DNA from: a virus
Taxonomy: Duplodnaviria; Caudoviricetes
Strand: one strand, 5' to 3'
IMG/VR virus record: IMGVR_UViG_3300027847_001698
Length of the DNA: 64,000 nucleotides
In this document: piece after piece, positions 1 to 64,000 of the stretch
Position numbering within the stretch: the stretch's first letter is position 1
Layout: every line of letters begins with the position of its first letter
Program-made: the position numbers and the translations under genes
The notes under the pieces: model-generated
Told to the model about the DNA's origin: nothing
Database searches by the model: none
The model's input: the letters and a program-made list of their open reading frames with translations, nothing else

Positions 1-3000
1 CTAGAATTAGATGTATTGGTATTATTAATAATTGTTTGACCCACGTTAGTTAACTGTGCAACGGTTGCAGTCTGCATTTGATGCATTTGATTCATAATTT
101 TCCTCTGGTTAGCTGATTGTCCTCTTATTGCCATCATCTCATCTTGAGCTTTAGCATTAATAATTTCACCATGATTAACACGTAATCTATTAGCTGCTCC
201 TTCTCGCAGATTATCATACTTAGAATCTTTAAATGCATTCTCCCCTCTGGCAACCATTTTTAATTGACGATAATTAAGACCATTAAGAAGCCTTCCCCCT
301 AACGCCTTATCCTTACCAGTACCAGTATATTGGGCTATAGCTAAGTTTGTACTGTGTTTCTTTCTATCAGTCTCTACTGCATCAATTGAAGCTAAAAGAC
401 CTTTCCCGCCAGGAGCTAAGGATATAGCTTTTCTAAGTAAAGGATTATCCTTTATTATGGATGACATTGCAGATTTAATACCAGTGATTATAAGATTATA
501 TAAACTCGATACAGTAGAGGCTATCTTCTTTGCAAAAAATATGGATGTCTCAGCTACTATATCTTTTATTGCAACTGCTGCTTCACCAATAGCTATAATT
601 GGAGATAATATCATAGGAATAATCCTGTCCCTATTCTCGTATAATGCTTCTCCTAAAGAGTAAAATACATTCACAAATAATTTAGGCAGATGCCAGAAAA
701 TAAGTTTAGATATATGCCATACCATCTTACCCACTATCTTACCCAGGAACGCTTGTGTTTTAATATACTTAATAGTTATGTCAAATATTATTTCTGCTAT
801 CTTCCAGTAGTTTCCACCAGAGGAAAAGAAAGTAACTACTCCAGAAACAAACTTTTTCATTATACCAATTATGTTAGGGATTACTATATCTGGAAGATCC
901 TTTTGAAGGAAATCAAGTATTCTAGGGACTATAGCTTTAATAGAAGCAGTAACTCGTTTTTGACTTTCAGCAGGATTCATTAAAAAGGAAACGATATTAG
1001 ATATAGAATCTCCTAGAAATCCAAGAATCTTTAAATTCATCTCACCCATAAAGTTTAAATACTTAGCTATCGGTTTACCCAAACCGGGTAATTGAAAATT
1101 AACACCCAGTCTTTCCAGTATGAAATTTACAGGCCATTGTATTATTCTCCATAACCCATCAAGTACTCCACCAACTAATGATGAAAATTTCATTAATAAC
1201 GTTGGCTTAAGTGTATCAAACCATGTTCCGGCTTTAGTCCACCCAATGATTCCATCGATGACCGTAGTAATAATCAACAAGGGAAGGAATATTTTGGAAG
1301 CTAGTCCCGCTATAGGTGCCAGAAGCTTAACTGCTCCAACTCCTCCTAAAATGCCAGTAACTCCAACAAGTGCACCAGCACCCTTTACTCCTTTTGCTCC
1401 TCCCAATAATTTTGATAGTGCAGACATTGGCCCTTTACCTAATAATTTTAAACCTACTCGTTTTGCAGACTGAAACATCCCACCTTTAAAGAATTTTCCT
1501 TTTTCTGCTGCTTCTCCTACTCCTGTGAGAGCTCCACTAGCTTTTGATACTGCTCCTCCTTTTGTTATTGTTTTTAACCCGAGTAGCGAAGCAATGCCTG
1601 AAAAAGCACCACCAAATACTCCAGTGATAGCAGCACCAATAGAACCAACCACAGATGCCATTATCACCCAAAGATTATTTAACAATGCATTAAACTTATT
1701 CTTTCTAAGCCATTCCCAGTGTTTTCCTTGATGCATTGATGTCTTACGATCAGTTATTACAGTGTGATCATATAACCGTTTAGTATATTCAGCAGCTTGT
1801 TGTGTATCTGTTGCATTTTTCTTCCATCGTCTCTGTGCATTATCACCACTAGGACTTATCATTTCTCCAGGTTGAACATGTACCATCCCTTGTTTCGTAA
1901 CATTCAATGGCACCATAGATCCCATTGCGGCCTTAGGTGCTCTACCTAGCATACTATTTAGTCTGCCTTTAGCCCTACTAAATAATCCACCACCTGCTTT
2001 CTGTTCACCCGTATCAGATGACATCAAATCTAAAAAATCACCAGATGCTGAAAATCTCTTGAATCTATCCCATAATTTATCTGGTCCGTCAATTAATCCT
2101 CTGCCTTTTGGAGTTATTGCTCCGCCACCCGTATTTTGAATAATTCTATTCAACTGATCTTGCATCACCTCAAATCCATAAGACAATTGTCCAAATATAG
2201 ACATAGCAGATACAGCTATTGTATCTATTGCAGTTCTTCTAATTACCCGTCTAGAATATTTTTGAGCAGGACCACTTAATACTGTATAATTAGCAGTGAA
2301 AGATACGAAATCTGTAAACATTTTAAATCCCTTCCACACAGATTTAAGAGGACCAGATTTAACAAATGAATCAACCACGTTATCAGCCATACTAAGCATA
2401 GTAGCACCCAAGATACCAACATTATCTGCCATCAGTTGTACGTTAGGTGAAGTTTTTGCTATATTAGAAGATATAATATGAAGATAATCTAACTGTAATT
2501 GTAATGCTTTAGATGGTATAATAGCTTCCCCTTCATGGACAATCGCTTGTCCTGACTTTGTTACAAACCCACCCTTTCTAGCTTTAGGTAAATTTTTCTT
2601 TTTAAGTTCACCTTTAGTAAGGGTATTTACTGCTATTAACCATTGTGCATTACTAATTCTTAATCTGTCAATTGCTTCAATTTCATCTGAAGAACCATAC
2701 ATTCTACTATAGGATGTATTATGTATTCTCTTTTTAGATCTCGTTTTAGATTTTTCGGTTTTATCTACAAATCTACCTTTATCATCTCTAGTTTGATTAG
2801 ACATATGCCCTTTAGATATTACCGATAATTTTTCTTTAGGGCCACCATCAATCATATTTTTTTGAGATTTCTCTCTATTGAGCTTGTTTTTAACTGCACC
2901 TGCTAAATCTTTAGTTCCTTGATACATTCCTCGTACAGCAGAAGAAAGAGTACCTTTATTTTTTTCTATAATACTTTTAGCTAACTGGCCAACAAATGGA

Positions 3001-3191
3001 TTAATTGCAGTAGCAACCGTTATTCCAGCAGCTTGTGTTCCACTAAAACCTACTTGGTCTTTTATAGCACTAGCTGCCGCAGTGATAGGACGGGAAGCTG
3101 CTCTTATAGTTGTAGTTGAAAGATTCTTAATACTGTCAGATAAAGAGGATACCTGAGAGCTAAGATCTCTCATTTGATAATCTTCTGCCAT
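1..3191 (-). CDS. Tape-measure-like / large tail structural protein (partial, >1060 aa, runs off left edge; absent from ORF track)
   Basis: Hand translation from ATG at 3191 (MAEDYQMRDLSSQVSSL...). The frame was open at every point checked, including the last codons at the window edge. Ala/Gly-rich amphipathic stretches, hydrophobic segments and the motif RKGGFVTKSGQAIVHEGEAIIP typical of tape-measure proteins; lies next to terminase and baseplate genes. Confidence 0.6.
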   Translation of the reverse strand, partial: MAEDYQMRDLSSQVSSLSDSIKNLSTTTIRAASRPITAAASAIKDQVGFSGTQAAGITVATAINPFVGQLAKSIIEKNKGTLSSAVRGMYQGTKDLAGAVKNKLNREKSQKNMIDGGPKEKLSVISKGHMSNQTRDDKGRFVDKTEKSKTRSKKRIHNTSYSRMYGSSDEIEAIDRLRISNAQWLIAVNTLTKGELKKKNLPKARKGGFVTKSGQAIVHEGEAIIPSKALQLQLDYLHIISSNIAKTSPNVQLMADNVGILGATMLSMADNVVDSFVKSGPLKSVWKGFKMFTDFVSFTANYTVLSGPAQKYSRRVIRRTAIDTIAVSAMSIFGQLSYGFEVMQDQLNRIIQNTGGGAITPKGRGLIDGPDKLWDRFKRFSASGDFLDLMSSDTGEQKAGGGLFSRAKGRLNSMLGRAPKAAMGSMVPLNVTKQGMVHVQPGEMISPSGDNAQRRWKKNATDTQQAAEYTKRLYDHTVITDRKTSMHQGKHWEWLRKNKFNALLNNLWVIMASVVGSIGAAITGVFGGAFSGIASLLGLKTITKGGAVSKASGALTGVGEAAEKGKFFKGGMFQSAKRVGLKLLGKGPMSALSKLLGGAKGVKGAGALVGVTGILGGVGAVKLLAPIAGLASKIFLPLLIITTVIDGIIGWTKAGTWFDTLKPTLLMKFSSLVGGVLDGLWRIIQWPVNFILERLGVNFQLPGLGKPIAKYLNFMGEMNLKILGFLGDSISNIVSFLMNPAESQKRVTASIKAIVPRILDFLQKDLPDIVIPNIIGIMKKFVSGVVTFFSSGGNYWKIAEIIFDITIKYIKTQAFLGKIVGKMVWHISKLIFWHLPKLFVNVFYSLGEALYENRDRIIPMILSPIIAIGEAAVAIKDIVAETSIFFAKKIASTVSSLYNLIITGIKSAMSSIIKDNPLLRKAISLAPGGKGLLASIDAVETDRKKHSTNLAIAQYTGTGKDKALGGRLLNGLNYRQLKMVARGENAFKDSKYDNLREGAANRLRVNHGEIINAKAQDEMMAIRGQSANQRKIMNQMHQMQTATVAQLTNVGQTIINNTNTSNS

Positions 3192-3198
3192 TAAAATC

Positions 3199-4074
3199 CT
3201 AAGTTAATAAATTTATTACCTTGTAATGTAAAGAATTGGGCTTATCACATGCTATAGCTGCTATTTCACTAGGCCACATTAATTCCTGTGCCGCAGTTGT
3301 ATCTGGGTCAACTATTCCGATTTCTTTGTATGCATCTATTAATGCATAATACAAATTATTCATCTGTTTGTTATTATTTATTGTCGCAACAAACACAGCA
3401 TTGTTTTTCATATAAAGACCAAACGCCGATGCCAAATCCATTGCAATTTCTTCTGCTCGTTTTTTCCCAAACACACTAAGTTCTTTTTTTATAAACTCAT
3501 AGTACACCTTTAAGTTGACTTTATACTGTTTAGTATTTTCAAAGTTTGATATTAGAAATTTTGCTATTCGTTTTGCTGAATTTGATTCAATTTGTATTCC
3601 CGCATAAATCTCGAAAAATTTGCTATAGTATGATGCAAACATATCTTTAAAAATATTAAAAAACTTGTTTTGATCTTGTCTACATGCATAATGCATTACT
3701 TCATGTAAAAGTATTTGAGATACATTTTTATCTGATACCCATGAAAATAAATTTACATTATTGTCCATTAAAATATATATTTTATGACTCTCAGGATGAT
3801 ATATCCCCATCAAAGTCTTTTTAAATCCATTAGCAAATTTTTTATGTAAAAGAAGCTTAATAATATTCTTCGACATAAAGCCTGGTACTATGACATCATC
3901 ATTTATTAGATTCGAAATAGGTCCTCTGACTGGAGATATTAATTTATTCTTAGACACTATATCAATAAAACTAGATTTTAATTTCTCCGAGGAATAGACC
4001 GAATAATCATGTAATTTTACAATCTCTTTAACAGAGAAAGGAATAATTCCTAATTTCTCTTGTAAATCGGTCAT
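3199..4074 (-). CDS. HExxH zincin-like metallopeptidase, putative virion protein
   Basis: QILLHEVMHY motif; downstream ELMWPSE could supply a third ligand; N-terminal MTDLQE. Confidence 0.55.
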   Translation of the reverse strand: MTDLQEKLGIIPFSVKEIVKLHDYSVYSSEKLKSSFIDIVSKNKLISPVRGPISNLINDDVIVPGFMSKNIIKLLLHKKFANGFKKTLMGIYHPESHKIYILMDNNVNLFSWVSDKNVSQILLHEVMHYACRQDQNKFFNIFKDMFASYYSKFFEIYAGIQIESNSAKRIAKFLISNFENTKQYKVNLKVYYEFIKKELSVFGKKRAEEIAMDLASAFGLYMKNNAVFVATINNNKQMNNLYYALIDAYKEIGIVDPDTTAAQELMWPSEIAAIACDKPNSLHYKVINLLT

Positions 4075-4122
4075 CTACTAAGCCTCTTTGTATTTTGTTC
4101 TAGGATCTTATACTTAACAAAG

Positions 4123-5844
4123 TTAATGTACAATATCGTCTGAATCATTTATATTAAATCCTAATATTTTAGTTACATCTACCATAGGAGAATCTTTACT
4201 TACTTCATGTAAATTCTCTTTGATATGTTTAAGAATTTTATTACTTACGTCATGTTGGGTCATTTTCTCTCTATACTTCATATCATTAATATCAGAACTA
4301 TAACTACCTTCCGAGAATCCCATATCTAATACTCCCATCATATCATCAACTACAGCTTCAGATGTAACAGACGATATACTCATGGGTGGATCATACATTC
4401 TAACATATGCACCAAATCCTAATGATATAGCCATATCGTCATTCATTCCCCTAGAGGCTTCAACTCTATTAATTCGACCACCTGTATTTTCTTCTAGTCC
4501 TATAAGCTCCAATGCTAACTTCCTAGATTTAATAAGATTAGTATTTTCAGATACATATGTGTATAACGAATCAAAGATCAAAGGTCTAGTTTGTGCATTC
4601 GTTGATAATCCATATTTGTATGTTGGTCGTTTATTCTTGGCGGTGTTCTTTATTTTATGCTGATATAAATTATGGTCGATTGAACTTCGAGTTAAAAATT
4701 CTATAACTTGATTACCATATGAGTTTTCCTCTACAATAGTTAAATTCCGTGGGAAAATCTTACACACTGACTCCACTACCTTACAAAAATCATCAACCCG
4801 TAGCTTACCTACATACTCCGCAACCTGTTCAAATGTAACATAATCTATAATTTCAATTGCTGAATAATCAGTACCAGATGCAGATGCCACATCAACACAT
4901 ATCATATAATATGAATCTTTATTTGGCTGTTTCCATATCTGCAAATCGTGACTCTCAAATGTCAACTTGGCTATAGGGGGAGTATCAACATCATTAAGTT
5001 TCTCGATAATTTCACCAGGGAAAAATGAATTTATTGAAGCTAAGAATTTCATTTCTAGCTCTTGTTGAATCTTTGCACGATCATTATGTAAGATAGCACA
5101 CTGCCTAGGATACCAAGTAGGATCTTCTCTGAATTCTTTAACCTGCTTCCAATGAATCTTTTTAGCTTTATAGATAGAATTAGGATTAGTCTCAGCTTCT
5201 ACCCAACGCTCATAATACCATTTACCAATACCTACAGTTTTATTAGGAGTACTAATTACTATTGTCCCATAAGGAACTCCCTTTGCTTCGGCTGCACTTT
5301 GGGCCTTAACAAGAGTTGGTCCAAATCCCGAGAATGCTTCATCTATATAATCAATGAATGCAGCTTCATCCACAACAACAATCGTACATGCCTTTCCTCT
5401 AAATAAGTTTTCAGGTTTCTTTGCATTTACCTGTGATGCATGAAATTTACATCCATTATCTAATATGAATGTTTGCTCTGCTTCTTTAACAAATTTAGGT
5501 CTGATCCAATCTGGTAAATTCCTGATCATTGCCATGACCTTTCTGCAAAAGTCAGTAGACTCAGGACCATCTCTACTAACAACACCAACAACAACGTTTT
5601 TATTGAATATCAATGCCCATACAATAAATGCTTGAACTATTGTTGAAATTCCAATCTGTCTTGACTTTAAAGTTATAACATGATGATCATTTACAATAGT
5701 ACGCAAGAAATCTTTTTGTGGATCGTACAACTTAAATAGAATGTTTCCGCCTACTTCTTCTAGCTCTATAAAATGCTCTATAAAATAGACAGAATCTTCT
5801 TTAGCTTTATAGTATATCTCTAATCGTTCTGTTGTTGTTTCCAT
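4123..5844 (-). CDS. terL: Terminase large subunit (T4 gp17-like)
   Basis: Walker A-like TLKSRQIGIST, Walker B VVVDEAAF, coupling motif ISTP, nuclease acidic motifs VDVASASGTDYS and NDDMAISL. Confidence 0.93.
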   Translation of the reverse strand: METTTERLEIYYKAKEDSVYFIEHFIELEEVGGNILFKLYDPQKDFLRTIVNDHHVITLKSRQIGISTIVQAFIVWALIFNKNVVVGVVSRDGPESTDFCRKVMAMIRNLPDWIRPKFVKEAEQTFILDNGCKFHASQVNAKKPENLFRGKACTIVVVDEAAFIDYIDEAFSGFGPTLVKAQSAAEAKGVPYGTIVISTPNKTVGIGKWYYERWVEAETNPNSIYKAKKIHWKQVKEFREDPTWYPRQCAILHNDRAKIQQELEMKFLASINSFFPGEIIEKLNDVDTPPIAKLTFESHDLQIWKQPNKDSYYMICVDVASASGTDYSAIEIIDYVTFEQVAEYVGKLRVDDFCKVVESVCKIFPRNLTIVEENSYGNQVIEFLTRSSIDHNLYQHKIKNTAKNKRPTYKYGLSTNAQTRPLIFDSLYTYVSENTNLIKSRKLALELIGLEENTGGRINRVEASRGMNDDMAISLGFGAYVRMYDPPMSISSVTSEAVVDDMMGVLDMGFSEGSYSSDINDMKYREKMTQHDVSNKILKHIKENLHEVSKDSPMVDVTKILGFNINDSDDIVH

Positions 5845-5850
5845 AAATAT

Positions 5851-7182
5851 TTAAACTATATTTTGAGTTGATCCAGAAAATTTATTTTCTATAATTGGAT
5901 TCTCAAAATAACTAGGAGAAGTTCTGAATAATGTCAAGTGGCACACTGAATCCCAGTTATCAGATGTTTCCCTACTAAGAATAAAATCACTAGAATTCAA
6001 AATATACTTTCCTCTATATGATTGATATTCAAATATCGTTGGTACAAAATCTACTGGATTTCCTATTTTAACAATAGGTATCATCCTGATATTTCTTCTT
6101 ATTGTAATCCCCATCCCCAACATACTTCTGATATCATTGGAGACGGCTGTCGTTGCCAATGCTGAATTACTCACACCACCAATATTATGAGTATACCGTT
6201 TTCGGATTCTTACATTAGGATGCATCTTTGCCCCTGAAGATCCTTCAAACACACCTTTGGTTGTTGCAATATTTCCAATAGTCTCAGAAAAATGTTGATA
6301 TAAATCATTTGGGGGATGTGTTGTAAATACTCTATTAAATCCATTTTCTACAATAGAACTATTTCCAAAATATAAAGTTTTAATAGGATCTCTAGTGTAA
6401 TATGTACCACTATTATGATGTACATCATCCATTATTTTAGAGAATAGAGTCTTATCTCGTCTTGCAGTGTTCATCTGGAATATTCTACATACGGGAATAT
6501 CTTTTATTTTCTCATTTAAATTCCACATATGAATCTTCCCATCAAATCCACAAAATCTAAACATCGGCCCATTATATAAAGAAAATGCATTATCTATAAA
6601 TGAAATCAGTTGTGTTACTGTCATTGGTGGGCATATAAACTGAGGAATCAACTCTAAATTCTTCCCCCTATTATCTATATCTAATCTATCTCCTAATCCT
6701 AAATCTGTTATTATCTTAGCCACTGTATCTACAGGACATAGACTAGGATCTTCTTCTTCTGTAATATAATTTACAAAAGAACACATTGTATTAAATGAAG
6801 GAAGTGGAATTGCAGTAAATGTTACTGGACCTCTATCACCCATTGTATCTGGTGTTTCTGTTTCATTCATTTCAGGTCTAAGGAATAGATGAGTATCAGC
6901 TTTTAAATACAACAATTTGTACTGTACCAACTCCACTGGCATATTATCTTCTTGCATTAAGTAGATTCTCAAATGCATTGTTTCTTGACCATAAATGTCA
7001 TTTAAGATTATATCATTTGAACTAATGTTCAAACTTATACTAAATTTCGGCCACACTGAATTCGCAGTATGTATCATACGAACCCGGGTCAAGAATTTAG
7101 ATATGTCTACATTTCCTATGTATAATTCTACACTAAAATTCTTACCAAGTCTATTTACCTTTGAAATATCAATAGCTGGCAT
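5851..7182 (-). CDS. Probable baseplate hub protein (gp27/GPD-like)
   Basis: 443 aa, beta-rich; C-terminal GKYILNSSDFILSRE...WDSVCHLTLFR resembles hub-protein C-termini; located in the structural block. Confidence 0.45.
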   Translation of the reverse strand: MPAIDISKVNRLGKNFSVELYIGNVDISKFLTRVRMIHTANSVWPKFSISLNISSNDIILNDIYGQETMHLRIYLMQEDNMPVELVQYKLLYLKADTHLFLRPEMNETETPDTMGDRGPVTFTAIPLPSFNTMCSFVNYITEEEDPSLCPVDTVAKIITDLGLGDRLDIDNRGKNLELIPQFICPPMTVTQLISFIDNAFSLYNGPMFRFCGFDGKIHMWNLNEKIKDIPVCRIFQMNTARRDKTLFSKIMDDVHHNSGTYYTRDPIKTLYFGNSSIVENGFNRVFTTHPPNDLYQHFSETIGNIATTKGVFEGSSGAKMHPNVRIRKRYTHNIGGVSNSALATTAVSNDIRSMLGMGITIRRNIRMIPIVKIGNPVDFVPTIFEYQSYRGKYILNSSDFILSRETSDNWDSVCHLTLFRTSPSYFENPIIENKFSGSTQNIV

Positions 7183-7202
7183 TTAAATTCCTACAAAAAA
7201 AA

Positions 7203-7457
7203 TTACTTGGATGTTTTTATCCAAAACGACTCAATATTGCTATATATTTGTTTGGCAAAATCTTCCCTTGATTCCAAAGGAAGACTTTTCCAAACTTGAT
7301 TTACCTTAGTTTGAATAGCCTGACTCCATGTTATAAGTCTAGGATCATTTGCTCTATCATTTTCTAACTTTGATTCTTTTGCTAGTGGACATTCCCCGTC
7401 TGCTACTGGGGGATGAATATATCCACATTCAGGACAATTTCCATTATCAGTGGTCAT
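7203..7457 (-). CDS. Small protein with N-terminal Cys/His zinc-ribbon motif
   Basis: CPECGYIHPPVADGEC; 84 aa. Confidence 0.6.
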   Translation of the reverse strand: MTTDNGNCPECGYIHPPVADGECPLAKESKLENDRANDPRLITWSQAIQTKVNQVWKSLPLESREDFAKQIYSNIESFWIKTSK

Positions 7458-7618
7458 TTTCGTTTACCTTTTTGTTCCTGCTTATATTTATCTGCAAGAA
7501 CCCATTTTACCAATTTTTTCTGATCACTTATTATTCGAACACTCTCTTTGTAACTTTGACATTGAAATCTAATTATTTCTAAATCTCTCCAATTATCTTG
7601 AAGATTTTCAACTGTCAT
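7454..7618 (-). CDS. Small hypothetical protein (54 aa, below ORF-track cut-off)
   Basis: MTVENLQDNWRDLE...KGKRK; its TGA overlaps the ATG of the next gene (ATGA coupling). Confidence 0.5.
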   Translation of the reverse strand: MTVENLQDNWRDLEIIRFQCQSYKESVRIISDQKKLVKWVLADKYKQEQKGKRK

Positions 7619-7712
7619 ATTTTGAAATACAGCCTCAATCCAAAATATATTCCATTTCAGATTTTAACATACCAATGGGAGGTCGTTAGTAGTTATATTT
7701 ACAATTTGTTCC

Positions 7713-8585
7713 TTATATTAACTTTCCATCTTTTTTTGCTACAAATGCTGATAGATACTTTCTTAATTCTAATTCCCTAACAATGTTCTTATCAGCGTCG
7801 ATAAGATATGATAGAATGAATGAAGCATAATACAGATTACGAAATTCGTCATTCAAGTTGTCTTGCATTTCGATAAACGTTCTCACTAATTTTTTCGGAA
7901 AAGCTTTGGTTAAACCAGTTAAGAAATCAATATCAACAGGAATCTGTTTGAACTTGTTTATTCTATCCTCGCATTTACTCTTAACATCCTTAACTTGTTC
8001 ATACGTTAAATTGAGTGTGTCATCATGAATAAGCCGGTGAGTAAACTCATCTAATACAAAAGGATTAGATACACTTGCTTTAGCTTTAGTACCATCTTCT
8101 TTGTCCCCAAACAATGCAGTAACGAAACTGTAATTCAACTGCAAAGCAAGATTACCAGAAAATCCATTTATTATTCCAAATGCTAATCCGGTCTTAGAAG
8201 TTATTTCTTCTAGATTCAAATTTGTCATTAAATTGAATAGAATTTTATCTACATCAGTATCACCAGGAATATCTAAAACATAATCCTTTAGTATAAATAT
8301 ACTTTTAACTGATGTTTTATCTCTAAAATGCTTTTCGCCAATTGTTTTAGCACCAAGAGACGCTTGTATATCTTTAATTATTTCTGATGTTTTGGCTACT
8401 TGGTATTCTTCGGACAATAGTCCATTACATGTTAGCCACGGTTGCCCGGACTCTCTATATGATAAACTGAAATACGGAGTATCTGAACCGTCTGGATCTT
8501 TAACTCTCTTATATCCAAAATCATAATTCATATCTTGTACTAATACAGAATCTGATATTGTCTGTAGACTAATTATAGATGCCAA
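7713..8585 (-). CDS. Hypothetical protein, weak resemblance to DUF932/DUF945 phage proteins
   Basis: TTG start with upstream AAAGGAGAG; 290 aa. GLAFGIINGFSGNLALQLNY recalls the DUF932 NSxDGS region (recollection, unverified). Confidence 0.5.
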   Translation of the reverse strand: MASIISLQTISDSVLVQDMNYDFGYKRVKDPDGSDTPYFSLSYRESGQPWLTCNGLLSEEYQVAKTSEIIKDIQASLGAKTIGEKHFRDKTSVKSIFILKDYVLDIPGDTDVDKILFNLMTNLNLEEITSKTGLAFGIINGFSGNLALQLNYSFVTALFGDKEDGTKAKASVSNPFVLDEFTHRLIHDDTLNLTYEQVKDVKSKCEDRINKFKQIPVDIDFLTGLTKAFPKKLVRTFIEMQDNLNDEFRNLYYASFILSYLIDADKNIVRELELRKYLSAFVAKKDGKLI

Positions 8586-8755
8586 TGGGATATCTCTCCT
8601 TTGATAAATATTTTGAAATGAAAAACTTATTAAATTCTCGTTTAAAATGATTTTTTAAAATGAAATCATTTACAGACACAATTCTTACTTCGATAGTAAT
8701 ATTCCCAATCATGGTTATACTTGTAATCATGGATGTCATATATTATTACATTTAG

Positions 8756-9973
8756 TCACCTTGCCACTATTAGAAGTTGATTCTGTGCTCTTGTTATTGC
8801 TGTATATAACCACCTAGCCCAATATTCATCATCCCAATAGCTACTTCGTTCTTCTAATACCATGACTCGATTTGCTTGACTTCCTTGTGCTTTATGAACA
8901 CTCAAGCAATAACCATAATCAAAATAATCAAGTTTAGCTGCATATACGTTAAGAGACGATGCAGATATCACTGCTCTATTCACTTTAGTAGGATTCATCT
9001 CAGGAGACGAATTCCCAAAACATGTTTTATCTATGGGTCCATGATATACTTCAGGGGTTTCATCTATTGCTACTTCTATTTCATAATAACAACCATGATC
9101 TGAGATATATCTTATCCTGCCACAACTACCATTGTATATAACAGTATCCATTGCAAAATGATTATTCTTTAAACAAACTACTCTGTCTCCCTTCTGGGGA
9201 TCTGAAGTAGTTCTTTTCAATAAATTTTCTCGAATGTAATTATTCATCTTTACTCTAGTAGCATTAAACCCACATAGTAATAAAGTTGTATCAAAGTTAT
9301 TAGTATTACGAAGGAAGTTATTTACAGCTTTGTTTTTACTTCCAACTACCTTTGCAACTTTTTCTCCATACATACCTGGAGGTATAACTCCGTTCGATCT
9401 TATATCCATAGATAATTTTATTATTGGATTTCCTTCACTCTGCCTATGTATTTCACGTAACATAAAATCAGGATTTTCCATTAAATTTAATGTTCCTTCA
9501 ATAGGTGGAAGTTGAAAGCAATCCCCAACTGCTAATATGGGGATTTCATAACTTTTCAAATCCTTATATATATCCGATCCAATCATACTAGCTTCATCTA
9601 CAACTAGTAGATCATACTCAACTTCATCCTTGGTTTTTAAATCCCAGGAAATGATATTCCCTGAAGATTCCTCAACCTTTGGTTTATATATCAAGGAATG
9701 TATAGTTCCGCAATAATCTACGGGTCTTAATGAATTAGTAGACTTGAGTTTAACTCTTAACACATGAGATGCCTTACCAGTATAACTGATATATGCAATT
9801 TTCACCATTCTAGGAAATATACGCTGGATTGTACTTACTAACGTAGTTTTGCCAGTTCCAGCATAACCTCCAAGAATAAATGGTTTCTCCTCATTATAAT
9901 TATACCACTCGGTTATTAATCCAATGGCTTCGTTTTGTTCTTTACTGTATTCCAGGGTCGTCTGTTGGGTCAT
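8756..9973 (-). CDS. SF1B helicase, RecD/Dda-like
   Basis: GGYAGTGKTT (Walker A), VVDEASMI, VGDCFQLPPI, CLSVHKAQGSQ, LYTAITRA. Confidence 0.93.
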   Translation of the reverse strand: MTQQTTLEYSKEQNEAIGLITEWYNYNEEKPFILGGYAGTGKTTLVSTIQRIFPRMVKIAYISYTGKASHVLRVKLKSTNSLRPVDYCGTIHSLIYKPKVEESSGNIISWDLKTKDEVEYDLLVVDEASMIGSDIYKDLKSYEIPILAVGDCFQLPPIEGTLNLMENPDFMLREIHRQSEGNPIIKLSMDIRSNGVIPPGMYGEKVAKVVGSKNKAVNNFLRNTNNFDTTLLLCGFNATRVKMNNYIRENLLKRTTSDPQKGDRVVCLKNNHFAMDTVIYNGSCGRIRYISDHGCYYEIEVAIDETPEVYHGPIDKTCFGNSSPEMNPTKVNRAVISASSLNVYAAKLDYFDYGYCLSVHKAQGSQANRVMVLEERSSYWDDEYWARWLYTAITRAQNQLLIVAR

Positions 9974-10430
9974 TCTCTTCTCCAGTCTCTTCTTCAGTCT
10001 CTTCTTCTTTTTCGTATATGTCTAATGTCCCTCCAGGTGACGAGAATACAAATACTCTAGCAATAACATCACCTACTGCAAATTCATATGCATAGTTAAA
10101 AGCAGTAACACTTAGCCACACTTCCCCATCATGTTCATTTCTATACATGTAATTTTGAACATAGACACCATGATCAAATTCTAATGATGGATCAACTTGA
10201 ATGAATGGAATTACACCTATAGGAAAATCTATACTCAACCCCATTGGTATTTGGGTTGGGTTCATTACTCTCATGTTAGCGGCTGACTTTAATTCAAAAT
10301 ATCCATCTTTATGAAAAACAGGTTTATTGACATTAGACGAAATATGAGTATATGTTATAGCCGGGTTACAAACCGATGTAACATAATTGTTTGCCATTGT
10401 AGTAACAGCATCAGGTTGCTGGGTGTCCAT
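9942..10430 (-). CDS. Degenerate trimeric dUTPase-like protein with acidic tail
   Basis: Motif spacing follows dUTPase (GYFELKS, IPMGLSIDFP, HDGEVWL, GDVIARVF), but RSG and GxIDxxYxG are missing; acidic C-terminal tail. Confidence 0.55.
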   Translation of the reverse strand: MDTQQPDAVTTMANNYVTSVCNPAITYTHISSNVNKPVFHKDGYFELKSAANMRVMNPTQIPMGLSIDFPIGVIPFIQVDPSLEFDHGVYVQNYMYRNEHDGEVWLSVTAFNYAYEFAVGDVIARVFVFSSPGGTLDIYEKEEETEEETGEENDPTDDPGIQ

Positions 10431-10433
10431 AGA

Positions 10434-11357
10434 TTAACCTCCTAATCGAGAACGTAATTCACTTTTTCTATCTTCAGGAATTTGTATTCTATCTATAATA
10501 TTGTAGATATCTTTATCTAGAGTCTTCCCTTCGTTTATATGAACAGGTATGTATGGGTGGTAATCAGGATCATCTACTTCATAGAAGTTTCTAATATTCA
10601 TGTCATCTATCCCAACCATTTTAGAAGACCAATATGACAGAAGTCCCGATCCACATGCGGGAAGACCATCCTTCATACAATTATGTGGGGTCGATACTGA
10701 ATCCCCATCAGATGTACTATATAAATAAGGTCTATCACAACTAATAGTATGTTTGATGGCATCCCATAAATCAAAGTGTTTAATCAATTCCCACTGATCT
10801 GATTTCATTAAATTAGATAATCCATATAATGGAGTTATCCTATTTCCTATCAATGTTCCATAATTAAATAGTTCCAAACATGATTGTAAAAAGTATTCTG
10901 AATTGTCGGGGTAGTGACCTGATTCTGTAAGATTCAAAAATCCACCTAATAGATAAACTTTATCATATCCATGTTTCATAACCAATGATTCTGCATATGA
11001 TGCCATTACCGTCATGAACATCATATTGCGTCCAGGGTGCCATGCATGTAGTGTTTTCAGCCCCTTAGCCGTTCCGGTGGTCACTTCGGCCTCAGGATTC
11101 TCTAACATAGATATATCCTTACTTCCCATAGCTTCATAAATACCAGAAAGATCAAATTCCTTAAGTGTAACAGGCATTCCTTTAGCTGTTAATTCATCAA
11201 CAACATTCGTGATAGCCAATTTTTCACAATCGCCACCTCTATGATTATAATTGAAATAACATGCTATGACATTCTCGTAGCCTGCTAATTTTAACATTGC
11301 TAATGTAGAGGAAGAGTCTAAGCCCCCACTACATGATACTAGACATAATTCACTCAT
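10434..11357 (-). CDS. queC: 7-cyano-7-deazaguanine synthase QueC-like
   Basis: PP-loop SCSGGLDSS, FNYNHR, HPGRNMMF, GHYPDNS, MKSD, TISC. Confidence 0.88.
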   Translation of the reverse strand: MSELCLVSCSGGLDSSSTLAMLKLAGYENVIACYFNYNHRGGDCEKLAITNVVDELTAKGMPVTLKEFDLSGIYEAMGSKDISMLENPEAEVTTGTAKGLKTLHAWHPGRNMMFMTVMASYAESLVMKHGYDKVYLLGGFLNLTESGHYPDNSEYFLQSCLELFNYGTLIGNRITPLYGLSNLMKSDQWELIKHFDLWDAIKHTISCDRPYLYSTSDGDSVSTPHNCMKDGLPACGSGLLSYWSSKMVGIDDMNIRNFYEVDDPDYHPYIPVHINEGKTLDKDIYNIIDRIQIPEDRKSELRSRLGG

Positions 11358-12667
11358 ACATCTCTTTCTCCATCATAAATATGCTTGATAACTGGAAATC
11401 GCAAACTCGGTTTTCCTTTTTCATCTACTGTTTCCTCAAAATATCTAACTGTTATAGTTCTACCTAACAGATCATTCGGATCTTTATGCCACATCTTTCT
11501 CTGTTCAAGACTAAATCCAGAACCTACCCCCACCGGATTCCCCTTATGTTCAATACTAACTCTACTGAGCAATTCACATTCAACTTCTAATCCTGTTATA
11601 GAATCAATATGCCTGAATGGACCCATTGATACACTTTTAATTATATACTCTGCATCTATAAATTGTTTAACTTTATACATGCTTCTGGTCCGCTTTCCTT
11701 CATACACTGAATCTCCATTTCGAAGTATCAGTCCTTCCCATTCATTGTCATTAGCTGCCTTAGCACAAGCATCAAACATATCAGTGGAAGTGATTAGCGT
11801 TTGTGGTAGCGAGGTCAAAACTGTTCCATCAAATCCAATATTTGTTAAAAACCCCAATCGATTAATGAATGTGGTTGTTCCCTTTTCATTCCAAAAATCA
11901 TCCATAGACATTATATCAAATGCATAGAATTTAGGATTTAGAATTGTATAGTTCTTTTTCCTTATATATTTCATTATCTTCTGGAAATCCTCTAGTCCAT
12001 CTTCAACCATACAGATTTCACCATCAATGACTTTATTCCTAATTAGATCTTCTTTTTCTTTTTCACCAGCCCACGTTAATAAAGTAGATTTAACTACATC
12101 TAATGTGTAGAATTCTTTACCACTTCTTGAAAAGAATTTAACATTAAGATCATTATCTACAAATATTAAACAACGATTGCCGTCGAGTTTCCTTGACGCA
12201 TACCATTTCTCTTTTACAAAATCAACTTTTGCTTTAGCATTATATGTTTCACACAATGAAACATTAAACACTGGAATAGTATTAGGAAATATTTTATTGA
12301 TTAATTTAGTATCAGTTCTAGTCTTTAGATTTCTGTCAATGATATTATATATAAGATCAGTATGTTCATGGTTTTCTGCTATGAATCTATTAACTGCTCC
12401 TACTGCATCATGACCGGTCAGAGTTCTATTATCTAACGCCTTTAATAATGTTATAATTTCATTGTATTCATTTGTTTCAGCCACAACACTAGATAACTTT
12501 TTAAGGTTATCAGAAGTAACGCCATACTGATAGTTTATCGTATCATATATGTACTTCCATATTTCCTTGCATTGTGGATATCTTTCAATTACTTTCTTTT
12601 TATCTAATGTAGAATTAGAAGCATTAGCTTCTTCTACAAAGGGTGCTAAGTTTTGTAAGTCATTCAT
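11354..12667 (-). CDS. ATP-dependent DNA ligase
   Basis: ASRKLDGNRC (KxDG), FSRSGK, IDGEIC, FDIM, EGLILR, KVK, GVGSGFS, SLRFPV. Confidence 0.95.
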   Translation of the reverse strand: MNDLQNLAPFVEEANASNSTLDKKKVIERYPQCKEIWKYIYDTINYQYGVTSDNLKKLSSVVAETNEYNEIITLLKALDNRTLTGHDAVGAVNRFIAENHEHTDLIYNIIDRNLKTRTDTKLINKIFPNTIPVFNVSLCETYNAKAKVDFVKEKWYASRKLDGNRCLIFVDNDLNVKFFSRSGKEFYTLDVVKSTLLTWAGEKEKEDLIRNKVIDGEICMVEDGLEDFQKIMKYIRKKNYTILNPKFYAFDIMSMDDFWNEKGTTTFINRLGFLTNIGFDGTVLTSLPQTLITSTDMFDACAKAANDNEWEGLILRNGDSVYEGKRTRSMYKVKQFIDAEYIIKSVSMGPFRHIDSITGLEVECELLSRVSIEHKGNPVGVGSGFSLEQRKMWHKDPNDLLGRTITVRYFEETVDEKGKPSLRFPVIKHIYDGERDV

Positions 12668-13476
12668 CTTCTATTTCCATCATTATCAAAGTTTGTATCA
12701 AAATTCTGAGTTACAAATCTAGGACTGAATTTAATATTTCTAATAAAGCCAGAATCTAAATCCAGACTCTTAATACGTTGGCCTCTTAGATAGTGATTAT
12801 AAAAGTCTTCCCATGTATTTTCGCCGTTTCTAGTACAATCAGTAACATCTTCTATTATTTCTGTAAGACACCCGTTAGAACTAGATAATCCATATCCTAT
12901 TCCCCGAATAGCCATATGGGCTAACGGTTTAAAATCAGTCCAGTAATAAACTCTATCTAATGCAATATCATATAGTATTGCAGCAAAACCACCAGACAAA
13001 TGTTCGCATGTGTCTTTGATATTTTTGTCCTGCCTTATATACTCTGCAATAATAGCTTCAGAATCAATCTGTGTATTAAACTTAAACTTGCCAGTATTAT
13101 TAGACCAATTCTTCAAATCCACACATACAAAATTAGAGACAGAACCATTATGAACAACTACAACTCCATCATTTACAATAGGCTGCATATTTGTTTCAGT
13201 AGTAGGAGGCTCTTGTTCAGGAGCTGCTCTTGCATTGGATAGTAATAAATCTCCTTTGTCAAAGTTAACTTTCACAAAACTTTTCACTTCACCCTTACAT
13301 GTTGAATAGGGGTAAATACTTCTGTATGTAGTTATCTTCCTTGCAGGTTCAGATCTTTTTATAATTGAAATTCCAAATCCGTCGGTCCCTCGTTTTTCAG
13401 ACCATTTAAACAGAGGCTCTATAATTTCATAATCTGGTTTTGATTCTCTTGCGAAAAACATTGATATTCCACACAT
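12664..13476 (-). CDS. Class II (Ntn) glutamine amidotransferase, probable Gat partner of QueC
   Basis: True start is probably ATG 13476, giving MCGISM (N-terminal nucleophile Cys); RGTDGFG, NARAAP, NMQP, VVHNGSV, DSEAI. Confidence 0.85.
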   Translation of the reverse strand: MCGISMFFARESKPDYEIIEPLFKWSEKRGTDGFGISIIKRSEPARKITTYRSIYPYSTCKGEVKSFVKVNFDKGDLLLSNARAAPEQEPPTTETNMQPIVNDGVVVVHNGSVSNFVCVDLKNWSNNTGKFKFNTQIDSEAIIAEYIRQDKNIKDTCEHLSGGFAAILYDIALDRVYYWTDFKPLAHMAIRGIGYGLSSSNGCLTEIIEDVTDCTRNGENTWEDFYNHYLRGQRIKSLDLDSGFIRNIKFSPRFVTQNFDTNFDNDGNRR

Positions 13477-13492
13477 GTTTTTTTGTCTCTTG

Positions 13493-13978
13493 TTATCCGT
13501 TAACTCGTATACTATTATGGATCTTTGGCTGACCATCAAAATACTTATAAATTAATCCATTCTCATTTATAAGTAACACAATCTTACTATTTCTGCTAGC
13601 ATATCTGATTGTTGACCATGTTCCAGATCTCTGTTCCTCAATTAATGTTTCTGGTGTGGCAATAAGAATATCTGTACAATTTACAATATCCTTATTACGT
13701 TCTAAATAATCCTTTGCTCTATGTTCTACTTTGGAATCGTTATTGTAATTCCTCAATCTTGAATTAGTTGGGGGGTGGATAATAATACTTATACCCATGT
13801 TAAGACATATGATATGAGAATCAGTATCTGATCCGATACAATCCCCATGATGAAATTCAGTTACTATACCATTTGCGGATAACATTTGTCTCAATGTCTC
13901 TTTTTGGTAGAGGCTCATTCCAATTCTAGTTCCTGTAAATCCCACTCTTAACGGAGTGTCATTGCTTTCAGTATTCAC
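13493..13978 (-). CDS. SLOG-superfamily (DprA/YspA-like) nucleotide-binding protein
   Basis: VGFTGTR, FHHGDCIGSD, YLERNKDIV, SGTWSTIRYA. Confidence 0.75.
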   Translation of the reverse strand: MNTESNDTPLRVGFTGTRIGMSLYQKETLRQMLSANGIVTEFHHGDCIGSDTDSHIICLNMGISIIIHPPTNSRLRNYNNDSKVEHRAKDYLERNKDIVNCTDILIATPETLIEEQRSGTWSTIRYASRNSKIVLLINENGLIYKYFDGQPKIHNSIRVNG

Positions 13979-14049
13979 TATTTATAATCCTGATTAAAAA
14001 TAAAATATTGTAAAAACAACCATATTAAATTTCTCTTAAAGAAAGTCAA

Positions 14050-14080
14050 TAAGTGACGAGACATTATAACCCGTCACTTA
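14050..14080 (-). terminator. Probable intrinsic terminator
   Basis: Minus strand TAAGTGACGGG-TTATAATGT-CTCGTCACTTA followed by TTGACTTTCTTT, just after the stop of 14100..14594. Confidence 0.6.
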
Positions 14081-14099
14081 TATCATTTGTCCTTTTCTA

Positions 14100-14594
14100 T
14101 TATGGATATGGTGCGCCTAAATGTAAGATTTTCTTTTCTGCCTCAGTTGGCGTAACTGCAAACTGAGATTTATATCCGAAATTTCCTTCTTCTGACCTTT
14201 CTTCAGATTGTAAAATCTCACCATGATGTTCAATCGTGATCAATACTGAAGCAGGAGCTATAAACAGTTTATCCCCACTGTCATCATCGCCCTCCGTCAC
14301 ACTAACAATAACTGGAAGAGTGTGTTCTTTCTTCTTTGTTGCTCTAAGAGCTCTTACTGCTGATCGACACCATCCTTCGTCTTTGTTGAATGTTTCAGTG
14401 GTACTGCATATTGAAACGCCCCTGCAAACATCTCCATCTGATGTAAGCCCAACAAACACGGTTCCTATTCGATGCCGTCCACTATCCCCACTATCCCCAC
14501 TATCTACTTTCAAATAGTAGTGCTGGTGAGCAGAGAAAGCTTTCTCGACTTGTGCCGCTATGTGTTCATGTTTTGCATTATATGCCATAGTCAA
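14100..14594 (-). CDS. Hypothetical protein
   Basis: 164-aa ORF in the main gene direction; contains a DSGDSGDSG tandem. Confidence 0.7.
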   Translation of the reverse strand: MTMAYNAKHEHIAAQVEKAFSAHQHYYLKVDSGDSGDSGRHRIGTVFVGLTSDGDVCRGVSICSTTETFNKDEGWCRSAVRALRATKKKEHTLPVIVSVTEGDDDSGDKLFIAPASVLITIEHHGEILQSEERSEEGNFGYKSQFAVTPTEAEKKILHLGAPYP

Positions 14595-14599
14595 TTACT

Positions 14600-14755
14600 T
14601 CATTGTGGTTCCGGTTTGGGGACTTCCGTTATTGAATGGATGTCCCAGTTAGTTTCTGTTTTAACTTGTTCTTCCGTCATTTCTAAAAACTCTAATAACC
14701 GTTTTCGGCACTCAGGGTTTAGATCATCAATAAATATTTCAAAAAGTTCGTCCAT
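14600..14755 (-). CDS. Small acidic hypothetical protein (51 aa, below ORF-track cut-off)
   Basis: MDELFEIFIDDLNPECRKRLLEFLEMTEEQVKTETNWDIHSITEVPKPEPQ fills the intergenic gap in the co-directional orientation. Confidence 0.65.
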   Translation of the reverse strand: MDELFEIFIDDLNPECRKRLLEFLEMTEEQVKTETNWDIHSITEVPKPEPQ

Positions 14756-14821
14756 AATATATATAAAAGGGGGATACGCATGATAAATCTATTAAATCTA
14801 CTATGTATCCAATTTAAACTT

Positions 14822-15985
14822 CTATAGTTTTCCTTCTGTTATGAGTTCAACACGGCTCGGAATGTTCGAACGAGTGTTCACTTGTTGGGTTCCTTCTTTG
14901 ACCCTGTATCTGAGAGATACGGATCTTTCACCCACAGATGGTTGTGTAATCTTTAAGCGATTCCATGTGGTCCTTTTGATCTTGTCAGGTTCCCAATTCA
15001 CATTTTGAATCCATGTTGGGAAACTATCAGTTCCTTCTCTGCTTGCTGCAAATTCAACACAACGAGTTGTGAATCTGAATTTTGCTTGTGCAGTTTTTAC
15101 CGCTTTAAGTTTATTCTTAATGGTTCTTAAGGCATCTTCGTTTTTATCATATTCTTCAAACGAAGTCTCAATGTCAGGAGTATCAATCTCCACCAAGAAA
15201 TACTCAACCTTTACCGGCTTTGTTTTTTCTCTTTCAGATGTCGTAGTCTTATACGTATTAATAACTCCTTCTTTATCGTCCGATAGAACAATTCCAGTGG
15301 AGCTAAGTCTATCCCATTCATGAATGAGATGCTTTTTCTCTTCAGTCAATCTGTCCAGCATTGATTTCGTCAAGAAATAATACTGACCATAAAACGAGAT
15401 CCATCTTTCTGGTGAAACGAAGTTGTCAAAGACAATCTTGTTATCAGTAAGAATACCCGACTCCATCATGAATTTATTTTCAGCTGCGGTTGGCATGAAC
15501 TCGATAGTGTTCCATCCGTCATACCATTCTCCATTCAATCCTGTTACGTTGAATGTTCTTGGATGTCCTGTACCATCAGTAGTCATCACATTTTGATCGA
15601 AAATACGAATTCCGAATGTGAATACCTCTTTGTGTGCAGTTAATCCCATAATTTTGCCATGCCGATTTTTATCCGACACAACCATTTGTCCTTCTTGTTT
15701 GGTTCCACCCCTCATTGAATGATACTCAGGTATATTGATGACTGCTTCTCTATCCCATAATGCATACAGAAAAGTAGCGAGATCTAGATCTGTTGCACAA
15801 ATCAGATTACCGGCGTCATCGTGCTGAGCAGCACTCGGGTTGCGACTGAATAGATCGTACACCCATAAGGCGTCAATCTTATCAATCAACGAAACCACAT
15901 CATGTCCTCTATCTCTAATCCCCACCATCAATGGATTTTCTAGGATATTAGTCAGGGTAGCTGCAACTTGTTTTGCTTTTGGCAT
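14822..15985 (-). CDS. Hypothetical protein
   Basis: 387-aa ORF with upstream GAAGGAAG; no motif recognised. Confidence 0.75.
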   Translation of the reverse strand: MPKAKQVAATLTNILENPLMVGIRDRGHDVVSLIDKIDALWVYDLFSRNPSAAQHDDAGNLICATDLDLATFLYALWDREAVINIPEYHSMRGGTKQEGQMVVSDKNRHGKIMGLTAHKEVFTFGIRIFDQNVMTTDGTGHPRTFNVTGLNGEWYDGWNTIEFMPTAAENKFMMESGILTDNKIVFDNFVSPERWISFYGQYYFLTKSMLDRLTEEKKHLIHEWDRLSSTGIVLSDDKEGVINTYKTTTSEREKTKPVKVEYFLVEIDTPDIETSFEEYDKNEDALRTIKNKLKAVKTAQAKFRFTTRCVEFAASREGTDSFPTWIQNVNWEPDKIKRTTWNRLKITQPSVGERSVSLRYRVKEGTQQVNTRSNIPSRVELITEGKL

Positions 15986-16134
15986 ACTTATGCTTCCTTC
16001 TTTGTTGATTGTATCTTTTCGAGCTGTGCTACAATATCGTTATTAACCGCAGATTTCTCTACGATACTCAGGATATTCCACATTGGAAATAATCTCCGTT
16101 GGGATAGTGTTAAGATTCACATGATATCAAATGA

Positions 16135-16761
16135 TTAAGGCTTGGAGCAAAAAATTCTCATATAGATATTTCTACCCTTATGAATTACATCATGTTCTAT
16201 TTTATCTATTTTCCATGTTCCGCCTTCTGAAGCAATATAACTATGAGCTAATTTTGGAGTCCATTGCGACCCATGTGGATCTGACATTGTGTTATTGAAT
16301 TCCGTATTTAATAATAATTTGGTTGATTCTACTTTCTCTGAAGTCATCTCTTCATATCTTTTCTCAAAATCAATTAAAATCTCAGATAATTTTAATGCAT
16401 CAGGAACAAGAATTACCAATTCCGCATCATCATTTGTTATTTGATTACATGCATCTAATAATCTTCCAATTTCACCACTATCGTAAAACTGGTGTTCGAA
16501 AATTCTATCCGCTATTAGTTTATCAAATTGATATTTGTATGTATCTAGAAACTCAAATAAATCTGTTCCAACGTATATTCTACATGGGGTATTATCATTC
16601 ATGTTTCTGGTATATGATTCTTCAGCTTCTCTTACCGTTGAATTGACTCCAGTTGCATAACTCCTATCCACGCATACTACACAATCAAAATCAGATGTTA
16701 TGTCCCGAAAAGTGTTTCCTATTTTTCCTGTACCTAATGATAATAATGATGTATAACTCAC
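16135..16761 (-). CDS. Putative SAM-dependent methyltransferase (class I-like)
   Basis: LLSLGTG (motif I-like), VCVD, LIADRIFEH, LVILVPD, DPHGSQWT. Confidence 0.6.
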   Translation of the reverse strand: MSYTSLLSLGTGKIGNTFRDITSDFDCVVCVDRSYATGVNSTVREAEESYTRNMNDNTPCRIYVGTDLFEFLDTYKYQFDKLIADRIFEHQFYDSGEIGRLLDACNQITNDDAELVILVPDALKLSEILIDFEKRYEEMTSEKVESTKLLLNTEFNNTMSDPHGSQWTPKLAHSYIASEGGTWKIDKIEHDVIHKGRNIYMRIFCSKP

Positions 16762-17777
16762 ACTGATCCCTCTGTTGCTATTTTAAATATTATTAAATCG
16801 GATGCCCACATATTGGAATGCTCGTTACAATAGTTTTCCAAATGTCGAAAATTTTCATTATTGGGCCTTATTCGTTGACGATCCCACCACTTATTAAAAT
16901 ACCCAGAACAGTATTTCATGAGACCATGACGACCGACAGGTCGATTACTCCCACGATCACAAGGATATGAGCAATGGTTCTGTCCATAATTAAACTTTTT
17001 CTTATCCCACCACTTATCAAATAGATCTGGATGATTTGCTGCTAACCAGTGAGATTGAGTCTTCCACCATTTTGTGGGTATTCTCTCGGGTAACCACCAA
17101 TCATCAAAATATTCCAAACAATACGAAAACAAGTAATACATTACATCAGTAGAATAAACAAACTTCTCAGGGTCCCACCATGTAGTAAACTTACTAGGAT
17201 AAGACATTGGCATAATTTCACTAATACGATTCCATTGCCATTTTGTTAGTTTCTCTGGCTTCCACCAGATATCAAACTGCCCCGAACAACTAGTTACTAA
17301 TGACATAAACGATTGCGAGTTAAACTTATTTTCATCCCACCACGTATTAAAGTGGCTCCTACATCCAGATGCTAATGCCGAACTACCATACTTCCAATCA
17401 TATTTATCAGGATCCCACCATTCATCAAATTTAGATGATAAAGAAAAAGCTAAATCAGAAGAGTAATTCTCCCAATCATATTTATCAGGATCCCACCATT
17501 CATCAAATTTACCATTAAGATATCTACATAATAACTTACTATGTTTTTTATAATCTATTAATTCTTTATCAAACCACAAATCAAAATTCTTATATTGATG
17601 GGTACTAAGCCAGTTAAATTCTTTTGTTCTCCAATCTGGTTCTAACTCATAAAATCGAGTTTTAAATTTTCTAGAAACACTTTGTCTAAATGATCTAATC
17701 CTTTTTACGTTGTCAATAGAAACAGGAAATTTCTGTTTCACTAAATTAATATCAATTTTTCCTAATAAATCGTCCAT
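16758..17777 (-). CDS. Trp-rich ~26-aa tandem-repeat protein
   Basis: About ten repeats with consensus L..yc...Fd.WWdp.kf.w; likely start ATG 17777 (MDDLLG), which avoids overlap with the upstream gene. Confidence 0.75.
   Translation of the reverse strand: MDDLLGKIDINLVKQKFPVSIDNVKRIRSFRQSVSRKFKTRFYELEPDWRTKEFNWLSTHQYKNFDLWFDKELIDYKKHSKLLCRYLNGKFDEWWDPDKYDWENYSSDLAFSLSSKFDEWWDPDKYDWKYGSSALASGCRSHFNTWWDENKFNSQSFMSLVTSCSGQFDIWWKPEKLTKWQWNRISEIMPMSYPSKFTTWWDPEKFVYSTDVMYYLFSYCLEYFDDWWLPERIPTKWWKTQSHWLAANHPDLFDKWWDKKKFNYGQNHCSYPCDRGSNRPVGRHGLMKYCSGYFNKWWDRQRIRPNNENFRHLENYCNEHSNMWASDLIIFKIATEGSV
17394..17510. repeat. Perfect 39-bp direct repeat, two copies 78 bp apart, within the repeat-protein gene
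   Basis: ccaatcatatttatcaggatcccaccattcatcaaattt at 17394-17432 and 17472-17510 (encodes KFDEWWDPDKYDW). Confidence 0.9.
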
Positions 17778-17784
17778 GTATAAA

Positions 17785-18495
17785 TTATATGAACTCCAAG
17801 AATATAGATTCAAAGAATTCTCTGAAGAAATGATTAAAATACTTATTAGTGTCAACTGCTTTGACATCGACCAGACTGGAATTTGCAACTAATATAGTTC
17901 CATGTTTCTTTGTCTGAATTGCATTCTTTCCATCAACATCAACCATATAAAATTCAGGATTTGGATTATCTAACACTAATTTTTGTATATTATTTAATTG
18001 TGCAAATAATGTTTTTCTGTCGTAGAAGTTTAATTTTCTGAACTTCTCATACACCAAATCAAGATTATGGTATTTACCTTTAACTCCTTTTACAGTAACC
18101 CCATCTGTTCCACACGTCATATATTTTTTACGATCCGGAGTTAATACAATAAAATCTATATAACTTCTAAGATCTAATTCAAGAAAGTCTTCTGTTTTCT
18201 CTAGCAGTTTAGTTGAGATGAACCCGTCCCGTTGGGTAACAATGATATCCGAATCAGTTAAACTATTCTCGGATACATAAAATTGAATTAGACTATTTAT
18301 ATTAGATATTAAATATGAACTAAGATCAGGATTATTAATTTGGATTTTACCAATTTGAATATTCCTATCCCTTTTATTCATCTTTTCTAATTCGCTGACA
18401 TCCCAATCTATACTGTCGAGAATACGCATATATGCAGATTTAAAGTCGTACAGATATACATTCTTTATTATGAGAGGACATCTTTTGCTTATCAT
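17785..18495 (-). CDS. Short family-B DNA polymerase-like palm-domain protein
   Basis: YLYDFKSAYMRIL resembles PolB motif A (DFxSLYP); IVTQRDGFIS resembles motif C; KKYM and VKGV follow; only 236 aa with no exonuclease domain. Confidence 0.55.
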   Translation of the reverse strand: MISKRCPLIIKNVYLYDFKSAYMRILDSIDWDVSELEKMNKRDRNIQIGKIQINNPDLSSYLISNINSLIQFYVSENSLTDSDIIVTQRDGFISTKLLEKTEDFLELDLRSYIDFIVLTPDRKKYMTCGTDGVTVKGVKGKYHNLDLVYEKFRKLNFYDRKTLFAQLNNIQKLVLDNPNPEFYMVDVDGKNAIQTKKHGTILVANSSLVDVKAVDTNKYFNHFFREFFESIFLEFI

Positions 18496-18553
18496 TATTA
18501 AAGGCAGATGCCCGTAAATCTATTAAATTCACGGACACTGCACTACAAATATG

Positions 18554-19327
18554 TTACAGCTTACACGTCATCATGACATCTTCATTCAGCTTAATCAGAT
18601 GATTAATGTCTGTGGTGATTGCCATGAATGCAAGTGTTTCATTCTTAATGTCACTCTTCTCAGTCATTTCAGCTACCAGTCCACTCAGTCGTGGAGAAGA
18701 TTTGCTAATATGTAACTTGATTGCATCAATATCCATGTCGGATGAATCTACAGAGATTGTTTCAATTGGTGAATCCTGTCCCTTTCTAACAACTGTTTTG
18801 ATAGTGGGGCTACCATCGAGTACATTAAACGAAATAGTATTCGTCTTACCAATATACGCTCTTTTGGTATTTGATTCAACAATAATTCCAGACTTGTGGA
18901 CAGTAATGTTACTAGGTGTGAAGTTTTCAATATACAATTGATCAAGATTCTCATGAAGATAAATATCACCTTTTAGTGTTTTTTCATCTCCATCATTTGT
19001 AATAAACAAGACATATCTGCCAGGTCTAACATTAGGGAATTGCATGTTAGCTTTGCTAGCATTAGATATCTTAGATCCATGTTCCTCTAGTAATGCATAC
19101 ACACTACCCGTATCAGGTGGGTCTACTTCTACTTCTACTTGTGCTTCAACTTCTTCTGCTGTTTCTGCTTCGGTAGTTACCATTTCAGTTGTAGTTTCCT
19201 CTGCAACTGTTTCTGGTGTATCCAATGCTTCCTCGGTTGGAGACTCAGCCACTATGGTTGACGATTCATTGTTTGTACCTAATAGCTCGTCCAGATCGTA
19301 CTGTTTTGTGTTGGTATCGTTTGACAT
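18554..19327 (-). CDS. Hypothetical protein with acidic, low-complexity N-terminus
   Basis: 257 aa; Glu/Thr-rich first 70 residues. Confidence 0.75.
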   Translation of the reverse strand: MSNDTNTKQYDLDELLGTNNESSTIVAESPTEEALDTPETVAEETTTEMVTTEAETAEEVEAQVEVEVDPPDTGSVYALLEEHGSKISNASKANMQFPNVRPGRYVLFITNDGDEKTLKGDIYLHENLDQLYIENFTPSNITVHKSGIIVESNTKRAYIGKTNTISFNVLDGSPTIKTVVRKGQDSPIETISVDSSDMDIDAIKLHISKSSPRLSGLVAEMTEKSDIKNETLAFMAITTDINHLIKLNEDVMMTCKL

Positions 19328-19340
19328 TAAATAATAGCTC

Positions 19341-19937
19341 CTAGTCCTTGATTAAGGACAAAAACTCAGTTCTAGTCTGAGGTTGATTTTTAAATTTTCC
19401 TTTCATAGCTGAGGTTATCATTGAAGCATTTTGCTTCTTGACACCTCTACATATCATACAGAAATGCTGTGCTTCCATTATTACTCCGACACCATCTGGC
19501 TTTAAATACATGTCCATGGTCTCGGCAATGTCAACAGTCATTTTTTCCTGAATTTGTAATCTACTGGCAAATATATCAACAAGTCTTGCCATCTTAGATA
19601 ATCCTAATACTTTTCCGTTTGGAAGATAACCTATATGACATACCCCACTAAACGGTAGCATATGATGCTCACATATTGAAGTAAAATCAATATTTTTACA
19701 CATTACTATCTCGTCAGCGAGTTCTCCCTCACCTAAACCTTCTTGGAAGAATGTAGATAACACTGTAGAAATATCATGATTGTATCCAGCATACAATTCT
19801 ATCCATGATTTTACAACCCTGAATGGGGTATCAATCAATCCTTCTCTTGTTGGATTATCTCCAATAGATGCAAGAATTGATTTAACATTATCCATTGCTC
19901 CTGGAAACTTTGCTTCTACTTCTTCTTTAGTTATCAT
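19341..19937 (-). CDS. folE: GTP cyclohydrolase I
   Basis: REGLIDTPFRV, SICEHHMLPF, GLSKMARLV, RLQIQE, HFCMICRGV. Confidence 0.97.
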   Translation of the reverse strand: MITKEEVEAKFPGAMDNVKSILASIGDNPTREGLIDTPFRVVKSWIELYAGYNHDISTVLSTFFQEGLGEGELADEIVMCKNIDFTSICEHHMLPFSGVCHIGYLPNGKVLGLSKMARLVDIFASRLQIQEKMTVDIAETMDMYLKPDGVGVIMEAQHFCMICRGVKKQNASMITSAMKGKFKNQPQTRTEFLSLIKD

Positions 19938-22900
19938 TATAATTCCTCTTTTATTTCGTAGTCTAATCCCATAGTCTTTAATTCTGATTGAAATAATCTG
20001 ATTGACTGACTTACGTCATCATCATTTTCATCCAATTTCATATCATCATTTTGGATCATTTTTGAGATAGTAGCATTTCTCTTTTTGATTGAATCCGATT
20101 TAGTGGTAAGAAACTCCCACAAATTAGATTCGGCTCCATGACCTGCTACTGCCCAAACTTCCATTTCTCCTAATCTTTGTCCACCCTTTCTATTCTTGCC
20201 ATCAAGCGGTTGACATGTTTTAGATGAATATGGTCCAACTCCTCTATGGGCTATTTTATCCTTTGATATATGATTCATCTTTATAAAATATTGATAACCT
20301 ACTGCAATCTCATTGATTATATTCTGTTCAAAATAAGATGGATCCTTATTGTGTTCATCATCCCCATAAGGATCATAACACGGATACTCCATTCTGGTTC
20401 CAGTATAATCCATTGCCTCTGATAATTTATCAACTGGGGTTGATTCATACGGAGGCTGAATAACATAGAACGAATCAATATGATTGACAATATACTCTAC
20501 TGATACTGCTTCTAAAAAGAGTTTCATTTGATGAGTATACTCTTTATTTTTAGTACTATCAATAATCTTTATATAGTTTAAAATGAATTCTTTAATTTCT
20601 TCTTCTTCTTCTTTATCTTCGAACTTCTTAACAATAATGTTTCTCATATCTTGAACGGACATTGCCATATGCAACTCAAAGAGCTGCCCAATATTCATTC
20701 TTGAAATCACACCTAATGGGTTCAGTACAACATCTGCACTTTGACCATTTTCTAATCTAGGCATTTCATGTTCTGGAACTATCTTTGAAATGATTCCCTT
20801 GTTTCCATGCCTGTTCCCAATTTTATCACCAACTTCAATTGGTCGTTTATACATTGCTGTTATTTCGAATCTAATCCCATCAATAGATCCACCTTTTACT
20901 TTATACGTCCCTCTCTTCTTCTCAGTGTTATCAATTGCAATTGATTCCAAGAAGTGACCTAACTGATCTTGACTAAGATACGTAGATAGGTTATCAATCA
21001 TACTAGTCCGATCTTTATTCTTTTGTGCTATCAATGATGTCACGAATGTATCATATTGTGGAAACTCTTTATTCCACTTGTTAGCAAAAAGTTTTACATC
21101 AGTGATAACACAATCTTCAGTTACCACCTTTTCAAACGGTTCATCAAATATCATATCCAGACTATCATTAATACCAGTCAATGTCTTTATCTTGGCATAT
21201 ATGTCACCTTTAGTCAAAACATCTCCAATATTAGGAATTCCCTTATATGCAGTTTCATCATCTCCAAGATTCAGTAAAAGCTTATTTGGGGGAACTTCAA
21301 ATGTCAAGTCTAAATAATGAACTGATGTCAATTCATTGTCTTTAACCAATCTATCAGATATTACTATAGCATCTTCAAAGTTATAACCATGCCATATAGT
21401 AACAGCAGTCAATAAGTTTTTACCAACAGTAAGTCTACCTTGTTTCAAATAATTACTTTCTGCAATCATTTGATCCTTCTTGAATGTATGACCTATATCA
21501 AAATAAACATGATAAAAATCATATATAGACAAGAATAACTTTTTGTAACCAATATTAAACGCTTGACATTTCTTGTTATCAAATTGAACAACTATGACAC
21601 TATCATCCTTGAATACCACAGTACCATCTCTAGAAGCGACAAAGCAGAATGAGGTATACTTGGTATACATTCCCTCCACTCCAGATTGTACTAGTGGTAC
21701 ATCGAAGTTTTCTAACATAATAGCATGACGTTGTTGGGAACTAGACATTTGTAATCTAGTTGGATCATCATGTTCTAAAAACGGAACATGTGATATGGCA
21801 ATTGAATTTCTGCAATCACCTTCCCCTTTATTAAACGTCAAATCATTTCCAAGCTGTATTGTTGGTGTCAAATATTGAACTGTTCCACAATTTTCTCTAT
21901 CCCCTGTATCCGCAGGACATACATGACTCTTCATTGAAGGATGTATATCTCTTAGGTATGGAGGAACATTTCCCTTTTCAAATCCACCTGGCCCAGACAA
22001 TGATAACCTAGTTAACATTGCTAACTCTGATAATGGGTTGATTGAAAAGTCAAACTGTACAATTGCAGACTGATTTATATTGTTTAGTATAACTTTAGAA
22101 TTATTCCGAAATCTATTCTTCTTAGATTGTCTCAATGAAACAATCATCTGGTAGAAGTCTCTAGCCAGATGAGAGTAAACTAATTGTTCAGAAAATCTAA
22201 TTCGTTTATTTGAATAGTCTAAATCGTCATTATCCCAATCTCCTAATGAGCTAATCAATTCCTCTAATACATTTGGTGTGGTGAGGAATTCCTTAGTGAA
22301 AATATCTACCTCAGATATTAGAAGAACGTTATTAACAATATCAACGTCCTCTTTTCTATTAAAGTACTGAGATAACAATCTCTTCTTGCTTGAAGGAGAG
22401 TCAATCAAATCTTTAATATCTTGTGCCAAATCGTAATCAATAGTAACATTGGTAGATAACGAATCTTCCTTTGTTATACCAAATCTATCCTTAATCTTAT
22501 CTTCTCCCAAATAAGCATAGACAAGATAACAAAACGGAACTTCCTTACCAAACAGAGTAACATAGTAAAAGTAAGGTCGTCTAAGACGTTGTTTCTTAGT
22601 TAAAGTAAAATTATGAATATTGGTCCTGAGTTTAATTATATCATTTCTTCGAATCAAAGGTCTATCAAACAATTGAAAGATCGAAACTTTTTTGTTTCCA
22701 CCAATAAAGAAATGATTATCTACAAGCCAAGGAATTTCATATTCTAAATCTAACGTCTTATTATCACCATGAACCATCGAAATTTTCAATATTCGAGATA
22801 TTGTTTGTTTTAATTCAGAGCGGTCAACTTTTTCTGGTCGTTCAACAGAAATAGAACTAACTCGAATACCATACTGTTCGCCACATTGCAGCATCTTAGT

Positions 22901-22996
22901 TATATTAGAAACAAGACTGTTTTCCCAGTCTTTCTGTCTAAGATCAAATATATTATGTTTACTTAATATATAATCAGGTACACATAGATTTAACAT
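19937..22996 (-). CDS. rpoB: Multisubunit RNA polymerase beta-like subunit, set 1 (putative non-virion)
   Basis: RDIHPS...CPADT, LEHDDPTRLQMSSSQQRHA, GYNFEDAIVIS, GDKIGNRHGNKGII, SRMNIGQ, GGQRLGEME. Confidence 0.93.
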   Translation of the reverse strand: MLNLCVPDYILSKHNIFDLRQKDWENSLVSNITKMLQCGEQYGIRVSSISVERPEKVDRSELKQTISRILKISMVHGDNKTLDLEYEIPWLVDNHFFIGGNKKVSIFQLFDRPLIRRNDIIKLRTNIHNFTLTKKQRLRRPYFYYVTLFGKEVPFCYLVYAYLGEDKIKDRFGITKEDSLSTNVTIDYDLAQDIKDLIDSPSSKKRLLSQYFNRKEDVDIVNNVLLISEVDIFTKEFLTTPNVLEELISSLGDWDNDDLDYSNKRIRFSEQLVYSHLARDFYQMIVSLRQSKKNRFRNNSKVILNNINQSAIVQFDFSINPLSELAMLTRLSLSGPGGFEKGNVPPYLRDIHPSMKSHVCPADTGDRENCGTVQYLTPTIQLGNDLTFNKGEGDCRNSIAISHVPFLEHDDPTRLQMSSSQQRHAIMLENFDVPLVQSGVEGMYTKYTSFCFVASRDGTVVFKDDSVIVVQFDNKKCQAFNIGYKKLFLSIYDFYHVYFDIGHTFKKDQMIAESNYLKQGRLTVGKNLLTAVTIWHGYNFEDAIVISDRLVKDNELTSVHYLDLTFEVPPNKLLLNLGDDETAYKGIPNIGDVLTKGDIYAKIKTLTGINDSLDMIFDEPFEKVVTEDCVITDVKLFANKWNKEFPQYDTFVTSLIAQKNKDRTSMIDNLSTYLSQDQLGHFLESIAIDNTEKKRGTYKVKGGSIDGIRFEITAMYKRPIEVGDKIGNRHGNKGIISKIVPEHEMPRLENGQSADVVLNPLGVISRMNIGQLFELHMAMSVQDMRNIIVKKFEDKEEEEEIKEFILNYIKIIDSTKNKEYTHQMKLFLEAVSVEYIVNHIDSFYVIQPPYESTPVDKLSEAMDYTGTRMEYPCYDPYGDDEHNKDPSYFEQNIINEIAVGYQYFIKMNHISKDKIAHRGVGPYSSKTCQPLDGKNRKGGQRLGEMEVWAVAGHGAESNLWEFLTTKSDSIKKRNATISKMIQNDDMKLDENDDDVSQSIRLFQSELKTMGLDYEIKEEL

Positions 22997-25749
22997 TCTA
23001 TTTCCGCCACCGGTTTATCATTTGTCATAATTTTTTCGAGAATTCCTGATGATTCCCCATCTCCAGAAATTATTCCATCTATCAAATATGATTTTGGTTT
23101 GCTGAATGCAAGTGCAAGAAGCCATGATTCCCTAGATGGGATCGACTCAATACTAACCATTTCATAATCTGTTATATCTCTTTCCGGATTAACTCTCCAT
23201 CTCATTTTCCCATTACGCATCATTTGAGAGACTATGCACTCATAATGAACCAATAGGACTAATTTATAAGCCGAGTATACACCGAATAGCTTCATAAGAG
23301 AATCGTAATAAGAATTCTTTTCACTTGCATGAAATACTTTCTTTACACGACTCAAATCATTTACAATATCTTGTTGTTGAGAAGCGTCTCCAGTTGATTT
23401 CTTTGCTGCACCTGATGTATGAAACGTTCTTAACACTAACTGGGTTGATACTTCTCCCATTGCTTGTGCTGCAATAATGCCAATGTATTTAGAATGTAAA
23501 TACTTATGACTTGACCCATAACATGTTTGACACACGCCATGGTCTTCACAAAACAACGGAGATCGAACATGTACTAATTGTCCCAGAAATGAATGATAGT
23601 TACCATATGTAATTTCAACTAATCCATCATCTGTTACACTATACCGTCCTATTAGAGACTTTGCTAATTTCAATCCTCCATTTTCCTTCTCGGGAATATT
23701 AATTGCAAGAGTATCTACTGTACCACAATCTTCGTTTTTACCCAATTCAAGATTAACAGAACAATACACCAATTTTCTAGTTAAGTATCCAGAATCTCCA
23801 GTGTTAAGTGCTGTATCTAATAATCCTTTTCTTGAACCATAGCAAGAGATGAAAAAATCATCTCTAGTCAATCCACCAATTAGATTACTCTTAATTGGTG
23901 TTTCAATGATCTTCCCTGCAAAGTTAGAAACAAATCCTCTACACAGCACAATCTGGTTCGCTTGATCCCATGATCCTCTTGAACCCGAATCGATGAATAG
24001 GGAATAAGGGAATGCTTCTCGTACCTTCTCTTGTATTTCTGTTGATTGAATCTTAGAGAATTTATCACCCCACTCTAATTCAGGATCATCCATTATATCG
24101 GACACTATTGTATCAGCGCCTTTTAATAACATATTCTTTAATGACATAGTACAACCAAATCGAGATGTAGACTTAAATCCTAACACCTTTATATCGTCTA
24201 AAATATCACACACTTGATCAGAGTTTCTAGTTCTAGCCAAATCATCCAACAAAACTCTCAACAGTTTTTTATCAATTACTTCATTGATGAATGGATAATC
24301 TGGCAATATGCTATTGAATTCAACTCTTCCTTCGTATGTATCAATGCCATCTGCTATCACCTTTTTAGATTCGTCTTCTTTGGTTAAGAGATATAATCCT
24401 AAAATTATATCCTGATTAACACCAAGAATAAGACTTCCAGTAGTTGGACAGATCAGATTGTTCTTTATAGATAACTTCTCTTTGCATTCTGCCGTGGTTT
24501 CTTCTGTCAACGGTCTATATATTGCCATTTGATCTCCATCAAAATCTGCATTATATGGCTCGCATACCATCGGATGTATTTTAATTACATTGTCAGTATT
24601 GATTAATACATCAAATGACAATATTCCCATTCTATGTAACGTTGGTTGTCTATTAAGAATAACGGATGTACCCTCACAACAGTTCTTTACAACATCTAAT
24701 AATGAGAGATCTTTAATTTTTATACATGAATCAATATGATCTATTGCTGAATCATATCGTTTGAATGTTCTCTTCTCTAGTAATTTGTTTGCTAGTTCCA
24801 ATTTATACAATTCAAGTGCAAGCACATAAGGTATAGAGCATTGATTTAATCTCAAACTAGGTTCAGGTGCAATAACTGCTCTCCCTGAAAAATCAACTCT
24901 CTTGCCCAAAATCGATCCTCTGATCAATCCTGTTTTCTTACTCAACTTCTTGAATATAAAATCATAAAGAGACGTTACATGTCGTTGAAGATTTCTAAAT
25001 GTGGCTTCCCGTATTCCTGCAACCGCAGCAGTTTCTAAATGGTCGTCCTTCATTAAAATCGAGAAATTCAAGATAGTTGTTAAATATCTATTCATCTCAT
25101 CTCGCATTTGAGCATCCTTTGTCTTAGACACTGGTCTAAACTCAGGTGGTAAGATAATTATATTAGACATGTAAAATTTAGACAAGTGAGTCTCAACTAT
25201 TTTCCACATCGCATCTTTATCTTTCTTTCTATCACACTCAAACTTTACGAGATCGTAAACTCCATCAACACCAATAAACACAGGTTTATCATCTGGTAAT
25301 GTTGGAAGTTCCTCTTCATCTGATTCCCTCTCTTTGAATATTCGTTCAACTAATACATAACTAGCCAACTCTTCATCAAAATAATATGCATAAATCTTTT
25401 CATTAAAGAACAGATTCTCTATCATGTCCCTCATTTTTGTCTTTCCTGCCCTAATAATTAATTGATACATAATAGGGTTTAGTATTGGAAAGGGTAACAC
25501 TATTTTTGCAAATCTTTTTCGTCTCTCATTAGAATATGTAATGTCTACATCACATGTTCCACATTTATCTCCAATTCTAGATCTTCCCCAATACGTTTTA
25601 CAACCACACCATGTAGTTTTGACTGGTCCGAATATCTTTTCACTGAAAAGACCTTCTGGGTGAAATCCGTGCTTTGAATAAATTTTAGAACTTGATACTT
25701 GGGGTATACCCTCGCAGAATTCATCTACGTTAAAGAAATCTAATTTCAC
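22990..25749 (-). CDS. rpoC: Multisubunit RNA polymerase beta'-like subunit, set 1
   Basis: N-terminal Zn ribbon CGC...CGTC, LGKRVDFSGRAVI, NRQPTLH, catalytic YNADFDGDQMA, TGDSGYLTRKL, TQLVLRTFHTSG; GTG start. Confidence 0.95.
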   Translation of the reverse strand: MKLDFFNVDEFCEGIPQVSSSKIYSKHGFHPEGLFSEKIFGPVKTTWCGCKTYWGRSRIGDKCGTCDVDITYSNERRKRFAKIVLPFPILNPIMYQLIIRAGKTKMRDMIENLFFNEKIYAYYFDEELASYVLVERIFKERESDEEELPTLPDDKPVFIGVDGVYDLVKFECDRKKDKDAMWKIVETHLSKFYMSNIIILPPEFRPVSKTKDAQMRDEMNRYLTTILNFSILMKDDHLETAAVAGIREATFRNLQRHVTSLYDFIFKKLSKKTGLIRGSILGKRVDFSGRAVIAPEPSLRLNQCSIPYVLALELYKLELANKLLEKRTFKRYDSAIDHIDSCIKIKDLSLLDVVKNCCEGTSVILNRQPTLHRMGILSFDVLINTDNVIKIHPMVCEPYNADFDGDQMAIYRPLTEETTAECKEKLSIKNNLICPTTGSLILGVNQDIILGLYLLTKEDESKKVIADGIDTYEGRVEFNSILPDYPFINEVIDKKLLRVLLDDLARTRNSDQVCDILDDIKVLGFKSTSRFGCTMSLKNMLLKGADTIVSDIMDDPELEWGDKFSKIQSTEIQEKVREAFPYSLFIDSGSRGSWDQANQIVLCRGFVSNFAGKIIETPIKSNLIGGLTRDDFFISCYGSRKGLLDTALNTGDSGYLTRKLVYCSVNLELGKNEDCGTVDTLAINIPEKENGGLKLAKSLIGRYSVTDDGLVEITYGNYHSFLGQLVHVRSPLFCEDHGVCQTCYGSSHKYLHSKYIGIIAAQAMGEVSTQLVLRTFHTSGAAKKSTGDASQQQDIVNDLSRVKKVFHASEKNSYYDSLMKLFGVYSAYKLVLLVHYECIVSQMMRNGKMRWRVNPERDITDYEMVSIESIPSRESWLLALAFSKPKSYLIDGIISGDGESSGILEKIMTNDKPVAEIEC

Positions 25750-25763
25750 GTCTAGTTCCTAAT

Positions 25764-26327
25764 TTATGAAGTTGATACACTAAATGATATTGAATTTATC
25801 TTATCTGCAATGATACCGTTAATGCTTTCTTTTAAATCTGAAGTTCTATTAGCTAGTGTGGCGTTTATAGCTGGAGCTAATGTATTATCGAATTCTTGTT
25901 TAATAAGTCTAATTAAATTTTCATCACAATATCGTTCAATTACATCAGTTATTATTGAATGATCTCTTTTAATAACTGCTTCAACTCCTTCCATGATAAC
26001 AGTAGATAGAATATCATTAGTTAACATGTTAGTAACTGAAACGTCTGCACATAGCATATCAAGATCACCATACTTCTCAACACTTTTAAACTTCCACCCT
26101 TTAGTCTGTCTATCATAACTCATTCGGCTATTGTACTTCGCAAACTGTTTCTTAAACTCCTCAATTCCAGTAATACCATAATCCTGTTCTAAGTCTGTAG
26201 ATATAATATGTAACTCTTTTAAGGTAAAACTATCCTGATTATCAAATTCTTCCGTGGCAGTTATAACATCGTTTATTAATGTTTCTATGTTATTAACTAC
26301 AGGAACTGAATTAATTTCATCTGACAT
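25764..26327 (-). CDS. Hypothetical acidic helical protein
   Basis: 187-aa ORF with upstream AAAGGAGAA. Confidence 0.7.
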   Translation of the reverse strand: MSDEINSVPVVNNIETLINDVITATEEFDNQDSFTLKELHIISTDLEQDYGITGIEEFKKQFAKYNSRMSYDRQTKGWKFKSVEKYGDLDMLCADVSVTNMLTNDILSTVIMEGVEAVIKRDHSIITDVIERYCDENLIRLIKQEFDNTLAPAINATLANRTSDLKESINGIIADKINSISFSVSTS

Positions 26328-27029
26328 TTATTTCTCCTTTAGTATATGTTTAAGAGTTTCAAAATGCTTATTATGCTCATATGGATTATCCATATTTACA
26401 TATCCTAACATCATCTTAGCTATATTTAAAGAATCCGGAGTTAAACACATTCGCTTAATAGCGGAATCCATGCAAAATTTATTATTTAGTGGACTTAAAT
26501 TGGGATGTACACCTGTACAATATAAGCCCCCTCTTAATGTTTTGTCAATAGAAATCTTAAACTCTGTGATTCCATAACCTAACTGCCTTAATTCATCTGG
26601 GTTTGTCCTGATTATTTTTCCATTGTACAGTATCGAATTAATCGGAATATAATCAACCCATATTATCCATTTATTATTAACAAGATATCCTTGTTTTAAA
26701 ATTTCATTTATGGCTTGACATCCTTCAGTGGTAGCGAAATAGGTTAATCTCTTTACATCTGCCATTATCCTAGTCAAACTTGAAGCCAATGAAACGTGTG
26801 CCTTAACTTTACGTGATACTATAAATTTTCTAATGTCCCTTAATACATCAGATAAATTGATTTGAATATCGCCTATTATAATCAACCCTGTCCTATCTTT
26901 TGATAATCTATATCCCGATTTTTGTTTATTTATTAAACATACTGAATACATATTATCTTCATCATAATGTTCCCAATTATTAATATCTGATAACGTTAAT
27001 AATTTTGATACTTCATCTAATATGGTCAC
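26328..27029 (-). CDS. Prokaryotic E2/UBC-like domain protein (module 2)
   Basis: HPNLSPLNNKFC (HPN...C E2 signature) followed by MMLGYVNMDNPY; aligns by eye with the E2 domain of 33916..36039. Confidence 0.6.
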   Translation of the reverse strand: MTILDEVSKLLTLSDINNWEHYDEDNMYSVCLINKQKSGYRLSKDRTGLIIIGDIQINLSDVLRDIRKFIVSRKVKAHVSLASSLTRIMADVKRLTYFATTEGCQAINEILKQGYLVNNKWIIWVDYIPINSILYNGKIIRTNPDELRQLGYGITEFKISIDKTLRGGLYCTGVHPNLSPLNNKFCMDSAIKRMCLTPDSLNIAKMMLGYVNMDNPYEHNKHFETLKHILKEK

Positions 27030-27304
27030 GCCGTTCCTGTTAATGGATTAACCGTGACCTCTAAATTGTTATCAAAATCTTTTCTGAACGTCAAAGCAAA
27101 CTTCTTTTGTGGGAATAATGTACATTCTGTTTTGACTTCAGCTTGTACTGTTTTAATAAAATCTAATATTGAAAATCTGGACCCGTCTACCTGTTTAGGT
27201 CTTTTAGAGGAATCAGATCTAATTGATATTTTCATATGTGGATTTTCATATATAAATCCACTTAATGCGTTTTCATTTTCTACTTGGTTAATTAATCGAT
27301 TCAT
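27026..27304 (-). CDS. Small protein between E1-like and E2-like genes; candidate beta-grasp/Ubl
   Basis: 92 aa; strand-strand-helix-strand pattern and C-terminal tail LEVTVNPLTGTA. The fold is inferred only. Confidence 0.3.
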   Translation of the reverse strand: MNRLINQVENENALSGFIYENPHMKISIRSDSSKRPKQVDGSRFSILDFIKTVQAEVKTECTLFPQKKFALTFRKDFDNNLEVTVNPLTGTA

Positions 27305-27851
27305 TTCTTTCTATCCTTTGTCCATCTTGTACATGTGCTCTAAGATTATAAACGTAGTAAGTATTAGGAAATAATAACTCTTTGTCTATTACATTACATA
27401 CTATACTTGTTGCCAAATCTACATATAAGAAATCTTTAGCTACAGAGTATTCGGAATAATCATCTGTAACTTTAGGGTCATCTCTGGTATCTATTATTAA
27501 AGTAGAACCATCTAGTGATATTCTTGCATGACTATTAATTGGTCTAGCCTTATCATCTCTACAATCTAAAATAATTCCTGTCTTATCTATATCCGTCTTA
27601 ATTTCTTTATGATGACAAACCAATTTTCCCAAATCTAATATTCCTAAACTTTCTATTAGGTCGGCTATTGCTACAACCTTTTCCACTCCTGCCATTGATG
27701 TATAAAATGGAGGTTCTACTACCCCATATGATATTACATCTTTGTCATAAATATGATAATCACGAAAAACTTTATTTCTCCAAAGTTTGAAGAATATATT
27801 TGAGCCAACTGTTCCACATCCAACTATCCGAACAATTTTAGTTTCATACAT
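27288..27851 (-). CDS. Short, degenerate ThiF/E1-like protein (module 2)
   Basis: IVGCGTVGS nucleotide-binding loop, YDKDVI, GVEKVVA, ILDCRDD; lacks the NLxR motif. Confidence 0.7.
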   Translation of the reverse strand: MYETKIVRIVGCGTVGSNIFFKLWRNKVFRDYHIYDKDVISYGVVEPPFYTSMAGVEKVVAIADLIESLGILDLGKLVCHHKEIKTDIDKTGIILDCRDDKARPINSHARISLDGSTLIIDTRDDPKVTDDYSEYSVAKDFLYVDLATSIVCNVIDKELLFPNTYYVYNLRAHVQDGQRIERNESIN

Positions 27852-28181
27852 TTAAATCTTAATTAAAAATCTACATACTTCTATGTCTTCAGTTTTATAT
27901 TCATATGGTTTTTCATCAACCACAGTTATATCTAATTCCGTAAATGCAGCTCTGGTATTTGATAGAATCTCTCTATTCACTTCAATAATACCTACATTGG
28001 TCGTTATTGATTCAAAGAATCCTCTATACTGGGGAGTAGTTGGTACACCAAATCCCAACACTGATATTTTCTTTTCTTTTAATCGTTTTACTAATGTATG
28101 AACCTTTCTAGTATCATTTCTAATTCTGTCATCTTCCTTAGTACTAAAAGTTGACTTTTTATCCTTTTTATCCGTTCTCAT
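27852..28181 (-). CDS. Hypothetical protein
   Basis: 109-aa ORF with a basic N-terminus, tightly coupled to its neighbours. Confidence 0.65.
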   Translation of the reverse strand: MRTDKKDKKSTFSTKEDDRIRNDTRKVHTLVKRLKEKKISVLGFGVPTTPQYRGFFESITTNVGIIEVNREILSNTRAAFTELDITVVDEKPYEYKTEDIEVCRFLIKI

Positions 28182-28190
28182 TAATATTCC

Positions 28191-28670
28191 CTATAAGTAA
28201 TTCTGGAATTCCCCAGCTCTAAAATCAAATGTACTAATAGCGTTGAATGGGTAACCATTCGTCATAGAATTCATTTTTTTAATACCCTCAATATCATTAT
28301 CAACGTAATAAATCTTATCTACATCAAAATTAATTTCATCATGTGTACCATCTATAATACTTTTTATTGTATCCACTTTATATTTTATAACTTCACTATA
28401 TGTAGTATTGGAATAAAAAATTCTTGGAAGAGTGAATATTTTTTCAGGTTCCATGCCCCTCAACAAACAAACCAAGTAAACAAATGGCTTATCTATCCTT
28501 GGGCGACCTGTTAACACAGACCATCTTACTCCAAAATCCTCATTGGGGTTTATATATGTTCCTGATGTTATACATTGTTTAGTGTTATGTATCAATCCTT
28601 TCCAGTTCGTATCACCACAAAGTGTTCCATCAAAATCAAAAAGGTATAATATATTTCTAGATTTTAACAT
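28191..28670 (-). CDS. HAD-superfamily phosphatase-like protein
   Basis: LFDFDGTL (motif I), VLTGRP (motif II), YYVDND (motif IV); RBS GAGGAGG. Confidence 0.8.
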   Translation of the reverse strand: MLKSRNILYLFDFDGTLCGDTNWKGLIHNTKQCITSGTYINPNEDFGVRWSVLTGRPRIDKPFVYLVCLLRGMEPEKIFTLPRIFYSNTTYSEVIKYKVDTIKSIIDGTHDEINFDVDKIYYVDNDIEGIKKMNSMTNGYPFNAISTFDFRAGEFQNYL

Positions 28671-28717
28671 TAATAACCTCCTCTCATATATAGATATATA
28701 TAGAAATAGCTTTCCAT

Positions 28718-31234
28718 TTAAATACTCAGAACCACATCACTCTCAGCGTCTTGTGTATAAGAGTGTGTAATCAATGTAATGTTTTTATTGTTTGCTAACG
28801 CTTTTAAATTCTGACAAAAAGTAGAAGAATTAGCAGAATCAAGACTGTCTAATACTTCATCCAGTAAAATAATATTAAATGATTTATCATATAGATTTTC
28901 AACTAACTTTCGTAATACCATCATACAACAAACATCAATCTGACGTTTTTCCCCACCAGATAATAACTTATGACTATCTGCCCCTGTTTCTGTATTCAAT
29001 ACATTCACAGAAAATCTCTCTCTGATATCTCCACCTTTTGTTTCAGATAGGGTATCAAACGAGACTATAAATTTACCTGGTGCAATCTTTGTTAGTTCCT
29101 CACGAATTGTCTTATTCATAAAAGGAATAGATCCATCAATTAACATCGACGGTATTCCTTTATCAGAAAATGCAATTTTCCAAAACTTATAAACTTCCAG
29201 TTTTTTATTTCCCTTTTTTATAGAAGCGGCATAATTATTTTTTTCAACTGTCAATTCATTTAATTCACTCTTTACAGAATCTAATTTAGATTCATCTATA
29301 TCAGTATCTTCTTCCAACGTATAAAGCTCATTTCGATTAAAGTCTAAAGATGCTATAAGACGAACAATAGAAGCAGTCCTTCCTTCTATTTCAAGTTTAG
29401 ATTCTAACTGTTCAACTTTCTCTACTTGTATATTAAGCAAATCTGATTCAAGTGTATATTTGGATGATAGAAACTCATTTAATATTTCTTTAGACTCTGT
29501 TTTAGATTTAATATCTATTTCATCTTCTATCTTTATTTTAAATACTTCAAAATCAGATTTAAGTTTTTTCTTTTCAGATTCTATTTGAATAGACAACTTA
29601 GACTTGTTCTCTTGGCATTCATCCATTAGCATATCATATTTTTCATCAATAGCTTTATCGGTTTCTTTTCTGGCAACTATAATAATATCTAACTGTTGTG
29701 TAATATCTAATATACTTGTAGAATTATCTGTTTTCTTTTTATCTCCTGTAGCTAAGAGAGTACTAAGATCTTTCTCTACCTTCTCATTTTCATCTATGAG
29801 TTTTTGTTTATAATCAGCATATAATGTTTTGATGTTTAAGAATTCAGCCTTTATAGCTTCGATTCGATCAGTCTTTTCATTAATTAATTTCTCAATCAAT
29901 TCAGATTGTTCTTGTAAATGTTGTTTATGGCTATTGTCCTCTACCTTTTGATTACACATTAAACATGTATCAAAATCAATTTGGACTTGATGCCTTTTTT
30001 CATTTACTTCACCATTAAGAGCTTTAGCCTCTTGTTTAAGATCCTCTGACTTCTTTATAAGAGAATCAATTTGATCTTGAATGTCATATACATTAACTGA
30101 CTTATTCTTTCGTGCTTTTTCAATATCATATTGTTGACTTAAAAGAACCTTCCCTCTCTCCAATTCAATAAGATCAGATTTCAATTTAGATTCGTTATCA
30201 AACGATCCTTTAATAGAAGTTTGAGTCTCTTCCGCCTTTTGACTTGTCAAGATAGTTAATGTGTCAGCCAATGTTGTGAGCTTTTGTCCCAATGTTTCAC
30301 GGGTATTCGAGAAACTAGTGTCTAACTCATTTTTCATTTTAGACAAGATATCATCTTTTTCTCTTACTAGCTTACTGATAAGATTCTCTTGTTTCTTCTC
30401 TTTAGCTTCTTCCAATCCAAATAATTCATCTGACATTTTAACTATATCTACATCTATATGGACTAGTTTTTTATTTATAGAATCCAGATCTTTCTTTGTT
30501 TTATCTTCATCAAGATCGTTAAGATCCTTTTCCATTAACGGTATTCTAATAGTCAAATCTTTAATTCTATTAGCAAGATCATCTTTCTGTGCCTGAATAA
30601 ATGCAGATGTTTCAGTCAACAGAGTTTCTTTTTCTTCAAGTCTAACTTCTATTTTGTCAAACTCTCTACTCTGATTATCAACTTCTATAGTGAGAGTTTT
30701 AGAATCTTCGTCTATATATTCTTTATATCTTTTCCATTCCTCAAGTTGTAGGATAGATGAAAAAATTTGCTTTTGTTGAGAATCATTCAACGACGTAAAG
30801 AAATCCTTAACTTGCTGAGAAAAATAAATACTATTTAAAAAAACTTGTTTAGGAACTAAAATCTGCTCTATTCTCTTATATGTATCAGTTGTAGTTTTCC
30901 CTGAAATGTCAGTTCCATTCAGATACAAATACAACTTATTAGAATGTTTAGAATGTTTATAATAACGCTTTATTAGATATTCATCAGTGTCCACTAGAAA
31001 ATCTACTTCTACTTCGAGATTTTTCCCTTCCTTTTTATTTACTAAATCTGGAAGTTCAATTCCTTCTGCTGTTTTCCCATATAAGGCAATCATTAAAGCC
31101 ATAAAATAAGAAGACTTTCCTTTACCATTTGGTCCAACAATAGATACTAATTTATTATTAGGGAATTCTAATTCTGTTTCAATGTGACATCTAAAATTTA
31201 CTAACTTTACTTTATTAAATTGGATATTTTTCAT
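28718..31234 (-). CDS. sbcC: SbcC/Rad50 (T4 gp46-like) ABC ATPase
   Basis: GPNGKGKSS, long coiled coil with CLMC zinc hook, LSGGEKRQI, LLDEVLDSLD, ITH. Confidence 0.95.
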   Translation of the reverse strand: MKNIQFNKVKLVNFRCHIETELEFPNNKLVSIVGPNGKGKSSYFMALMIALYGKTAEGIELPDLVNKKEGKNLEVEVDFLVDTDEYLIKRYYKHSKHSNKLYLYLNGTDISGKTTTDTYKRIEQILVPKQVFLNSIYFSQQVKDFFTSLNDSQQKQIFSSILQLEEWKRYKEYIDEDSKTLTIEVDNQSREFDKIEVRLEEKETLLTETSAFIQAQKDDLANRIKDLTIRIPLMEKDLNDLDEDKTKKDLDSINKKLVHIDVDIVKMSDELFGLEEAKEKKQENLISKLVREKDDILSKMKNELDTSFSNTRETLGQKLTTLADTLTILTSQKAEETQTSIKGSFDNESKLKSDLIELERGKVLLSQQYDIEKARKNKSVNVYDIQDQIDSLIKKSEDLKQEAKALNGEVNEKRHQVQIDFDTCLMCNQKVEDNSHKQHLQEQSELIEKLINEKTDRIEAIKAEFLNIKTLYADYKQKLIDENEKVEKDLSTLLATGDKKKTDNSTSILDITQQLDIIIVARKETDKAIDEKYDMLMDECQENKSKLSIQIESEKKKLKSDFEVFKIKIEDEIDIKSKTESKEILNEFLSSKYTLESDLLNIQVEKVEQLESKLEIEGRTASIVRLIASLDFNRNELYTLEEDTDIDESKLDSVKSELNELTVEKNNYAASIKKGNKKLEVYKFWKIAFSDKGIPSMLIDGSIPFMNKTIREELTKIAPGKFIVSFDTLSETKGGDIRERFSVNVLNTETGADSHKLLSGGEKRQIDVCCMMVLRKLVENLYDKSFNIILLDEVLDSLDSANSSTFCQNLKALANNKNITLITHSYTQDAESDVVLSI

Positions 31235-32238
31235 TCTGCCCTAGATTCTATACTTTCACATGCTAATTTCATATACTCAGGATCAGTTATTTCCATTATT
31301 TCTGCATACTTTTCAATTTTCTCTTTCCAGTTCATTGAAATATCAATGCCACGATTAGAGATATCTATAATATCAGATTCATCAATAACTGAGATATTGT
31401 TATCATTTTCTTCAATTTTGTTTTTAGTCTTCTTTCTAATTCTTACGTTATGACCATCAGCTTTAGATATAGATGCTTCTTCTAATATTTTTTTTGTATC
31501 AGAATCGTCATCTAATATATACTCTCTATATTCGGTAAATCCACTCACCTTAATAGCTTCCACTTCTAATGTTTCAGTATCATAAATTAAAAAACGTTTA
31601 TCTTCATTTTTATCATTCCATGATGTATGAATAGGACTTCCCACATACATTAATCGGGTAGTTTCATTCTTTATTTCTTGAGGTTTATGATAATGACCCA
31701 ATAAAATAAGTTTGAATTTTGAAAGATGTCCCATGTTTAAATTAGACATAATCGATATCCCGGACTGAAGTTGCGCCTCTGATAGCCCAAAATGACCTAA
31801 CAGAATATCACAGGCTTCAGCCTCAAGGATATCGACTACCATAGTACTGGACCAGGGGACCAGTAATACGTTATCTAATTTAATTGTCTCTGTATAACAA
31901 CTAACATTTGAATATCCTTCAAACGCCGATATGCTTGAAGTTTTATGATCACCAATACTAGATAAATCATGATTTCCTGATATGATCAAGAACTCTAAAT
32001 CTGAATAATCTAATATTATATCTTTGAATGCATTCTGTGCGTCTGTAAAAATTATATTCTTGTCATGATTTAGATCGCCAAGAATATCAATATTTTTTAT
32101 CTTCTCTTTTCGTGCGTAATCACAAACCTTTCTTATCAATGAAATAAGATCGCTTAATCTTTTAGGTAGTCCATCTTCTTGGATATTAGAATCTCTATAC
32201 CAAGACAGATGTAAATCCGCTAAGGCAATTCTTTTCAT
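31231..32238 (-). CDS. sbcD: SbcD/Mre11 (T4 gp47-like) nuclease
   Basis: ADLHL, ILGDLNH, SGNHD, GHF, LGHYHKPQ, YVGSP. Confidence 0.93.
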   Translation of the reverse strand: MKRIALADLHLSWYRDSNIQEDGLPKRLSDLISLIRKVCDYARKEKIKNIDILGDLNHDKNIIFTDAQNAFKDIILDYSDLEFLIISGNHDLSSIGDHKTSSISAFEGYSNVSCYTETIKLDNVLLVPWSSTMVVDILEAEACDILLGHFGLSEAQLQSGISIMSNLNMGHLSKFKLILLGHYHKPQEIKNETTRLMYVGSPIHTSWNDKNEDKRFLIYDTETLEVEAIKVSGFTEYREYILDDDSDTKKILEEASISKADGHNVRIRKKTKNKIEENDNNISVIDESDIIDISNRGIDISMNWKEKIEKYAEIMEITDPEYMKLACESIESRAE

Positions 32239-32294
32239 AATCTAAAAAATTTAAACTCCTTTTTGTTTATTCTAAAAGTCGTACAATCTTATCT

Positions 32295-33161
32295 TTACAA
32301 CAGTGTTAGAATCTCAGTGTCATCGTCATCATCTGCACCGTGTTGTATTCCCGCAGAATTTACAGCCTCTTCTTGGCTAATGACATCATGATCCATCAAT
32401 AATACATAATCTTGCAAACAAGCACTTCCATCTTCCATTGATTCCATTGCTTGTTCTAATCTTTCTCTCAACATATCAGCGGGATCTACAATAGGAATGT
32501 TCATTCCTAGAAAATCTTCACGGTTTCCTACCATTCCTGTCTGATGCTTTACTTGGCCATGGGAATTATAGTTATAATGTCCAGTATGAACAACTGCTTT
32601 TTGTTGATAGACCTTTTTACTAACTTTCTCAAGATCAAGATCAAACTTTTTAGTATTTATAATATTAATATCCAACGGTAGTTGAATTCTACCAACTGGA
32701 CTATTAATATTAATTATACCTGAATGAATAATTCTATTCACAAACAATAGAGAAAATTCATGATTAACATTGATATACTCATCATCGGTGCCTGAGAATT
32801 TTGTACAACCAGAAGGATGTCTATGAATTACTCCATTGAACCCCGCTGGTGCTTCTTCTTTAAAATCTATAGTTGCAGCAGTTACTTCTTGTTCAGGAAG
32901 CATCCACTTATTTTCCAGCATTAATATGCCATCGACAACCTTACCCTTTAAATACAATGCAAATTCAACAGAAGAATCTGGAAGATCATATTGGATTTGT
33001 AACATGACTTCCTGTAAATCACTTGGAATTACGACATCTACACTGTTGATTATTTGTAGAGCAGGATTTTCATTTTTCCAAACTACTTCCCCCGAACTCT
33101 TTTTTATTTTCATGTCTGCTTTAGACGTATCTACTGATTCATCCTTTATGGTCGTTAGCAT
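32295..33161 (-). CDS. JAB/MPN (JAMM) metallo-isopeptidase
   Basis: Glu in VEFALY plus HRHPSGCTKFSGTD, an exact H-x-H-x7-S-x2-D match. Confidence 0.88.
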   Translation of the reverse strand: MLTTIKDESVDTSKADMKIKKSSGEVVWKNENPALQIINSVDVVIPSDLQEVMLQIQYDLPDSSVEFALYLKGKVVDGILMLENKWMLPEQEVTAATIDFKEEAPAGFNGVIHRHPSGCTKFSGTDDEYINVNHEFSLLFVNRIIHSGIININSPVGRIQLPLDINIINTKKFDLDLEKVSKKVYQQKAVVHTGHYNYNSHGQVKHQTGMVGNREDFLGMNIPIVDPADMLRERLEQAMESMEDGSACLQDYVLLMDHDVISQEEAVNSAGIQHGADDDDDTEILTLL

Positions 33162-33909
33162 TGTACACTTCCTCTGTTACCGGTTGTTGATCTACATTCT
33201 GGCCCAAATAAATTCCTTCTAATAATCGTCCTGTATCAAATGTTATAAGTTTATTAAATAAGTTATCTTTATCATTGCATGAAAAACTTCCATCGTCAAT
33301 TAATGAGTATTTTGGCATTAGAATGTGATTACATACCAAATTTGCAACTAATTGAGCAGAGCAAACAAAAGAAGGAACTATATCATAATTCCCCCGTGCA
33401 CTCGTACCCATTACAGTTGTATGTCTTGGATTTCCGTCTATTGTAACAGACAATCCATCATAACCTAATTTCCAAACCTTTGTATGTTCTGAAAACTGCT
33501 TTATATCTTTAAAGATATTATCTCTACAATCTATAACTACCTCTGGGTAACTCCCCTTCCCCTTAAGTACTTCCAATGAGTTTTCATCATACTTTTCATT
33601 ATATATAACTATATCAATATCAATTCTTCTTTCAAGGATAAGCTCTAATACTACATCTGTTTTATTTCTTCCAATATCACATATTCTAAATAACGTTCTA
33701 TTCAGATTAGTATTTTCAATTGTATCCGAATCGTACATAACTAGTTTCTTAATTTGGCCAGTTAACGCCAAATTAAGAGCAACCCATGAACCTATTCCGC
33801 CAAGTCCAATTACTAGTGCACAATTATATTCTCTAAGATTTAATGATCGTTGTCTGTCACGTACTTCTTCTCCCCGATCATTAACTATATTATAAATTGA
33901 TTGTGTCAT
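33139..33909 (-). CDS. ThiF/MoeB/E1-like adenylating enzyme (module 1)
   Basis: VIGLGGIGS, YDSDTIENTNLNRTLF, DIGRNKT, VIDCRDN. Confidence 0.92.
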   Translation of the reverse strand: MTQSIYNIVNDRGEEVRDRQRSLNLREYNCALVIGLGGIGSWVALNLALTGQIKKLVMYDSDTIENTNLNRTLFRICDIGRNKTDVVLELILERRIDIDIVIYNEKYDENSLEVLKGKGSYPEVVIDCRDNIFKDIKQFSEHTKVWKLGYDGLSVTIDGNPRHTTVMGTSARGNYDIVPSFVCSAQLVANLVCNHILMPKYSLIDDGSFSCNDKDNLFNKLITFDTGRLLEGIYLGQNVDQQPVTEEVYNANDHKG

Positions 33910-33915
33910 TATAAA

Positions 33916-36039
33916 TCACTCGTTTGTTGAGTTTGTTGAATATCTAATGTCCGGTGAATTATCTATATATTGTATACAATCTGACGCGGATACTATTTTA
34001 TCCTTTATATTCTTATATGCCTCCTTTTCCCAATCTTTAGGTATTATGTCAGATTCTTTAGTCTTCTTTTTGGGTGGAGTTAATAACAATCCAAACTTTT
34101 TCCTTACTGTTTCTGAGAGAAATCCCCATGCCCTACAAATGACATCTCCACCTAATAATGAAAGATTCATGATCACCTTTTCAAAAGTTTCAGGATCATT
34201 AAAAAGCATTGGTCGGGTATATGAATTTTTACAATAGAAATATAAAGGTTTATCACTATCGTGGGAACCATCAGGCAAAAATACACCTATAACAGTTACA
34301 CCATTAGGATGTACCCAAGTTAATCTTCTATCAGAGTTTAAGATGAAAGATGATGAAACAGTTTCGGCATTACGCATTTGATCTAAAATTCGTATATATA
34401 CAGATAATTCTTCAACATCAATTTTATCATCTATAGCCTCTTTAATTACGTCTACATCTATTAATTTGCCGTCCTTAATAATTTCAACTTCATCTTTTCC
34501 ATTTATTGTTCTTGAGGGAGACAGCCCTCTATTATCATCCTTTTCATCATCTATTATTAAATCTCCTGCACCAATAGCAATCATTTTAGATTTAGATGAT
34601 TTTTTAGATACTTTAAGAAATTCTGATTCTGATTTGCATTTAACCTTTAATATTTTGTGATAATACGATTCATTATAAGCACTATCATAATTTAGAATCT
34701 GTAATAACGATTCCATTTTTATTAAATGCTCTTCAATTTTTTCCGTGGGTCCAGAAAATTTAATATTTCCTAAATCACCTAAGCATACTGAACCATCAGA
34801 AGATACATTTGGATGGGTGGATTCTGTAAAAGAAAATCCATCTCCATTAATATATAACCATTTTACTCTAAACATTCTTAACTCTTTAGGAATTATTTTA
34901 CAAACACCATCTCTAAAAAATCGATCAGGTAATATATCTATCTTCTTTTTCCATAACAAATTAGATCTATAATTACTACTAAATCGTTCATGGGTAGCTA
35001 CTTCCCATCCATATTTAGTTAACAGACCAGATATAGTCAATCCTCTATGAAACGATTGTTGTGAGCTGTCTCGATTTTCATTTGAAGCTCGTTCTAATAC
35101 TTTGGTTAATAAACTTGCATATATTTCAGATTTCCCTGATTGATAGATTGTGTCCCACTCTGCGGTAGCCATAGTGCGTTTTAATTCTTTCAAAATCCCT
35201 TCGGAATCTAAAGTAAAGTCTGCATCTGATGGGGAATATTTACATTCCTCTAATCTCTTTATAAGTTTACATATAGATTCATCTTTTCCGTCAGCTTCCC
35301 AATGTTTAATATCTATATCATGAAGTCTATTATGAACGAATGTAATTCGATCAAGAATGTTTTCTAGTAATACATTAACCTTTTCTACATCTCTTGATCG
35401 TCCACTTCTCATCAAATATCTTAATACTGGCCATTTTATATAAGTGGTTCCATCCACACACATAAACCCAACTAAAACTGAATTAGTTCCAACAAAGAAG
35501 ACCTCTGATACTAAACTATCTTTGACATCACAAATATCTTGTAATAATCTTGAATTTACAACTGAAGTAAGATTTGCAAATCCTGGATTTCTAAATCTCA
35601 TATTTGGACATATATTGACACATAATTTTCTAAATGTTACATCGGAATCATTTAAAGGAGTTCCTAAATATTTAGAAAATGACGTAGCCATACTTGCATG
35701 TGAAACTCTAGGATTACATGTAATATATTTTAAAAGATCACTAAGTCCAAAGTTTGTTATAACTAACTTGTGATTCATCTTTAATGACTTACCATATTCA
35801 TCCAAGGTTAGCTGTTCGTCATAAACTAGACTATATGAATTCAACCTATGGGTGTCACCTGGATCGTCAGATATGACATCTCTTACTACTACATTATTTA
35901 CCAAATCTAAATATTTATCATTTACCAAAAGTTTAGAAAGACATTTATTTAGCTTTTCTATAAATCTTCGTTCAAATGTATAATCTCTATGGTTATCTGG
36001 GGTAAACAAACGAGAAAGGGTTTCTTGTGTTCTGCTCAT
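33916..36039 (-). CDS. Large multidomain protein containing a prokaryotic E2/UBC-like domain (module 1)
   Basis: STHPNVSSDGSVCLGDL (Cys codon 34783-34785) followed by LLQILNYDSAY; preceded by a coiled-coil-like segment. Confidence 0.75.
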   Translation of the reverse strand: MSRTQETLSRLFTPDNHRDYTFERRFIEKLNKCLSKLLVNDKYLDLVNNVVVRDVISDDPGDTHRLNSYSLVYDEQLTLDEYGKSLKMNHKLVITNFGLSDLLKYITCNPRVSHASMATSFSKYLGTPLNDSDVTFRKLCVNICPNMRFRNPGFANLTSVVNSRLLQDICDVKDSLVSEVFFVGTNSVLVGFMCVDGTTYIKWPVLRYLMRSGRSRDVEKVNVLLENILDRITFVHNRLHDIDIKHWEADGKDESICKLIKRLEECKYSPSDADFTLDSEGILKELKRTMATAEWDTIYQSGKSEIYASLLTKVLERASNENRDSSQQSFHRGLTISGLLTKYGWEVATHERFSSNYRSNLLWKKKIDILPDRFFRDGVCKIIPKELRMFRVKWLYINGDGFSFTESTHPNVSSDGSVCLGDLGNIKFSGPTEKIEEHLIKMESLLQILNYDSAYNESYYHKILKVKCKSESEFLKVSKKSSKSKMIAIGAGDLIIDDEKDDNRGLSPSRTINGKDEVEIIKDGKLIDVDVIKEAIDDKIDVEELSVYIRILDQMRNAETVSSSFILNSDRRLTWVHPNGVTVIGVFLPDGSHDSDKPLYFYCKNSYTRPMLFNDPETFEKVIMNLSLLGGDVICRAWGFLSETVRKKFGLLLTPPKKKTKESDIIPKDWEKEAYKNIKDKIVSASDCIQYIDNSPDIRYSTNSTNE

Positions 36040-36046
36040 ATTAAAT

Positions 36047-36080
36047 AAAAAAGGTGGCTAGAGATTTATCCCTAACCACC
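36047..36080 (-). terminator. Intrinsic terminator between the Ubl-fusion gene and the E2 gene
   Basis: Minus strand GGTGGTTAGGGA-TAAA-TCTCTAGCCACC-TTTTTTATTT: 12-bp stem (two G-U pairs), 4-nt loop, U tract. Confidence 0.85.
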
Positions 36081-36101
36081 CTCCTCTATTTATATAATTG
36101 C

Positions 36102-36710
36102 TTACGCAGCTTTATTTACTTTGCCGACTTTCAACGAAAGAATACGACCTTCACCCAGAACGATATCAGTCTTACCGGAAATGTCGGTATTAGTTTTGAC
36201 ATCAGAAACAGCAAACGAGGCCATTCCTTGTTCAGTGGCATAAGTACTAATCGCGGAGAGGGTGTCATTTGCGTCCTCAACCTTGAACTTTGGTTCGCCG
36301 TTGATTACCAAAAGATACGCACCGTCAGCGAGAGACACCTTATAACCTTTCGGAAATGCCTTGTTTGGCGGGCAGTGAACATGAACACGTCCACTCTTTT
36401 TCTTTGCTGTAAACCCAGACAATGTATCAGCAGTCAATGAAGCAGGAGAACCAACCTTGACCATGGGCTTCTTAGATGCTTTGATAGTTGTCACTCCGCT
36501 GGTTCCACTTCCTGCAGAATACGTCACAAATCGACCACCATTATAAACAGAAAGCGTTCCATTTTCTACTAATGTGGTCAGTTCTTCCTTCAGCGATGCT
36601 GATGCCTTTGATGTAAAAAGTACATCCTTGGATATTCTGGTTGCGGTTGAGTTTTCGTTTTTCTTGACATACAACACGACTTTATTACTTACACTTTTTG
36701 TTAGTGACAT
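36102..36710 (-). CDS. Winged-helix + basic linker + C-terminal ubiquitin-like (beta-grasp) domain fusion, ending NKAA
   Basis: Residues ~5-60 fit a wHTH pattern. The last ~72 residues (AYLLVING.PKFKVED.helix.SFAV...DIVLGEG.RILSLKVGKV-NKAA) fit beta-grasp topology with a free small-residue tail. The gene directly precedes E2-E1-JAB. Confidence 0.55.
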   Translation of the reverse strand: MSLTKSVSNKVVLYVKKNENSTATRISKDVLFTSKASASLKEELTTLVENGTLSVYNGGRFVTYSAGSGTSGVTTIKASKKPMVKVGSPASLTADTLSGFTAKKKSGRVHVHCPPNKAFPKGYKVSLADGAYLLVINGEPKFKVEDANDTLSAISTYATEQGMASFAVSDVKTNTDISGKTDIVLGEGRILSLKVGKVNKAA

Positions 36711-36744
36711 AAGGGTATAATTCCTTGGTTAAAAATAAAGAATC

Positions 36745-38193
36745 CTATTTTAATATCTTTTCTTCTATTTGCCAATTCTTTTCTGTATAGAATCCAATCC
36801 GGTACTTTGCCCGATTGATCAAATTATCATCTCCTATATCGACTAAATCTATTACGACTGGTTGTTGTTTATCTGGATGAGATCTAACAACCCGCCCAAC
36901 AGCCTGTTCTAAATTAGAAACAGGAGTAGCCAATATTAAACAATCTAATATTTCTTTATTAGTACCGTCTCTAGCACTTCCATAAGTACTAAAAACTAAT
37001 CTACGCTGTAGATGAGCATCACGCTCATTCTTCGATCTTGGGATGAAGAAACCTACTTCTTCTTTGTTTTTACATGCCTGCGAGGCATGATCTAAAATTT
37101 TAATTCTATCTGCCAAAAATAATAAGTGTCTGGTCGACTTAGACACTTCCATGACCAATTTTTTTATAGCTTTTTTATACGGCTCGGACTTGACTAACAA
37201 ACTCAAATATCTAGCCGTGTCAAAAAACGGTTTAATATTGTTATCCCGATCGTACTTTGTAAGATGTGTAATGTAATTTTTATGATTTTTCATAACACCA
37301 TGATCAAATTTCAATAAGATCACTTTCGGTGCCATAGTGTCTATACCCGAGGAAACCGGTACGTATACCTGTCCAAGATGTTTATATATTATATCTGTAT
37401 TTCCATCTAATCTACTTGGAGTAGCAGACAAACCATAGATTCGTTTAGATGGAATCCAAATCGAAGTTCTAGAAAACTGTTCAGCACTTACCGAAGTATG
37501 ACATTCATCCCATATAGCAATTCCAATTTGTGCATCATTCAATACCTTCTTCATTAGTTCGGGGGGCTTCCGCTTAACCAAACTACAAAATGTTTGAACA
37601 GTTGTGATTATTATATCCTTTTGCAAATCTTCCTCAAATGAAGAAGACCTAAGCCTAGAGATATTATCTTCCGATATATCTGTATGCTCTAAAAACTTAT
37701 CGACCCATTGACTAGCTAAAGAGTCCTTATGTACAAATATTATTGATTTTTTTCCAATTGTACATATCGAGTGGATGCTTACTACTGTCTTTCCTTCTCC
37801 AGGACTTAAACATAGTATACCATTAGTATTCGTTTCAAACCACTTGATCGACTCTTTCTGTCTTTCATTTCTTGGGACGACCTTGGAGGTTATACTTATA
37901 TCCTTCCCTACAATACTTCTATCTGTTATCTGAAACATTGCAGGGAGTTCATAAAAACGTGGAATCATTAATTCGCGAGTTGACTTATCTGTATCGTAAT
38001 ATTTTCTAATATCAACATTTGGAGCATCACTATCTGCCGTTTGTTGATATGACCTGGATTGTCTAGTCAAATCTCGAATTATTCTTGCAAACCATTCCTT
38101 GTCCTTATTGGAATCAACTGGAATTCGAATTGCAGAATCTTTTATGAGAGTTTGACTACATCCCATATTGCGCCCACGAATTAGGAGTTTCAA
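36745..38193 (-). CDS. SF2 helicase, UvsW/XPB-like
   Basis: LSPGEGKT, IWDECH, GLSATP, STY, EQAVGRVVR. Confidence 0.9.
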   Translation of the reverse strand: MKLLIRGRNMGCSQTLIKDSAIRIPVDSNKDKEWFARIIRDLTRQSRSYQQTADSDAPNVDIRKYYDTDKSTRELMIPRFYELPAMFQITDRSIVGKDISITSKVVPRNERQKESIKWFETNTNGILCLSPGEGKTVVSIHSICTIGKKSIIFVHKDSLASQWVDKFLEHTDISEDNISRLRSSSFEEDLQKDIIITTVQTFCSLVKRKPPELMKKVLNDAQIGIAIWDECHTSVSAEQFSRTSIWIPSKRIYGLSATPSRLDGNTDIIYKHLGQVYVPVSSGIDTMAPKVILLKFDHGVMKNHKNYITHLTKYDRDNNIKPFFDTARYLSLLVKSEPYKKAIKKLVMEVSKSTRHLLFLADRIKILDHASQACKNKEEVGFFIPRSKNERDAHLQRRLVFSTYGSARDGTNKEILDCLILATPVSNLEQAVGRVVRSHPDKQQPVVIDLVDIGDDNLINRAKYRIGFYTEKNWQIEEKILK

Positions 38194-38602
38194 ACAACTT
38201 TACATTGATTAATTCTAATCCTGAAGTTGGCGGTAAATTGTCGTTGACTTGTTCAAAGCACCACCTTGATAATTCTTCTGCTGTTGGGATAAATGGAACT
38301 TTTATAAGATTCCATGTGTCCTTAAATGGTTCAAACATTTCAGCTATCTCTTTGTCATTCTCGTAATAAATAAATCCATGATCTAATACATCATGTACAT
38401 ATGTTGTCATTACATCTTTCAAATCCCCAAAATCAATAACCATTCCTTGTTCAGATGAGCCTGATTCGCTATTTAGATATCCTGAAACTGTACATTCTAG
38501 TCTATATCTATGACCATGGGGATTTCTACATTTACTTTTATGATTAGGGACTCTGTGACCTGCATCAAATTCTATAATTTTAGTTATTCTAATCATCTTC
38601 AC
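38156..38602 (-). CDS. queD: 6-carboxy-5,6,7,8-tetrahydropterin synthase QueD
   Basis: FDAGHRV...CRNPHGHRY, VIDFGDLK, LDHGF, PTAEEL, FETPNSWA. Confidence 0.95.
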   Translation of the reverse strand: MKMIRITKIIEFDAGHRVPNHKSKCRNPHGHRYRLECTVSGYLNSESGSSEQGMVIDFGDLKDVMTTYVHDVLDHGFIYYENDKEIAEMFEPFKDTWNLIKVPFIPTAEELSRWCFEQVNDNLPPTSGLELINVKLFETPNSWAQYGM

Positions 38603-38906
38603 TTTTTATTTGGTTTTTATTATTCTGTTCTTTTATTTTCTCTAATAAATCATCATACACAATAGCTAAATTGTCAGTTGGTAAAAAACACATACATTCA
38701 CTCTTCTTCCAAATGTATCTGTCATGTTTAGATGCTTTAACAAAAGCAGGAAATGATAACTCTAAATTATTATCAACGAATTTTACTTCTATTATATTAG
38801 TACATATATATTGATCAACATGTTCGTCTACGACTGTTACTATTAACGTCATTGCGCCATATTGAATTAAAATTACTTTTTTCATTTCAAATATTTCTCC
38901 TTCCAT
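38589..38906 (-). CDS. Hypothetical protein
   Basis: 105-aa ORF overlapping both neighbours. Confidence 0.6.
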   Translation of the reverse strand: MEGEIFEMKKVILIQYGAMTLIVTVVDEHVDQYICTNIIEVKFVDNNLELSFPAFVKASKHDRYIWKKSECMCFLPTDNLAIVYDDLLEKIKEQNNKNQIKSEDD

Positions 38907-40189
38907 ATGTAATTAGAAAGATCAGCTAGATGAGATTCTACCTCACCCTTTAGTTGCCCAAGCCGCTGTGTATCAGTTGATATTTTAAACAGTCTAGCTA
39001 ATGTATACTTGTCAAACAAACCTTTTAGGATATCCTCAGAGCAAGAGATAGCGGACGATATGTTAGTTATCACCTTATCTAAATCATTTGGATTAGACTT
39101 CAATTCAATGCTCAAATGGGGTTTAATTTTGCCAATTAATGTTAGCTCATCTATTGCAACTTGGAACGCTTTGGTCTTTTTGATTAAATGATTTTTTACA
39201 ACATTAGTAAATACAGAATGAACATTCTTAAGCATTTGATCAATACTTACCAATATTACTTTTCCATCTGTATTACACATGTGACATTCATACGTCACAG
39301 ATCCAATCATCACATCATTCAATTTCTTCACAACTTGTTCAATCTTTAACATTCTAGGCTTTACTATCGTAAATCTAACCTTTGTAGATGTTCTTGATTC
39401 ATCCTGCCAACCAAGTGATTTATCAATAGTAATTTCCTTATTGAACTTTTTTAGAATTGCAGTAAATGTTTTCGATGGGGGGATAGATTCAATAACAACT
39501 GATTTGGTATCAATCTTTTTAAATTTCCCTTTGAATTCAAGTTTTGCTCTTCCTGTTGTGAGTAATGTTTCCAATTCTTCGTTACCTGATATAATCTTAC
39601 TAAGAGATATCGGTTTAATAATTGGCCCATCACCCTTTTTGTCATCTAAAATCCATTCTAATCGTTTTAATAAATCTTTTTGCTTAAAACTAGGAATTAA
39701 TGTTCTGTATCCAAATCCCATACCTTGACAATATGAATTTTGAGGTAATAGACAAATAGGAAACATTGTTGGCAAGAACACTGGCTCTTCTTCCATTTCC
39801 ACTTCATCATACGGAACATCTTTTATATATTCAAACGTCCTATCTAATATATCCTTTTGTAATTTTACTTCTGTGTATCTTTGTGCAGCAGGGGGATTCT
39901 GGTCAACTCCAATGTTATTACCCCAATTTCCTTGTCCTGTTGCAAATCCATTTTGTACAAGCCCAACCAATGACGAATAAGCTGATTCATCTCCATGTGG
40001 ATGATAGTGAGCAATACAATGCCCTACTATCTTGGCAGACTTTACAAAATTAGATTTGGCGACTTCATACAATGAGTACAATAGTCTCCTTTCAACTAAT
40101 TTAGCCCCATCCATAATAAACGGAAAAGATCTAAATTTGTTTATATATTGCCCATACTCAGCGTACAGATCTTTTATTATATCATCCAT
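38882..40189 (-). CDS. Type IIA DNA topoisomerase, GyrA/ParC (T4 gp52)-like subunit without CTD
   Basis: DGAKLVERR, HYHPHGDES, GQGNWG, AAQRYTE (catalytic Tyr); 435 aa. Confidence 0.93.
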   Translation of the reverse strand: MDDIIKDLYAEYGQYINKFRSFPFIMDGAKLVERRLLYSLYEVAKSNFVKSAKIVGHCIAHYHPHGDESAYSSLVGLVQNGFATGQGNWGNNIGVDQNPPAAQRYTEVKLQKDILDRTFEYIKDVPYDEVEMEEEPVFLPTMFPICLLPQNSYCQGMGFGYRTLIPSFKQKDLLKRLEWILDDKKGDGPIIKPISLSKIISGNEELETLLTTGRAKLEFKGKFKKIDTKSVVIESIPPSKTFTAILKKFNKEITIDKSLGWQDESRTSTKVRFTIVKPRMLKIEQVVKKLNDVMIGSVTYECHMCNTDGKVILVSIDQMLKNVHSVFTNVVKNHLIKKTKAFQVAIDELTLIGKIKPHLSIELKSNPNDLDKVITNISSAISCSEDILKGLFDKYTLARLFKISTDTQRLGQLKGEVESHLADLSNYIWKEKYLK

Positions 40190-40369
40190 TTATATCTCAA
40201 TTATTGGTTGTCCATCCACCAATCCTAGTTTTGGGGCGTCTCCGTCTTTAACATATATTTCAGAGATATCTAAATAATCTTCTTCGTCCCCATCAAATAC
40301 AACAGCTTCCATGTCTAATTGTTCTTCATCCATCTCACCCAACCATTCCTTCAACTCACGGTATATCAT
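40190..40369 (-). CDS. Small acidic protein (59 aa, below ORF-track cut-off) between the topoisomerase subunits
   Basis: MIYRELKEWLGEMDEEQLDMEAVVFDGDEEDYLDISEIYVKDGDAPKLGLVDGQPIIEI; start overlaps the upstream stop and its stop abuts the downstream ATG. Confidence 0.75.
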   Translation of the reverse strand: MIYRELKEWLGEMDEEQLDMEAVVFDGDEEDYLDISEIYVKDGDAPKLGLVDGQPIIEI

Positions 40370-42171
40370 ACTAACTTCCTTTTTTCCTCTGACTTTAACA
40401 TCAAGTCAAAAATACCATTACAATCTTTAGGGTAAGCAATCCTAACCAACCTTCTAGTTTTCTCATCTAATAAGCAAACTTGTAATTGGTCTGGATTCAT
40501 TTCACCTAAACCCTTATATCTCTGGATCTTACAGCTAGTATGTTTTTTCTTAAATACGTCTACTTCTTCTTGGGTGTATAACGGGACAAATTTTCCTTTT
40601 AATGTTGAACCGTATAACGGAAGAACTGCTTTATATATGTATCCATTTCTCAATAAATCAGGAACTAGTTTTAACAACACCGTCATTAATAATACAGAAA
40701 TATGTGCGCCATCTGCATCTGCATCTGTTGACACAATAAACTTCCCATATCTAATACCTTCTATATCAAAATCTGGAACATGCCCTGTACCTAAAGCATT
40801 TATCATTTCAATGATTTCTTTATTCTTAAGAAAATCCTTTTTATCATCTGCTATATTTGGTATCTTACCTCTAAGGGGCAATACGGCATGAATCCTAGGA
40901 TTTCTACACATCAACAATGATCCACCAGCCGATTGACCTTCTAATACAAAAAGTTCAGACTCAGAAACATTATGTGTTGTACAATCTCGTAATTTAGAAT
41001 CAACTACTGAATTGAGTCTAGTTACTTGCTTTCCAGTTTTTACAATCTTCTTGCTTGAGTCTTTTTTCTTTCTATAGGAAACAAAAAATTCAAGAAGTTG
41101 ATTTCTAACATCAGGATTTGCAGCTAATTCCTTTTTGAATATAGCTTCAGCTTTAGAATATAGATGAGCTAATTTAGTCCTCGGAGTTGATAACTTTTCC
41201 TTTGTTTGAGAACTATATGATGGCTCGTATAACATTATAGATGTATAACATCTAAATCCAAGCAACGAATCAGTTTTATTAAATTCTATCTTCTCTTTCT
41301 TGGCTTCATTCTCTAATACATTTCTAATAATATCATTTGTGCTATTTACGTGTCCACCATGATTAACACTTAGTATATTAACACATCCTAAATGTTTAGC
41401 AGTTACCGATCCTTCTAACTCCCAACAAAATCGAATATCAAGGGTTTCATCTTTTTGTGAAGTGGAGATATTAAATACTTTACTAATAGAATCTTCACTT
41501 CCACCTAACACATCCTCTTTAAAGAAAGAGTCTAAATCACAATCTATAACTTCTTTCTTTTTATCTACTATAAGTATTAACTTAAGATCATTAAGATGAA
41601 TTGATGCTACTCTAAGTCTCGCCCTAATATCATCTAAATTAAAAATCAATCCTTCAAAGTATTTTTTACTGGGCTTGAATTTTATTTGAGTTGCAAATGG
41701 CCGTTTAGCTGAATCAAAATCTTCTTCTGTATGTTTTGCTACTTCTGCATCTTCAAATCTATAAAAGACATGTTTATCATCTCGATAAACTTCTACTTCC
41801 ATAAAATCACTTAATGCAGTAACAGCAACAATACCAATACCATGAAGACCAGATGCTATCTTGTATACACCACTTTCGCCTTTAGAAAATTTTCCACCAG
41901 AAAACAACTGAGTGGCAATCGTAGGAATGGTGTCATTCTCAAATGGAATTCCTCTTCCATTATCTGCAACGGTGACAGTATGTTTCTTACTATCAATTTG
42001 CACTCCTATAATATCGGAATAGCCACCTTGTGCTTCATCTAATGAATTATCTAATAGCTCATATATCAAATGGTTCGGACATGTCGTATCACCGATATAC
42101 ATTCCCGGATGCTTTCTAATATGATCTAATTGCTCTAATACTTGAATACTTTCGTGTGTATAATCAGACAT
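40366..42171 (-). CDS. Type IIA DNA topoisomerase, GyrB/ParE-like subunit
   Basis: HIRKHPGMYIG, ELLDNSLDE, DNGRGIP, GLHGIG, VLEGQSAGGS, PLRGKI, TDADADG, RYKGLGEM. Confidence 0.95.
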   Translation of the reverse strand: MSDYTHESIQVLEQLDHIRKHPGMYIGDTTCPNHLIYELLDNSLDEAQGGYSDIIGVQIDSKKHTVTVADNGRGIPFENDTIPTIATQLFSGGKFSKGESGVYKIASGLHGIGIVAVTALSDFMEVEVYRDDKHVFYRFEDAEVAKHTEEDFDSAKRPFATQIKFKPSKKYFEGLIFNLDDIRARLRVASIHLNDLKLILIVDKKKEVIDCDLDSFFKEDVLGGSEDSISKVFNISTSQKDETLDIRFCWELEGSVTAKHLGCVNILSVNHGGHVNSTNDIIRNVLENEAKKEKIEFNKTDSLLGFRCYTSIMLYEPSYSSQTKEKLSTPRTKLAHLYSKAEAIFKKELAANPDVRNQLLEFFVSYRKKKDSSKKIVKTGKQVTRLNSVVDSKLRDCTTHNVSESELFVLEGQSAGGSLLMCRNPRIHAVLPLRGKIPNIADDKKDFLKNKEIIEMINALGTGHVPDFDIEGIRYGKFIVSTDADADGAHISVLLMTVLLKLVPDLLRNGYIYKAVLPLYGSTLKGKFVPLYTQEEVDVFKKKHTSCKIQRYKGLGEMNPDQLQVCLLDEKTRRLVRIAYPKDCNGIFDLMLKSEEKRKLV

Positions 42172-42340
42172 ATTATGTACTAAAACTATTTCTGCAAATC
42201 ATCTGAATCTCCTTAATAAATTTCCTTCAATTCTTATTTCTTATACACTATATTAATCCCATACATATGACTGTTCAACTAACAAGAATTTATTATTCAT
42301 CTTTTTTTACACCAGATCCAATTATCTATATTTAACCATA

Positions 42341-42371
42341 CCCCTATCAAATTAGTTATATTCGATAGGGG
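42341..42371 (-). terminator. Stem-loop, probable terminator after the lipoprotein gene
   Basis: Minus strand CCCCTATCGAAT-ATAACTA-ATTTGATAGGGG (12-bp stem with one G-U pair); weak U tract. Confidence 0.5.
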
Positions 42372-42395
42372 ACATGTGGTTAATCTTCCAATTCA

Positions 42396-42686
42396 TCAAT
42401 TTTCAGTTTCGGGGACTGAATCGTTCTCACCAATTAAACCATCTATTATTTTATCAACTCCTTTATTGATAATGCCAGCAGCATCTTTCCTTGTAACGTT
42501 AGTATCTGAATTTCGGATAACAACAAATACGTCCTCATTCTGTCTACCTTCGTAAGTAAATTTTCTTACTGGGTCACCAGGAGCATCTAAACTAAGAGTT
42601 CCAAACCCTGGAAGAGTTGTTGTTAAACAGCCACTTGTTAAAAACAAACAACCAATCAACCCCACTACAAATATTACCTTTTTCAT
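42396..42686 (-). CDS. Putative lipoprotein
   Basis: MKKVIFVVGLIGCLFLTSG-C signal peptide with lipobox; RBS AGGAGA. Confidence 0.7.
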   Translation of the reverse strand: MKKVIFVVGLIGCLFLTSGCLTTTLPGFGTLSLDAPGDPVRKFTYEGRQNEDVFVVIRNSDTNVTRKDAAGIINKGVDKIIDGLIGENDSVPETEN

Positions 42687-42753
42687 AAAACGTCTCCCTA
42701 TATCTTTTGACTATTCTTTATAGTTATATGTTCTTTAAATTTTAAATCTAACT

Positions 42754-43806
42754 TTAAGTAACTAAATCTGCATTTGCAAGATATGTCTGACCATCATGAT
42801 CAACAATCTGTTCGCTGAAATCACCACTCATCATTGGACAAGTCCAATTACAACCTTTACAATAATGTTTATAGTCATACTTGATAGCATCTAGTAACTT
42901 GTCAGTGAAAACTCCGTCTGATGAAATGATATCATCTACATCTTTAATTAATGGAGATGCAACTCCCTTAACTCTAAGACACAATCTAAAACTTCCATCT
43001 GGTTCTATACTAACATTATGGAGATCTTTATTTAATGTACATTTCATCTTACTAGGGAGATATTTATATAACTCATCTAGTAATCCGGGAATATGTACTA
43101 GTAATTCCCCACTATCTGCTCCTGCTTTCAACTCATCAAAAATATCTCTGATCTCTTGATCCTGTGGGAGTAGAACTTCTGCTCCAACATTTGAGAAATC
43201 ATAATAAGGAGTTTTTTGATCATCTACAGCAGTTATTGAACTATAGATTCCTTTATCTGTTAATTCCTTTACCATCGTCAAGATGTAGGGAATTGATTCT
43301 TTCATTATGGTGATCTCTGCAACTACATCATCCGATATGCCATCTTTTTTCATAACAGCAAGATTCTCTAATCCCCATCTAGACTTCTTTGCAATATCAT
43401 CATTTCTACCAGGAATGAATGCTACAGGATCAACTGATGAAGTGAATCCTTTAAACTTTCCATACTTCTCATATACCTGATAAATCTTCTTTTTAGCTGC
43501 TGGAGTATTATTTGATATGACCGTGTAATTCATTTTGGTTTCATTAAGATATTTAATGATTCCTGGAAATGATTTTACAATTGTTGGCTCTCCGCCATAA
43601 ATTATGAGAAATACATGAGGATTATTTGCTCTAAGTCTTTCGAATATAGGAATCCATCCATCTGCATCTAATTCAGCTTTATGATAAGCTCTCATTAAAG
43701 GATATTCTTCTGGCATATCCTCATAATCTTTTACAATATTACAATACGAACATGCCAAGTTACAATGTCTTGTAATAAGGATATTTGCTATCCATACTTT
43801 ATTCAT
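42754..43806 (-). CDS. Radical SAM protein with Cys-rich C-terminus
   Basis: CNLACSYC (CxxxCxxC), YGGEP, ISNN, C-terminal C...C...CKGCNWTC (SPASM/Twitch-like). Confidence 0.88.
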   Translation of the reverse strand: MNKVWIANILITRHCNLACSYCNIVKDYEDMPEEYPLMRAYHKAELDADGWIPIFERLRANNPHVFLIIYGGEPTIVKSFPGIIKYLNETKMNYTVISNNTPAAKKKIYQVYEKYGKFKGFTSSVDPVAFIPGRNDDIAKKSRWGLENLAVMKKDGISDDVVAEITIMKESIPYILTMVKELTDKGIYSSITAVDDQKTPYYDFSNVGAEVLLPQDQEIRDIFDELKAGADSGELLVHIPGLLDELYKYLPSKMKCTLNKDLHNVSIEPDGSFRLCLRVKGVASPLIKDVDDIISSDGVFTDKLLDAIKYDYKHYCKGCNWTCPMMSGDFSEQIVDHDGQTYLANADLVT

Positions 43807-43810
43807 ACTA

Positions 43811-44059
43811 TCATCCTAATTCTGTTCTAGTATTGCGTCCGTCTACAATATGAAGTTCACCCATCATATCTTTAATAAAACTTGTTACATCATTGTGATA
43901 TATTCGTTGATTTGTCTTCGAATCAACAACAGTTACACTTGAAAAATCAAGGAGATATTCTAATTTTTGTTTCTTCTGTTGTACAATAAGTCGACTAATA
44001 CAAGGTATCGGAACCGACAGTGGAGGATCATCTTTAACTCTAGCATTTTTTCTTGCCAT
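43811..44059 (-). CDS. Hypothetical protein
   Basis: 82-aa ORF with upstream AAGGTGA. Confidence 0.6.
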   Translation of the reverse strand: MARKNARVKDDPPLSVPIPCISRLIVQQKKQKLEYLLDFSSVTVVDSKTNQRIYHNDVTSFIKDMMGELHIVDGRNTRTELG

Positions 44060-44122
44060 AAAATTATCACCTTGTTAACAAATTAATTAATCTTATTAAT
44101 AGGCCATATGTGATCTAAACTA

Positions 44123-44971
44123 TTATAAACCCAAATCAAGTTCCACATCAAGTTCATCTACAACTGAATCAACAACATCCGTTGAATTATCCTCAAATGT
44201 AGGAGCATCATCGTCAACAGATGTCTGCCTTGAATGTCCCCCACTGCCACCATCAACATTGCCAGATAAATCAAACTGCAACTTAAATGGATCTTGCCAT
44301 TTAGACGCCTTCTGGACTATTGATTCTACTGACTTGTCTGGTAACTTCTTGTCTAATGAAAACCCAAATACACTTTTCTTGCCATAATCACTATCAACTG
44401 AATTACGTGTAACTTTAGTTATGAAACGTCTAGGTGTAATGACCGACTCTTCAAACGCATCAGTTCCATCAGATAAATTATCTAACTCCTTAGCCCTCTC
44501 TGAAATTTGATTCAAGAATTCAATAACTGGTCCTACTTTAAGACCATTACACTTGAAAAATATCAAAGCTGCACGTTCGGGATCAGTTTTATCTAGAATT
44601 GGCTTTCCTGCACTATTAACCGCTGCACCAGCTATAACATAATAACATCTAGCTTCCGGAGGATAATTTGGATCCGAATCTGGATCTGCCGAAAAATAAG
44701 TTAGTTTATCTCTATCTCCTAACTTCGTATATGCAGCTCTATACTTGTGTATGAATAACACAATAAAACTAACTTCATCTTCATTTCTAAATACATATTT
44801 TTCATCTACATCTCTAGAATCAAACATACCCGGCCATATTGAATGTAACTTGTGTAATTGTTGTTCATCTCTTTCCTGGCCTGAAATGAAACATGAAATA
44901 AACGGTCCGGACTCTTTTCTTGTAGCAATCGACGTTTCAGCCAGATGCCCATATTCTTCTGCTTTAATCAT
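44123..44971 (-). CDS. Probable single-stranded DNA-binding protein
   Basis: Beta-rich core, Gly/Ser linker, strongly acidic tail ending DELDVELDLGL. Confidence 0.6.
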   Translation of the reverse strand: MIKAEEYGHLAETSIATRKESGPFISCFISGQERDEQQLHKLHSIWPGMFDSRDVDEKYVFRNEDEVSFIVLFIHKYRAAYTKLGDRDKLTYFSADPDSDPNYPPEARCYYVIAGAAVNSAGKPILDKTDPERAALIFFKCNGLKVGPVIEFLNQISERAKELDNLSDGTDAFEESVITPRRFITKVTRNSVDSDYGKKSVFGFSLDKKLPDKSVESIVQKASKWQDPFKLQFDLSGNVDGGSGGHSRQTSVDDDAPTFEDNSTDVVDSVVDELDVELDLGL

Positions 44972-45165
44972 TTAAAAACTCCATAAGAAAAATAACTGAA
45001 TGGTTTTATAATCTCCATAACTTATCAACAATCTATAAACTACATCTTCTTGGTTTTGCTTATTAAATACAAAATCCCGATGTAATCAACAGATAACGGG
45101 TCATAACTTATTTCTTCAATCGTAAATTAATATATATGGACTATCAATCTAAAACCAAGTAAAGT

Positions 45166-45405
45166 TTATGGTTGTACAAACGATACAAGATTTTGAGGAT
45201 TAGTAAAATCTATAGTTATATTAGGTGCAGTAGCGGCAGTAACAGTTTCTAACAATCTAGTTATTCTGTTATCTAATTTACAAGGAATGATTATTTCAGA
45301 CTGATCTACAAACTTGAAATATACTTGGTCCATTGATGGCTGAACTGCCATTACGTCACAGTTATTTCTAGTAACGGTCATGCCATGTGTCATAATTGTT
45401 AACAT
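45166..45405 (-). CDS. Hypothetical protein
   Basis: 79-aa ORF coupled to the upstream gene. Confidence 0.6.
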   Translation of the reverse strand: MLTIMTHGMTVTRNNCDVMAVQPSMDQVYFKFVDQSEIIIPCKLDNRITRLLETVTAATAPNITIDFTNPQNLVSFVQP

Positions 45406-45407
45406 TT

Positions 45408-46025
45408 TTATTCTACTCCTGTTTGGATTGCGATTTTATTTTCTACAATTTTAGTTTTATATTTCATTATTAATTTAACAACTGTATTGAACACATCTTC
45501 TTTTGATCCAGTTATTAGATAATAATAAACATGTTTGGGTATTGAGTTCTTAAGTTTTTTTATATTATTTATAAACGAATTATAATATAAATCTAGATAT
45601 TCTAAAAGTGTTTCTCTATCATGCATAAAAAATTTATAATCATCAGCAGGAATAGCTCTAGCTAATAAATCACTACAATCTCCTTTTTCAAAAAATCCTA
45701 ATAATACAGTCAAAATTAAACCAGGTTTATTAACTGAATATCTATCTATCAGAAGATCTTCTAGTGTAGTTAACCCGTATATCGTTATTAATTTCTCCAT
45801 ACAAATATTGTAAAAGTTATATAGTGCATCTTGATCTAATTCTTTTAAAATATCATTTAAAAATAGATCTATATTATACGCACATTCCACAGTACCTATA
45901 GTTTCAGAGATAGAATCAACTCTATACTGAGCTTCCCCAGCCAGAATTGCTGACTCTTGATCTCTAGAATCATCCTCTCTAAAAGGATTAACTACAATAG
46001 ATCTATAATATTCTAATGATTCCAT
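45408..46025 (-). CDS. Hypothetical helical protein
   Basis: 205-aa ORF. Confidence 0.7.
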   Translation of the reverse strand: MESLEYYRSIVVNPFREDDSRDQESAILAGEAQYRVDSISETIGTVECAYNIDLFLNDILKELDQDALYNFYNICMEKLITIYGLTTLEDLLIDRYSVNKPGLILTVLLGFFEKGDCSDLLARAIPADDYKFFMHDRETLLEYLDLYYNSFINNIKKLKNSIPKHVYYYLITGSKEDVFNTVVKLIMKYKTKIVENKIAIQTGVE

Positions 46026-46290
46026 CTTTAATATTTATTCTCATTTTGTTAAAAAACATTCTTTTAAGATTAAAAAAACAGGGGAAGAGATTTAATGTAT
46101 AATACAACACCACAAGATAATACAACCCACTCCTGTTATCTTATGAAAATATATATAGTATGATACCATATATAAGGCATAGCCCCAGAACAAATCATCC
46201 AGAATAACATTAACGAAAATAAAATATATATTATCCAAAACTGGGTCTACTTATGTTATTATTCAATATAATAACCGCAGGAGACATATC

Positions 46291-46659
46291 ATGTCAGAAG
46301 AAACAATGGCAGTCGAAGAAGTTACAAAAATAGTCTTAGGTGACTATGGTTGGTTATTTCTAGTTGGTATCATTGTATTAATGAGCAGATCACTGATTAC
46401 TAATATAGTAGCATCAATGATGATTCGTGGCCCTAAATTTTCAGAATTAGATATAATATTTATATCTGGCAGAAAAGCAATGATACTAAATATAGGAATA
46501 AGGAAAACTTCGTTTTATATGTATGATAGACAAACGTTAATGATAGTTCCTAATGAAAAATTAAATTCATTAACTATAGAAGTTGTAGCAGCAGGAATAG
46601 AATTACCTGATCGTCTTAATGGTCATGATAAACCAAAAGACGAAGTAATTTTAGACTAA
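46291..46659 (+). CDS. Small membrane protein with MscS-like beta domain
   Basis: RBS AGGAG; one or two TM segments, then ELDIIFISGRKAMILNIGIRKT...LMIVPNEKL, matching the MscS middle-domain pattern. Confidence 0.6.
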   Translation: MSEETMAVEEVTKIVLGDYGWLFLVGIIVLMSRSLITNIVASMMIRGPKFSELDIIFISGRKAMILNIGIRKTSFYMYDRQTLMIVPNEKLNSLTIEVVAAGIELPDRLNGHDKPKDEVILD

Positions 46660-48572
46660 CCTTCTACTATTCCTTTAAACATATCCTTACTCCATTGGAC
46701 TATCTCATCCATCCGTGTTGACAAGTTAGCAGATCCACCAGTATCTAAAGTTAGAGTATAAATATACACCGGTGTATCTTGGCCTATTCTATGGATTCTA
46801 TCACTCGCTTGTTGATAGTCGGTATATCGCCACGGCATATTTAAAAAGATAAGAGTATTTGCTTCAATCAGAGTTACACCAGTTGCCATTGTCTGAACTG
46901 TAGCAATTAAAGGATTTCGTTTAGCATCAGAAGCAAACTCAGCTAATAATGGTTTGATTCTAGAGGATGTATCACCATATACAAGAATAGGATTAAATCT
47001 ATTTTTTTTGAGGTATGATTCACATTGTAATACCACTCCCCGATATGTGGAAAAAATAACAGTCTTCTTCTCAGATTTGTTTATAATATCAATGATTCCA
47101 CTTCTAGGAATCATATGTGCATACATTTCAGATCTCAATTTATTTAACAATCCACCTAGTACTTCTCCTCTAATTTTAAGATCAACATATTTTATAACTG
47201 ATTTAGACTTCAAGAACTTCTTTTTTAAATCCGAAGGTAGCAATTTATAAATTGTGGCTTTCTCGTATATATTTGCCCATACTACATTTTCAACTTGCCG
47301 TTTGTCTCTAGCGTTATATCCCGATTTTTTTAATCTTTTTACTATATATAAATATCTAACAAAATCAGAATCATCATTTAATTGAGTGGATACATATTTT
47401 AAACATTCATTATAATCATTTAAATACTTTCCATAATTCTTATTATAATGTGCTTTTCGTTCAATGACGTATGCCATTATTGTCTTTTTAACTTCTTCTG
47501 TTGTATAATCTTTAGAATTAGAAATCTTTACCTTTATCTTGATTTCATTCTTTTTAGGAAGATTCAATACCTCATGCTTCATTTTCCTATGCATCATGAA
47601 TCCCAATCTATTGTTGAGTATATCTAACGCTATAGTGGTATTAAGTCCAAATGCCTTTTTAAATATAGCAAGAGCTTCATCGTCAAAGAAAGGATCTAAC
47701 ACTTTCAAATAAGGAAGCATGTCAATCCCCAATGCTTTTATAGGAGTTCCGCTCATAAATAAAACATCATTACAATTAGTGAATTCTTTTATCTTTACTA
47801 AATTTGTAGTTCTGACTGAATTTATATTCTTAAAATTATGACTCTCATCTACAATTATTCCAATTCTCTTTGCTTTAGATATATGTGATGCGACTTGAGC
47901 AAATTTAGACAGTGATTCATAATTAAAAATATAATACTTTACTGGCCGAGAAGGAGGTGGTTCCCCAACAATCCACGTTGATTGTTCATCTTTAAATGCT
48001 GCATTTATCTCATTTCTCCATACTGTACTTACAGTATTTTTTGGAGCTATGATAATTACACAATCTTTAGATAGCCCCTCCATTAATGCGAGGCTTGTTA
48101 CAGTCTTTCCTAATCCTTGTTCAAATGACAAAATATAACCATTCAAAAAATACTTTTGTTTCATTGTATCATACAACTTAATAAACTGTTGCTGATATGG
48201 CTTTAAAGTAAATACAATACTTTTATTTATTCTTGATCCCTTTACTCTAGATCTTACATTACCATTTAATGTAGATAACCATGAATCTTCTAATATATTA
48301 TTAACTATTATTGCATATATATTTCTACCTGGAAGCTGTCCTAATATATAAACCAATTCTGGCAAAAAGAAATTATGAATTCGTATAGTACTATTTCCAA
48401 AAAATTTAAATCCTATAGCTTCTAATAATTTAGTTATTTTACTAGTTTTATATACCCGTTTAATATCTAATGCAAATCTATTAACTGGAAAAGATTTTAT
48501 TATAGTATATTTATCTTTAGTAATAACGTCATTACTAAATAATTCAGAAACATAAGTAAACTTAGGATTCAT
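46656..48572 (-). CDS. SNF2-family helicase/ATPase
   Basis: SFEQGLGKT, IVDESH, SGTPI, ATGVTL, QASDRIHRIGQ. Confidence 0.93.
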   Translation of the reverse strand: MNPKFTYVSELFSNDVITKDKYTIIKSFPVNRFALDIKRVYKTSKITKLLEAIGFKFFGNSTIRIHNFFLPELVYILGQLPGRNIYAIIVNNILEDSWLSTLNGNVRSRVKGSRINKSIVFTLKPYQQQFIKLYDTMKQKYFLNGYILSFEQGLGKTVTSLALMEGLSKDCVIIIAPKNTVSTVWRNEINAAFKDEQSTWIVGEPPPSRPVKYYIFNYESLSKFAQVASHISKAKRIGIIVDESHNFKNINSVRTTNLVKIKEFTNCNDVLFMSGTPIKALGIDMLPYLKVLDPFFDDEALAIFKKAFGLNTTIALDILNNRLGFMMHRKMKHEVLNLPKKNEIKIKVKISNSKDYTTEEVKKTIMAYVIERKAHYNKNYGKYLNDYNECLKYVSTQLNDDSDFVRYLYIVKRLKKSGYNARDKRQVENVVWANIYEKATIYKLLPSDLKKKFLKSKSVIKYVDLKIRGEVLGGLLNKLRSEMYAHMIPRSGIIDIINKSEKKTVIFSTYRGVVLQCESYLKKNRFNPILVYGDTSSRIKPLLAEFASDAKRNPLIATVQTMATGVTLIEANTLIFLNMPWRYTDYQQASDRIHRIGQDTPVYIYTLTLDTGGSANLSTRMDEIVQWSKDMFKGIVEG

Positions 48573-48575
48573 AAA

Positions 48576-49907
48576 TTATTGTTTAGATGATACAATGATA
48601 GCAGTCATTTCTTTCCATCCATTGGGATTTCCTACTCTGGAATCTACCGCATTTTTATAATCTCTAAATGTTATTTGTAATTTCGGATTCTTTTTATATA
48701 ATGATATAATATACTGATATACTTCCTGTTTAATTTTCATATCTATAGATGGAGATGTAAATTTAAGCATATCACCTATCAATGATATAATCTTTTTAGA
48801 ATCAAAAGCTATTTCAATAGCAGGAGCCCTACTTAATACAGCAGAATCTATTTGGTTAAGTGAAAGGTTAGTAATAATAATTAATTTCCCCTTAAACTCA
48901 AATTTATCTGGGGATGCTGATTCGTCTCCTCCAGTTTCTATCGTTGCCAATGTTGCTTTTTTAGGAAGAGATACTATTCGATTATCATAACTATCAGTAA
49001 TTGATTTTATCAGATTGATAACATCATCGTTCTGTAATGGAGTATCAAAATCATCAAGAATTAAAATTCTTTTCCTGTATTTATACAACATATCATAAAC
49101 CTCAGTCAAGCCCAAACTACTTCCCTTTATTATAGCATAATCTTTTCTAGGAGCTAATCCTGAAAAATGCAAAGCTCGTCTAACATTATATGTTTTAGAC
49201 ATCCCAGGTGGGCCATATATTATTAATGCAGGAGAAGGACCAGTTAGAGTATGATTAATCATATTAACCAAATCATTATACACCGCATATGCAGGTTCAT
49301 CTTTTTTCTGACTAGCAAATAACCCGTCATTTATAGCTTGTTCTAAAGGACCACTTACATACCTTTCTTGATACCAATTATATACTTTCTTAAAAATATA
49401 TCTAGCTTTCAAATAAAGACCAACAAGCCACACTATACCAAACATTGCAGCTATCGCCATCGCCGCAGGGTTGGTTTTTATTTGGTTTATGGCGGTAGCC
49501 TTAAGATCAATATCAGTCGACTCATATTGCATCTTATTCTTTTTAGCTAATATTATCATTCCGATAAACTTAAGAAGATCTTCTTTTTCAATATTACTAT
49601 TTATTGAAAATCCAGCGAGTGCTTGTAATTTATTATTACATATATCTAAACTATATATTTGCTTAAATGATTTATTTTTAGACGTAATTCTGATAACTCT
49701 TAACTTTCCACTAGATAAATATAAGAAATATTTTATAGCAAATAATTTACCATGCGTTTTAGTTGTTATTTCTTCTATATCTGGAATCCTGATAATTTTG
49801 TTAATACCAGGTAAGCGCTCTTTATTCAATTTTAAAACAAAACTAAAATCATTATTTTTAGTCTTCTTCTGTAACTCTTCCTTAGCTATTGTATACTTAA
49901 TATTCAT
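48576..49907 (-). CDS. AAA+ ATPase with an internal transmembrane segment
   Basis: AAMAIAAMFGIVWLVGLYL hydrophobic helix; IIYGPPGMSKT, LILDDFD, IIITN, AVLSR. Confidence 0.75.
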   Translation of the reverse strand: MNIKYTIAKEELQKKTKNNDFSFVLKLNKERLPGINKIIRIPDIEEITTKTHGKLFAIKYFLYLSSGKLRVIRITSKNKSFKQIYSLDICNNKLQALAGFSINSNIEKEDLLKFIGMIILAKKNKMQYESTDIDLKATAINQIKTNPAAMAIAAMFGIVWLVGLYLKARYIFKKVYNWYQERYVSGPLEQAINDGLFASQKKDEPAYAVYNDLVNMINHTLTGPSPALIIYGPPGMSKTYNVRRALHFSGLAPRKDYAIIKGSSLGLTEVYDMLYKYRKRILILDDFDTPLQNDDVINLIKSITDSYDNRIVSLPKKATLATIETGGDESASPDKFEFKGKLIIITNLSLNQIDSAVLSRAPAIEIAFDSKKIISLIGDMLKFTSPSIDMKIKQEVYQYIISLYKKNPKLQITFRDYKNAVDSRVGNPNGWKEMTAIIVSSKQ

Positions 49908-49922
49908 TTTATATCTCGTTAG

Positions 49923-52900
49923 TTATCCTATATCAGTCTCTAACATCATTCCACGCATATAAGTATCAAATAGATCCTTAGTGGGAGATGTTCTTGGGGT
50001 TCTGTATTCTGCACTTCCTGTCTGAATAATATCAGCTACAATTTGATCTTTAGTTACATGATCATCAGCTAAAGGTCCAAAGAATTCTCTTAAAATATTA
50101 GTTGCTCCATGATTTATAATAGAATAACTATCCATCTCACCAATTCTCTGTCCTCCACCCTTACCAGACATAGCCTGTTTAGTAACAGAGCTTACCATTC
50201 CAGTTGATCTTGCTGACAATTTAATTCCACTTTGTTGTTCAAGTTTCTTGTAGTATAGGTATCCTACAGCAATATCAGTGGATGTACTTGTTCCATACTC
50301 TTTAATTTTTAATTTATATCCTTCCTTTGCACCAACTAACCGTAAGGCAGCTCTAATATGTATAATAGTTGGCTCTTGGAATGGAGGAACAATGATAGGA
50401 ATAAATCCACCTCTATCTACAACAGTTTTTAACCATTTTTGATATGTAGCATTGGTCATTGAATTGACTGCAGTAACCACTTGTCTAGAATAGGACTTTC
50501 CTTTAGTTCCATCTAATACGCCTAACACTTTAGTAAGTAGAGCAATAGTCTTATCATTTTTTCGTGGTCCATAACCAATTATTTTAGTAGCCATGAATTT
50601 AGAAATTAAGGATAAATATAATTCTTTAATGGTTGAGGGGTTCATTCTATTTACAATAGCAATAGGATTAAGAATGATATCTACATGTTCACCCCAAGGA
50701 GTTAGTGGCATATTCTCTTCTTTTTCAATTTTAGCAATAACGCCCTTTCCACCATAGTTGTTAGTGATCTTGTCTCCAAGTTCAGCAACCTGAGTTTCTT
50801 CTATTTTAAATCTGATTAATACTCCAGAAAACTGCTGTTTCTCAGAACCAACTCTAGCAGTAAATTTCTTTGGTGTTGCGTGACCTTGTGCTTCCTCATA
50901 TTTTTCTTTATATGCAGCATGTGCCTTCTTTAATGCAGGAAATTTACTTATAGGAGAATTTGCATAAACCTCTAGGGAAATAATCTTTCCACCTGGAGAT
51001 TTTGTTATTAGCTGACCTTGCTGTATTTCATCTTCTTCGAGACCAACAACATCTTCCACTTCTTTAGAAATTCTCATTAGAAGTGGTTCGCCCCGCTTAG
51101 TCAATACTCCTTCTTGATTAATAAAACTAACTCTGTCTGTTGGTTTTACCAAAATCTCAATTTCATGATATGCTTCAGATGTTAATTTTGTTTTTGCAAT
51201 TTTGTCTGAAACAATATATCCATCCTCATATGAATAACCTTTCCATGTCATAACTGCACACAATAAATTAGTTCCTACAGAAATAACGCCATCTTGAATA
51301 TGTTTCCCTTCCGCAACAATCTGATTCTTTTTAACCTTCTGATTCTCAACCACAATAGGCTTGAAGTAATTTAATGCACTTTGTCCCTGACCAGCTCTTA
51401 ATATCTTAGTAGCAAGAGATATAGTTTGAAGTCTACCAGATTTTAGTTTTATAACAATAGCATTAGTGGTAATACTTCTAACTATACCATCACTAATTGC
51501 TTTCTTAACATAGTTATCAGATAACATAGATGTTAATACGCTTTCATATCCAGTTTGAACAATAGGAGCTTCTTCTCCATTTATAGGAATAGCCTGCCGA
51601 CCTTGGCTTCCTGCGAACATAACTCTAGCTCCATCACAAGATCCGATAAATGGAATCATAACTGAATTTACCCCTAAGATTCCTGACTTCTCATCTCTGC
51701 CATCAGTCTTATCAACAAAGGCACCTCTAGAATTAGTTATAGCAGCACCAACAGAAAGCTGATTAATTATTCCTACATTTTCACCTTCTGGTGTATCCAT
51801 TGAATCTATATTGCCATAATATGTAGGATGAATATTTCTAGCTTGTTTTGTTATTGCATTAGAATCTGGTATACCACCTTCACCAATAGGCTTAAGTCTA
51901 GTCAAGCATGATAATTCTTCAGTAGGATTAATATTCTCTAAATCATCCATCAGTTTAGAGTTAACAATTCTCTTTATAGCTTCTGTTACATCTAACTTGT
52001 ATTCAGCATCTTTAAACCCTGAAATTCTACGCTCTCTGTAATCTGTATATGACCCCAAAATCAATTTCTGAATTTGGTGGGCAAATACTTCTGATGTTCT
52101 AATTCTTTGCTTAGATATATCATTTCGGTCATCAACTCTTTCCTTTACTAACTCTTCACAAATATATAAAACAATTTGGGGATATGTAAATGGTAGAAGT
52201 TTTGATTTCAGTACTTGAGTAGCAACAGGTTCCATTATATTCTCTAATACTTGCTTTACTTTCCATGTAGAGTTTCTATTACCTGTTATTTTGATTAATG
52301 CCTGTTCAAATGTTTTTTGATCCTCTAAGTTATCTTCTGTAAAAATATTTGGAGATTCTGCAAATGAATTTAATAAAATTCTTGCGGCATCTGTTTTATA
52401 ATCTACAACAATAAAGTTACCATCACTCAATATCAGATAATTGATTCCTTCAGGTGGTTCTGTGTCAACTATTTTATATTTAACACCAAACAATCGACAT
52501 GTCTTCTTAAATCCAATGTAATAACCCATGAGAACAATTAATGGGAGTTTATATCCCCCTATCAATATCTGAAAGTATTGCTTTTTAACGGTCTTCTTGA
52601 GGTAAATAGTAGAAACGGCATATAGCGTTTCTAACTTGGCTTGTCCCTTTTTAACAAAGAAAATAGGATCTAATATGATCTGATATGTAAGATACTTCTT
52701 CTTTCCATTTATTAAAAATGTACCATCACCCATTAGACGGGGTATTTGGATTTCTACTTCATGTTTATTTTTCTTGTCATCTTGTAATACAACAATATAC
52801 CTATCATATAAAGAAGGATTCAAGTCACCAGGATCAGATGGGATAGGTTCCTTTTTCATACTGAATAGTTTCAATGGATAATCTTTTTTCTCCAACAATT

Positions 52901-54122
52901 TAAATGAATTTAATAAATCCTTTTCAAATGAGGTAGCAAAATCTAATTGACGTTTATTTAATATATGACTAGGATCTTTATGTTCAACTAACCCATGTAT
53001 ATCAACTTTAGAATGAATCAAATCTCTATTATTGTTTTGTGGTGGATCTCGTTTAACCACATCAGATAACAATTCCTTCTTAACCTGATCCAACATATAC
53101 TTTCTTCGTTCAGGAACAACTGTTTCAACTGTTTCATTTGATTTTTTAAGATCTCCAGATACACTAAACAAAATAGATTTTGTTGCTAGAGTTGTCGCTG
53201 CATTCTTATCAATACTTCTAGATAAAATACTTCTCCTAACTTGAGGTGGCATTGCTTTCAGGTAATTTGCAACTGCATATCTAATAGTATCTCTTTCTTC
53301 TTCTGTTTTTTCTATAATCGGATCAACTGTTACTGTATCTTCTGTATCTGAAATAATTTCATCAGTCGTCTTGTTATTGGGTAACTTAACAACCATGTCA
53401 TCATTAGGAACTATATCAATTTTACCAACTGCCAAATCAGCAGCAGCCATTGCTTCATCTTGACTTATAAAATCAGTTTTAGTCGATATAAGGGACTTTA
53501 AGATATTTCTAATTCTTGTATAGGGGAGACTATCATTTTCATTCCCCAACATTGAATATTTAGTTATTCCGTTTTTGATGATCGCTATTAGGAAATATTC
53601 AAAAGGATTTTCACCTTCAGTCTTTAACATTTCTAGAATTGGCCAAGCTCGTCTTTTAGTTATTCCTCTTGGTAATTCCTCATCTAGATTCACAACATAC
53701 AGTAAGACTTTCTTTCGGCCTTCATGTAAGCCTCTAAGACCAGATAAATATTCCTTTATCCTTGAACTAACAACGTTTCTTCTGTAATTTCCTTTTTTGA
53801 ATTTTACATCAATAGCATCCAAGTATCTAGTTAAATCAATATAAATATTATCTGCTTGACGTTGTAAATTTCTAGCTACAATTAATCCCAGCTTTCTATA
53901 AGGAAGAATTGCCTTACCATTAATCATAACTCTAGGATATCTAGACGCTATAGGAACAATCTTTCTGACATGTGTTTTCTTTATCTTAAGATGTTCATAT
54001 GTTGTTATAAAATCCACATTCTCTGGATAGAAAAAAATGGAATATGAACTAGCCCGTGAATTATCAATTCCTATTTGGGCAGTAGAAAACGGGAATAATT
54101 TTAACCGATCAATAAATATCAT
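49923..54122 (-). CDS. rpoB: Multisubunit RNA polymerase beta-like subunit, set 2 (putative virion), with long N-terminal extension
   Basis: RNIHPTYYG...DTPEGENVG, CDGARVMFAGSQGRQA, GYSYEDG, GDKITNNYGGKGVI, NRMNP, GQRIGEMD. Confidence 0.9.
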   Translation of the reverse strand: MIFIDRLKLFPFSTAQIGIDNSRASSYSIFFYPENVDFITTYEHLKIKKTHVRKIVPIASRYPRVMINGKAILPYRKLGLIVARNLQRQADNIYIDLTRYLDAIDVKFKKGNYRRNVVSSRIKEYLSGLRGLHEGRKKVLLYVVNLDEELPRGITKRRAWPILEMLKTEGENPFEYFLIAIIKNGITKYSMLGNENDSLPYTRIRNILKSLISTKTDFISQDEAMAAADLAVGKIDIVPNDDMVVKLPNNKTTDEIISDTEDTVTVDPIIEKTEEERDTIRYAVANYLKAMPPQVRRSILSRSIDKNAATTLATKSILFSVSGDLKKSNETVETVVPERRKYMLDQVKKELLSDVVKRDPPQNNNRDLIHSKVDIHGLVEHKDPSHILNKRQLDFATSFEKDLLNSFKLLEKKDYPLKLFSMKKEPIPSDPGDLNPSLYDRYIVVLQDDKKNKHEVEIQIPRLMGDGTFLINGKKKYLTYQIILDPIFFVKKGQAKLETLYAVSTIYLKKTVKKQYFQILIGGYKLPLIVLMGYYIGFKKTCRLFGVKYKIVDTEPPEGINYLILSDGNFIVVDYKTDAARILLNSFAESPNIFTEDNLEDQKTFEQALIKITGNRNSTWKVKQVLENIMEPVATQVLKSKLLPFTYPQIVLYICEELVKERVDDRNDISKQRIRTSEVFAHQIQKLILGSYTDYRERRISGFKDAEYKLDVTEAIKRIVNSKLMDDLENINPTEELSCLTRLKPIGEGGIPDSNAITKQARNIHPTYYGNIDSMDTPEGENVGIINQLSVGAAITNSRGAFVDKTDGRDEKSGILGVNSVMIPFIGSCDGARVMFAGSQGRQAIPINGEEAPIVQTGYESVLTSMLSDNYVKKAISDGIVRSITTNAIVIKLKSGRLQTISLATKILRAGQGQSALNYFKPIVVENQKVKKNQIVAEGKHIQDGVISVGTNLLCAVMTWKGYSYEDGYIVSDKIAKTKLTSEAYHEIEILVKPTDRVSFINQEGVLTKRGEPLLMRISKEVEDVVGLEEDEIQQGQLITKSPGGKIISLEVYANSPISKFPALKKAHAAYKEKYEEAQGHATPKKFTARVGSEKQQFSGVLIRFKIEETQVAELGDKITNNYGGKGVIAKIEKEENMPLTPWGEHVDIILNPIAIVNRMNPSTIKELYLSLISKFMATKIIGYGPRKNDKTIALLTKVLGVLDGTKGKSYSRQVVTAVNSMTNATYQKWLKTVVDRGGFIPIIVPPFQEPTIIHIRAALRLVGAKEGYKLKIKEYGTSTSTDIAVGYLYYKKLEQQSGIKLSARSTGMVSSVTKQAMSGKGGGQRIGEMDSYSIINHGATNILREFFGPLADDHVTKDQIVADIIQTGSAEYRTPRTSPTKDLFDTYMRGMMLETDIG

Positions 54123-54125
54123 GTC

Positions 54126-54551
54126 TTACTTCAATTTCTTTAATGTAACAAGTCCTTTCTTTTTACTAGCAGTAAGACTCCATTTGCCTTCCAATATCTC
54201 AGACGTAAATACGAAACGTTCTGATCCTGCATTCACATTTCCTTTCAGATTATAGCTTCCCTGTCTTGTCTTTCCTGCAAACTTAATCCGTTGTTTAAAT
54301 GTTTGAGGTTTAGAAGCTGGCATTATACGGCCCATAATCTCATCCCCCTTTTTTAACAGTTCAATTGGTGTTTGAGATATGAGCATATATGACGCCCATC
54401 CGTCTGCAAGATTGGTTCCATCTGAAACTGAATTAAAATATTTAAAATGTAAAGCTAACTCTTTCCCACTATTTGAAAAGGATATTGCTAATATATTATC
54501 CATCTTTGCTTCAAACAGAATACGTTTAATGTAAAAAAATTTATTATCCAT
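54126..54551 (-). CDS. Hypothetical protein, putative virion component
   Basis: 141 aa; N-terminal ILFEAK. Confidence 0.65.
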   Translation of the reverse strand: MDNKFFYIKRILFEAKMDNILAISFSNSGKELALHFKYFNSVSDGTNLADGWASYMLISQTPIELLKKGDEIMGRIMPASKPQTFKQRIKFAGKTRQGSYNLKGNVNAGSERFVFTSEILEGKWSLTASKKKGLVTLKKLK

Positions 54552-54553
54552 GG

Positions 54554-55417
54554 TTAATGTCCAATTTTCTTGTTTTTCATTGCAGATATAATTTTATCTG
54601 CTGAAATATTAAATATGCCCGCCACCTTTGTTGCTACATTTTTTGGTTTATCAATTTTTTCATTTTTCATTGATCCTCTGGCTTCTTCTATTCTTTTTCT
54701 CATATCGGGATGAGTTTTGAATATTTCAGTAAACTTGTTAACTGCGACCATAAATTTAGACTTGGATTTATTTAAATTCATTTTGTATGCATTAGCTAGA
54801 ATTTTAAATGCTTGAATTAACTCCTTTCCGTATCCCATCTTCACAGCAAAATCATCAGCTCTATACTCAAATCGTCTTGACATATAATTAGGAACTGTGG
54901 CTACTAATAGAGCAGTGACAAACATAAAAATACCTACTATTTTAAGGTCTTTGATATTCCCGGACTTCATGAGATCCAGTGGCTTGCCGATCTCTAAATT
55001 AAGTGACACTAACACCTGAACAAGAATAAAAGCACTAGATCTCTTAATAACATCATTATTAGTAGAATGTGCCACTTCGTGTAATAATATCGATATTGCT
55101 TGTCTATCATTAGTTAATTTTACAAGACTATCGGTTATGTACAAATTTTTACCTCCAAATGTAAACGCATTTGGGATTGGCTTTTTTCCACCACTCATGT
55201 CATCTATTTCATGAACGATCCATCCACCTTCCTTCTTTGCCTTCTTCATAATATCATTAAGAAGTTTAGTAAACTTCTTATGAATTTTAGTAGAATTTGC
55301 TAACTTAGCAGCTCGGAGCATACACACCGTAATCATAATAACTACAAAAACAGGAGTTGCCATGAAGGTTGGACTATCCATTAACCCTTCTTTGACTTCT
55401 AAATATTTTTTATTCAT
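54554..55417 (-). CDS. M48 (HtpX/Ste24-like) zinc metalloprotease
   Basis: PNAFTFG, ILLHEVAH, SRRFEYRADDFA, FKTHP; transmembrane segments. Confidence 0.88.
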   Translation of the reverse strand: MNKKYLEVKEGLMDSPTFMATPVFVVIMITVCMLRAAKLANSTKIHKKFTKLLNDIMKKAKKEGGWIVHEIDDMSGGKKPIPNAFTFGGKNLYITDSLVKLTNDRQAISILLHEVAHSTNNDVIKRSSAFILVQVLVSLNLEIGKPLDLMKSGNIKDLKIVGIFMFVTALLVATVPNYMSRRFEYRADDFAVKMGYGKELIQAFKILANAYKMNLNKSKSKFMVAVNKFTEIFKTHPDMRKRIEEARGSMKNEKIDKPKNVATKVAGIFNISADKIISAMKNKKIGH

Positions 55418-55492
55418 AATATTAAATATTCCTTATTTATTATTTTGTTCTGAGATTTAAGGTTTTATAAATATGAACCATAACCAACTGTC

Positions 55493-58400
55493 TTAAAGTG
55501 TACCATTTACCATTTGTTCCAATATGCTTTCACTCTGGTCTCTATCATAAGTGAGACCAGTCATAACTGCTAATCCCGGATTTTCAAAACTAAGAGCAGA
55601 TAACCAACTTTCCAATGAAGGTATCTTTTTAAGACTTACTACTATTGCATTATAATCTTTGTTTAATCTTGCTGGGAATGACGGGTTAGATTTATCTCGT
55701 AAAAGTTGACTTGCGAGAATTTCAAAATGAACCATATCTGCACCTGTCATTGGGCCATACTGATCATAAATTTTCATACAAAAGTGATCGGCTGATTTCC
55801 ATGGTTTCTTACCAGACAGTAAATGATTAATTATTCTAACCTTATCTGAAAAATCAGATGTAGAAGCAGGACATGTAAATACTGCTGAGTTATCAGAAAA
55901 CGGAATAGTGATTATATTACCATCATCTTGTACTTGGCGTCCCTTCAATGGAATATGAGTATGAAAATCCAATGCACAATCAATCACAACTCTATCTTTT
56001 GTAACTATCTCAAAATAACCATACTCTAATTCAAATGTATCACCAACTTTCTTAATATCCTTTTTCGGATCTAAAAATTGATTTCTATTAATGATAATAC
56101 TTCCAGATGTTTTAGTCACTAAGTCATTGATCTTTTGTGAAAACATTTTAGAGAAATACTGACTAGTCTTAACATCCATATTTGCGGTTAATGGCTTTAT
56201 GATATCCACAGCAGTAACAGATATCGCTCCACCACTATGAAATGTATTATGATTTTGAATTCCTCCCAACATATAATCTTTAGTATTGGTTTGGATATCG
56301 TATACAGGATAATCCCATTTCCAAATATCTTTTACTGTAGATACTACATCAAAGCCACGAACAGGCAAGTCTCTTCTTATTTTTATTGGTAGAATTTTAC
56401 CATTTGCTTTTAGTTTTTCACTACTAAGATTCTCATTTTTTAGAAATCGTATATCAATTGCAAAATTAGGTCTTTTTTGTTTACACCCCTTAGATCCTTC
56501 TTTATCTGGAGGGACAATACATGTATTACATTTATAACCTAACTTATCACATATAGCTTTAATCTGCTGAACCAGATAATAACTACAAGTGTACACCCTG
56601 CAACACGTACTAGCTGTATTAAATACAGTCCCGTCTCCATCAATCATTCCAGATAGAAAATCTTTTAACCATGATTTACTAAAATCTATAAAATTCTCTG
56701 GGAGTCTCTTTTCCCATGCATACGAACCATAAACAACATCATTAACATATCTATCATTATCTACAATAGTAATATATTTATCATAAACTCTAATATCATT
56801 ATATTGTTTTTTCAATTCTGATATTATTCTAGGCTTTATATAATTATCATGTTGGGAGATTATGTTCCCTTTAGTATTTCTGCCTTCTCCCGCTTTACAT
56901 CCTTCGGCACAATATATTCCAGCAACATAACCACTTACACCAGGAACTACTCTCTTTTTATTATTAGATGCAATGGTCGAATCTATCCATATGGCATCAT
57001 GTTTTGTTAACTCAGATGCTTCTATCTCAATTAATTCTTCATCGGTTATTGTAAATGGTGTTCGGGTAGATTGTGTTTCATTATATAATCTATCCCCAAT
57101 AAGCCTACACTTGTCATTAGAATATTTTGAATGAATAGAAGTTTTCTTGATCCATAATGGATGATTGGATTGGCACACCAACGTATGGCCACTTTTTGTA
57201 GTTATGAACATCATCTTTTCAGTAGGATCATGTTTTTGTATTGTAAGTGCCTTAACCTCTCCTTCCTTTCCTTGTACGGTAAAAGTAGATGGTAATTCTT
57301 TTGTTTCTTTTCCATCAATAATATCAATATCAGATGATACTGAATTCCATAAATCCTTAAATGCTATAAGGTTAGAATTATGATGAACTAATCCATCTGA
57401 ACATTTCATAATCATCTGGGTTCCACGTTCACCAAAGATCTGACCAGCCAATACTCCAACGTAAGGAGTTCTATTTCTTTCTAATAGATCACCATAACAA
57501 GTTTTGCATATTTTAGGAGATATACAATACAGTGGAGACTTTAAAGAAATGACTTTACCCATAGCTTTACTGGGATCTAGTTTAATAGGATTACCAACTT
57601 TATTAAGATAGTATCGGCCTTCTAATCGTCTTGCTATATCTGGAGTTACTTTTAATTGGAATCCCCGTTGGGTCTTACAATTAAAAATAGTAGGATCAGC
57701 TTCTACCCGTTGAAGTGCGAATACTAACTGTCTGCTCAAATATCCAGTATCAGCAGTATTCAATACACGATCAGCAATACCACGTCTACTTCCTGCTCCA
57801 CTCATAAAGAAATCTTTACTGGTCATTCCTTCTGCATATGACTGGGCAATTGGCTCTTGGATATTCCCTTCATTATCAGAAATTAATCCTTTAGCTACAA
57901 GTATCTGTCTAGCTTGATCATAACCACCTTTTAGAACTCCAGCTTTTCCTAACGTCCCAATATTGCCATCTTTCTTTTCTAAATGAGCACCAATATCAAC
58001 AGTGGATTGTTGAATTATTCTATCAGCCTCTTGTGGTGATTTTCCTACTAATTGTTTTTTAGCATCGACAATAGATTTTGGAATTTCAAGGTCTTCAAGG
58101 CCAAATGAAGGAGAACCAATTGTTCCATACTTATAAGATATTTTTAATATCTTATCAGCCCAATCAACATATTTTTCTCTTCCATATGTTATAAAGTATT
58201 CATTAGCTATATTGTTTAGCTTCTTCTGATTCACTTGTTCATTTATAAATGTATGACCATCAGGAAAGATATCATTAAACATAATCCTTCCAACTGTGGT
58301 ATCAAGTGTTCCATACTTTACTTTATCATTAATAGGCAATCCTTTTAACTGTCCAGGTCTAGTTACCCTTACTGCCGCCTTTCTAGACTTCGAATCCTTA

Positions 58401-59665
58401 GTAAGCAAATAGATACCAATTGCACTATCTTTATCAAACGAATCACTAATTTGATTTATTGAGTCCTTTGATGTGGTGACCATCATCTTGTCCTTTGCTT
58501 CCTCAATAGCCTGTCTAGTTATTGGGACATAGACTGCCATTTGATCCCCATCAAAGTCTGCATTATAAGCTGAACATTTCATGGGATTAATTCTAATGGT
58601 ATTTCCGTCTACTAATACAGGTTTAAATGCTTGCACCGATTCAGCATGGAGACTAGGATCTCTTTTTGCTAATACAATTTTATCTTTGATTGCATTATTT
58701 GTTGAAACTACTAATATGTCATATAACTCTTGAGATATTTCATCATGCTTTGATATTGCAATGAATAGTCTTCTTAGACTTAATGCAGATAATTTACTTC
58801 CGTCAAAACGTTCTAATGCATCAGAAAGCTGTTCTTTTGGTATATTTCCACTATTCAATAAATCAAATATAATAAATGGTTCAAATAGTTTAACAAGAAG
58901 CCTTAATGGTATTCCTAATTCGTCTGCACGTAGTTCGGATGCAGCTCCAGATATAACTGCCCTAGCTGTAAAATCTACTCTCTTACCCAATAAATCACTT
59001 CTAAGTAATCCTTTCTTCTTAGAGACTTTACTTGTAAGATAATTGTATAATTCGAGTACTAACTCATGCATTCTAAATGCTAATACATCATATACGGGTC
59101 CTGATGTTTGTGTTCTTAATTGTAATGACAATCTAAGAATTTTAAGGTAGTAATCATTTAAAGGATTAACTGTAATATCCCCAGTATCAGTGATCTCAAG
59201 TTGTCTATAATCTGGAGGAATAATGATACACTTATCAGTAAATGCATGTCCTTTCTTTGTATAGAAATCAACCATTCCAATTAAATCAGCTCTCGATTTT
59301 GAATCTGCTGAAAATTTTATTTTTGACCAATTATCAACCACTGAAGACATTCCCGTTATCTCACCATCCTCATCAAGAATCAATTCACCGTTCTGTAGAG
59401 TAAATGTTTTCTCTCCTGACATTGCAGTTATAACAGATCTCTTTAATCTCCTTATAGTACCAAATAACGCTGGATGTAAAACATTACAATTTAAATCAAT
59501 GAAAGAATATATTTTTCTTCTATCTGAAGTATCAACTGCCCCAAAGATCTTTTCAGAGAAAAATCCTTCGGGGTGAAATGTTGTAGTTTTTCCTACGAAA
59601 TATTCAGTAGATGTAACAGGAACTAATTTAGATGTCTCCTTATCTATATTCAACAATTTTAGCAT
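55493..59665 (-). CDS. rpoC: Multisubunit RNA polymerase beta'-like subunit, set 2, intein-containing
   Basis: LGKRVDFTARAVI, KRDPSLH, catalytic YNADFDGDQMA, TADTGYLSRQL, GTQMIMK//TFHSGG split by an intein. Confidence 0.94.
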   Translation of the reverse strand: MLKLLNIDKETSKLVPVTSTEYFVGKTTTFHPEGFFSEKIFGAVDTSDRRKIYSFIDLNCNVLHPALFGTIRRLKRSVITAMSGEKTFTLQNGELILDEDGEITGMSSVVDNWSKIKFSADSKSRADLIGMVDFYTKKGHAFTDKCIIIPPDYRQLEITDTGDITVNPLNDYYLKILRLSLQLRTQTSGPVYDVLAFRMHELVLELYNYLTSKVSKKKGLLRSDLLGKRVDFTARAVISGAASELRADELGIPLRLLVKLFEPFIIFDLLNSGNIPKEQLSDALERFDGSKLSALSLRRLFIAISKHDEISQELYDILVVSTNNAIKDKIVLAKRDPSLHAESVQAFKPVLVDGNTIRINPMKCSAYNADFDGDQMAVYVPITRQAIEEAKDKMMVTTSKDSINQISDSFDKDSAIGIYLLTKDSKSRKAAVRVTRPGQLKGLPINDKVKYGTLDTTVGRIMFNDIFPDGHTFINEQVNQKKLNNIANEYFITYGREKYVDWADKILKISYKYGTIGSPSFGLEDLEIPKSIVDAKKQLVGKSPQEADRIIQQSTVDIGAHLEKKDGNIGTLGKAGVLKGGYDQARQILVAKGLISDNEGNIQEPIAQSYAEGMTSKDFFMSGAGSRRGIADRVLNTADTGYLSRQLVFALQRVEADPTIFNCKTQRGFQLKVTPDIARRLEGRYYLNKVGNPIKLDPSKAMGKVISLKSPLYCISPKICKTCYGDLLERNRTPYVGVLAGQIFGERGTQMIMKCSDGLVHHNSNLIAFKDLWNSVSSDIDIIDGKETKELPSTFTVQGKEGEVKALTIQKHDPTEKMMFITTKSGHTLVCQSNHPLWIKKTSIHSKYSNDKCRLIGDRLYNETQSTRTPFTITDEELIEIEASELTKHDAIWIDSTIASNNKKRVVPGVSGYVAGIYCAEGCKAGEGRNTKGNIISQHDNYIKPRIISELKKQYNDIRVYDKYITIVDNDRYVNDVVYGSYAWEKRLPENFIDFSKSWLKDFLSGMIDGDGTVFNTASTCCRVYTCSYYLVQQIKAICDKLGYKCNTCIVPPDKEGSKGCKQKRPNFAIDIRFLKNENLSSEKLKANGKILPIKIRRDLPVRGFDVVSTVKDIWKWDYPVYDIQTNTKDYMLGGIQNHNTFHSGGAISVTAVDIIKPLTANMDVKTSQYFSKMFSQKINDLVTKTSGSIIINRNQFLDPKKDIKKVGDTFELEYGYFEIVTKDRVVIDCALDFHTHIPLKGRQVQDDGNIITIPFSDNSAVFTCPASTSDFSDKVRIINHLLSGKKPWKSADHFCMKIYDQYGPMTGADMVHFEILASQLLRDKSNPSFPARLNKDYNAIVVSLKKIPSLESWLSALSFENPGLAVMTGLTYDRDQSESILEQMVNGTL
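56246..57403 (-). mobile_element. Intein (~386 aa) with LAGLIDADG homing endonuclease, in the beta' trigger loop
   Basis: Starts at Cys (CSDGLVH), ends GIQNHN, +1 residue Thr; VAGIYCAEG and FLSGMIDGDG motifs; YDIQT block F. Confidence 0.92.
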
Positions 59666-59712
59666 AAATATTTCCTTCCGTTACACGTTATCTATATACA
59701 GAAACTTATATT

Positions 59713-60855
59713 TTAGAGAGTCTTTTCGAATTCTTCTCTACCATCTACATCACTTTGCTTAACTTTACTTAGATTATAATTATCTACCATTTCTGCAAAT
59801 AGGTACATAATAATAGCTCCACATATAATCGGAATTGCAACCTTTATTGTTAATTCCCCAATCTTGGTTCCATGAAATTTTCCTTTACTAAGAGCGCTAC
59901 TAAGAGATTTAGGGGGAGCTAAGTCATGATGTTTAATCTTCTTACCAGTAGAATCAACAACCTTTTTAATGAGACCTGTATTCAGGTCCTTTGCCGTGTC
60001 CTTGATTATTGTTGATCCGTCTGTCGACCATATGGCTTTCTTTGTCTTTTCATAGGAGCCTTTTATCCCCGTAAGCCAAGGAATTTCATCACCAGCATTT
60101 GCAACAAAATCTTTAATACCCCATATACCTCTAGCTAAACCTTTACCCAATACACTAAATGCTCCAATTACTTTAGTTTTGAATACTTTTGTTCTAATAA
60201 AAATAAGGAATGCTGTAATTATAGCAGTACCAATAGCAAATCTACCCTGTTCCTTTTCTAACTTTAAGGTAGTAAACCATCTCTTAAATCCAGAAATTAC
60301 ATTTTTAGATGCAGATTTAATATCAATTACTTTTGATTTATCTCGCATATCTTTAGTTTGTTCAACTGCATTAATAATACATGTTATAGTTAAAATCAAT
60401 GCGATAGGAATAACAATAGGGGCATTTAATAAACCCAATGATACTCCAAATCCAACAGTCCCTAATGCCTTAACTACCACGACCAATGATGCATCAAATA
60501 CCTGATCAACATCTCCAGCTTTCAATCCAGGAAGTTTTTTGTCAAGATAACCGGTCAGCTTCTTTAAAAATGATTTTGCTTCTCGGGTTGTTTTAGGTCC
60601 ATCACGTTTAACAGGAGAGTTAGTGCGAGATGGCTTAGATGTATCACCAAATAGATCATCATCCGCCGACGCTAATGCTAGTTGTGTCGCATTAATAACA
60701 ACTTTCTTATGATTACTAAATACTTTCTTTATATCCGCCCAATTTTTAATGTTAGATGTTGAATCTATTGCTTTCTTTAATGGACGCAGTTTAGTAAATT
60801 CTAATACAACGCTTCCCTCTTGTAGATAAGAAGTAATTTTTTTCTCTGAACTCAT
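59713..60855 (-). CDS. Membrane-spanning, Lys-rich putative virion cargo protein
   Basis: N-terminal SYLQEG; three or four hydrophobic segments. Confidence 0.6.
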   Translation of the reverse strand: MSSEKKITSYLQEGSVVLEFTKLRPLKKAIDSTSNIKNWADIKKVFSNHKKVVINATQLALASADDDLFGDTSKPSRTNSPVKRDGPKTTREAKSFLKKLTGYLDKKLPGLKAGDVDQVFDASLVVVVKALGTVGFGVSLGLLNAPIVIPIALILTITCIINAVEQTKDMRDKSKVIDIKSASKNVISGFKRWFTTLKLEKEQGRFAIGTAIITAFLIFIRTKVFKTKVIGAFSVLGKGLARGIWGIKDFVANAGDEIPWLTGIKGSYEKTKKAIWSTDGSTIIKDTAKDLNTGLIKKVVDSTGKKIKHHDLAPPKSLSSALSKGKFHGTKIGELTIKVAIPIICGAIIMYLFAEMVDNYNLSKVKQSDVDGREEFEKTL

Positions 60856-60870
60856 TAGTGTAATCCTATT

Positions 60871-61764
60871 TTACTGTGTCTCTGGTGGCTCTATGCTACC
60901 TGTTTTACGTTCTGTAGATTGGCTTTGGTCAGCTTCTCTAGCTGCTACTTTAAATTTCTTCAATCTTTCTTCTTCTGTTTTTAAGATGTCATTATATTTT
61001 GCAACATGCTCAATCAGTTTACGTTGACATGATTCTGGATTATCGGTCACTTTACAATCACTTACATCCCGACGCAATTTAGCTATGACATCTGCTAATC
61101 CTCCAATTTTACATCTAGAAATACATATTTTTAAATCCAAACCTTGGTGATTCTCCTTACGACATTTATCCTTACATAAACTTTTTCTTTTCTCAATTGA
61201 TATAAATAATATTTTAGTTAATAGTTTAGACATTATCTCATAACCAACCATAATCATAAATACTGCGGCAGCCGCCTTTCCACCCTTCCCAAGTTTTCCT
61301 GCTATATTACTTAACCCTGTATTAAGTCCTCTAGATTTTGGCGTAAGACCTAATGTCTTAGCTGTGTTCCCAATCTTCTTAGCTACTGCCGTATAATATC
61401 CTTTATTTTTACCAGTCTTAAATGAATGTAATAATTTCTTTTTTATTCCGCCTGCAAACAATGCAAGAGATAAAGTCATTATACCAGAAATTATTCCTTC
61501 AGTATTTTTTAACCTAAGATTCCTCTGGGCATCAGCTTCTACTTCTCCTAGATTAGCTTCTTCTAACATATCAAAGTTTCTTCCAACTGAAAGAACTACT
61601 TCATTATATGACATTTCATGGACAATATAACTAGTCAATCCTCCATAGTCTTTATACTCGCCTTGATCAATTGCATCTAATAGATATGCTCTACAAAAGA
61701 TATCTACACTATTTTTATCTATCATTCTATGAAACTCCAATTTTTTAATTTGTTCTTGTCGCAT
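60871..61764 (-). CDS. Membrane protein with a Cys-rich C-terminal helical domain, putative virion cargo
   Basis: Two hydrophobic segments; CKDKC...CISRC...DCKVTDNPESC. Confidence 0.6.
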   Translation of the reverse strand: MRQEQIKKLEFHRMIDKNSVDIFCRAYLLDAIDQGEYKDYGGLTSYIVHEMSYNEVVLSVGRNFDMLEEANLGEVEADAQRNLRLKNTEGIISGIMTLSLALFAGGIKKKLLHSFKTGKNKGYYTAVAKKIGNTAKTLGLTPKSRGLNTGLSNIAGKLGKGGKAAAAVFMIMVGYEIMSKLLTKILFISIEKRKSLCKDKCRKENHQGLDLKICISRCKIGGLADVIAKLRRDVSDCKVTDNPESCQRKLIEHVAKYNDILKTEEERLKKFKVAAREADQSQSTERKTGSIEPPETQ

Positions 61765-61788
61765 ATTTAAAATAGTCAGGATCCTTTC

Positions 61789-61817
61789 TTGTATGTCGAG
61801 TCAGCTCTATATATATT
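61789..61817 (+). promoter_or_regulatory. Sigma70-like promoter upstream of the plus-strand gene
   Basis: TTGTAT-N17-TATATT, followed by RBS AGGAG before ATG 61855. Confidence 0.45.
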
Positions 61818-61854
61818 ACTTTACCAAGAGTAACATTTATCAATAGGAGCATCC

Positions 61855-63261
61855 ATGATAAAACTCAACAAAACAGAGAAGAGGAAATATGATGTTGTAT
61901 ACATCAACGGGGAAGAGGAAGAAAATTTGGTTTCTCTAGACCTTATTTTTACCCCTGCCACAAATAAGTTTGACAAGATTGTAGAGTTTGTAGAAGATTG
62001 CTCTTTGACATTAGGAGCCGAATTTGATGATTGGTTCAAATCATATATAACAGAATACATATCATCAGGATATGATTCAGGAATCATCAAAAAGAATATT
62101 CCGCAGATAACTTCATTGTGTGATAAATACCTTGAAGCATGTGAAATTGATTTTGATGGATATGTGGATAAAGGTAAAGTATCTAAAAATTCGATTTTTT
62201 TCGATTCGCCTGAAATCAAGAAGATCGTGCGCGTATCTAATTATTTAAAGTTATATTTTATTATATCACAGGACATCAATCTAAAATTACCAATAAAGTT
62301 TCATAGAGAAGTATACAATGAATTAGTAGCACCAATAACGGAATGTGATATTCTACACAAGCTATTCAAGATTGTATCTTCTAAAACATATAAGTATAAT
62401 ATGTCTGATTCATATATGTGGGAATACATTAGAACGATCTACTGTAAAACTACGGACATGCACATCATGTCTATTTTTAATTTTATTGTCAACAACATTC
62501 TTGTAGCATGTGATACAAGAAAGAATCCAATACCATTCATCATTACAGTTGTTGATGAATCTATTAGATGGATCCTTCAAAGTGTATATAAGGATGCAGT
62601 TGTATATTCTGATACAATAAACACAGAAGATACATATTCAACTCCAGGTAAAGATAATCTCAAAACATATGCATACAATGACTCAATTGGTAAATTGGTT
62701 GTTATCGCATATAACTATCTGGAAGATCATGGAATTTCCGATGTATCGTTTAATGAATCAGTAAAGGCAAATAATGAAATTTCATTATTCTCAACCTATT
62801 TGACATATCCGATTTTATGTAAAGTACTTAACATCCCATATCGTCATTTCCTAACGATTCCTGCTGAACATGGTTATCTGTTGAATATCTTATTGTACCA
62901 TCACTTACCTGAAGGATTCAAACGTAAATATTCGACAATTATAAATCTCCTATTATTCTACAACAAGAATAAGGCGATATCGAAAACAACTTATAAAATT
63001 AAAGATATAAATCATTTTACTTCGACTACTGGGAACTTCCTTGGATTCAAAAACCAAATGTTTGTTTATGAATTCTATTCTAGTATTGTAGGTAAAATTG
63101 CTAGAAACTCATATATCGGTTTTAAAACCGGAGAAGAGATATCTAATTTTCCTTTAGCCAAACTTGAAAAGGATTTAGTATCATTTTATAATGATTACTT
63201 TGATGGTAAGTTAGATGAACCATTTAAAGAGATTCAAGATAAATTAGATTCACTAGTATAA
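61855..63261 (+). CDS. Hypothetical alpha-helical protein (468 aa), opposite strand
   Basis: Long ORF with RBS and its own candidate promoter; no motif recognised. Confidence 0.8.
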   Translation: MIKLNKTEKRKYDVVYINGEEEENLVSLDLIFTPATNKFDKIVEFVEDCSLTLGAEFDDWFKSYITEYISSGYDSGIIKKNIPQITSLCDKYLEACEIDFDGYVDKGKVSKNSIFFDSPEIKKIVRVSNYLKLYFIISQDINLKLPIKFHREVYNELVAPITECDILHKLFKIVSSKTYKYNMSDSYMWEYIRTIYCKTTDMHIMSIFNFIVNNILVACDTRKNPIPFIITVVDESIRWILQSVYKDAVVYSDTINTEDTYSTPGKDNLKTYAYNDSIGKLVVIAYNYLEDHGISDVSFNESVKANNEISLFSTYLTYPILCKVLNIPYRHFLTIPAEHGYLLNILLYHHLPEGFKRKYSTIINLLLFYNKNKAISKTTYKIKDINHFTSTTGNFLGFKNQMFVYEFYSSIVGKIARNSYIGFKTGEEISNFPLAKLEKDLVSFYNDYFDGKLDEPFKEIQDKLDSLV

Positions 63262-63270
63262 GAGGATTGA

Positions 63271-63463
63271 ATGGTTATTAAAAATCCTGAGAAATTAATT
63301 GAAAAACTAAATAGTTTACAACAAGAATGGAATGAAGGTCAATCATATCATTGGGGGTAACGATGATCATAGATATGACGAAGGTATCGAGACAGGAAAA
63401 CAAGGATGTGCTTCGGAACTAGAAGATTTACTTCTAGTTCATAATTTACTCAAACCTAAATAA
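63271..63463 (+). pseudogene. Small ORF apparently frameshifted at a G5 run
   Basis: MVIKNP...SYHWG* continues in another frame as GNDDHRYDEGIETGKQGCASELEDLL...K*; deleting one G at 63353-63357 gives a single 63-aa ORF. Confidence 0.45.
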
Positions 63464-63503
63464 AGGTTAGTCAATAAGACTAATTAATAAGAACGATATT
63501 AGT

Positions 63504-64000
63504 TTATGTAATCAACTGTTTAAGTTCTGCCGTATGTTTTTTCAAACCATATAATTCTTGTGCATACAATGATGCATAGCGTTTATGAGCAGCATCTTTG
63601 CATATTTCTATATCTTTAGTAATTTTTGGAATTAATGTGGATACAAAGAATTTAGCTTTCTTGTTATCATCTACTTCTTTTCCCATTTTGTACAACCTGT
63701 ATTGTTTATTATATTTATACAAAATTACACTCATAACATAAACGGGATGTCTTTTTGCCAATTCTTCGAGTGGAAGTTCCGCAGCCGTTTCTTTCATGGA
63801 AGAAAATTTATCTTTACGTAATTTAATAAACAATTCATTAATAAGTGCTAATATTCCTGCAATTCCTGCAATTTTTCCTAATGACAAATTTTTGAAAATA
63901 GGAACTACATATGGGTTGGAAGGCACCTGTAACCAAGATAATATCCCAGCAAATGTTATAGATGTTATCCCCATTCTACTCAAAACAAATCCTATTTTGC
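63504..64000 (-). CDS. Membrane protein, putative virion cargo (5'-partial, start beyond the right edge)
   Basis: The frame stays open upstream of the listed TTG at 63983 to the window edge; hydrophobic ITFAGILSWL and IAGIAGILALI segments. Confidence 0.6.
   Translation of the reverse strand, partial: KIGFVLSRMGITSITFAGILSWLQVPSNPYVVPIFKNLSLGKIAGIAGILALINELFIKLRKDKFSSMKETAAELPLEELAKRHPVYVMSVILYKYNKQYRLYKMGKEVDDNKKAKFFVSTLIPKITKDIEICKDAAHKRYASLYAQELYGLKKHTAELKQLIT

Follow-up and report, generated by a model that had tools for sequence, protein, structure and literature searches.

Two sets of unsplit RNA polymerase genes with virion-type and non-virion-type affinities in an uncultured marine jumbo phage

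The 64-kb window (the whole stretch of DNA analyzed, 64,000 nucleotides) comes from a marine jumbo phage that has not been cultured, and it contains two pairs of β′ and β RNA polymerase (RNAP) genes, all four on the minus strand. Comparisons of the predicted proteins support the assignment of set 2 as a virion-type RNAP and of set 1 as a non-virion-type RNAP. We suggest that the two sets are independent RNAPs, set 2 probably being the unsplit counterpart of the virion enzyme of phiKZ-type phages and set 1 that of the non-virion enzyme, and we assign this explanation, with the course of infection proposed below, a probability of roughly 55%. The presence of the genes, the integrity of their motifs, their pairing across a clade of related phages, and the difference between the sets in similarity to virion and non-virion enzymes are established here.

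The two gene sets and their surroundings

The β′ gene of set 1 (22990-25749, minus strand) has a GTG start and encodes 919 aa without a split, with NADFDGD at residue 400, the Zn-ribbon cysteines C48, C50, C63, and C66, and matches over the cut-offs to Pfam Rpb1_2, Rpb1_3, and Rpb1_5. It overlaps by 7 nt the β gene (19937-22996, minus strand), also unsplit, whose 1019-aa product matches Rpb2_3, Rpb2_6, and Rpb2_7 and contains the motifs GDK..RHGNKG and GGQRLGEME. Set 2 consists of a β′ precursor of 1390 aa (55493-59665, minus strand), with the same three Rpb1 domains over the cut-offs and NADFDGD at residue 368, and an unsplit β of 1399 aa (49923-54122, minus strand), with Rpb2_3 and Rpb2_6 over the cut-offs and a sub-threshold Rpb2_7 match (23.7 bits; cut-off, 32.1 bits). 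The GDK...KG and GGQR.GEM motifs are intact in the β of both sets. These domains and catalytic motifs bear out the initial annotation, which had listed two β′ genes, each with NADFDGD, and two β genes; the β′ to β order that it described, the reverse of bacterial rpoBC, is present in both sets. The sets are 26% (β′) and 24% (β) identical to each other. The subunits had also been described as complete single polypeptides. Each large subunit of both sets is indeed encoded by one ORF, not in the multi-piece form expected of a phiKZ-type virion enzyme (β and β′ together in at least five polypeptides), but the ORF of set 2 β′ encodes a precursor containing a 386-aa intein.

Profile searches found no match to Sigma70_r2 or RNA_pol_L (alpha) in the 193.5-kb record of this phage (G000) or in the complete relative G001, in agreement with the earlier statement that no alpha or sigma gene was recognized, and no modifier of host RNAP was found. 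Simple sequence searches of the same record with phiKZ gp68, gp54, gp75, and gp179, the Carin-5 sigma factor, and the AR9 sigma-like gp148 gave no match, and no homolog of the gp75 helicase was found. For gp68, the fifth, promoter-specificity subunit (AR9 gp226), phmmer with the phiKZ protein found nothing in the 193.5 kb, and this family is fast evolving. The phiKZ gp54 query for chimallin was without a match in G000–G003, in a search that had no positive control and in which divergence may hide a homolog. IMG/VR labels the record a provirus. Genes for FolE, QueC, a QueD-type PTPS, and a radical SAM enzyme give the phage a deazaguanine pathway.

Relatives were located via set 1; a query with the whole of set 2 β′ found nothing because the patterns fell on non-conserved or intein stretches. 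Of 20 related IMG/VR records, 17 carry both sets with the order preserved, among them G001, a complete genome of 277,131 bp with terminal repeats. In the relatives, one collinear stretch holds both sets together with topoisomerase and SbcCD genes. The genes around set 2 are replication genes, not head genes. The earlier description of set 2 as lying among cargo-like genes was not supported: its M48 peptidase, AAA ATPase, and SNF2 helicase neighbors are absent from the fetched regions of the relatives.

The genes of set 2 are not adjacent in this phage. Between β′ and β are a gene for an M48-family peptidase (54554-55417, minus strand; PF01435, E = 1.8e-22), with no homolog in the fetched regions of G001–G005, and a 141-aa ORF (54126-54551, minus strand), with no Pfam or PHROG match and no homolog in relatives. 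The β′–β spacing in G001–G005 is 9-340 nt, apart from about 2.5 kb in G003, where it is this long because set 2 β′ is split. A small gene lies 5′ of set 2 β′ in G001–G003 and has no homolog in this phage. Immediately upstream of set 1 β′ is a small, fast-evolving ORF of 187 aa (25764-26327, minus strand). An ORF of 74-187 aa occupies this position in all five relatives examined, and these ORFs have in common a C-terminal motif, h-x-P-x-h-D/N-x-x-h-x-x-R/K. The 187-aa ORF has no Pfam match, and a low-confidence Atlas model gives a weak hint of a winged helix. It is a candidate accessory or specificity factor.

Similarity to virion and non-virion RNAPs

In profile comparisons, β′N of set 2 scored 164.7 bits against phrog_2986, the family of phiKZ gp180 (virion), and 87.6 bits against the family of gp55 (non-virion). 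The opposite was seen with set 1 β′N, which scored 113.4 bits against the non-virion family (phrog_2987) and 73 bits against the virion family. Set 1 β′C likewise scored 112.4 bits against the non-virion family (phrog_3015) and 56 bits against the virion family. The exception is set 2 β′C, which scored 86 bits against the non-virion and 68 bits against the virion family. The β core gave 191.8 bits for set 2 and 64.5 bits for set 1 against phrog_3148, the phiKZ gp178 family, and set 1 β gave 142.5 bits against phrog_3295 (non-virion β C). When the β N-parts were compared by hhalign, the match to virion β had E = 1.5e-17 for set 2 and 4.5e-4 for set 1, and that to AR9 non-virion β N had E = 1.6e-15 for set 1 and 8.1e-9 for set 2. 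Thus, the affinities are reciprocal in three of the four segments compared. The best families of set 1 hold the non-virion subunits gp55, gp71, and gp74. By phmmer, set 2 β′ matches gp180 with 70 bits and AR9 virion β′N with 102 bits; phiKZ gp178 and gp180 are annotated as head proteins. Furthermore, although the virion and non-virion β N-parts are mutually undetectable, each has a link to one set.

A Zn-binding block of about 27 residues is deleted in set 2 β′ and in its four relatives, and the same deletion is found in all four virion β′N proteins (phiKZ, SPN3US, Goslar, and AR9). The block is retained in bacteria, in set 1, and in three of four non-virion β′N proteins. The alignment therefore confirms what had been noted at the outset, a Zn ribbon in set 1 β′ and the absence of these cysteines from set 2 β′. 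AR9 non-virion β′N also lacks the block, so this loss can recur. The β′N to β gene order of set 2 is also that of the virion genes of phiKZ (gp180-179-178), SPN3US, and Goslar.

Set 2 β has an N-terminal extension of about 350-380 aa (53073-54122, minus strand) that is absent from set 1 β; in the alignment, residues 7-14 of set 1 pair with residues 351-384 of set 2. The extension is conserved in four genomes and consists of a conserved α/β domain (residues 20-210; pLDDT about 80 in an AF2 model), followed by an acidic linker and then a helical region. A Foldseek search with its fold gave no match at E ≤ 0.001. The best VIA match was zeta-toxin/P-loop-like (Z = 7.9), but there is no Walker A, leaving the extension with no clear relative. 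It is placed where virion β also has a long extension, although the extensions of set 2 β and gp178 have no detectable similarity to each other. In 201phi2-1 virion β, part of the N-terminal extension is a propeptide that is removed in the head (PMC5694885).

Intein, promoter-like motifs, and proposed use of the enzymes

The insertion in set 2 β′ (56246-57403, minus strand; 386 aa) lies inside the trigger loop, between the residues equivalent to Escherichia coli β′ R933 and T934, in the context GERGTQMIMK|C...HN|TFHSGGA. It has Cys1, the block B His (SNHPLW), a C-terminal His-Asn, and Thr at +1, and it contains two LAGLIDADG motifs, GYVAGIYCAEG and LSGMIDGDG. The Pfam matches to Intein_splicing, LAGLIDADG_3, and Hom_end are all sub-threshold, and comparison with PDB sequences gave no real match. 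The insertion is exactly missing from the β′ of G001, G002, and G004, and P0001 has an intein at the same site with 52% identity. By these sequence features, the insertion is a class 1 intein with a LAGLIDADG endonuclease, and the mature set 2 β′ would be about 1004 aa once spliced. β′ genes of related phages, of both paralog types, also have insertions here or no more than 3 residues away. Inteins are found at conserved sites of RNAP large subunits, for example, in archaeal RpoA. The archaeal RpoA inteins resemble the present one in having a Hint domain and a LAGLIDADG endonuclease, with Cys1, a terminal His-Asn, and Thr at +1, within a catalytic element that is highly conserved; the host element here, by contrast, is a phage β′ trigger loop. 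Our literature search found no paper joining intein, trigger loop, and phage RNAP.

The motif AGAACAAA has 31 copies in the genome, of which 18 are at most 70 nt upstream of a start on the same strand (1.25 expected; p about 1e-17), and copies head the genes for tail sheath, baseplate wedge, and virion structural proteins. One copy of this late-type promoter-like motif (55444-55451, minus strand) is 34 nt upstream of the M48 peptidase start, at the head of the block of M48 peptidase, 141-aa ORF, and set 2 β. The motif also heads the set 2 operon in the relatives G002, G003, and G004a. The set 1 operon of this phage is not headed by it; G001 has a weaker AGAACAAA-like site ahead of its set 1 operon as well. 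By eye, the AR9 late-promoter pattern AACA-N6-TA is not conserved after the AGAACAAA core at the listed sites. Set 2 β′ itself is preceded not by AGAACAAA but by a TATATAGA-type box. A box aaTATATATAGA (61806-61814, minus strand) is 50 nt upstream of a 297-aa gene that opens the run into set 2 β′, and a partial copy (59691-59698) is 33 nt upstream of β′. For ATATATAGA, 8 of 21 copies are at most 120 nt upstream of starts (1.45 expected; p = 5e-5). The aaTATATATAGA box resembles the annotated AR9 early promoters, AAATATATATTAT. In the relatives, the regions upstream of both β′ genes are mostly coding, with no conserved promoter directly in front.

How might the two enzymes be used? Each would consist of one β′ and one β polypeptide and, to judge from the intact motifs, would be catalytically competent. 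Set 2 would be made late, from the promoter type of the structural genes, and its β′ would first have to splice out the trigger-loop intein. The set 2 enzyme would then be loaded into the head, injected, and begin early transcription in the next host. Set 1 would be made after infection, together with the replication genes, and would transcribe the middle and late genes. Packaging, timing, and the promoter read by each enzyme are the parts of this course that we infer.

A rather unlikely alternative is that neither polymerase is packaged and both act solely within the cell, with the transcription program split by time or by template, and host RNAP reading the first genes. The two could serve early/middle and late genes, for example, or differ on 7-deazaguanine-modified DNA. 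The deazaguanine pathway is in keeping with the latter, and two classes of promoter-like motif fit two specificities without any packaging. Both sets, moreover, are in the collinear stretch with topoisomerase and SbcCD, away from the head genes, and set 2 has neither a capsid-targeting tag nor a recognizable propeptide: no T4-like tag was found on set 2 or elsewhere in the 193.5 kb, nor any shared N-terminal peptide. However, an enzyme under the motif of the structural genes has no obvious late use unless it is carried forward, and set 2 has several features of enzymes known to be head proteins. The searches also found no sigma factor or host-RNAP modifier, which counts against an entirely intracellular program.

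Phylogeny, relation to known phage RNAPs, and origin of split subunits

In the ML tree of β′N, the virion clade is inside the clade of set 2-type sequences (SH-aLRT 95), and the non-virion clade is outside it. β was compared by profiles and not in a tree, which was dropped because the identity to phiKZ-type β is only 20-25%. The phylogeny proposed as a check thus nests the virion clade as expected for set 2, but alternatives survive AU tests: neither virion plus non-virion as one clade (p = 0.206) nor all unsplit genes as one clade (p = 0.143) was rejected. The original proposal that set 2 is the virion and set 1 the non-virion enzyme is backed by comparison, in the profile scores, the Zn-block deletion, and the promoter-like motif, while the AU tests (p = 0.21 and 0.14) leave room for other histories.

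One such history, which we regard as improbable, is a duplication within this lineage, in which set 2 became virion-like by convergence, with loss of the Zn block, and is not orthologous to the phiKZ-type virion RNAP. Both clades left standing by the AU tests accommodate it, as do the loss of the Zn block in AR9 non-virion β′N and the non-reciprocal β′C profile scores. It does not readily account for the ML tree, which parts the two long phiKZ-type branches and nests the virion clade within the set 2-type sequences, for the reciprocal affinities of three of the four segments, or for the link of each of the mutually undetectable virion and non-virion β N-parts to one set. A recent origin of one pair from captured host rpoBC, or a chimeric window joining two genomes, has nothing in its favor but the provirus label and is excluded by the recurrence of both sets in the same order in 17 of the 20 related records, along with a best identity to bacterial β′ of about 29%, a separate bacterial clade (SH-aLRT 98), a gene order opposite to that of rpoBC, and a GC content of 29-39% in 2-kb windows throughout the 64 kb.

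Two paralogous β/β′ enzymes in each genome, with no sigma or alpha, are also a feature of phiKZ-type (Chimalliviridae) phages and AR9, and in both systems the RNAP genes have been invaded by homing elements. Set 2 is like the virion RNAP of phiKZ and AR9 in its Zn-block deletion, its best profiles for β′N and β, its β′N to β order, and the long N-terminal extension of β. Set 1 is like the non-virion RNAP in its retained Zn block and its best profile matches. The phiKZ-type enzymes, however, consist of 4-5 polypeptides (PMC7598289), whereas there is a single gene for each subunit here, and the sequence searches described above gave no homolog of gp68, chimallin, or the gp75 helicase. The identity of phiKZ-type subunits to the present sets is only 20-30%.

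The phage belongs to the same clade as the multisubunit-RNAP-encoding Caudovirales (mReC) of Weinheimer and Aylward 2020 (PMC7481178), whose unsplit β and β′ branch apart from cellular RNAPs. G001 (277,131 bp), G004 (141,546 bp), G005, and others are named in the mReC supplementary tables (PMC7481178), and the relatives named there have 40-56% identity. G004 is entered twice, with the suffixes _a and _b, which are its two sets. The main text of that paper (PMC7481178) has nothing on two sets per genome, virion versus non-virion enzymes, phiKZ, or inteins. Thus, the contigs of the relatives were already in the 2020 supplement, and what we add is the tie between each set and one phiKZ-type enzyme. 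Among cultured phages, Cobetia phage Carin-5 and Rhizobium phage RHph_TM30 also have an unsplit β′ that keeps the Zn block, as in set 1, and Carin-5 has the β′ to β order. Unlike the present phage, both have one β′ gene per genome, with a position in the tree below both sets, and in Carin-5 the gene immediately upstream of β′ is annotated as a sigma factor; no sigma factor was found here.

According to a 2026 review (PMC13282480), it is unknown if a duplication or two acquisitions gave rise to the virion and non-virion RNAPs of jumbo phages. In the proposal of Iyer et al. (2021), the ancestral form is the multi-piece one (PMC7824862). Since both enzymes here are unsplit and each is tied to one phiKZ-type enzyme, both questions become testable. 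Our tentative joint reading, to which we give somewhat less than even odds, is that the virion/non-virion paralogy predates subunit fragmentation, and that the split subunits of phiKZ and AR9 descend from unsplit set 2-like and set 1-like genes, which inteins and free-standing homing endonuclease genes broke at conserved sites. Possible intermediates exist within the clade. Inteins occur at two trigger-loop positions, and some relatives have β′ in two pieces. Cuts in β′ are seen about 25 residues past TFH, where small ORFs lie in between, and also beside NADFDGD.

The unsplit proteins bridge virion and non-virion β N-parts that are not directly alignable, and the unsplit genes supply outgroups and may show fission in progress. 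The mReC trees used to argue for an acquisition of pre-LUCA age take in both paralogs of at least one contig. Virion RNAPs had yet to be purified as of 2020 (PMC7598289), and two-subunit enzymes would be far easier to reconstitute than those of 4-5 pieces. If the joint reading is true, the deep-branching mReC tree of 2020 mixed two paralogs, and the multi-piece architecture would be derived rather than a relic of pre-cellular polymerases.

Two unsplit polymerases in one phage genome

Two complete, unsplit beta'/beta RNA polymerase pairs were claimed in the initial annotation, and the claim holds with amendments. The four genes, all supported by Pfam, encode set 1 beta' (22990-25749, 919 aa) and beta (19937-22996, 1019 aa), and set 2 beta' (55493-59665, 1390 aa) and beta (49923-54122, 1399 aa). 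The NADFDGD, GDK...KG and GGQR.GEM motifs are intact in them, and the two sets share only 26% (beta') and 24% (beta) identity. For set 2, the first reading of beta' as one ORF stands, but a 386-aa intein was overlooked, and beta' and beta are separated by an M48 peptidase gene and a 141-aa ORF.

The window corresponds to bases 57369-121368 of a 193.5-kb IMG/VR virus record (G000), 61% complete according to CheckV. This record contains no beta or beta' genes beyond these four. As first reported, no alpha or sigma gene was recognised either: neither RNA_pol_L nor Sigma70_r2 domains were found in the record or in its complete relative G001. In the window, GC is 29-39% (2-kb windows), and the minus strand holds nearly all genes. 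The record also encodes a T4-type portal, a terminase (4123-5844), type II topoisomerase subunits, SbcCD, a ligase, and a 7-deazaguanine pathway. The genes of the last are dispersed about set 1: FolE (GTP cyclohydrolase I, 19341-19937), QueC (10434-11357), a QueD-type PTPS (38156-38602), a QueE-like radical SAM protein (42754-43806), and a glutamine amidotransferase (12664-13539). G is probably modified in the phage DNA, and such a template would need to be read by both polymerases.

There are 291 relatives of set 1 beta' in IMG/VR, with 40-56% identity. Set 1-type and set 2-type pairs occur together in 17 of 20 related records searched, including G001, whose 277-kb genome is complete and bears terminal repeats; set 2 is missing from three fragmentary records, 27-35% complete. 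Set 2, the topoisomerase and SbcCD genes, and set 1 follow one another collinearly in G001 and two further relatives, G002 and G003. The best identity to a bacterial beta' is about 29%, and in the beta'N tree the bacterial sequences branch as a clade of their own. A chimeric window and a recent host capture, the two possibilities that could have overturned the initial annotation, are ruled out by this co-occurrence, the collinearity, the low bacterial identity, and the separate bacterial clade.

Relationship to virion and non-virion enzymes

Phages of the phiKZ/AR9 type have a head-packaged (virion) and an intracellular (non-virion) polymerase. Labelled subunits were taken from the phiKZ and AR9 GenBank records, and orthologs were located in SPN3US and Goslar. 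Scanning the labelled subunits against PHROGs identified the virion families phrog_2986 (beta'N; phiKZ gp180, a head protein), phrog_2962 (beta'C), and phrog_3148 (beta; phiKZ gp178, a head protein), and the non-virion families phrog_2987 (beta'N; phiKZ gp55), phrog_3015 (beta'C), and phrog_3295 (beta C). For beta'N, set 2 scores 164.7 bits with the virion and 87.6 with the non-virion family, while set 1 scores 73 and 113.4, respectively. The corresponding beta core scores are 191.8 and 133.5 for set 2 and 64.5 and 142.5 for set 1. The exception is beta'C, since both sets prefer the non-virion family (set 2, 68 virion and 86 non-virion; set 1, 56 and 112). The reciprocal pattern recurs when the beta N-parts are compared profile to profile, with E = 1.5e-17 for set 2 and 4.5e-4 for set 1 against the virion protein, and 1.6e-15 for set 1 and 8.1e-9 for set 2 against AR9 non-virion beta N. 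The virion and non-virion N-parts do not match each other in this comparison.

The beta' N-terminus alignment bears out the earlier observation of a Zn ribbon in set 1 beta' only. The CxC...CxxC block, with four Zn-binding Cys in set 1, is kept in E. coli, S. aureus, and TM30 and Carin-5 (phages with a single unsplit set). It is also kept in the set 1 group and in three non-virion beta'N proteins, those of phiKZ, SPN3US, and Goslar. The set 2 group and all four virion beta'N proteins share a deletion of these ~27 residues, although this loss is not unique, because it also occurs in AR9 non-virion beta'N. Set 2 has the beta'N-to-beta gene order seen for the virion enzymes of phiKZ (gp180-gp179-gp178), Goslar, and SPN3US, where the genes are adjacent. 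Furthermore, set 2 beta starts ~350-380 residues before the set 1 beta start point, and virion beta is extended at this end by ~470 residues, of which the first 275 in 201phi2-1 form a propeptide that is cut off in the head (PMC5694885). The set 2 extension, which is kept in four genomes and is modelled as an alpha/beta domain without a clear structural relative, shows no detectable similarity to the virion beta extension.

A quick maximum-likelihood tree of beta'N (60 rows, LG+C20) nests the four virion proteins, with SH-aLRT 95, in a clade that combines set 2-type with intermediate metagenomic sequences. Outside this clade, the non-virion proteins adjoin the set 1-type grade as a clade of their own. 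However, AU tests reject neither a tree holding virion and non-virion proteins together (p 0.206) nor one holding all unsplit sequences together (p 0.143), so the tree is suggestive rather than decisive. We suggest that set 2 may be virion-type and set 1 non-virion-type, as initially proposed. This is the best-supported explanation, with a probability of roughly 0.55; the profiles, Zn block, gene order, and extension are independent comparative lines that favor it, but the phylogenetic test is not significant.

The placement of set 2 among cargo-like genes was not sustained. No homologs of the M48 peptidase gene, the 141-aa ORF, an AAA ATPase (48576-49907), an SNF2 helicase (46656-48572), or the pair of genes preceding set 2 beta' lie in the fetched regions of relatives; these neighbours are variable accessory genes rather than a conserved cargo set. 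The set 1 neighbours, including E1-like and E2-like genes and FolE, are retained in the nearest relatives, G004 and G005, and in each of the five relatives examined a small fast-evolving ORF lies upstream of set 1 beta'. The window contains two ubiquitin-like conjugation cassettes. One (26328-27851) is part of the tightly packed run holding set 1 beta'/beta and is retained in G004 and G005; the other is at 32295-36710. The genes seen include one of ThiF/E1 type (33139-33909) and one for a 707-aa protein that matches UQ_con weakly. There are also two SF2/SNF2-type helicases (36745-38193 and 46656-48572). A Rad25-like SF2 helicase is tied to the RNAP genes in phiKZ-type phages (Iyer et al., PMC7824862); phiKZ gp75 matched neither window helicase in phmmer.

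Promoter-like motifs

The motif AGAACAAAwwwwwAA occurs within 70 nt upstream of a same-strand start in 18 of 31 copies (1.25 expected, p ~1e-17). Genome-wide, it sits 13-65 nt before structural or late-type genes, heading tail sheath, baseplate wedge, virion structural, and tail-like genes (for example, window 4093-4100 and 55444-55451; G000 46804 and 52017). The copy at 55444-55451 heads the block of M48 peptidase, ORF, and set 2 beta. In G002, G003, and G004a, the motif stands 15-35 nt before the small first gene of the set 2 operon, and in G001 it lies further upstream within the gene run; protein identity to these relatives is only 35-49%. It is absent before the set 1 operon of the window, and a weaker copy lies upstream of that of G001. 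We read AGAACAAA as a late promoter. The motif also precedes a 175-aa ORF (64944-65471), a candidate whose N-terminus resembles an amidase-type endolysin by eye.

A near-palindromic box, aattaATATATATAGA, is likewise overrepresented before genes (8 of 21 copies, 1.45 expected). It stands 50-105 nt before genes, and in four cases AGAACAAA comes 36-44 nt later before the same gene. Copies are found at window 28687-28704, 33962-33970, and 61806-61814, and at G000 35613, 41158, 147350, 174491, and 184091. One opens the gene run into set 2 beta', and two head the set 1 operon (28687-28704). The box resembles the annotated AR9 early promoters, AAATATATATTAT. The TATA-like box is a candidate early or middle promoter, and we infer the assignment of each motif to one of the two enzymes.

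Beta' inteins and the published clade

The intein of set 2 beta' (56246-57403, 386 aa) has Cys first, His-Asn last before Thr, and two LAGLIDADG-like motifs. It interrupts the trigger loop midway, between the equivalents of E. coli beta' R933 and T934. The same site holds an intein in the related beta' P0001 (52% intein and 57% extein identity), and P0020 and P0024 have an insertion 3 residues downstream (TFH|C). Insertions of 300-800 aa are found at the trigger-loop site in P0015, P0042, and the set 1-type P0071, P0078, and P0101. In metagenomes, phage beta' of both paralog types has insertions of this size here or no more than 3 residues away. The site is a hot spot for inteins throughout the clade. 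Our literature search gave no report of a phage RNAP with an intein in its trigger loop.

Set 2-type beta' stops ~25 residues past TFH in G003, G007, G010, G011, and G018, and probably in P0009. In G003 (G003:C1:42021-45765), it resumes in a second ORF (pieces L161 and L160), and the gap holds two small ORFs of 90 and 128 aa. In G015, the break is beside NADFDGD. These two-piece proteins look as though their genes underwent fission where homing elements insert. In reviews of jumbo-phage RNAPs, divided subunits count as a hallmark, and how the two enzymes arose is left undecided (PMC7598289, PMC7824862, PMC13282480).

The clade of the window phage was described as multisubunit-RNAP-encoding Caudovirales (mReC, PMC7481178). 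The supplementary tables name the contigs of G001, G004, G005, and others, and G004 is entered twice, as _a and _b, which are its two sets. The main text is silent on two sets, on virion enzymes, and on phiKZ. In the concatenated RNAP tree (supplementary file 5), set 1-type and set 2-type pairs appear as separate taxa, once from one contig. The mReC 'species' tree thereby combines two old paralogs.

Follow-up and report, generated by a model that had tools for sequence, protein, structure and literature searches.

The question raised by this locus is whether a jumbo phage carries a second ubiquitin-like conjugation pathway immediately before its RNA polymerase genes, and how such a pathway relates to the first one in the same genome. 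To our knowledge, prokaryotic ubiquitin-like conjugation has so far been studied experimentally only as a defence of bacteria against phages (CBASS Cap2, Bil, Bub); here a whole clade of jumbo phages, uncultured and of marine and sediment origin, encodes such machinery itself, in two modules. The window, that is the whole stretch of DNA analysed, is 64,000 nt from a marine jumbo phage (IMG/VR record IMGVR_UViG_3300027847_001698). A reading made from its letters alone had placed an E1-like/Ubl-like/E2-like set (module 2) directly upstream of the RNA polymerase beta' gene, as a duplicate of a first set (module 1). All ORFs that it named are present on the minus strand at the coordinates it gave, and the features used below, with module 1 given for context, are as follows.

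22990..25749, minus strand: RNA polymerase beta'-like gene, 14 nt downstream of the module-2 cluster
25764..26327, minus strand: 187-aa orphan between E2' and beta', with no assigned family
26328-27029, minus strand: 233-aa E2' protein with a UBC/E2-like C-terminal half
26328..26744, minus strand: E2' UBC-fold domain, predicted (residues ~96-233; HPN at 26499-26507, Cys186 at 26472-26474)
26745..27029, minus strand: N-terminal extra domain of the 233-aa protein (residues 1-95)
27026..27304, minus strand: Ubl' candidate (the tag), 92 aa, ending LTGTA (tail at 27029-27043)
27288..27851, minus strand: E1', a 187-aa minimal ThiF/E1-like adenylation domain
27852..28181, minus strand: 109-aa orphan upstream of E1', with homologues only in loci L002 and L003
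32295-33161, minus strand: module-1 JAB-like gene
33139-33909, minus strand: module-1 E1 (ThiF, 5e-22), with NLNR and DCRD
33916-36039, minus strand: module-1 707-aa E2-domain protein
36102-36710, minus strand: module-1 Ubl (module 1 overall, 32295..36710)

Module 2 is a real, conserved variant of a predicted ubiquitin-like conjugation system. The 92-aa ORF shares 17 nt with E1' and 4 nt with the start of E2'; its stop comes directly after LTGTA, and the E2' gene begins with a GTG laid over its last codon (GTGA). SbcCD and two small genes separate the two modules, and the nearest JAB to module 2 is 4 kb off, in module 1, beyond SbcCD. None of the five small proteins encoded in 25764-28181 has a Pfam or PHROGs match above noise. 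The 109-aa orphan is probably outside module 2, because L003, where it has a homologue, is without module 2. FolE and QueD, genes of the 7-deazaguanine pathway, are found in the same gene block.

Homologue and related-locus searches with the 233-aa protein returned only itself, after which related loci were gathered by synteny with beta'. In 66 of 74 such loci from uncultured phages, E1'-like and E2'-like genes lie within 2.5 kb upstream of beta', which is the conserved anchor of the pair (40-56% beta' identity). The short ThiF-like gene and the 92-aa ORF are conserved together, as neighbouring genes in the three nearest relatives and as one fused protein in the remaining ones. Among GenBank phages, neither blastn of 25000-29000 nor tblastn of a long E1' gave a match, and the best beta' match is about 31% identical, thus no cultured relative was found.

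The ThiF-like character of the gene at 27288-27851 was confirmed. E1' carries GCGTVG (residues 11-16), D36, K58 and DCRD (residues 96-99), and across 66 sequences G11, G13, G16, D36, K58 and D96 do not vary; aligned to MoeB, D36, K58 and D96 are the equivalents of D62, K86 and D130. Such invariance of nucleotide-site residues would be unusual for a dead enzyme. The window protein itself has no Pfam match at E<=0.1 and reaches no Pfam or NCBIfam threshold, its match to NCBIfam ThiF being weak (E 1.1e-4; 21.9 bits, cut-off 159). In phmmer searches, it is linked at 1e-8 to relatives of about 290 aa, which exceed the Pfam ThiF threshold (42-53 bits vs 28.1). The best match of the E1' family profile is E. 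coli MoeB (4.7e-15), followed by ThiF (1.5e-11), MccB, Cap2 (4e-11 to 2e-10) and Uba5, and the E1 domain of BubCD is matched weakly (2.7e-4).

Several parts of a typical E1 are absent from E1'. The Arg finger (NLxR/NLxRQ) is replaced by KNLxNS in the family consensus and by SYGVVEPPF in the window, where the subclade has lost even the Asn-Leu of this region. The N-terminal helices of MoeB and ThiF, on which the second Arg of MoeB sits, are also missing. No conserved loop cysteine, as expected of an E1 thioester site, is found in the family alignment. The only conserved cysteine is C97 of DCRD (DCTD in MoeB), and at a second position, Cys in 77% of the family, the window has Thr.

The 92-aa ORF ending LTGTA is present at 27026-27304, and its AF2 model (pLDDT 85.6) consists of a helix, a beta-beta-alpha-beta-beta core (strands 25-30 and 37-40, helix 46-61, strands 69-75 and 81-87) and a flexible tail, the five residues LTGTA having a pLDDT of 52. 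Ubiquitin likewise has a loose tail. The best Foldseek matches are ATG8/LC3 (probability ~0.9, E 0.016-0.1). With VIA-align, Z does not exceed 4.8, and beta-grasp matches stay below Z 5, many of them at 3.4-4.3; Ubl, UBX, SUMO, PB1 and protein G/L are matched among other folds. No Pfam family matches the tag domain, and an ESM Atlas search with the 92-aa protein gave no usable lead.

The origin of this protein is seen in the distant relatives, in which E1'-like proteins of about 290 aa bear a C-terminal domain whose last residues are near-invariant, ...[E/D]-T-G-[A/G]-A. The 92-aa ORF is the split-off form of this domain. Its tail ends in G-T-A, not Gly-Gly, and that of the family in G-A-A or G-G-A. 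A search of 1.84 billion representative proteins places the tag domain in 103 clusters, where it nearly always ends at, or a few residues from, the last residue of its protein. Most of these proteins (82 of 103) are 270-324 aa long, and an N-terminal GxGxxG is seen in 79 of the 82. Ala is the final residue in 96 of the 103 clusters (ETGAA in 44, ETGGA in 13). A small-small-Ala end (GTA, SSA, DAA, GAA) is shared by all four split-form ORFs, against a background frequency of terminal Ala of at most 8.7%.

By sequence, the 92-aa ORF is only weakly linked to the fused domain (pairwise E 0.002-0.1). The fused-domain HMM finds the orthologue in L001 (E 0.003, 523 ORFs) and gives no score for the window ORF itself, and hhalign of the four split ORFs with the fused domains covers only the last 23 columns (Prob 10.7%). 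The 92-aa ORF is fast-evolving, with 13-26% identity to its orthologues. The split junctions of the four genomes differ (17-nt overlap, 4-nt overlap, 32-nt overlap and 13-nt gap), therefore the E1'/tag split is real. The idea of a programmed frameshift that would join E1' to the 92-aa ORF was not retained, as the 17-nt overlap has no slippery run and the junctions of the relatives differ, one being the 13-nt gap.

For the 233-aa protein, the AF2 model (pLDDT 84) predicts a UBC/E2 fold in residues ~95-233. The top 50 PDB matches in Foldseek are all E2 enzymes, at E values of only 0.15-1.2. In VIA-align, the model is matched at Z 6.0-6.7 and rmsd 3.2-3.6 A over 110-121 residues of E2s of ~147 residues, and 141 chains reach Z of at least 5. 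His175-Pro-Asn is followed by Cys186; H175 and C186 are invariant and the Pro and Asn at least 90% conserved in 65 sequences, and in a PDB profile search this HPN...C falls on the HPN...C catalytic site of E2s. The Pfam threshold for UBC is not reached by E2': UQ_con matches 3 of 65 members (best E 0.0059), and not the window protein. The N-terminal extra domain is complete in just the window and L002, is shorter in L001 and L012, and gave no usable lead in ESM Atlas; the E2' of distant relatives, 110-160 aa long (about 110 residues in most members), is without it.

From the above, we lean towards reading the genes from 27851 to 26328 as a compact, self-contained ubiquitin-like cascade, translationally coupled and co-oriented with the RNA polymerase genes. 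In this cascade, the 187-aa E1' would bind ATP and adenylate the C-terminal Ala92 of the beta-grasp-like 92-aa protein. The activated tag would then form a thioester on Cys186 of the E2' UBC-fold domain, beside His175-Pro-Asn, and pass to an amino group of a target. In most relatives, where the tag forms a domain at the C-terminus of E1', the enzyme may activate its own tail or that of its dimer partner and become attached through it, much as Cap2 attaches bacterial cGAS-like enzymes; in the window subclade, gene fission has freed the tag. The data show the three folds or families, the motifs, their conservation and the fusion and fission, and from these adenylation, thioester transfer, conjugation and any tie to RNA polymerase are inferred. 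No E3, dedicated protease or target was identified for module 2, and the earlier suggestion that RNA polymerase is the target comes from gene adjacency.

A more tentative and rather doubtful extension concerns the ancestral form, which might have been a self-tagging E1 that activated its own C-terminal, Ala-ended Ubl and was attached via the minimal HPN-type E2 to a phage or host protein, perhaps of the transcription machinery. By splitting off the tag, the window subclade would have gained a reusable E1 and a free modifier. If true, the split from a single-turnover device would document in nature how a free ubiquitin-like tag can come about.

Alternatively, E1' could be a non-catalytic or half-catalytic partner of the module-1 E1, as in eukaryotic heterodimeric E1s, with the beta-grasp domain recruiting E2 or feeding its tail to the partner site, and modules 1 and 2 would be one system. 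We regard this as unlikely. Both Arg fingers are missing from E1' and the module-1 E1 keeps NLNR, the order E2big-JAB-E1-Ubl-E1'-E2' is contiguous in most relatives, and a precedent exists in the C-terminal beta-grasp domain of canonical E1s (Uba1/Uba2/Uba3), which binds E2. However, every nucleotide-binding residue of E1' is invariant, and a recruiting domain has no need of an exact ...TG(A/G)A terminus, yet the Ala end is kept in nearly all clusters. The modules also occur apart: L067 has E1'-Ubl' and E2' with no second ThiF gene on its 92-kb contig, and no JAB by Pfam among the five ORFs upstream of E1', while L003 has module 1 alone, these contigs of ~90 kb being only ~27-29% of a genome.

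The compact cascade was originally taken for the product of an internal duplication, and a recent duplication of module 1 in this genome, giving a second route that uses the module-1 JAB, appears improbable. What stood of this claim is the kinship of the E2 domains. The by-eye alignment with the module-1 E2 is borne out by hhalign of the two E2 families (Prob 94.6%, E 6.9e-8, 90 columns, spanning residues 366-461 of the 707-aa protein; 83.7%, E 8e-6 when restricted to the four closest genomes per side), in which W, P, HPN, C and N.D..Y are all matched; the E2' HMM gives no direct match to the module-1 E2, and profile-profile comparison or a second jackhmmer round was needed. DCRD is indeed common to both E1s (ILDCRDD vs VIDCRDN), with 175 colinear residues aligned at E 0.003. 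However, 66 of 74 loci carry the E1'/E2' pair, at beta' identities of 40-56%; the pair is therefore old and was not duplicated in this genome. The E1' profile scores the module-1 E1 of the window clade at 63-81 bits, hardly above E. coli MoeB (59 bits), and that of distant relatives at 15-34 bits; paralogy of E1 and E1' within the phage is thus not established. Moreover, the module-1 E2 of distant relatives is of the Prok-E2_D type, has no HPN and is unrelated to E2' (0.6%); the direction could equally be from E2' to module 1. The idea of one shared JAB found no backing, as nothing ties the JAB to module 2 and the 92-aa protein already ends at the conserved terminus and needs no trimming.

We give little credit to a sulfur-carrier or peptide-modifying pair of the MoeB-MoaD, ThiF-ThiS or MccB type, in which the terminal Ala would be adenylated for thiocarboxylation or other chemistry and no protein would be tagged. 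The E1' profile does match best to MoeB, ThiF and MccB, the catalytic cysteine is absent, and FolE and QueD share the gene block. However, E1' shows strict co-conservation with an E2 whose HPN...Cys is invariant, Pfam scans of the neighbour genes revealed no rhodanese, cysteine desulfurase or sulfur-acceptor enzyme, and the terminus is Ala, not Gly-Gly. That the genes are decaying, functionless remnants is scarcely credible, for despite the degenerate Arg-finger region of the window subclade and the divergence of the 92-aa ORF, the frames are intact, the starts coupled, the catalytic-type residues invariant and the small-small-Ala end kept in all four split ORFs, and identical sequence is found in seawater runs of many different studies.

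Among known systems, Bil (BilABCD; Chambers et al., PMC10557695) and operon types 6a-6e (Iyer, Burroughs & Aravind 2006, PMC1779556; 6d is the PRTRC cassette) have a small rhodanese-less E1, a UBC-like E2 and a beta-grasp modifier, and their E2, JAB, E1, Ubl layout is that of module 1 in this phage clade. Module 2 differs in having no JAB of its own, with Ubl, E2, JAB and E1 not together in one operon; its modifier ends in Ala and is fused to the E1 C-terminus in most genomes, and it is phage-encoded and fixed beside RNA polymerase genes, not in a bacterial defence island. Unlike type-6d E2s, E2' keeps the classical HPN His (PMC1779556). NCBIfam PRTRC_ThiF does not match the window E1' and scores a long E1' far below cut-off (13.3 bits vs 144.75).

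The type II CBASS protein Cap2 is an E2-E1 fusion that conjugates the CD-NTase through its C-terminus (PMC10097602; PDB 7TO3). Its bacterial E1 domain belongs to the same superfamily as E1', and there too a whole enzyme is attached via its own C-terminal residue, as the fused E1'-Ubl' would be. However, the E1 of Cap2 is fused to E2, whereas E1' is fused to its would-be substrate domain and lacks an E1 cysteine, and module 2 has no cyclase or effector genes. In Bub (Ye et al., PMC11601596), BubAB is a Ubl-E2 fusion, the E1 is without catalytic cysteine, serine oxyesters are formed and cleavage is needed to expose the Ubl end. Module 2 resembles it in a modifier fused to a pathway enzyme and in an E1 without catalytic cysteine, to whose BubCD counterpart the profile matches weakly, but the E2' cysteine is invariant and Ubl' lies at the extreme C-terminus, so that no cleavage is needed.

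The closest relatives of the E1' core are found in MoeB-MoaD and ThiF-ThiS, where a minimal E1 without thioester Cys likewise acts on a beta-grasp tail; these sulfur carriers, however, end in Gly-Gly and have no E2, and E1' is without their Arg73-type finger and N-terminal helices. In the Campylobacter jejuni type (Iyer et al. 2006, PMC1779556), a Ubl domain is also joined to an adenylating domain (ThiF), but it is N-terminal there, so its C-terminus is not free, whereas E1' carries it at the C-terminus, where the free end is conserved. In the literature searched, we found no description of a C-terminal E1-modifier fusion (split in the window phage), of an Ala-ended modifier, or of an E2 of only ~110 residues as in most members. 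Together, the proteins of the window module amount to 512 residues and are therefore a small, easily expressed test system of three components. Module 2 could be used to test whether an E1 without Arg finger and cysteine still charges E2, to show what a phage tags during infection, and to test whether the constant site beside RNA polymerase genes reflects the target.

In metatranscriptomes, error-free contigs from three libraries cover parts of all three module-2 genes; the coverage is patchy, and these contigs are weak evidence because DNA carry-over is possible. A scan for sigma-70 promoters found fewer sites than in shuffled sequences and is therefore uninformative for this phage. Between E2' and beta', the positional equivalents of the 187-aa orphan in L001, L002 and L012 have just a helical EF..V.P motif in common.

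The window is a section of a 193.5-kb IMG/VR virus record, with a G+C content of about 32% and nearly all genes on the minus strand. Directly upstream of its RNA polymerase genes, in the direction of transcription, lies module 2, which consists of a 187-aa minimal ThiF/E1-like protein (E1'), a 92-aa ORF ending in LTGTA (the candidate tag, Ubl') and the putative UBC-fold domain (E2') of a 233-aa protein. The genes follow one another on the minus strand:

28718-31234, minus strand: SbcC
28191-28670, minus strand: 159-aa protein with a DFDGT motif
27852-28181, minus strand: 109-aa orphan, directly before E1'
27288-27851, minus strand: E1', the 187-aa E1-like protein
27026-27304, minus strand: 92-aa ORF, the Ubl' candidate
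26328-27029, minus strand: 233-aa protein carrying E2'
25764-26327, minus strand: 187-aa orphan between the 233-aa protein and beta'
22990-25749, minus strand: RNA polymerase beta'-like gene
19937-22996, minus strand: RNA polymerase beta-like gene

Both polymerase genes are unsplit. Neighbouring genes of the stretch adjoin or share sequence: E1' has 17 nt in common with the 92-aa ORF, which in turn has 4 nt (GTGA) in common with the gene of the 233-aa protein. No convincing terminator was found between the genes of the module 2 stretch. The 159-aa protein starts ...LYLFDFDGTLCGD, a HAD-phosphatase-type DxDGT motif; it has no match in Pfam and PHROG searches and is kept between SbcC and the module in the related loci L001, L002, L012 and L003.

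Since the small proteins of the stretch have no individual match in Pfam or PHROGs and word-based searches for their relatives found none, we gathered relatives through the beta' gene (80 viral contigs, 40-56% beta' identity) and searched their ORFs. E1' orthologues of 175-190 aa occur in the three closest loci, L002, L001 and L012 (E 1e-18 to 1e-25), and E1' also matches, at 1e-8 and weaker, proteins of about 285-305 aa which most other loci encode directly upstream of beta' and which exceed the Pfam ThiF threshold. The family profile (alignment A2) matches E. coli MoeB best (4.7e-15), followed by ThiF, MccB, Cap2, Uba5 and Uba4, and G11, G13, G16, D36, K58 and D96 are invariant. The DCRD motif noticed in both E1s is indeed present, and E1' aligns colinearly with the E1 of module 1, the separate JAB/E1/E2/Ubl gene set of this phage (E 0.003). 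Using tblastn with a long E1', no homologue was found in GenBank phages.

The alignment of the 187-aa E1' with the long E1-like proteins takes in no more than their residues ~3-165; the ~120 residues that follow have ...ELIPETGAA or ...ELLEETGAA as their C-terminus. At the position of the 92-aa ORF the three closest loci carry an ORF of 84-95 aa, and a small-small-Ala C-terminus is found in all four split ORFs (GTA, SSA, DAA and GAA). A profile of the C-terminal domain of the long proteins (A3), searched against 1.84 billion representative proteins, has matches in only 103 clusters; the match nearly always runs to the protein's last residue or to within a few residues of it, and the C-terminal residue is Ala in 96 (ETGAA in 44, ETGGA in 13). 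Matched proteins of 270-324 aa number 82, and 79 of these have a GxGxxG start. From the synteny, the complementary lengths (187 + 92 = 279, against ~285), the shared terminus and a weak colinear similarity, we conclude that the 92-aa ORF arose by fission of an E1-modifier fusion. With the fused-domain HMM the L001 orthologue reaches E 0.003 among 523 ORFs, while the score of the window's own ORF is not significant; pairwise, split ORFs and fused domains give E 0.002-0.1. The junction between E1' and the tag ORF differs in each of the four split genomes, and therefore the split is real. In the AF2 model of the 92-aa protein (pLDDT 85.6) a helix is followed by a beta-beta-alpha-beta-beta core, and the last five residues form a disordered tail; Foldseek retrieves ATG8/LC3 proteins (probability ~0.9, E at least 0.016). 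Because an exhaustive structural search gives Z of at most 4.8, with many beta-grasp domains amid other small folds, the predicted fold is beta-grasp-like yet not proven.

Downstream of the long E1-like gene, relatives encode proteins of 110-160 aa, which align with residues ~120-222 of the 233-aa protein; in this family His175 and Cys186 never vary and Pro176 and Asn177 hardly do. With an AF2 model built on the family alignment (pLDDT 84), the top 50 Foldseek matches are E2 enzymes without exception, but at E 0.15-1.2, and VIA-align superposes 110-121 residues at 3.2-3.6 A with Z 6.0-6.7, an overlap that takes in residues 95-233 and nearly whole E2 cores. The three best PDB matches of the sequence profile are also E2s, with HPN...C aligned (E 0.13-1.5). 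A Z of 6-7 is not strong alone, and the case for a putative E2 rests on the Z values, the exclusive E2 list, the domain coverage and the invariant catalytic signature in combination.

The counterpart gene set lies further along the window:

32295-36710: module 1 (JAB-like protein, E1, 707-aa protein, Ubl)

Its E1 has a clear ThiF match (5.3e-22) and its 707-aa protein a weak UQ_con match (residues 405-465). A strong terminator-like hairpin (36047-36086, minus strand; 18 pairs, T-run) lies between the Ubl and 707-aa E2 genes. The sequence-only reading had aligned the 233-aa protein by eye with the module-1 E2, and a comparison of the two family profiles bears this out (94.6%, E 6.9e-8; 83.7% when each side is limited to four sequences); the E2 domains of both modules are close in the window's subclade (the window, L001, L002 and L012). 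In distant relatives the module-1 E2 is of another type, with 856-884 aa (L024:2704-5358, ~50 homologues), a weak Prok-E2_D match and pL.NI...C.G in place of HPN...C, and is unrelated to E2' by hhalign (0.6%). For this reason the E2' domain is as likely to have moved into module 1 as to have come from it, and one lineage may have had its module-1 E2 domain replaced. The module-1 Ubl of distant relatives (L024:7889-8362, L006:7784-8272, L019:7742-8209, L004:7560-7997) joins a Rho_N (SAP-like) domain, of nucleic-acid-binding type, to a ThiS/TGS-like beta-grasp and ends in ...LEFLKPAGKKG (...AGRKGF in L004).

In 74 loci the contig extends at least 1.5 kb upstream of beta'; E1' and E2' both lie within the 2.5 kb before beta' in 66 of these, and six further loci have E1' followed by a protein not recognised by the E2' search. 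Both are absent at beta' in L003; L077, cut near the contig end, still has a truncated E1' plus its E2'. The recent duplication proposed as the origin of module 2 fails on this age and on the E1 profile scores (59 bits to MoeB versus 63-81 bits to module-1 E1). In distant relatives large E2, JAB (Prok-JAB), E1, Ubl, E1'-Ubl', E2', a small protein and beta' are contiguous, and the two modules of the window's subclade are set apart by SbcCD plus two small genes. L067 has E1'-Ubl' and E2' before beta' and no second ThiF gene on its 92-kb contig, and L003 has module 1 and lacks module 2; this is only suggestive of separable modules, since these contigs represent about a quarter of a genome. Upstream of E1', L067:6247-7568 encodes a radical-SAM protein (5.7e-12) and a WYL_2 protein (3.2e-11).

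The most economical reading of module 2 is a minimal conjugation cascade, in which E1' would adenylate the tag's terminal Ala, Cys186 of E2' would take the tag as a thioester, and the tag would be handed to a target. In the fused E1'-Ubl' form the enzyme itself would be the thing attached, by analogy with cGAS in Cap2-mediated conjugation. The cascade reading is weakened by the absence from E1' of the NLxR Arg finger and N-terminal helices of MoeB/ThiF, and also by the missing conserved loop cysteine, which is not fatal because MoeB, ThiF and Bub E1 lack one as well. As the main rival, E1' could be a partner of the canonical module-1 E1, its beta-grasp serving as an E2-recruiting domain, but the nucleotide-binding residues of E1' are invariant, the exact terminus of the tag domain is conserved and module 2 is found alone, which makes this pairing less likely. 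The strict co-conservation of an E2 with HPN-Cys makes a sulfur-carrier role unlikely. For a possible link of module 2 to RNA polymerase the conserved gene position is the only support.

Each component of module 2 belongs to a known superfamily, and the module follows the overall logic of Bil, type-6 and CBASS systems, but it departs from the defining layout of each: it has no JAB, E2' has the classical His that the type 6d E2 lacks, there is no E2-E1 fusion as in CBASS, and E2' uses cysteine rather than serine. The Ubl-ThiF fusions in Iyer et al. (PMC1779556) are of the N-terminal type only, and in the literature searched we came across neither a C-terminal E1-Ubl fusion that ends in a conserved Ala nor these phage cassettes. 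New here are the fusion/fission relation of E1' and tag and the conserved terminus.

Near the polymerase genes, a helical protein of 72-83 aa is conserved immediately before beta' in 63 loci (e.g. L024:9749-9967, L006:9759-9983), and the window's 187-aa orphan shares only an EF..V.P motif with its positional equivalents. The polymerase-Ubl block is flanked by genes of the 7-deazaguanine precursor pathway, GTP cyclohydrolase I (19341-19937, minus strand; 5e-69) and a 6-pyruvoyl-tetrahydropterin synthase/QueD-type gene (38156-38602, minus strand; 8e-34), which suggests modified DNA.

The window's sequence was found in seawater metagenomes from many studies. Three metatranscriptome libraries contain error-free short contigs over parts of all three module 2 genes, one of which bridges the E1'/92-aa junction, although DNA carry-over may account for them. 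The module-1 Ubl gene region is among the highest contig depths of a 17-kb stretch in all three RNA libraries. A G>A variant at 27287 occurs in two seawater runs, one of RNA and one of DNA; it is a synonymous change at Asn6 of the 92-aa ORF (AAC to AAT) and lies just beyond the E1' stop codon.

Follow-up and report, generated by a model that had tools for sequence, protein, structure and literature searches.

Gene content and arrangement of the locus

Four co-directional genes on the minus strand, encoding in this order a putative ubiquitin-like (Ubl) modifier, an E2-type protein, an E1-type protein and a JAB peptidase, were found in the window, that is, the whole stretch of 64,000 nucleotides of phage DNA that was analysed. 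The features assigned to this cassette are as follows:

36102..36710, minus strand: modifier gene, 202 aa, predicted to comprise winged helix, linker, beta-grasp domain and N-K-A-A end (reading frame and AlphaFold2 model)
36507..36710, minus strand: predicted winged helix-turn-helix domain of the modifier, residues 1-68 (structural match)
36105..36425, minus strand: predicted extended beta-grasp domain of the modifier, residues 96-202 (core 131-202), with conserved C-terminal tail (model)
36047..36086, minus strand: terminator-like hairpin and T-run between the modifier and E2 genes (18-pair stem, then TTTTTT)
33916..36039, minus strand: E2 protein, 707 aa, with conserved N-terminal region, central UBC domain and variable C-terminal region (reading frame and relatives)
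34636..35067, minus strand: predicted UBC (E2) fold, residues 325-468, with H409-P410-N411 and the catalytic-type C419 (codon 34783-34785)
33139..33909, minus strand: minimal ThiF-type E1, adenylation domain only, 256 aa (PF00899)
32295..33161, minus strand: JAB/JAMM metallopeptidase, 288 aa, with acidic C-terminal tail (JAMM residues H113-D126 at 32784-32825)

The first-pass annotation, made from the letters alone, had described four consecutive co-directional reading frames, and all were recovered in place on the minus strand. Its motif readings were reproduced as well, namely a JAMM motif (HRHP, six residues, SGTD) in the 288-aa protein, a ThiF/E1 signature (GLGGIGS and NLNR) in the 256-aa protein, an E2 signature (HPNVSSDGSVC ... 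LNYDSAY) in the 707-aa protein and a small-residue terminus (...NKAA) on the 202-aa protein. They are not due to chance, each being invariant or almost invariant when its family is aligned.

The E2, E1 and JAB genes are tightly packed or overlapping, with the E1 start 6 nt past the E2 stop and the JAB gene overlapping the E1 stop by 23 nt, and the modifier gene is set apart from them by the hairpin. A strong hairpin was observed in the same gap in 12 of 12 folded loci, the window included; these hairpins differ in sequence between loci, and most have a T-run. The modifier gene has a GC content of 0.429 and a GC3 of 0.379, compared with a GC3 of 0.17-0.28 in the neighbouring genes.

Conservation of the cassette in uncultured phages

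Synteny in related phage contigs had been proposed as a check on the first reading, and the four-gene order was found again in ten further phage lineages, all distinct, with 20-45% identity. The related loci (at least 10) belong to uncultured phages. Across lineages, the cassette mostly adjoins Mre11/Rad50 and mostly lies between helicase/topoisomerase genes and Mre11-Rad50/RNA polymerase genes.

Relatives were obtained only via an exhaustive HMMER search, which yielded 65 E2 relatives of 500-780 aa among 1.84 billion representative proteins, and via contigs bearing JAB and E2 relatives. E2 had zero matches at DNA or protein level in 50,697 deposited phage genomes, word-indexed homologue searches with E2 and the modifier returned only the query proteins themselves, and single-protein scans of viral contigs with E1 and with E2 gave nothing. 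Scans with a smaller modifier alignment added one locus only (L065), which is nearly identical to one already included (L061). A back-translated HPN...C...GD DNA pattern had no match in GTDB genomes or viral contigs; since the motif spacing varies, this pattern was too strict, and the result is uninformative on hosts. No description of this phage Ubl cassette family was found in a full-text literature search; one preprint on Asgard viruses reports viral ThiF homologues only.

The modifier protein

The AlphaFold2 model of the modifier, built from a 12-sequence alignment, had a mean pLDDT of 79, with values of 84-93 in the beta-grasp region (about residues 96-202) and a disordered linker between this region and the winged helix. 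The order of strands and helix in the C-terminal domain is beta-beta-alpha-beta-(beta)-beta. In a Foldseek search, residues 131-202 matched NBR1 PB1, parkin Ubl, DWNN, UBX and the bacterial BilA-type Ubl 8tyx_A with probabilities of 0.82-0.97. The E-values of these matches were weak (0.03-0.13), and the assignment depends on a single model built from 12 sequences. A C-terminus without beta-grasp fold had been named beforehand as a finding that would refute the Ubl reading; within the above limits, the C-terminus models as a beta-grasp fold with a flexible small-residue tail. An ESM Atlas feature search with the C-terminal domain gave nothing usable, the Atlas model itself being poor, and a Foldseek search of viral structures revealed no clear relative.

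Residues N199, K200 and A201 are invariant in 12 of 12 aligned sequences. In the relatives, the N-K-A-A/G tail is followed by 0, 1 (M, K or Q) or 18 further residues, and this is the pattern expected of a modifier terminus that is exposed by trimming. The window modifier and 8 of 11 homologous sequences have the Ala-Ala end, and the modifiers of two lineages (L004 and L006) end in Ala-Gly plus one residue. A Gly-Gly C-terminus, as a criterion for Ubl modifiers, is not met by the window modifier with its Ala-Ala.

The N-terminal winged helix matched Z-alpha/Z-beta domains with VIA Z of 9.2-9.6 and an rmsd of 1.5-1.8 over 60-64 residues; MarR/ArsR-type domains also matched. This domain is missing from the L004 homologue.

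The JAB, E1 and E2 proteins

In the JAB protein, E66, H113, H115, S123 and D126 are invariant in 17 sequences, the E ... HxH-x7-S-xx-D zinc site being complete. Prok-JAB (PF14464) was matched by 13 of these 17 family members at E ≤0.1 (best 2e-5), with no match of the window protein itself at E ≤1. The sole PDB match of the family profile was the BubCD JAB domain, which was weak (E 0.055). Judged by sequence, from its zinc site and the matches of its relatives, the 288-aa protein is assigned to the JAB/JAMM family.

The E1 protein matched PF00899 with 78.6 bits (cut-off 28.1, E 5e-22), and its nearest solved sequences were MccB, PaaA, ThiF, MoeB and UBA5. In an alignment of 13 sequences, G35, G37, G38, G40, D60, N68, R71, K83 and D130 are invariant, as are Y175, P179 and S180, and R19 and Q20 are nearly so. 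The protein is without zinc site. The conserved catalytic Cys of canonical E1 enzymes (Uba1, BilD, UBA5 type) is absent from this alignment: the only invariant Cys of the family is C128, which lies within the DCRD Mg-site motif, and relatives of the window protein have A, I, Y or V in place of its C183. Formation of a classical E1~Ubl thioester is, therefore, not to be expected.

Complex prediction of E1 with modifier residues 96-202 gave a score of 0.56 versus 0.00 for the best control; the runs agreed in at least 75% of contacts, and the pLDDT of the partner was at least 82. Among 80 solved complexes, 58 reached the mark of this test, as did 2 of 110 mismatched pairs. At scores of 0.60 or below it was reached by only 7 of the 80 solved complexes, and by both mismatches. 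The modelling lends only weak support to a binding of E1 to the modifier domain.

In the E2 protein, P410, N411 and C419 are invariant and H409 is present in at least 90% of 58 sequences. The AlphaFold2 model has a pLDDT above 90 for about residues 320-460, and its residues 325-468 could be superposed on more than 100 solved E2 chains (residues about 2-146) with Z of 5.5-6.7 and an rmsd of 3.4-4.2 over 103-116 residues, a range of Z that is not decisive alone. All 17 PDB sequence matches of the protein are E2 enzymes; the family profile had a low-complexity match only in the PDB. The score against Pfam UQ_con (PF00179) was 20.9 bits versus a gathering cut-off of 27 (E 2.9e-4), and UQ_con was matched at E ≤0.01 in only 3 of the 58 family members. 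Lack of a UBC fold was the other structural finding that would have refuted the first-pass reading; the expectation of a UBC fold with His-Pro-Asn and Cys is met by the predicted structure together with the conserved motif. The lists of structure matches were filled by this domain, crowding out residues 1-320 and 540-707.

A second, degenerate gene set downstream

At 4.4 kb downstream of the cassette, a second, degenerate set was found. Its members, here termed E1', the 92-aa protein and E2', are assigned tentatively:

27288..27851, minus strand: E1', 187 aa, degenerate paralogue of E1, assigned to the system tentatively (hhalign to E1 family)
27026..27304, minus strand: 92-aa protein ending ...PLTGTA, possible second modifier, tentative (homologue ends)
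26328..27029, minus strand: E2', 233 aa, short E2-domain paralogue with HPN-x8-C, tentative part of the system (hhalign to E2 family)

E1' aligned with the E1 family in hhalign at a probability of 96.6% (E 6e-10). It retains GxGxxGS, DxD, K and DCRD and is missing ATP-binding motifs; in 4 of 4 copies neither the N-terminal R-Q nor NLNR is present. E2' aligned with the E2 family at a probability of 95.5% (E 1.4e-8), with HPN, Cys and N-x-D-x-x-Y in register, and has homologues in L003 and L004. Homologues of the 92-aa protein terminate in ...PIPSSA and ...PIVNSA, and in L002 the corresponding segment is apparently fused to the C-terminus of E1' (ending ...YPNVA).

Comparison with described systems

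The cassette resembles Bil (BilABCD; operon type 6d, Iyer et al. 2006) in having four separate genes for Ubl, E2, JAB and E1 and in its predicted logic of adenylation, E2 cysteine, target lysine and JAB reversal. Membership was rejected on the E1: judged against the Bil E1 as described in PMC11601596, the phage enzyme differs, consisting of 256 aa with one adenylation domain only and lacking a conserved Cys. Further, type 6d E2s are without the classical His (PMC1779556), whereas the phage E2 keeps His-Pro-Asn and is embedded in a protein of 500-780 aa; the phage modifier, unlike that of Bil, has a winged helix and an Ala end, and the cassette is phage-encoded and not in a host defence island.

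With Bub (type I/II, formerly 6E/DUF6527), the cassette shares an E1 without catalytic cysteine, a JAB (predicted, in the phage, to expose the modifier terminus) and modifiers with variable N-terminal domains. Bub E2s carry an invariant Ser (with His) and form oxyester intermediates, and BubE, a DUF6527 protease, is encoded in Bub operons along with fusion proteins (PMC11601596). Membership was rejected since Cys419, not Ser, is invariant in the phage E2 and no DUF6527 match was found in 20 Pfam-scanned window proteins; in contrast to Bub, the phage genes are separate and not fused.

A further mobile-element cassette with ThiF-like, JAB-like and small proteins is PRTRC (ParB-related, ThiF-related cassette; NCBIfam TIGR03734-03742), from plasmids, ICEs and some phages. 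The score of TIGR03736 was 27.2 bits (cut-off 144.75), none of the other PRTRC models matched any of the seven proteins, and, in contrast to PRTRC, a ParB gene is not adjacent to the phage cassette; membership was rejected. Type II CBASS Cap2/Cap3 offers an E1 adenylation domain, an E2 domain and a JAB peptidase. Cap2 is an E2-E1 fusion that acts on the C-terminus of the CD-NTase. Here, E1 and E2 are separate genes, no CD-NTase or effector was found among the scanned neighbours, and membership was rejected; the phage cassette, unlike type II CBASS, has a dedicated beta-grasp modifier. The E1 matched the Cap2 models of PADLOC weakly and over the adenylation core only (best E 7e-13). With membership in Bil, Bub, type II CBASS and PRTRC failing in each case, the cassette belongs to none of these described bacterial systems.

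Eukaryotic UBC E2s (PF00179), including large E2s with extensions, have in common with the phage E2 the His-Pro-Asn with the catalytic Cys a few residues later and a fold match across the whole UBC core, and the phage N-x-D-S-x-Y loop aligns to the UBC P-N-x-x-S-P-x-N loop. Identity is, however, only 15-22% and the score is below the Pfam gathering score, and the partners of the phage E2 are a minimal E1 of prokaryotic style and a JAB.

Proposed pathway and alternative explanations

We consider it likely that the four genes are a real, self-contained phage ubiquitin-like conjugation pathway. The folds, catalytic residues, synteny, conserved terminus and conserved hairpin that carry this reading are observed; there are no biochemical data, and the chemistry at each step, the way in which transfer runs and the identity of the targets are inferred. 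The modifier would be produced in excess; a terminator hairpin follows its gene, and the gene has its own codon bias. In the window it would already have the mature ...N-K-A-A end, and relatives would need prior removal of 1-18 extra residues by the JAB peptidase. The minimal E1 may then bind the beta-grasp domain and adenylate the C-terminal Ala (Gly in some relatives) with ATP/Mg. As the E1 has no conserved Cys, the activated modifier would be handed to Cys419 of E2 directly or via the invariant Tyr175/Ser180 region. This Cys, in a classical His-Pro-Asn active site, would accept the modifier, and E2 would transfer it to a target lysine. No E3 had been recognised in the first reading, nor was one recognised here; the conserved N-terminal and variable C-terminal extensions of E2 may choose the substrate without a separate E3. 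Conjugation is presumed to be reversed by the JAB peptidase as well. Given the winged helix on the modifier and the replication/repair/transcription neighbourhood of the cassette, we infer that proteins associated with DNA, whether from the phage or from the host, are the most probable targets.

The same chemistry could instead serve counter-defence and disarm host Ubl immunity (Bil, type II CBASS), with the JAB stripping host modifiers from phage proteins or E1/E2 tagging and inactivating host defence proteins. Such interference by a phage copy is plausible in that the characterised bacterial E1/E2/JAB systems are anti-phage defences (PMC11601596), and the cassette lies among early/middle-type replication and transcription genes. 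We nevertheless regard it as distinctly unlikely: the erasing of host marks needs only a stand-alone deconjugase, whereas the phage encodes a dedicated modifier itself, whose conserved terminus and the enzymes co-vary across 11 lineages; no member of the four-protein set matches Cap2/Cap3 models at family level, and the host and its defences are unknown. The minimal ThiF/MoeB-like E1 without catalytic Cys domain would also fit a sulfur carrier, in which a beta-grasp protein is matured by the JAB and thiocarboxylated, as are ThiS, MoaD and TtuB, to supply a thio-modification of DNA, tRNA or nucleotides. Two genes upstream lies the gene for a homologue of QueD, an enzyme of the 7-deazaguanine pathway, and operons combining JAB with sulfur carriers are known (PMC1779556). 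This explanation appears very unlikely, since an E2 with invariant HPN-Cys, for which sulfur transfer has no role, adjoins E1 in every locus; moreover, no rhodanese, cysteine desulfurase or thiolase partner was found among the scanned neighbours, the terminus is Ala-Ala or Ala-Gly and not Gly-Gly, and a winged helix would be unusual on a sulfur carrier.

As a further alternative, the E1-like enzyme might only alter the 202-aa protein chemically at its C-terminus, in the manner of MccB and PaaA with their peptides, without conjugation. This was considered because, by sequence, the E1 profile matches these two best among solved structures (E 1e-16), and the conserved N-K-A-A/G tail could serve as a recognition element. 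The matches span the shared nucleotide-binding core only (profile positions 26-101), however, and ThiF, MoeB and UBA5 score almost as well. MccB acts on a terminal Asn, whereas the terminal residue here is Ala or Gly, and a conserved UBC-fold protein with an invariant Cys and the beta-grasp fold would be left unexplained; this reading appears very unlikely.

Within the preferred reading of a phage conjugation pathway, a more far-reaching version is possible but in our view unlikely. This would be a eukaryote-style phage ubiquitin system with an HPN-Cys E2 in a large substrate-selecting protein and an E1/E1' heterodimer like SAE1/UBA2 or NAE1/UBA3, to which E2' and a second small modifier would belong. 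Through the modifier, proteins of replication, repair or transcription would acquire a covalently attached winged helix that binds nucleic acid, and this would tether or mark them on DNA during infection. If true, such a lineage would also have a bearing on the origin of HPN-type E2s and of split E1s.

Those E1/E2/JAB/Ubl systems that have been studied in prokaryotes to date (type II CBASS, Bil, Bub) serve host immunity; here, a complete and conserved set is the phage's own and lies mostly within a replication/repair/transcription module. If the set does conjugate proteins, viruses of prokaryotes would, like eukaryotic viruses, have ubiquitin-like modification at their disposal. The system would be compact and E3-independent with a classical HPN-Cys E2, its cysteine-less minimal E1 would be a useful contrast to the Bub oxyester route, and its Ala-ending modifier would bear a DNA-binding-type domain.

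Source phage and occurrence in seawater

The carrier of the cassette is a large marine (jumbo) phage. The source is a tailed phage, with genes for a large terminase, a Dda-type helicase and a DNA ligase and two multisubunit RNA polymerase gene sets. Its record is an IMG/VR entry of 193.5 kb with an estimated completeness of 61%. There is no tubulin in the 193-kb record and no tRNA in the 64-kb window.

Four seawater metatranscriptome runs hold contigs at least 99% identical to the phage locus. DNA carry-over is not excluded for these contigs, and a ranking of expression is impossible; that the modifier gene is the only stretch covered by contigs in all four runs is suggestive only. Many studies have seawater metagenomes in which the source phage is present, and metatranscriptomes contain its genes as well, so that the system is probably active in the ocean.

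Gene Order and Conservation of the Cassette

The reading of 32295-36710 as a ubiquitin-like conjugation set, proposed in the first-pass annotation, was supported for folds, catalytic residues, conserved terminus and synteny. The four consecutive co-directional genes were confirmed as minus-strand open reading frames.

Genes of the cassette
36102-36710, minus strand, modifier, 202 aa
33916-36039, minus strand, E2, 707 aa
33139-33909, minus strand, E1, 256 aa
32295-33161, minus strand, JAB, 288 aa

Packing is tight, with 6 nt between the E2 and E1 genes and a 23-nt overlap of the E1 and JAB genes; the modifier gene is separated from the E2 gene by 62 nt. This latter gap held a strong hairpin in 12 of 12 loci folded, including the window, usually followed by a T-run, and the hairpin sequences were unrelated.

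The synteny check in related phage contigs revealed the same order of modifier, E2, E1 and JAB in further viral loci (L002, L003, L004/5, L006/7, L057, L059, L060, L061/65, L066, L067 and L068), with pairwise identities to the window proteins of 20-45%; L062 starts at E2 and L058 carries E2 alone. Mre11/Rad50 was found directly downstream of the cassette in most of these loci and a helicase and QueD upstream in most, where the contig extends that far, with the exception of L004 and L007, in which Rad50 lies upstream.

The modifier gene had a GC content of 0.429 and a GC3 of 0.379, clearly higher than in any of its neighbours (GC3 0.17-0.28). Four seawater metatranscriptome runs, each from a different study, contained contigs at least 99% identical to the cassette region; the modifier gene was the sole stretch covered in all four, and most of the E2 gene was uncovered. 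Since these data are assembled contigs, they neither rule out DNA carry-over nor allow expression to be ranked, and we regard this coverage pattern as no more than suggestive.

Catalytic Proteins

Pfam UQ_con matched E2 residues 405-465 with E = 2.9e-4, under the gathering score, and 17 of 17 PDB sequence matches were E2 enzymes, with the His-Pro-Asn motif, the Cys and the downstream loop aligned. Searched exhaustively with HMMER, a set of 1.84 billion representative proteins yielded 65 relatives, 500-780 aa in length. Alignment of 58 sequences showed P410, N411 and C419 to be invariant and H409 to be almost so. From this alignment an AlphaFold2 model was computed, which reached pLDDT >90 at about residues 320-460. 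Its top Foldseek matches in the PDB were nearly all E2s, with weak E-values, and VIA-align superposed it on E2 chains with Z 5.5-6.7 and rmsd 3.4-4.2 over 103-116 residues, residues 325-468 spanning the entire UBC core (111 chains at Z ≥5). UBC and Prok-E2 models from the AlphaFold DB clusters and the ESM Atlas matched the same E2 residues. The UBC fold on which the conjugation reading had been made to depend is, thus, present, and we conclude that E2 contains a true, though divergent, UBC domain whose active site is of the classical type. The domain is set within a larger protein, which has an N-terminal region (about 115-320) shared across the family and a variable C-terminal region.

E1 was assigned to the ThiF family with 78.6 bits, as anticipated from its motifs, and the residues needed for adenylation were conserved in 13 sequences. 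R19 and Q20 were nearly invariant; the Gly-rich loop, D60, N68, R71 and K83 were invariant, as were C128 and D130 of the DCRD Mg-site motif. Besides C128, no conserved cysteine was found in the 13-sequence alignment, and E1 contains no CxxC zinc motifs. Y175, P179 and S180 were also invariant; by alignment to ThiF-type enzymes, this stretch should be the crossover region, an inference made without an E1 model. The closest solved proteins by sequence were MccB, PaaA, ThiF, MoeB and UBA5, with Cap2 and BubCD further away. NCBIfam gave generic ThiF/MoeB matches only, below threshold, and PHROGs three unnamed E1 families and nothing else.

No Pfam model matched the window JAB protein; Prok-JAB matched 13 of 17 relatives (best E = 2e-5), and E66, H113, H115, S123 and D126 were invariant, which bears out its JAB/JAMM identity. 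The sole PDB match of the JAB profile was a weak one to the JAB domain of Citrobacter BubCD.

Modifier and Its Predicted Binding to E1

For the modifier, 12 homologous sequences taken from the gene upstream of E2 relatives were aligned. Its AlphaFold2 model (mean pLDDT 79) comprised three parts, namely a predicted winged helix at residues 1-68, with Z up to 9.6 against Z-alpha/Z-beta and MarR-type domains, a predicted disordered linker at 69-95 and a well-modelled domain at 100-202. The C-terminal beta-grasp that had been suspected was recovered in the model, where residues 131-202 follow the strand and helix order of this fold, and structural matches (probability 0.82-0.97, E 0.03-0.13) were obtained to PB1 (NBR1), parkin Ubl, DWNN, ELMO1 RBD, UBX and the bacterial Ubl of 8tyx. 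The homologue in L004 lacks the winged helix, which leaves the beta-grasp as the conserved core of the modifier.

The modifier terminus consists of an invariant N-K-A followed by A or G, after which there is no residue in the window and in 8 of 11 homologous sequences, and otherwise one (M, K or Q) or 18. As far as the alignment can tell, this pattern is the signature of a C-terminus exposed by a peptidase and the most telling feature of the modifier.

When E1 was folded together with modifier residues 96-202 and compared with three controls, the complex was rated as 'weak support' (score 0.56 versus 0.00 for the best control), with contacts agreeing by at least 75% between runs and a partner pLDDT of at least 82. 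In calibration, 58 of 80 solved complexes attained the mark, as did 2 of 110 mismatched pairs; scores ≤0.60 comprised only 7 of these 80 solved complexes plus both mismatches. These counts apply only approximately because our own alignments were used as input. The anticipated E1-Ubl complex, therefore, stands as weakly supported only.

Comparison with Known Systems

We consider it fairly likely that the cassette performs genuine protein conjugation, the mechanism being inferred. DNA-associated targets are suggested by the winged helix of the modifier and by where the cassette sits in the genome; the actual targets and the role are unknown.

Features of Bil, Bub and type II CBASS were taken from PMC11601596 and PMC1779556. 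In its predicted logic and its four separate proteins the cassette resembles Bil, but it fails the defining E1 architecture of Bil and differs in its E2 active site. With Bub, it shares a cysteine-less E1 and inferred JAB processing, whereas the E2 of Bub uses Ser instead of Cys and no DUF6527 protein was found among the 20 window proteins scanned against Pfam. Type II CBASS was rejected, as the cassette has no fusion and no CD-NTase was seen among the neighbours scanned; membership in PRTRC was likewise rejected. PADLOC recognised the E1 core alone, and no account of a phage system of this kind emerged from searches of full-text literature. An Asgard-virus preprint describes viral ThiF homologues but not the rest of the cassette.

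Dozens of unrelated viral contigs from IMG/VR (L009-L056) carry a ThiF-like gene adjoining a JAB-like gene, the latter usually upstream. The loci fetched contained neither a long E2 nor an NKA[A/G] modifier, and this looks like a different, more widespread phage pair.

A Second, Degenerate Set

Paralogues of E1 and E2, designated E1' and E2', were found downstream of the cassette.

Genes of the second set
27288-27851, minus strand, E1', 187 aa, matching the E1 family profile
between E1' and E2', minus strand, 92-aa protein ending in ...PLTGTA
26328-27029, minus strand, E2', 233 aa, matching the E2 profile

E1' aligned to the E1 family profile with an hhalign probability of 96.6% (E = 6e-10), and E2' to the E2 profile with 95.5% (E = 1.4e-8), including HPN-x8-C. 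The N-terminal R-Q and NLNR were missing from E1' in 4 of 4 copies examined; judged by sequence, E1' alone is probably not an active adenylating enzyme. Homologues of E2' occur in L003 and L004, and those of the 92-aa protein end in ...PIPSSA and ...PIVNSA. In L002, the E1' paralogue (L002:15363-16253, 296 aa) ends in ...YPNVA, and the segment corresponding to the 92-aa protein seems to be fused to its C-terminus; such a fusion is possible because this end resembles the C-termini of the second-set small proteins. E1 and E1' might form a heterodimer, or the set might serve a second conjugation route; neither has been demonstrated. The set (26328-27851, minus) is located immediately upstream of the first pair of RNA polymerase genes and recurs in L003 and L004.

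Phage Genome

The virus record holding the window comprises 193.5 kb, estimated to be 61% complete, and belongs to a tailed phage by gene content (large terminase, Dda-type helicase, DNA ligase, split topoisomerase II, Mre11/Rad50), with two sets of multisubunit RNA polymerase genes in the window. DNA and protein searches of 50,697 deposited phage genomes with E2 returned nothing similar; near-identical DNA was found in seawater and marine metagenomes of many studies from 2017-2025.

Further genes of the window
19937-25749, RNA polymerase beta/beta' set 1, 1019 + 919 aa
49923-59665, RNA polymerase beta/beta' set 2, 1399 + 1390 aa
38156-38602, QueD (6-pyruvoyl-tetrahydropterin synthase family), between the helicase and topoisomerase genes
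28191-28670, 159-aa protein starting with a DxDGT-type motif (...LFDFDGTL...), as in HAD phosphatases

The two large polymerase sets bring to mind phiKZ-like jumbo phages with their virion and non-virion polymerases, but the subunits are unsplit here; the 193-kb record yielded no tubulin homologue. No tRNA genes were found in window 1-64000, and the 159-aa protein, kept immediately after Rad50 in L002 and L003, had no match in Pfam. The position of QueD is the same in L059 and L067, and the gene hints at 7-deazaguanine chemistry. Nearly every gene of window 1-64000 is on the minus strand, and GC skew is uniformly negative up to about 62000.

Follow-up and report, generated by a model that had tools for sequence, protein, structure and literature searches.

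The open reading frame at positions 36,102–36,710 (minus strand) of the window, the whole 64,000-nucleotide stretch of viral DNA analysed here, raises the question of whether a phage could own a protein modifier of the ubiquitin type. The source of the DNA is an uncultured marine jumbo phage, and the product of the gene, hereafter the tag, is a 202-residue protein in which a winged helix precedes a ubiquitin-like (Ubl) domain. We describe the gene and its predicted domains, the C-terminal tail and the enzymes encoded beside it, and weigh other functions that these features could serve.

The gene and its predicted domains

The open reading frame list, an AlphaFold2 (AF2) model and about 47 homologue clusters, none of them annotated, identify a real and conserved gene. 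The homologues were reached by an exhaustive homology search, which was needed here; a word-indexed search returned solely the query protein. The tag protein matched no family in Pfam, PHROGs, PADLOC or NCBIfam, neither the module nor the tag nor the E2 had a DNA or protein match in the INPHARED phage collection, and scanning IMG/VR viral contigs with E2, P0002 and E1 gave no relatives. Contigs from the RNA libraries of four seawater studies span the tag ORF; these are assemblies found via this stretch, so that the near absence of cover over the E2 gene and the contig ends at 36,084–36,123, close to the tag stop codon, can neither rank expression nor prove termination. A terminator-like hairpin with a T run (36,047–36,086, minus strand; 18 pairs, loop of 4) lies between the tag stop codon and the E2 start, and two terminator-like sites were counted in 1 kb against 0.6 expected. 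Upstream of the gene, a weak sigma-70-like promoter match (36,747–36,775, minus strand; 10 of 12 positions) was set aside as being at chance level, since two sites were seen where shuffling leads one to expect 3.0. We also rejected the 76-residue P0037 as a member consisting of the Ubl only, as it is a truncated gene call whose reading frame continues open as far as the edge of the contig. P0033, P0036, P0038 and P0042 are likewise short and may be truncated, and for these reasons a form of the family devoid of the winged helix is not established.

The structural description is based on an AF2 model built from an alignment of the full-length tag (pLDDT 87); a single-sequence AF2 model (pLDDT 33) was discarded. 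The model divides the protein into a winged helix (residues 3–67), a disordered linker (68–95), a beta extension (96–130) and a beta-grasp (131–202). The initial annotation had read everything between the two terminal domains as a Lys/Ser/Thr-rich linker, and this holds for its first part only. Residues 68–95 (36,426–36,509, minus strand), with many Lys, Ser, Thr and Gly, are predicted to be disordered (pLDDT 47–48 in the blocks of residues 71–90) and vary in length from 15 to 59 residues among homologues, whereas residues 96–130 (36,321–36,425, minus strand) appear in both the model and the alignment as an ordered three-strand extension ahead of the beta-grasp, with strands at 100–105, 108–113 and 123–127 (pLDDT above 90) and a nearly invariant G99.

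The last 72 residues (131–202; 36,105–36,320, minus strand), which had been marked out beforehand as a C-terminal domain (36,102–36,320) ending in Ala-Ala, are indeed predicted to fold as a beta-grasp and not as something else. The elements follow the order b-b-a-b-(b)-3/10-b with pLDDT above 90 over residues 131–197, and a five-residue tail hangs free after the last strand, where pLDDT drops to 68 over the last residues. Foldseek matched the PB1 domain of NBR1 (probability 0.99–1.00, over query residues 131–197 to 131–202), the Ubl of parkin and the bacterial Ubl 8tyx_A (TM by target 0.53); the E-values of the C-domain matches were weak (0.01–0.2) and their TM by target ranged from 0.43 to 0.53. 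A profile of the C-domain matched no PDB sequence at E ≤ 10, and the 46 C-domains compared with Pfam gave scattered weak matches only. Winged-helix matches took up the PDB and BFVD structure-search lists, which are uninformative on residues 96–202; a shape search of the ESM Atlas with the AF2 model likewise retrieved winged-helix clusters only, and a feature search of the same resource, whose own tag model is poor (pLDDT 0.51), gave no usable match.

The N-terminal domain (36,510–36,704, minus strand) is predicted, from the AF2 model and its conserved residues, to be a winged helix with the order H1-b1-H2-H3-b2-wing-b3. Its a1-b1-a2-a3-b2-b3 arrangement over some 65 residues is that of the Z-alpha fold, which is found in Z-alpha as well as Z-beta domains of ADAR1, ZBP1, PKZ, poxvirus E3 and CyHV-3 ORF112. 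Of the wHTH/Z-alpha-like pattern noticed at the outset the fold therefore stands, but the Z-alpha signature does not. Asn173, Tyr177 and Trp195 (ADAR1 numbering) are completely conserved in Z-alpha domains (PMC11120146). When the family profile was aligned with ADAR1 Z-alpha by HMMER, Lys169 fell on the invariant K35 and Asn173 on the conserved K41, with the wing outside the alignment, and Tyr177 fell on column 45, which is variable and often acidic (D 10, A 9, Q 6, E 5) and is Thr in the protein studied. Whereas Z-alpha depends on Tyr177 and has a Pro-Pro-x-Trp wing, the phage domain has T45, a Lys at the position of Asn173 in most members and an S-G-R wing without Pro-Pro; its conserved Y64 is the aromatic residue of strand 3. 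Given the replacement of the Z-DNA-binding Tyr by a variable, often acidic column, Z-DNA binding by this domain appears improbable on sequence grounds. The domain stands nearer to Z-beta, which does not bind Z-DNA, than to Z-alpha, and ADAR1 Z-beta is its closest sequence match.

Nor is it established that the domain binds nucleic acids of any kind, as had been expected, or that conjugation would tether targets to the phage nucleoid. On helix 3, the exposed face carries mainly acidic or variable residues, with D/E in 32–54% at positions 42, 45, 46, 49 and 50, and the net charge of the domain runs from -6 to +6 across the family, with a mean of +1.2. The possible backbone contacts are limited to K35, K41 (K/R in 66% of the family) and the conserved R60 (78% for its column). 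The studied protein had no Pfam match at E ≤ 1; the 47 N-domains matched DUF7342 in 11 cases and, weakly, HTH_24 (9), TrmB (6), MarR_2 (6) and z-alpha (5), and structure searches with the N-domain returned many winged helices of transcription factors.

The C-terminal tail and the neighbouring enzyme genes

We then considered the tail N199-K200-A201-A202 (36,105–36,116, minus strand), where adenylation and conjugation are predicted to occur. The terminal xKAA/xKAG, to which the initial annotation had attached importance, is kept in sequence and position as [N/D][K/R][A/G][A/G], found at the C-terminus or at most three residues from it in 46 of 49 members and absent in the other three. The motif forms the exact C-terminus in 30 members (25 AA, 4 AG and 1 GA), and a further 16, all three GG members among them, have one to three residues beyond it; counting the extended members, the endings are AA in 33, AG in 9, GG in 3 and GA in 1. 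In the homologue alignment N199 is invariant (nearly so over the 49 members) and K200 and A201 are at least 90% conserved, and position 198 is His in 33 of the 49 members and Val in the phage protein studied. The family thus has the flexible tail with a conserved small residue, at the very end or before a short extension, that is looked for in a Ubl; the terminal Gly, present as Gly-Gly in most Ubls, is replaced by Ala-Ala in the studied protein. The extensions of the 16 members, among them ends such as ...KGGSL, ...KAGK and ...KAAC, follow the pattern of Ubl precursors that are trimmed by a peptidase or DUB, as is BilA, whose Gly97-Ala98 is trimmed by BilC. Substrates of Cap2 have Gly or Ala as their last residue, and conjugation is documented for a CD-NTase ending in Ala; in E. 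coli cGAS, a change from Gly to Ala lowered conjugation (Jenson et al., 2023, PMC10097602). By analogy with the Ala-ended Cap2 substrate, a C-terminal Ala may well be accepted by an E1, as had been suggested.

The tag gene is directly upstream of the enzyme genes, and the order is tag, E2-like, E1 and JAB, all on the minus strand. The E2-like gene (33,916–36,039) encodes 707 residues with a UBC-like core around H409-P-N ... C419; Pfam UQ_con matches residues 405–465 with an E-value of 2.9e-4, under the gathering score, and HPNV, VC.G.L, NYDS and the C419 that follows HPN are invariant in four homologues. The candidate metallopeptidase of the JAB/JAMM type (32,295–33,161; 288 residues) has no Pfam match at E ≤ 1 and is recognised by a JAMM motif, E66 ... 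H113-x-H115-x7-S123-x2-D126, invariant in three homologues. The tag, the E2 and the JAB gave no match in PADLOC or NCBIfam. The E1 gene (33,139–33,909) encodes a minimal ThiF-type protein of 256 residues (Pfam ThiF, 5.3e-22), whose best PADLOC matches are generic CBASS Cap2 E1-E2 models (6.9e-13) and in which R18-Q19, the GxGGxG motif, NLNR, DCRD and Y174 are invariant in 46 sequences; the E1 family numbers 156 proteins at E ≤ 1e-10. The sole invariant Cys of these sequences is that of DCRD, beside the metal-binding Asp, and the Y174 loop has no conserved Cys; a minimal E1 lacking a cysteine in this loop counts against a modifier role for the tag.

The same arrangement recurs in six other metagenomic contigs, which carry a tag-sized gene, a large E2-like gene and a ThiF E1, with a JAB-like gene in four of the six. 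In all neighbourhoods seen, the tag gene comes before those for the E2-like protein and the E1, and its homologue ends in HNKAA or HNKAAA in the contigs with readable DNA. The four-gene module is followed by Mre11/SbcC-like genes and the tag locus belongs to a replication/recombination block. Within 7 kb of the tag there are also a PTPS/QueD-like gene (38,156–38,602) and a radical-SAM gene (42,754–43,806). Elsewhere, the same phage has a second E1/E2 module with a separate 92-residue, Ala-ended ORF (27,026–27,304), to which the tag C-domain showed no similarity in a profile comparison.

The tag gene is therefore linked, as a Ubl gene would be, to genes for an E1, an E2 and a deconjugating peptidase. 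Because it adjoins them, the 202-residue protein is probably the tag of a protein-tagging system owned by the phage, that is, the Ubl modifier of a conjugation module composed of tag, E2, E1 and JAB. A predicted complex of the E1 with the C-domain of the tag gives weak support to this role. Its median score was 0.54 (runs of 0.54, 0.60 and 0.51) against 0.00 for the best control, and the runs shared at least 87% of contacts with a partner pLDDT of at least 83. Of 80 solved complexes 58 came up to the mark applied, as did 2 of 110 mismatched pairs; these counts hold only roughly, since the alignments used here were our own. At scores of 0.60 or lower the mark was reached by only 7 of the 80 solved complexes and by both of the passing mismatches. 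Because solved structures exist for E1-Ubl complexes of related families, resemblance to these may account for the pass.

Alternative readings and a proposed mechanism

In a different reading, which we hold to be rather unlikely, the protein would serve as a regulator or adaptor of the winged-helix type and use its beta-grasp non-covalently, in docking or oligomerisation, like PB1 or the Ubls of shuttle factors, and the E1, E2 and JAB would have another substrate or be their own. The best fold matches of residues 131–202 are to PB1, a type of domain that mediates non-covalent interactions, the matches of the N-domain to transcription factors fit a regulator, and the small Ala-ended ORF of the second E1/E2 module also speaks for this reading. 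However, an adaptor gives no reason for an exposed [N/D][K/R][A/G][A/G] end with its short extensions in nearly all members, nor for the constant place of the tag ahead of the E2-like and E1 genes, and the four-gene module contains no other Ubl-like ORF.

There is still less to recommend a carrier like ThiS, MoaD or TtuB, with a C-terminus that the E1 would adenylate, and perhaps thiocarboxylate, for the modification of a small molecule or nucleic acid. The best NCBIfam and Pfam matches of the E1 are ThiF and MoeB adenylyltransferases, and the PTPS/QueD-like and radical-SAM genes would suit such a pathway, but the eukaryote-like HPN...C core of the E2 and the JAMM peptidase are absent from sulfur-carrier pathways, and neither the E1 nor the adjacent genes showed a rhodanese or desulfurase domain. 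Moreover, the Pfam models of ThiS and MoaD matched neither the tag nor any of the 46 C-domains, the end is Ala-Ala and not Gly-Gly, and the winged helix and long linker would be left unexplained. An intein-like Asn cyclisation at the conserved His-Asn, which would make the tail a self-cleavage site that frees the last three residues, is scarcely credible: Pfam Intein_splicing matched 6 of 46 C-domains weakly (best E 0.0048) and the His at position 198 and the Asn after it are common to most members, yet the matches span only a strand-plus-HN stretch resembling intein block G, the domain is predicted as a 72-residue helix-on-sheet beta-grasp and not a HINT fold, Val precedes Asn in the studied protein, and the residues after Asn are conserved although a leaving peptide would not need them.

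If the tag is the modifier of the module, the ThiF-type E1 would bind its beta-grasp and adenylate the carboxylate of the terminal Ala, or of Gly in some relatives. The activated tag would then pass to Cys419 of the E2-like protein, directly or via an E1 intermediate, and be attached to target proteins at their lysines. With no E3 seen, the choice of targets probably falls to the large regions on the N- and C-terminal sides of the E2 protein. The JAMM peptidase would trim the one to three extra C-terminal residues carried by about a third of the members and would also reverse conjugation. Since the winged helix is N-terminal to the beta-grasp, it would stay on the conjugate and add a binding module to the target, which may contact the nucleic-acid backbone through K35, K41 and R60 or else bind a partner protein. 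Because the gene is in a replication/recombination block, always beside Mre11/SbcC-like genes, we would place the action of the tag at DNA transactions of the phage or the host, early or mid infection. A bolder proposal, for which we see an outside chance, is that marine jumbo phages of one clade have a eukaryote-like ubiquitination cascade of their own, in which tagging would covalently give phage or host proteins a Z-domain-like winged helix as a module for binding nucleic acid or a partner, or would form chains via the invariant Lys35. Being always linked to Mre11/SbcC genes, the module would target the machinery of replication and recombination, in a SUMO-like control of DNA transactions that a bacterial virus invented or captured, maybe with Ala-terminal chemistry and a Tyr-dependent minimal E1.

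Comparison with known conjugation systems

Among the known systems, type II Bil consists of the Ubl BilA, the E2 BilB, the JAB DUB BilC and the E1 BilD (Chambers et al., 10.1101/2023.09.26.559546; Hor et al., 2024). In Bil as in the phage module, four separate genes encode the Ubl, the E2 with its catalytic Cys (putative in the phage), the JAB/JAMM peptidase and the E1, and there is no E3; they are further alike in a single beta-grasp Ubl, which in some members bears a variable N-terminal domain, and in the trimming of the Ubl by the DUB in some members (predicted for the phage), which exposes the reactive end. In contrast, Bil lies in a defence island of the host and the phage module is encoded by the virus in the different order Ubl-E2-E1-JAB. 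The reactive end of BilA is a universally conserved Gly, whereas the tag family has AA, AG, GA or GG, and the phage module differs as well in its 256-residue minimal ThiF E1 without an inserted Cys domain and in an E2 core contained within a 600–750-residue protein. Unlike Bil, the phage module is matched by no PADLOC or NCBIfam model for a defence Ubl, E2 or DUB. The N-domains catalogued for Bil and Bub Ubls are N/G-rich, coiled-coil, DUF1508 or extra beta-grasp domains (PMC11601603), and that of the tag is a winged helix.

Bub (6E/DUF6527; Ye et al., PMC11601596) shares with the phage module an E1 in which the crossover-loop Cys is absent and a Tyr is invariant (Y370 of BubCD, Y174 here), and a JAB peptidase that makes the mature Ubl end, in the phage putatively. 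On the other hand, the Bub E2 uses Ser where the phage E2 has Cys after HPN, and the Bub Ubl ends in Gly where the tag ends in Ala-Ala. Two further traits of Bub, the protease BubE (DUF6527) and the fusion of Ubl to E2 or of E2 to E1, were not seen in the phage module; no DUF6527 match was obtained among the scanned neighbours. In type II CBASS with Cap2 and Cap3, an E1/E2 enzyme activates and conjugates a protein through its terminal Gly or Ala, and a JAB peptidase reverses the reaction (Jenson et al., 2023, PMC10097602); no other precedent for an Ala terminus is documented. There, however, a CD-NTase without a beta-grasp is conjugated and E1 and E2 are fused, whereas the phage has a beta-grasp Ubl and separate enzymes. 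A phage-borne relative in form is the TAPI Ubl of lambda and T1 with the JAB-containing TAPK (Iyer, Burroughs and Aravind, 2006, PMC1779556), likewise a phage beta-grasp with a conserved small C-terminal residue and a link to a JAB. TAPI belongs to tail-assembly clusters that lack both E1 and E2, and it carries its extra domain on the C-terminal side of the Ubl, whereas the tag is found with replication/recombination genes and a full E1/E2 set and its winged helix is N-terminal.

We found no description in the literature of a phage-encoded E1/E2/Ubl cascade or of a winged-helix-Ubl fusion, and such a system is unmentioned in a comparative survey of 224 jumbo phages from 2021 and in a 2026 review of jumbo-phage biology. 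Complete prokaryotic E1/E2/Ubl/DUB cascades have so far been characterised as anti-phage defences of the host, namely Bil, Bub and type II CBASS; here the same cascade logic is carried by a virus, in a block of replication genes. The architecture of the tag, with a winged helix, a linker and an extended beta-grasp, is new, and its putative reactive end is Ala-Ala in most of the roughly 47 clusters. If conjugation does take place, the system would be small and tractable, with an E1 of only 256 residues, and trypsin cleavage at the conserved Lys200 would leave an Ala-Ala remnant suited to mapping targets by mass spectrometry. The known range of working Ubl termini and of domains fused to Ubls would increase, and phages would be seen to turn ubiquitin-like tagging to offensive ends or to the control of their own processes.

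Predicted fold and C-terminus of the tag

The minus-strand ORF at 36102-36710 encodes 202 residues ending in V-N-K-A-A, as the initial annotation had described. This protein, the tag, is probably the modifier of a ubiquitin-like system, the best explanation of a body of evidence that consists wholly of prediction and comparative genomics. An AlphaFold2 model built with a 47-sequence alignment (mean pLDDT 87.3) recovered the two domains proposed for it: a winged helix at residues 5-66 (helix, short strand, helix, helix, beta hairpin) and, at residues 132-197, a strand, strand, 14-residue helix, strand, short strand, 3-10 turn and strand, a predicted order that is the order of ubiquitin. The boundary assigned to the C-terminal domain was exact. 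The stretch between the domains, taken for a linker, is only partly so, because residues 68-95 have the low confidence of a linker, whereas residues 96-130 form an ordered, conserved extension with three high-confidence strands at 100-127. Beyond the last strand five residues follow with falling confidence. Over residues 131-202, Foldseek ranked the NBR1 PB1 beta-grasp first among Swiss-Prot models (probability 0.99-1.00); its matches among PDB entries included PB1 domains, the parkin Ubl and a bacterial Ubl from a Ubl-deubiquitinase complex (for this last, 8tyx_A, 82 columns and a TM by target of 0.53). The E-values were weak (0.01-0.2), since the matched domains are short and the query has two domains.

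Neither curated families (Pfam, PHROGs, PADLOC, NCBIfam) nor a word-indexed homology search matched the tag to any protein besides itself. When 1.84 billion cluster representatives were scanned exhaustively with HMMER, 50 matches came up, about 47 of them true relatives at 25-46% identity, most being 185-215 aa long and alignable end to end. An apparent Ubl-only member was rejected because its gene call is cut short where the contig stops.

Across 32 aligned sequences N199 never varies, and conservation at K200 and A201 is 90% or higher. When 49 members were counted, two of them from E1-anchored contigs, the motif [N/D][K/R][A/G][A/G] stood at the end or at most three residues from it in 46, so that the conservation expected of the terminal residues was found; the exact end is AA in 25, AG in 4 and GA in 1, and 16 members end in a short extension of 1-3 residues (A, C, K, F, I, R, M, SL or LTV), among them all three GG members. 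Two small residues conserved in this way, followed in some members by a ragged extension, read as the signature of a modifier with a peptidase-exposed end. In a type II Bil system, a deubiquitinase-type peptidase removes Ala98 and thereby exposes Gly97. An Ala terminus has one documented precedent, the CD-NTases of type II CBASS, which end in Gly or Ala (PMC10097602). The Ala-ended Enterobacter cloacae CD-NTase is conjugated, which bears out the earlier remark that Cap2-type systems tolerate small terminal residues, and E. coli cGAS still formed the Cap2 thioester when Gly was mutated to Ala (PMC10097602).

The neighboring E2, E1 and JAB genes

The next three genes downstream, on the same strand, code for proteins of 707 aa (33916-36039), 256 aa (33139-33909) and 288 aa (32295-33161). 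The first matches Pfam UQ_con weakly (residues 405-465, E 2.9e-4) in the region of H-P-N ... C; four E2-like proteins share, without variation, H409-P-N-V, V418-C419, G421, L423 and an N-Y-D-S motif. The second belongs to the ThiF family (Pfam 5.3e-22); its family of 156 proteins (E up to 1e-10) keeps the Arg-Gln finger, glycine loop, N-L-N-R and D-C-R-D, and in alignment A4 (46 sequences) Tyr174 is invariant in the loop N-G-Y-x-x-T-P-S-F, which has no conserved Cys, the sole invariant Cys being that of D-C-R-D. The third matches the JAMM signature exactly (E ... HxH-x7-S-xx-D), and three peptidase homologues keep these residues unchanged.

Two contigs with a 46%-identical tag show a helicase, the tag and then a large protein with H-P-N-V ... 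V-C-L-G-D-L; on the related contig L003 the large protein has 748 aa and a ThiF-like gene comes next. With E1 homologues as anchors, four long contigs were read, up to 141 kb, and all carry a 199-258-aa gene, a 586-643-aa gene, ThiF and a 279-316-aa gene, continuing with an Mre11-like phosphoesterase and an SbcC-like ATPase. In both contigs read as DNA (two of the four) a tag homologue comes first, ending in HNKAA or HNKAAA. By these comparisons the operon is conserved.

In all five neighborhoods that reach that far, an Mre11-like gene lies 3' of the module and an SbcC/Rad50-like gene follows it, immediately or past one or two small ORFs (window 28718-32238; related contigs L005 7819-11863 and L006 7625-11210). 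The genes upstream of the tag differ (helicase, DUF2786/DUF7168, others). A second, reduced module at 25764-28181 adjoins one RNA-polymerase gene pair and comprises a 187-aa ThiF-like gene (27288-27851), a 92-aa ORF ending in L-T-G-T-A (27026-27304) and a 233-aa protein with G-V-H-P-N ... F-C (26328-27029); profile comparison found no similarity between the 92-aa ORF and the tag C-domain.

The E1-tag complex was modeled using ESMFold2 with custom alignments, in three runs and with three controls. The median score was 0.54 (0.54, 0.60, 0.51) against 0.00 for the best control, with contact agreement of at least 87% and partner pLDDT of at least 83. Of 80 solved complexes, 58 pass the score mark, as do 2 of 110 mismatched pairs; the range from the mark to 0.60 holds 7 of the 80 solved complexes and both passing mismatched pairs. 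The prediction thus lends weak support to the pairing, and the pass may stem from likeness rather than from this pair, because E1-Ubl complexes of related families are already solved.

A terminator-like hairpin with a T run (36047-36086) lies between the tag stop codon and the E2 start, and a promoter-like match upstream of the tag was no better than chance. RNA-library contigs from four different seawater studies cover the tag ORF at 99% identity or more (matches within 36084-36800), one of 1207 nt extending into the upstream helicase gene; they show that the tag sequence is present in RNA libraries, nothing more.

What the winged helix might bind

A profile of the N-domain from 47 members was compared with PDB sequences. 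The best genuine match was ADAR1 Z-beta (E 6.4e-4), with PKZ Z-alpha at 0.05 and MarR proteins at 0.002-0.02; higher-ranked protein A rows were discounted as a repeated single-helix artefact. Seven homologues (P0003, P0010, P0011, P0022, P0027, P0028, P0032) carry two winged helices in tandem ahead of the linker and beta-grasp, which recalls the pairing of Z domains in ADAR1 and ZBP1.

Nucleic-acid binding, on which the proposed tethering of conjugates depends, has roughly an even chance or a little less. Lys35, Lys41 and the wing Arg60 could be phosphate-backbone contacts; Asp or Glu occupies the exposed helix-3 positions 42, 45, 46, 49 and 50 in 32-54% of members, and the net charge of the domain ranges from -6 to +6 (mean +1.2). 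Alternatively, the domain may bind protein, as the winged helices of cullin WHB, RPA32C and ESCRT-II do. Being invariant, Lys35 would also fit the role of a chain acceptor.

Binding of Z-DNA is unlikely. In the alignment with ADAR1 Z-alpha, Lys169 (of T-P-K-K) pairs with Lys35, Asn173 with a column holding Lys or Arg in 66% of the family, and Tyr177 with a variable, often acidic column (Thr45 in the window's protein). All Z-alpha domains keep Tyr177, Asn173 and Trp195, and Z-beta, with Ile in place of the Tyr, does not bind Z-DNA (PMC11120146). Since Tyr177 and Asn173 are not kept, the Z-alpha-like pattern first suggested holds as a Z-domain likeness of shape, and weakly of sequence, and fails as a Z-alpha assignment.

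Known systems and the phage carrier

The module follows the logic of Bil, in which Ubl, E2, JAB and E1 each have their own gene and an E3 is absent; it differs in being carried by a phage, in gene order, in its minimal E1 and in an E2 core embedded in a large protein. Defence-system models (PADLOC, NCBIfam) did not match the tag, E2 or JAB protein. The N-terminal types catalogued for Bil/Bub Ubls are N/G-rich tails, coiled coils, tandem DUF1508 and extra beta-grasps, and a winged helix is absent from them (PMC11601603). The E1, with its invariant Tyr and Cys-less loop, recalls the Tyr-dependent, Cys-less Bub E1 (PMC11601596); however, the phage E2 keeps Cys as nucleophile and the DUF6527 protease is missing, so membership of Bub was rejected.

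The IMG/VR record is 193.5 kb long (completeness estimate 61%). The window encodes a T4-type large terminase, topoisomerase II, ligase, helicases, the Mre11/SbcC-like pair and two separate sets of large multisubunit RNA-polymerase beta/beta' genes (19937-25749 and 49923-59665), and the carrier is therefore a large tailed phage, probably a jumbo phage. Its DNA is found again in many seawater metagenomes. The 1390-aa beta' has a weak, below-threshold Intein_splicing match (residues 871-1140, E 4.9e-4). On related contig L002 (179-3948) a topoisomerase II ATPase/Toprim gene is interrupted, with a 611-aa product (weak intein-splicing match), a 511-aa DUF7487 protein and a separate 151-aa GyrB C-terminal piece in that order. 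Near the module, a PTPS/QueD-like gene (38156-38602) and a radical-SAM gene (42754-43806) may belong to a pathway for nucleotide modification of the 7-deazaguanine type; on one related contig a Macro-domain gene adjoins the PTPS gene.

Among the papers searched, none described a phage-encoded E1/E2/Ubl cascade, and neither a 224-genome jumbo-phage survey nor a 2026 jumbo-phage review mentions one. Tail assembly protein I, a phage Ubl known from earlier work, is without E1 or E2 (PMC1779556), whereas the tag is accompanied by both genes. The tag system is well suited to direct biochemical testing, and would be a known kind of ubiquitin-like system met in an unexpected carrier, a phage.
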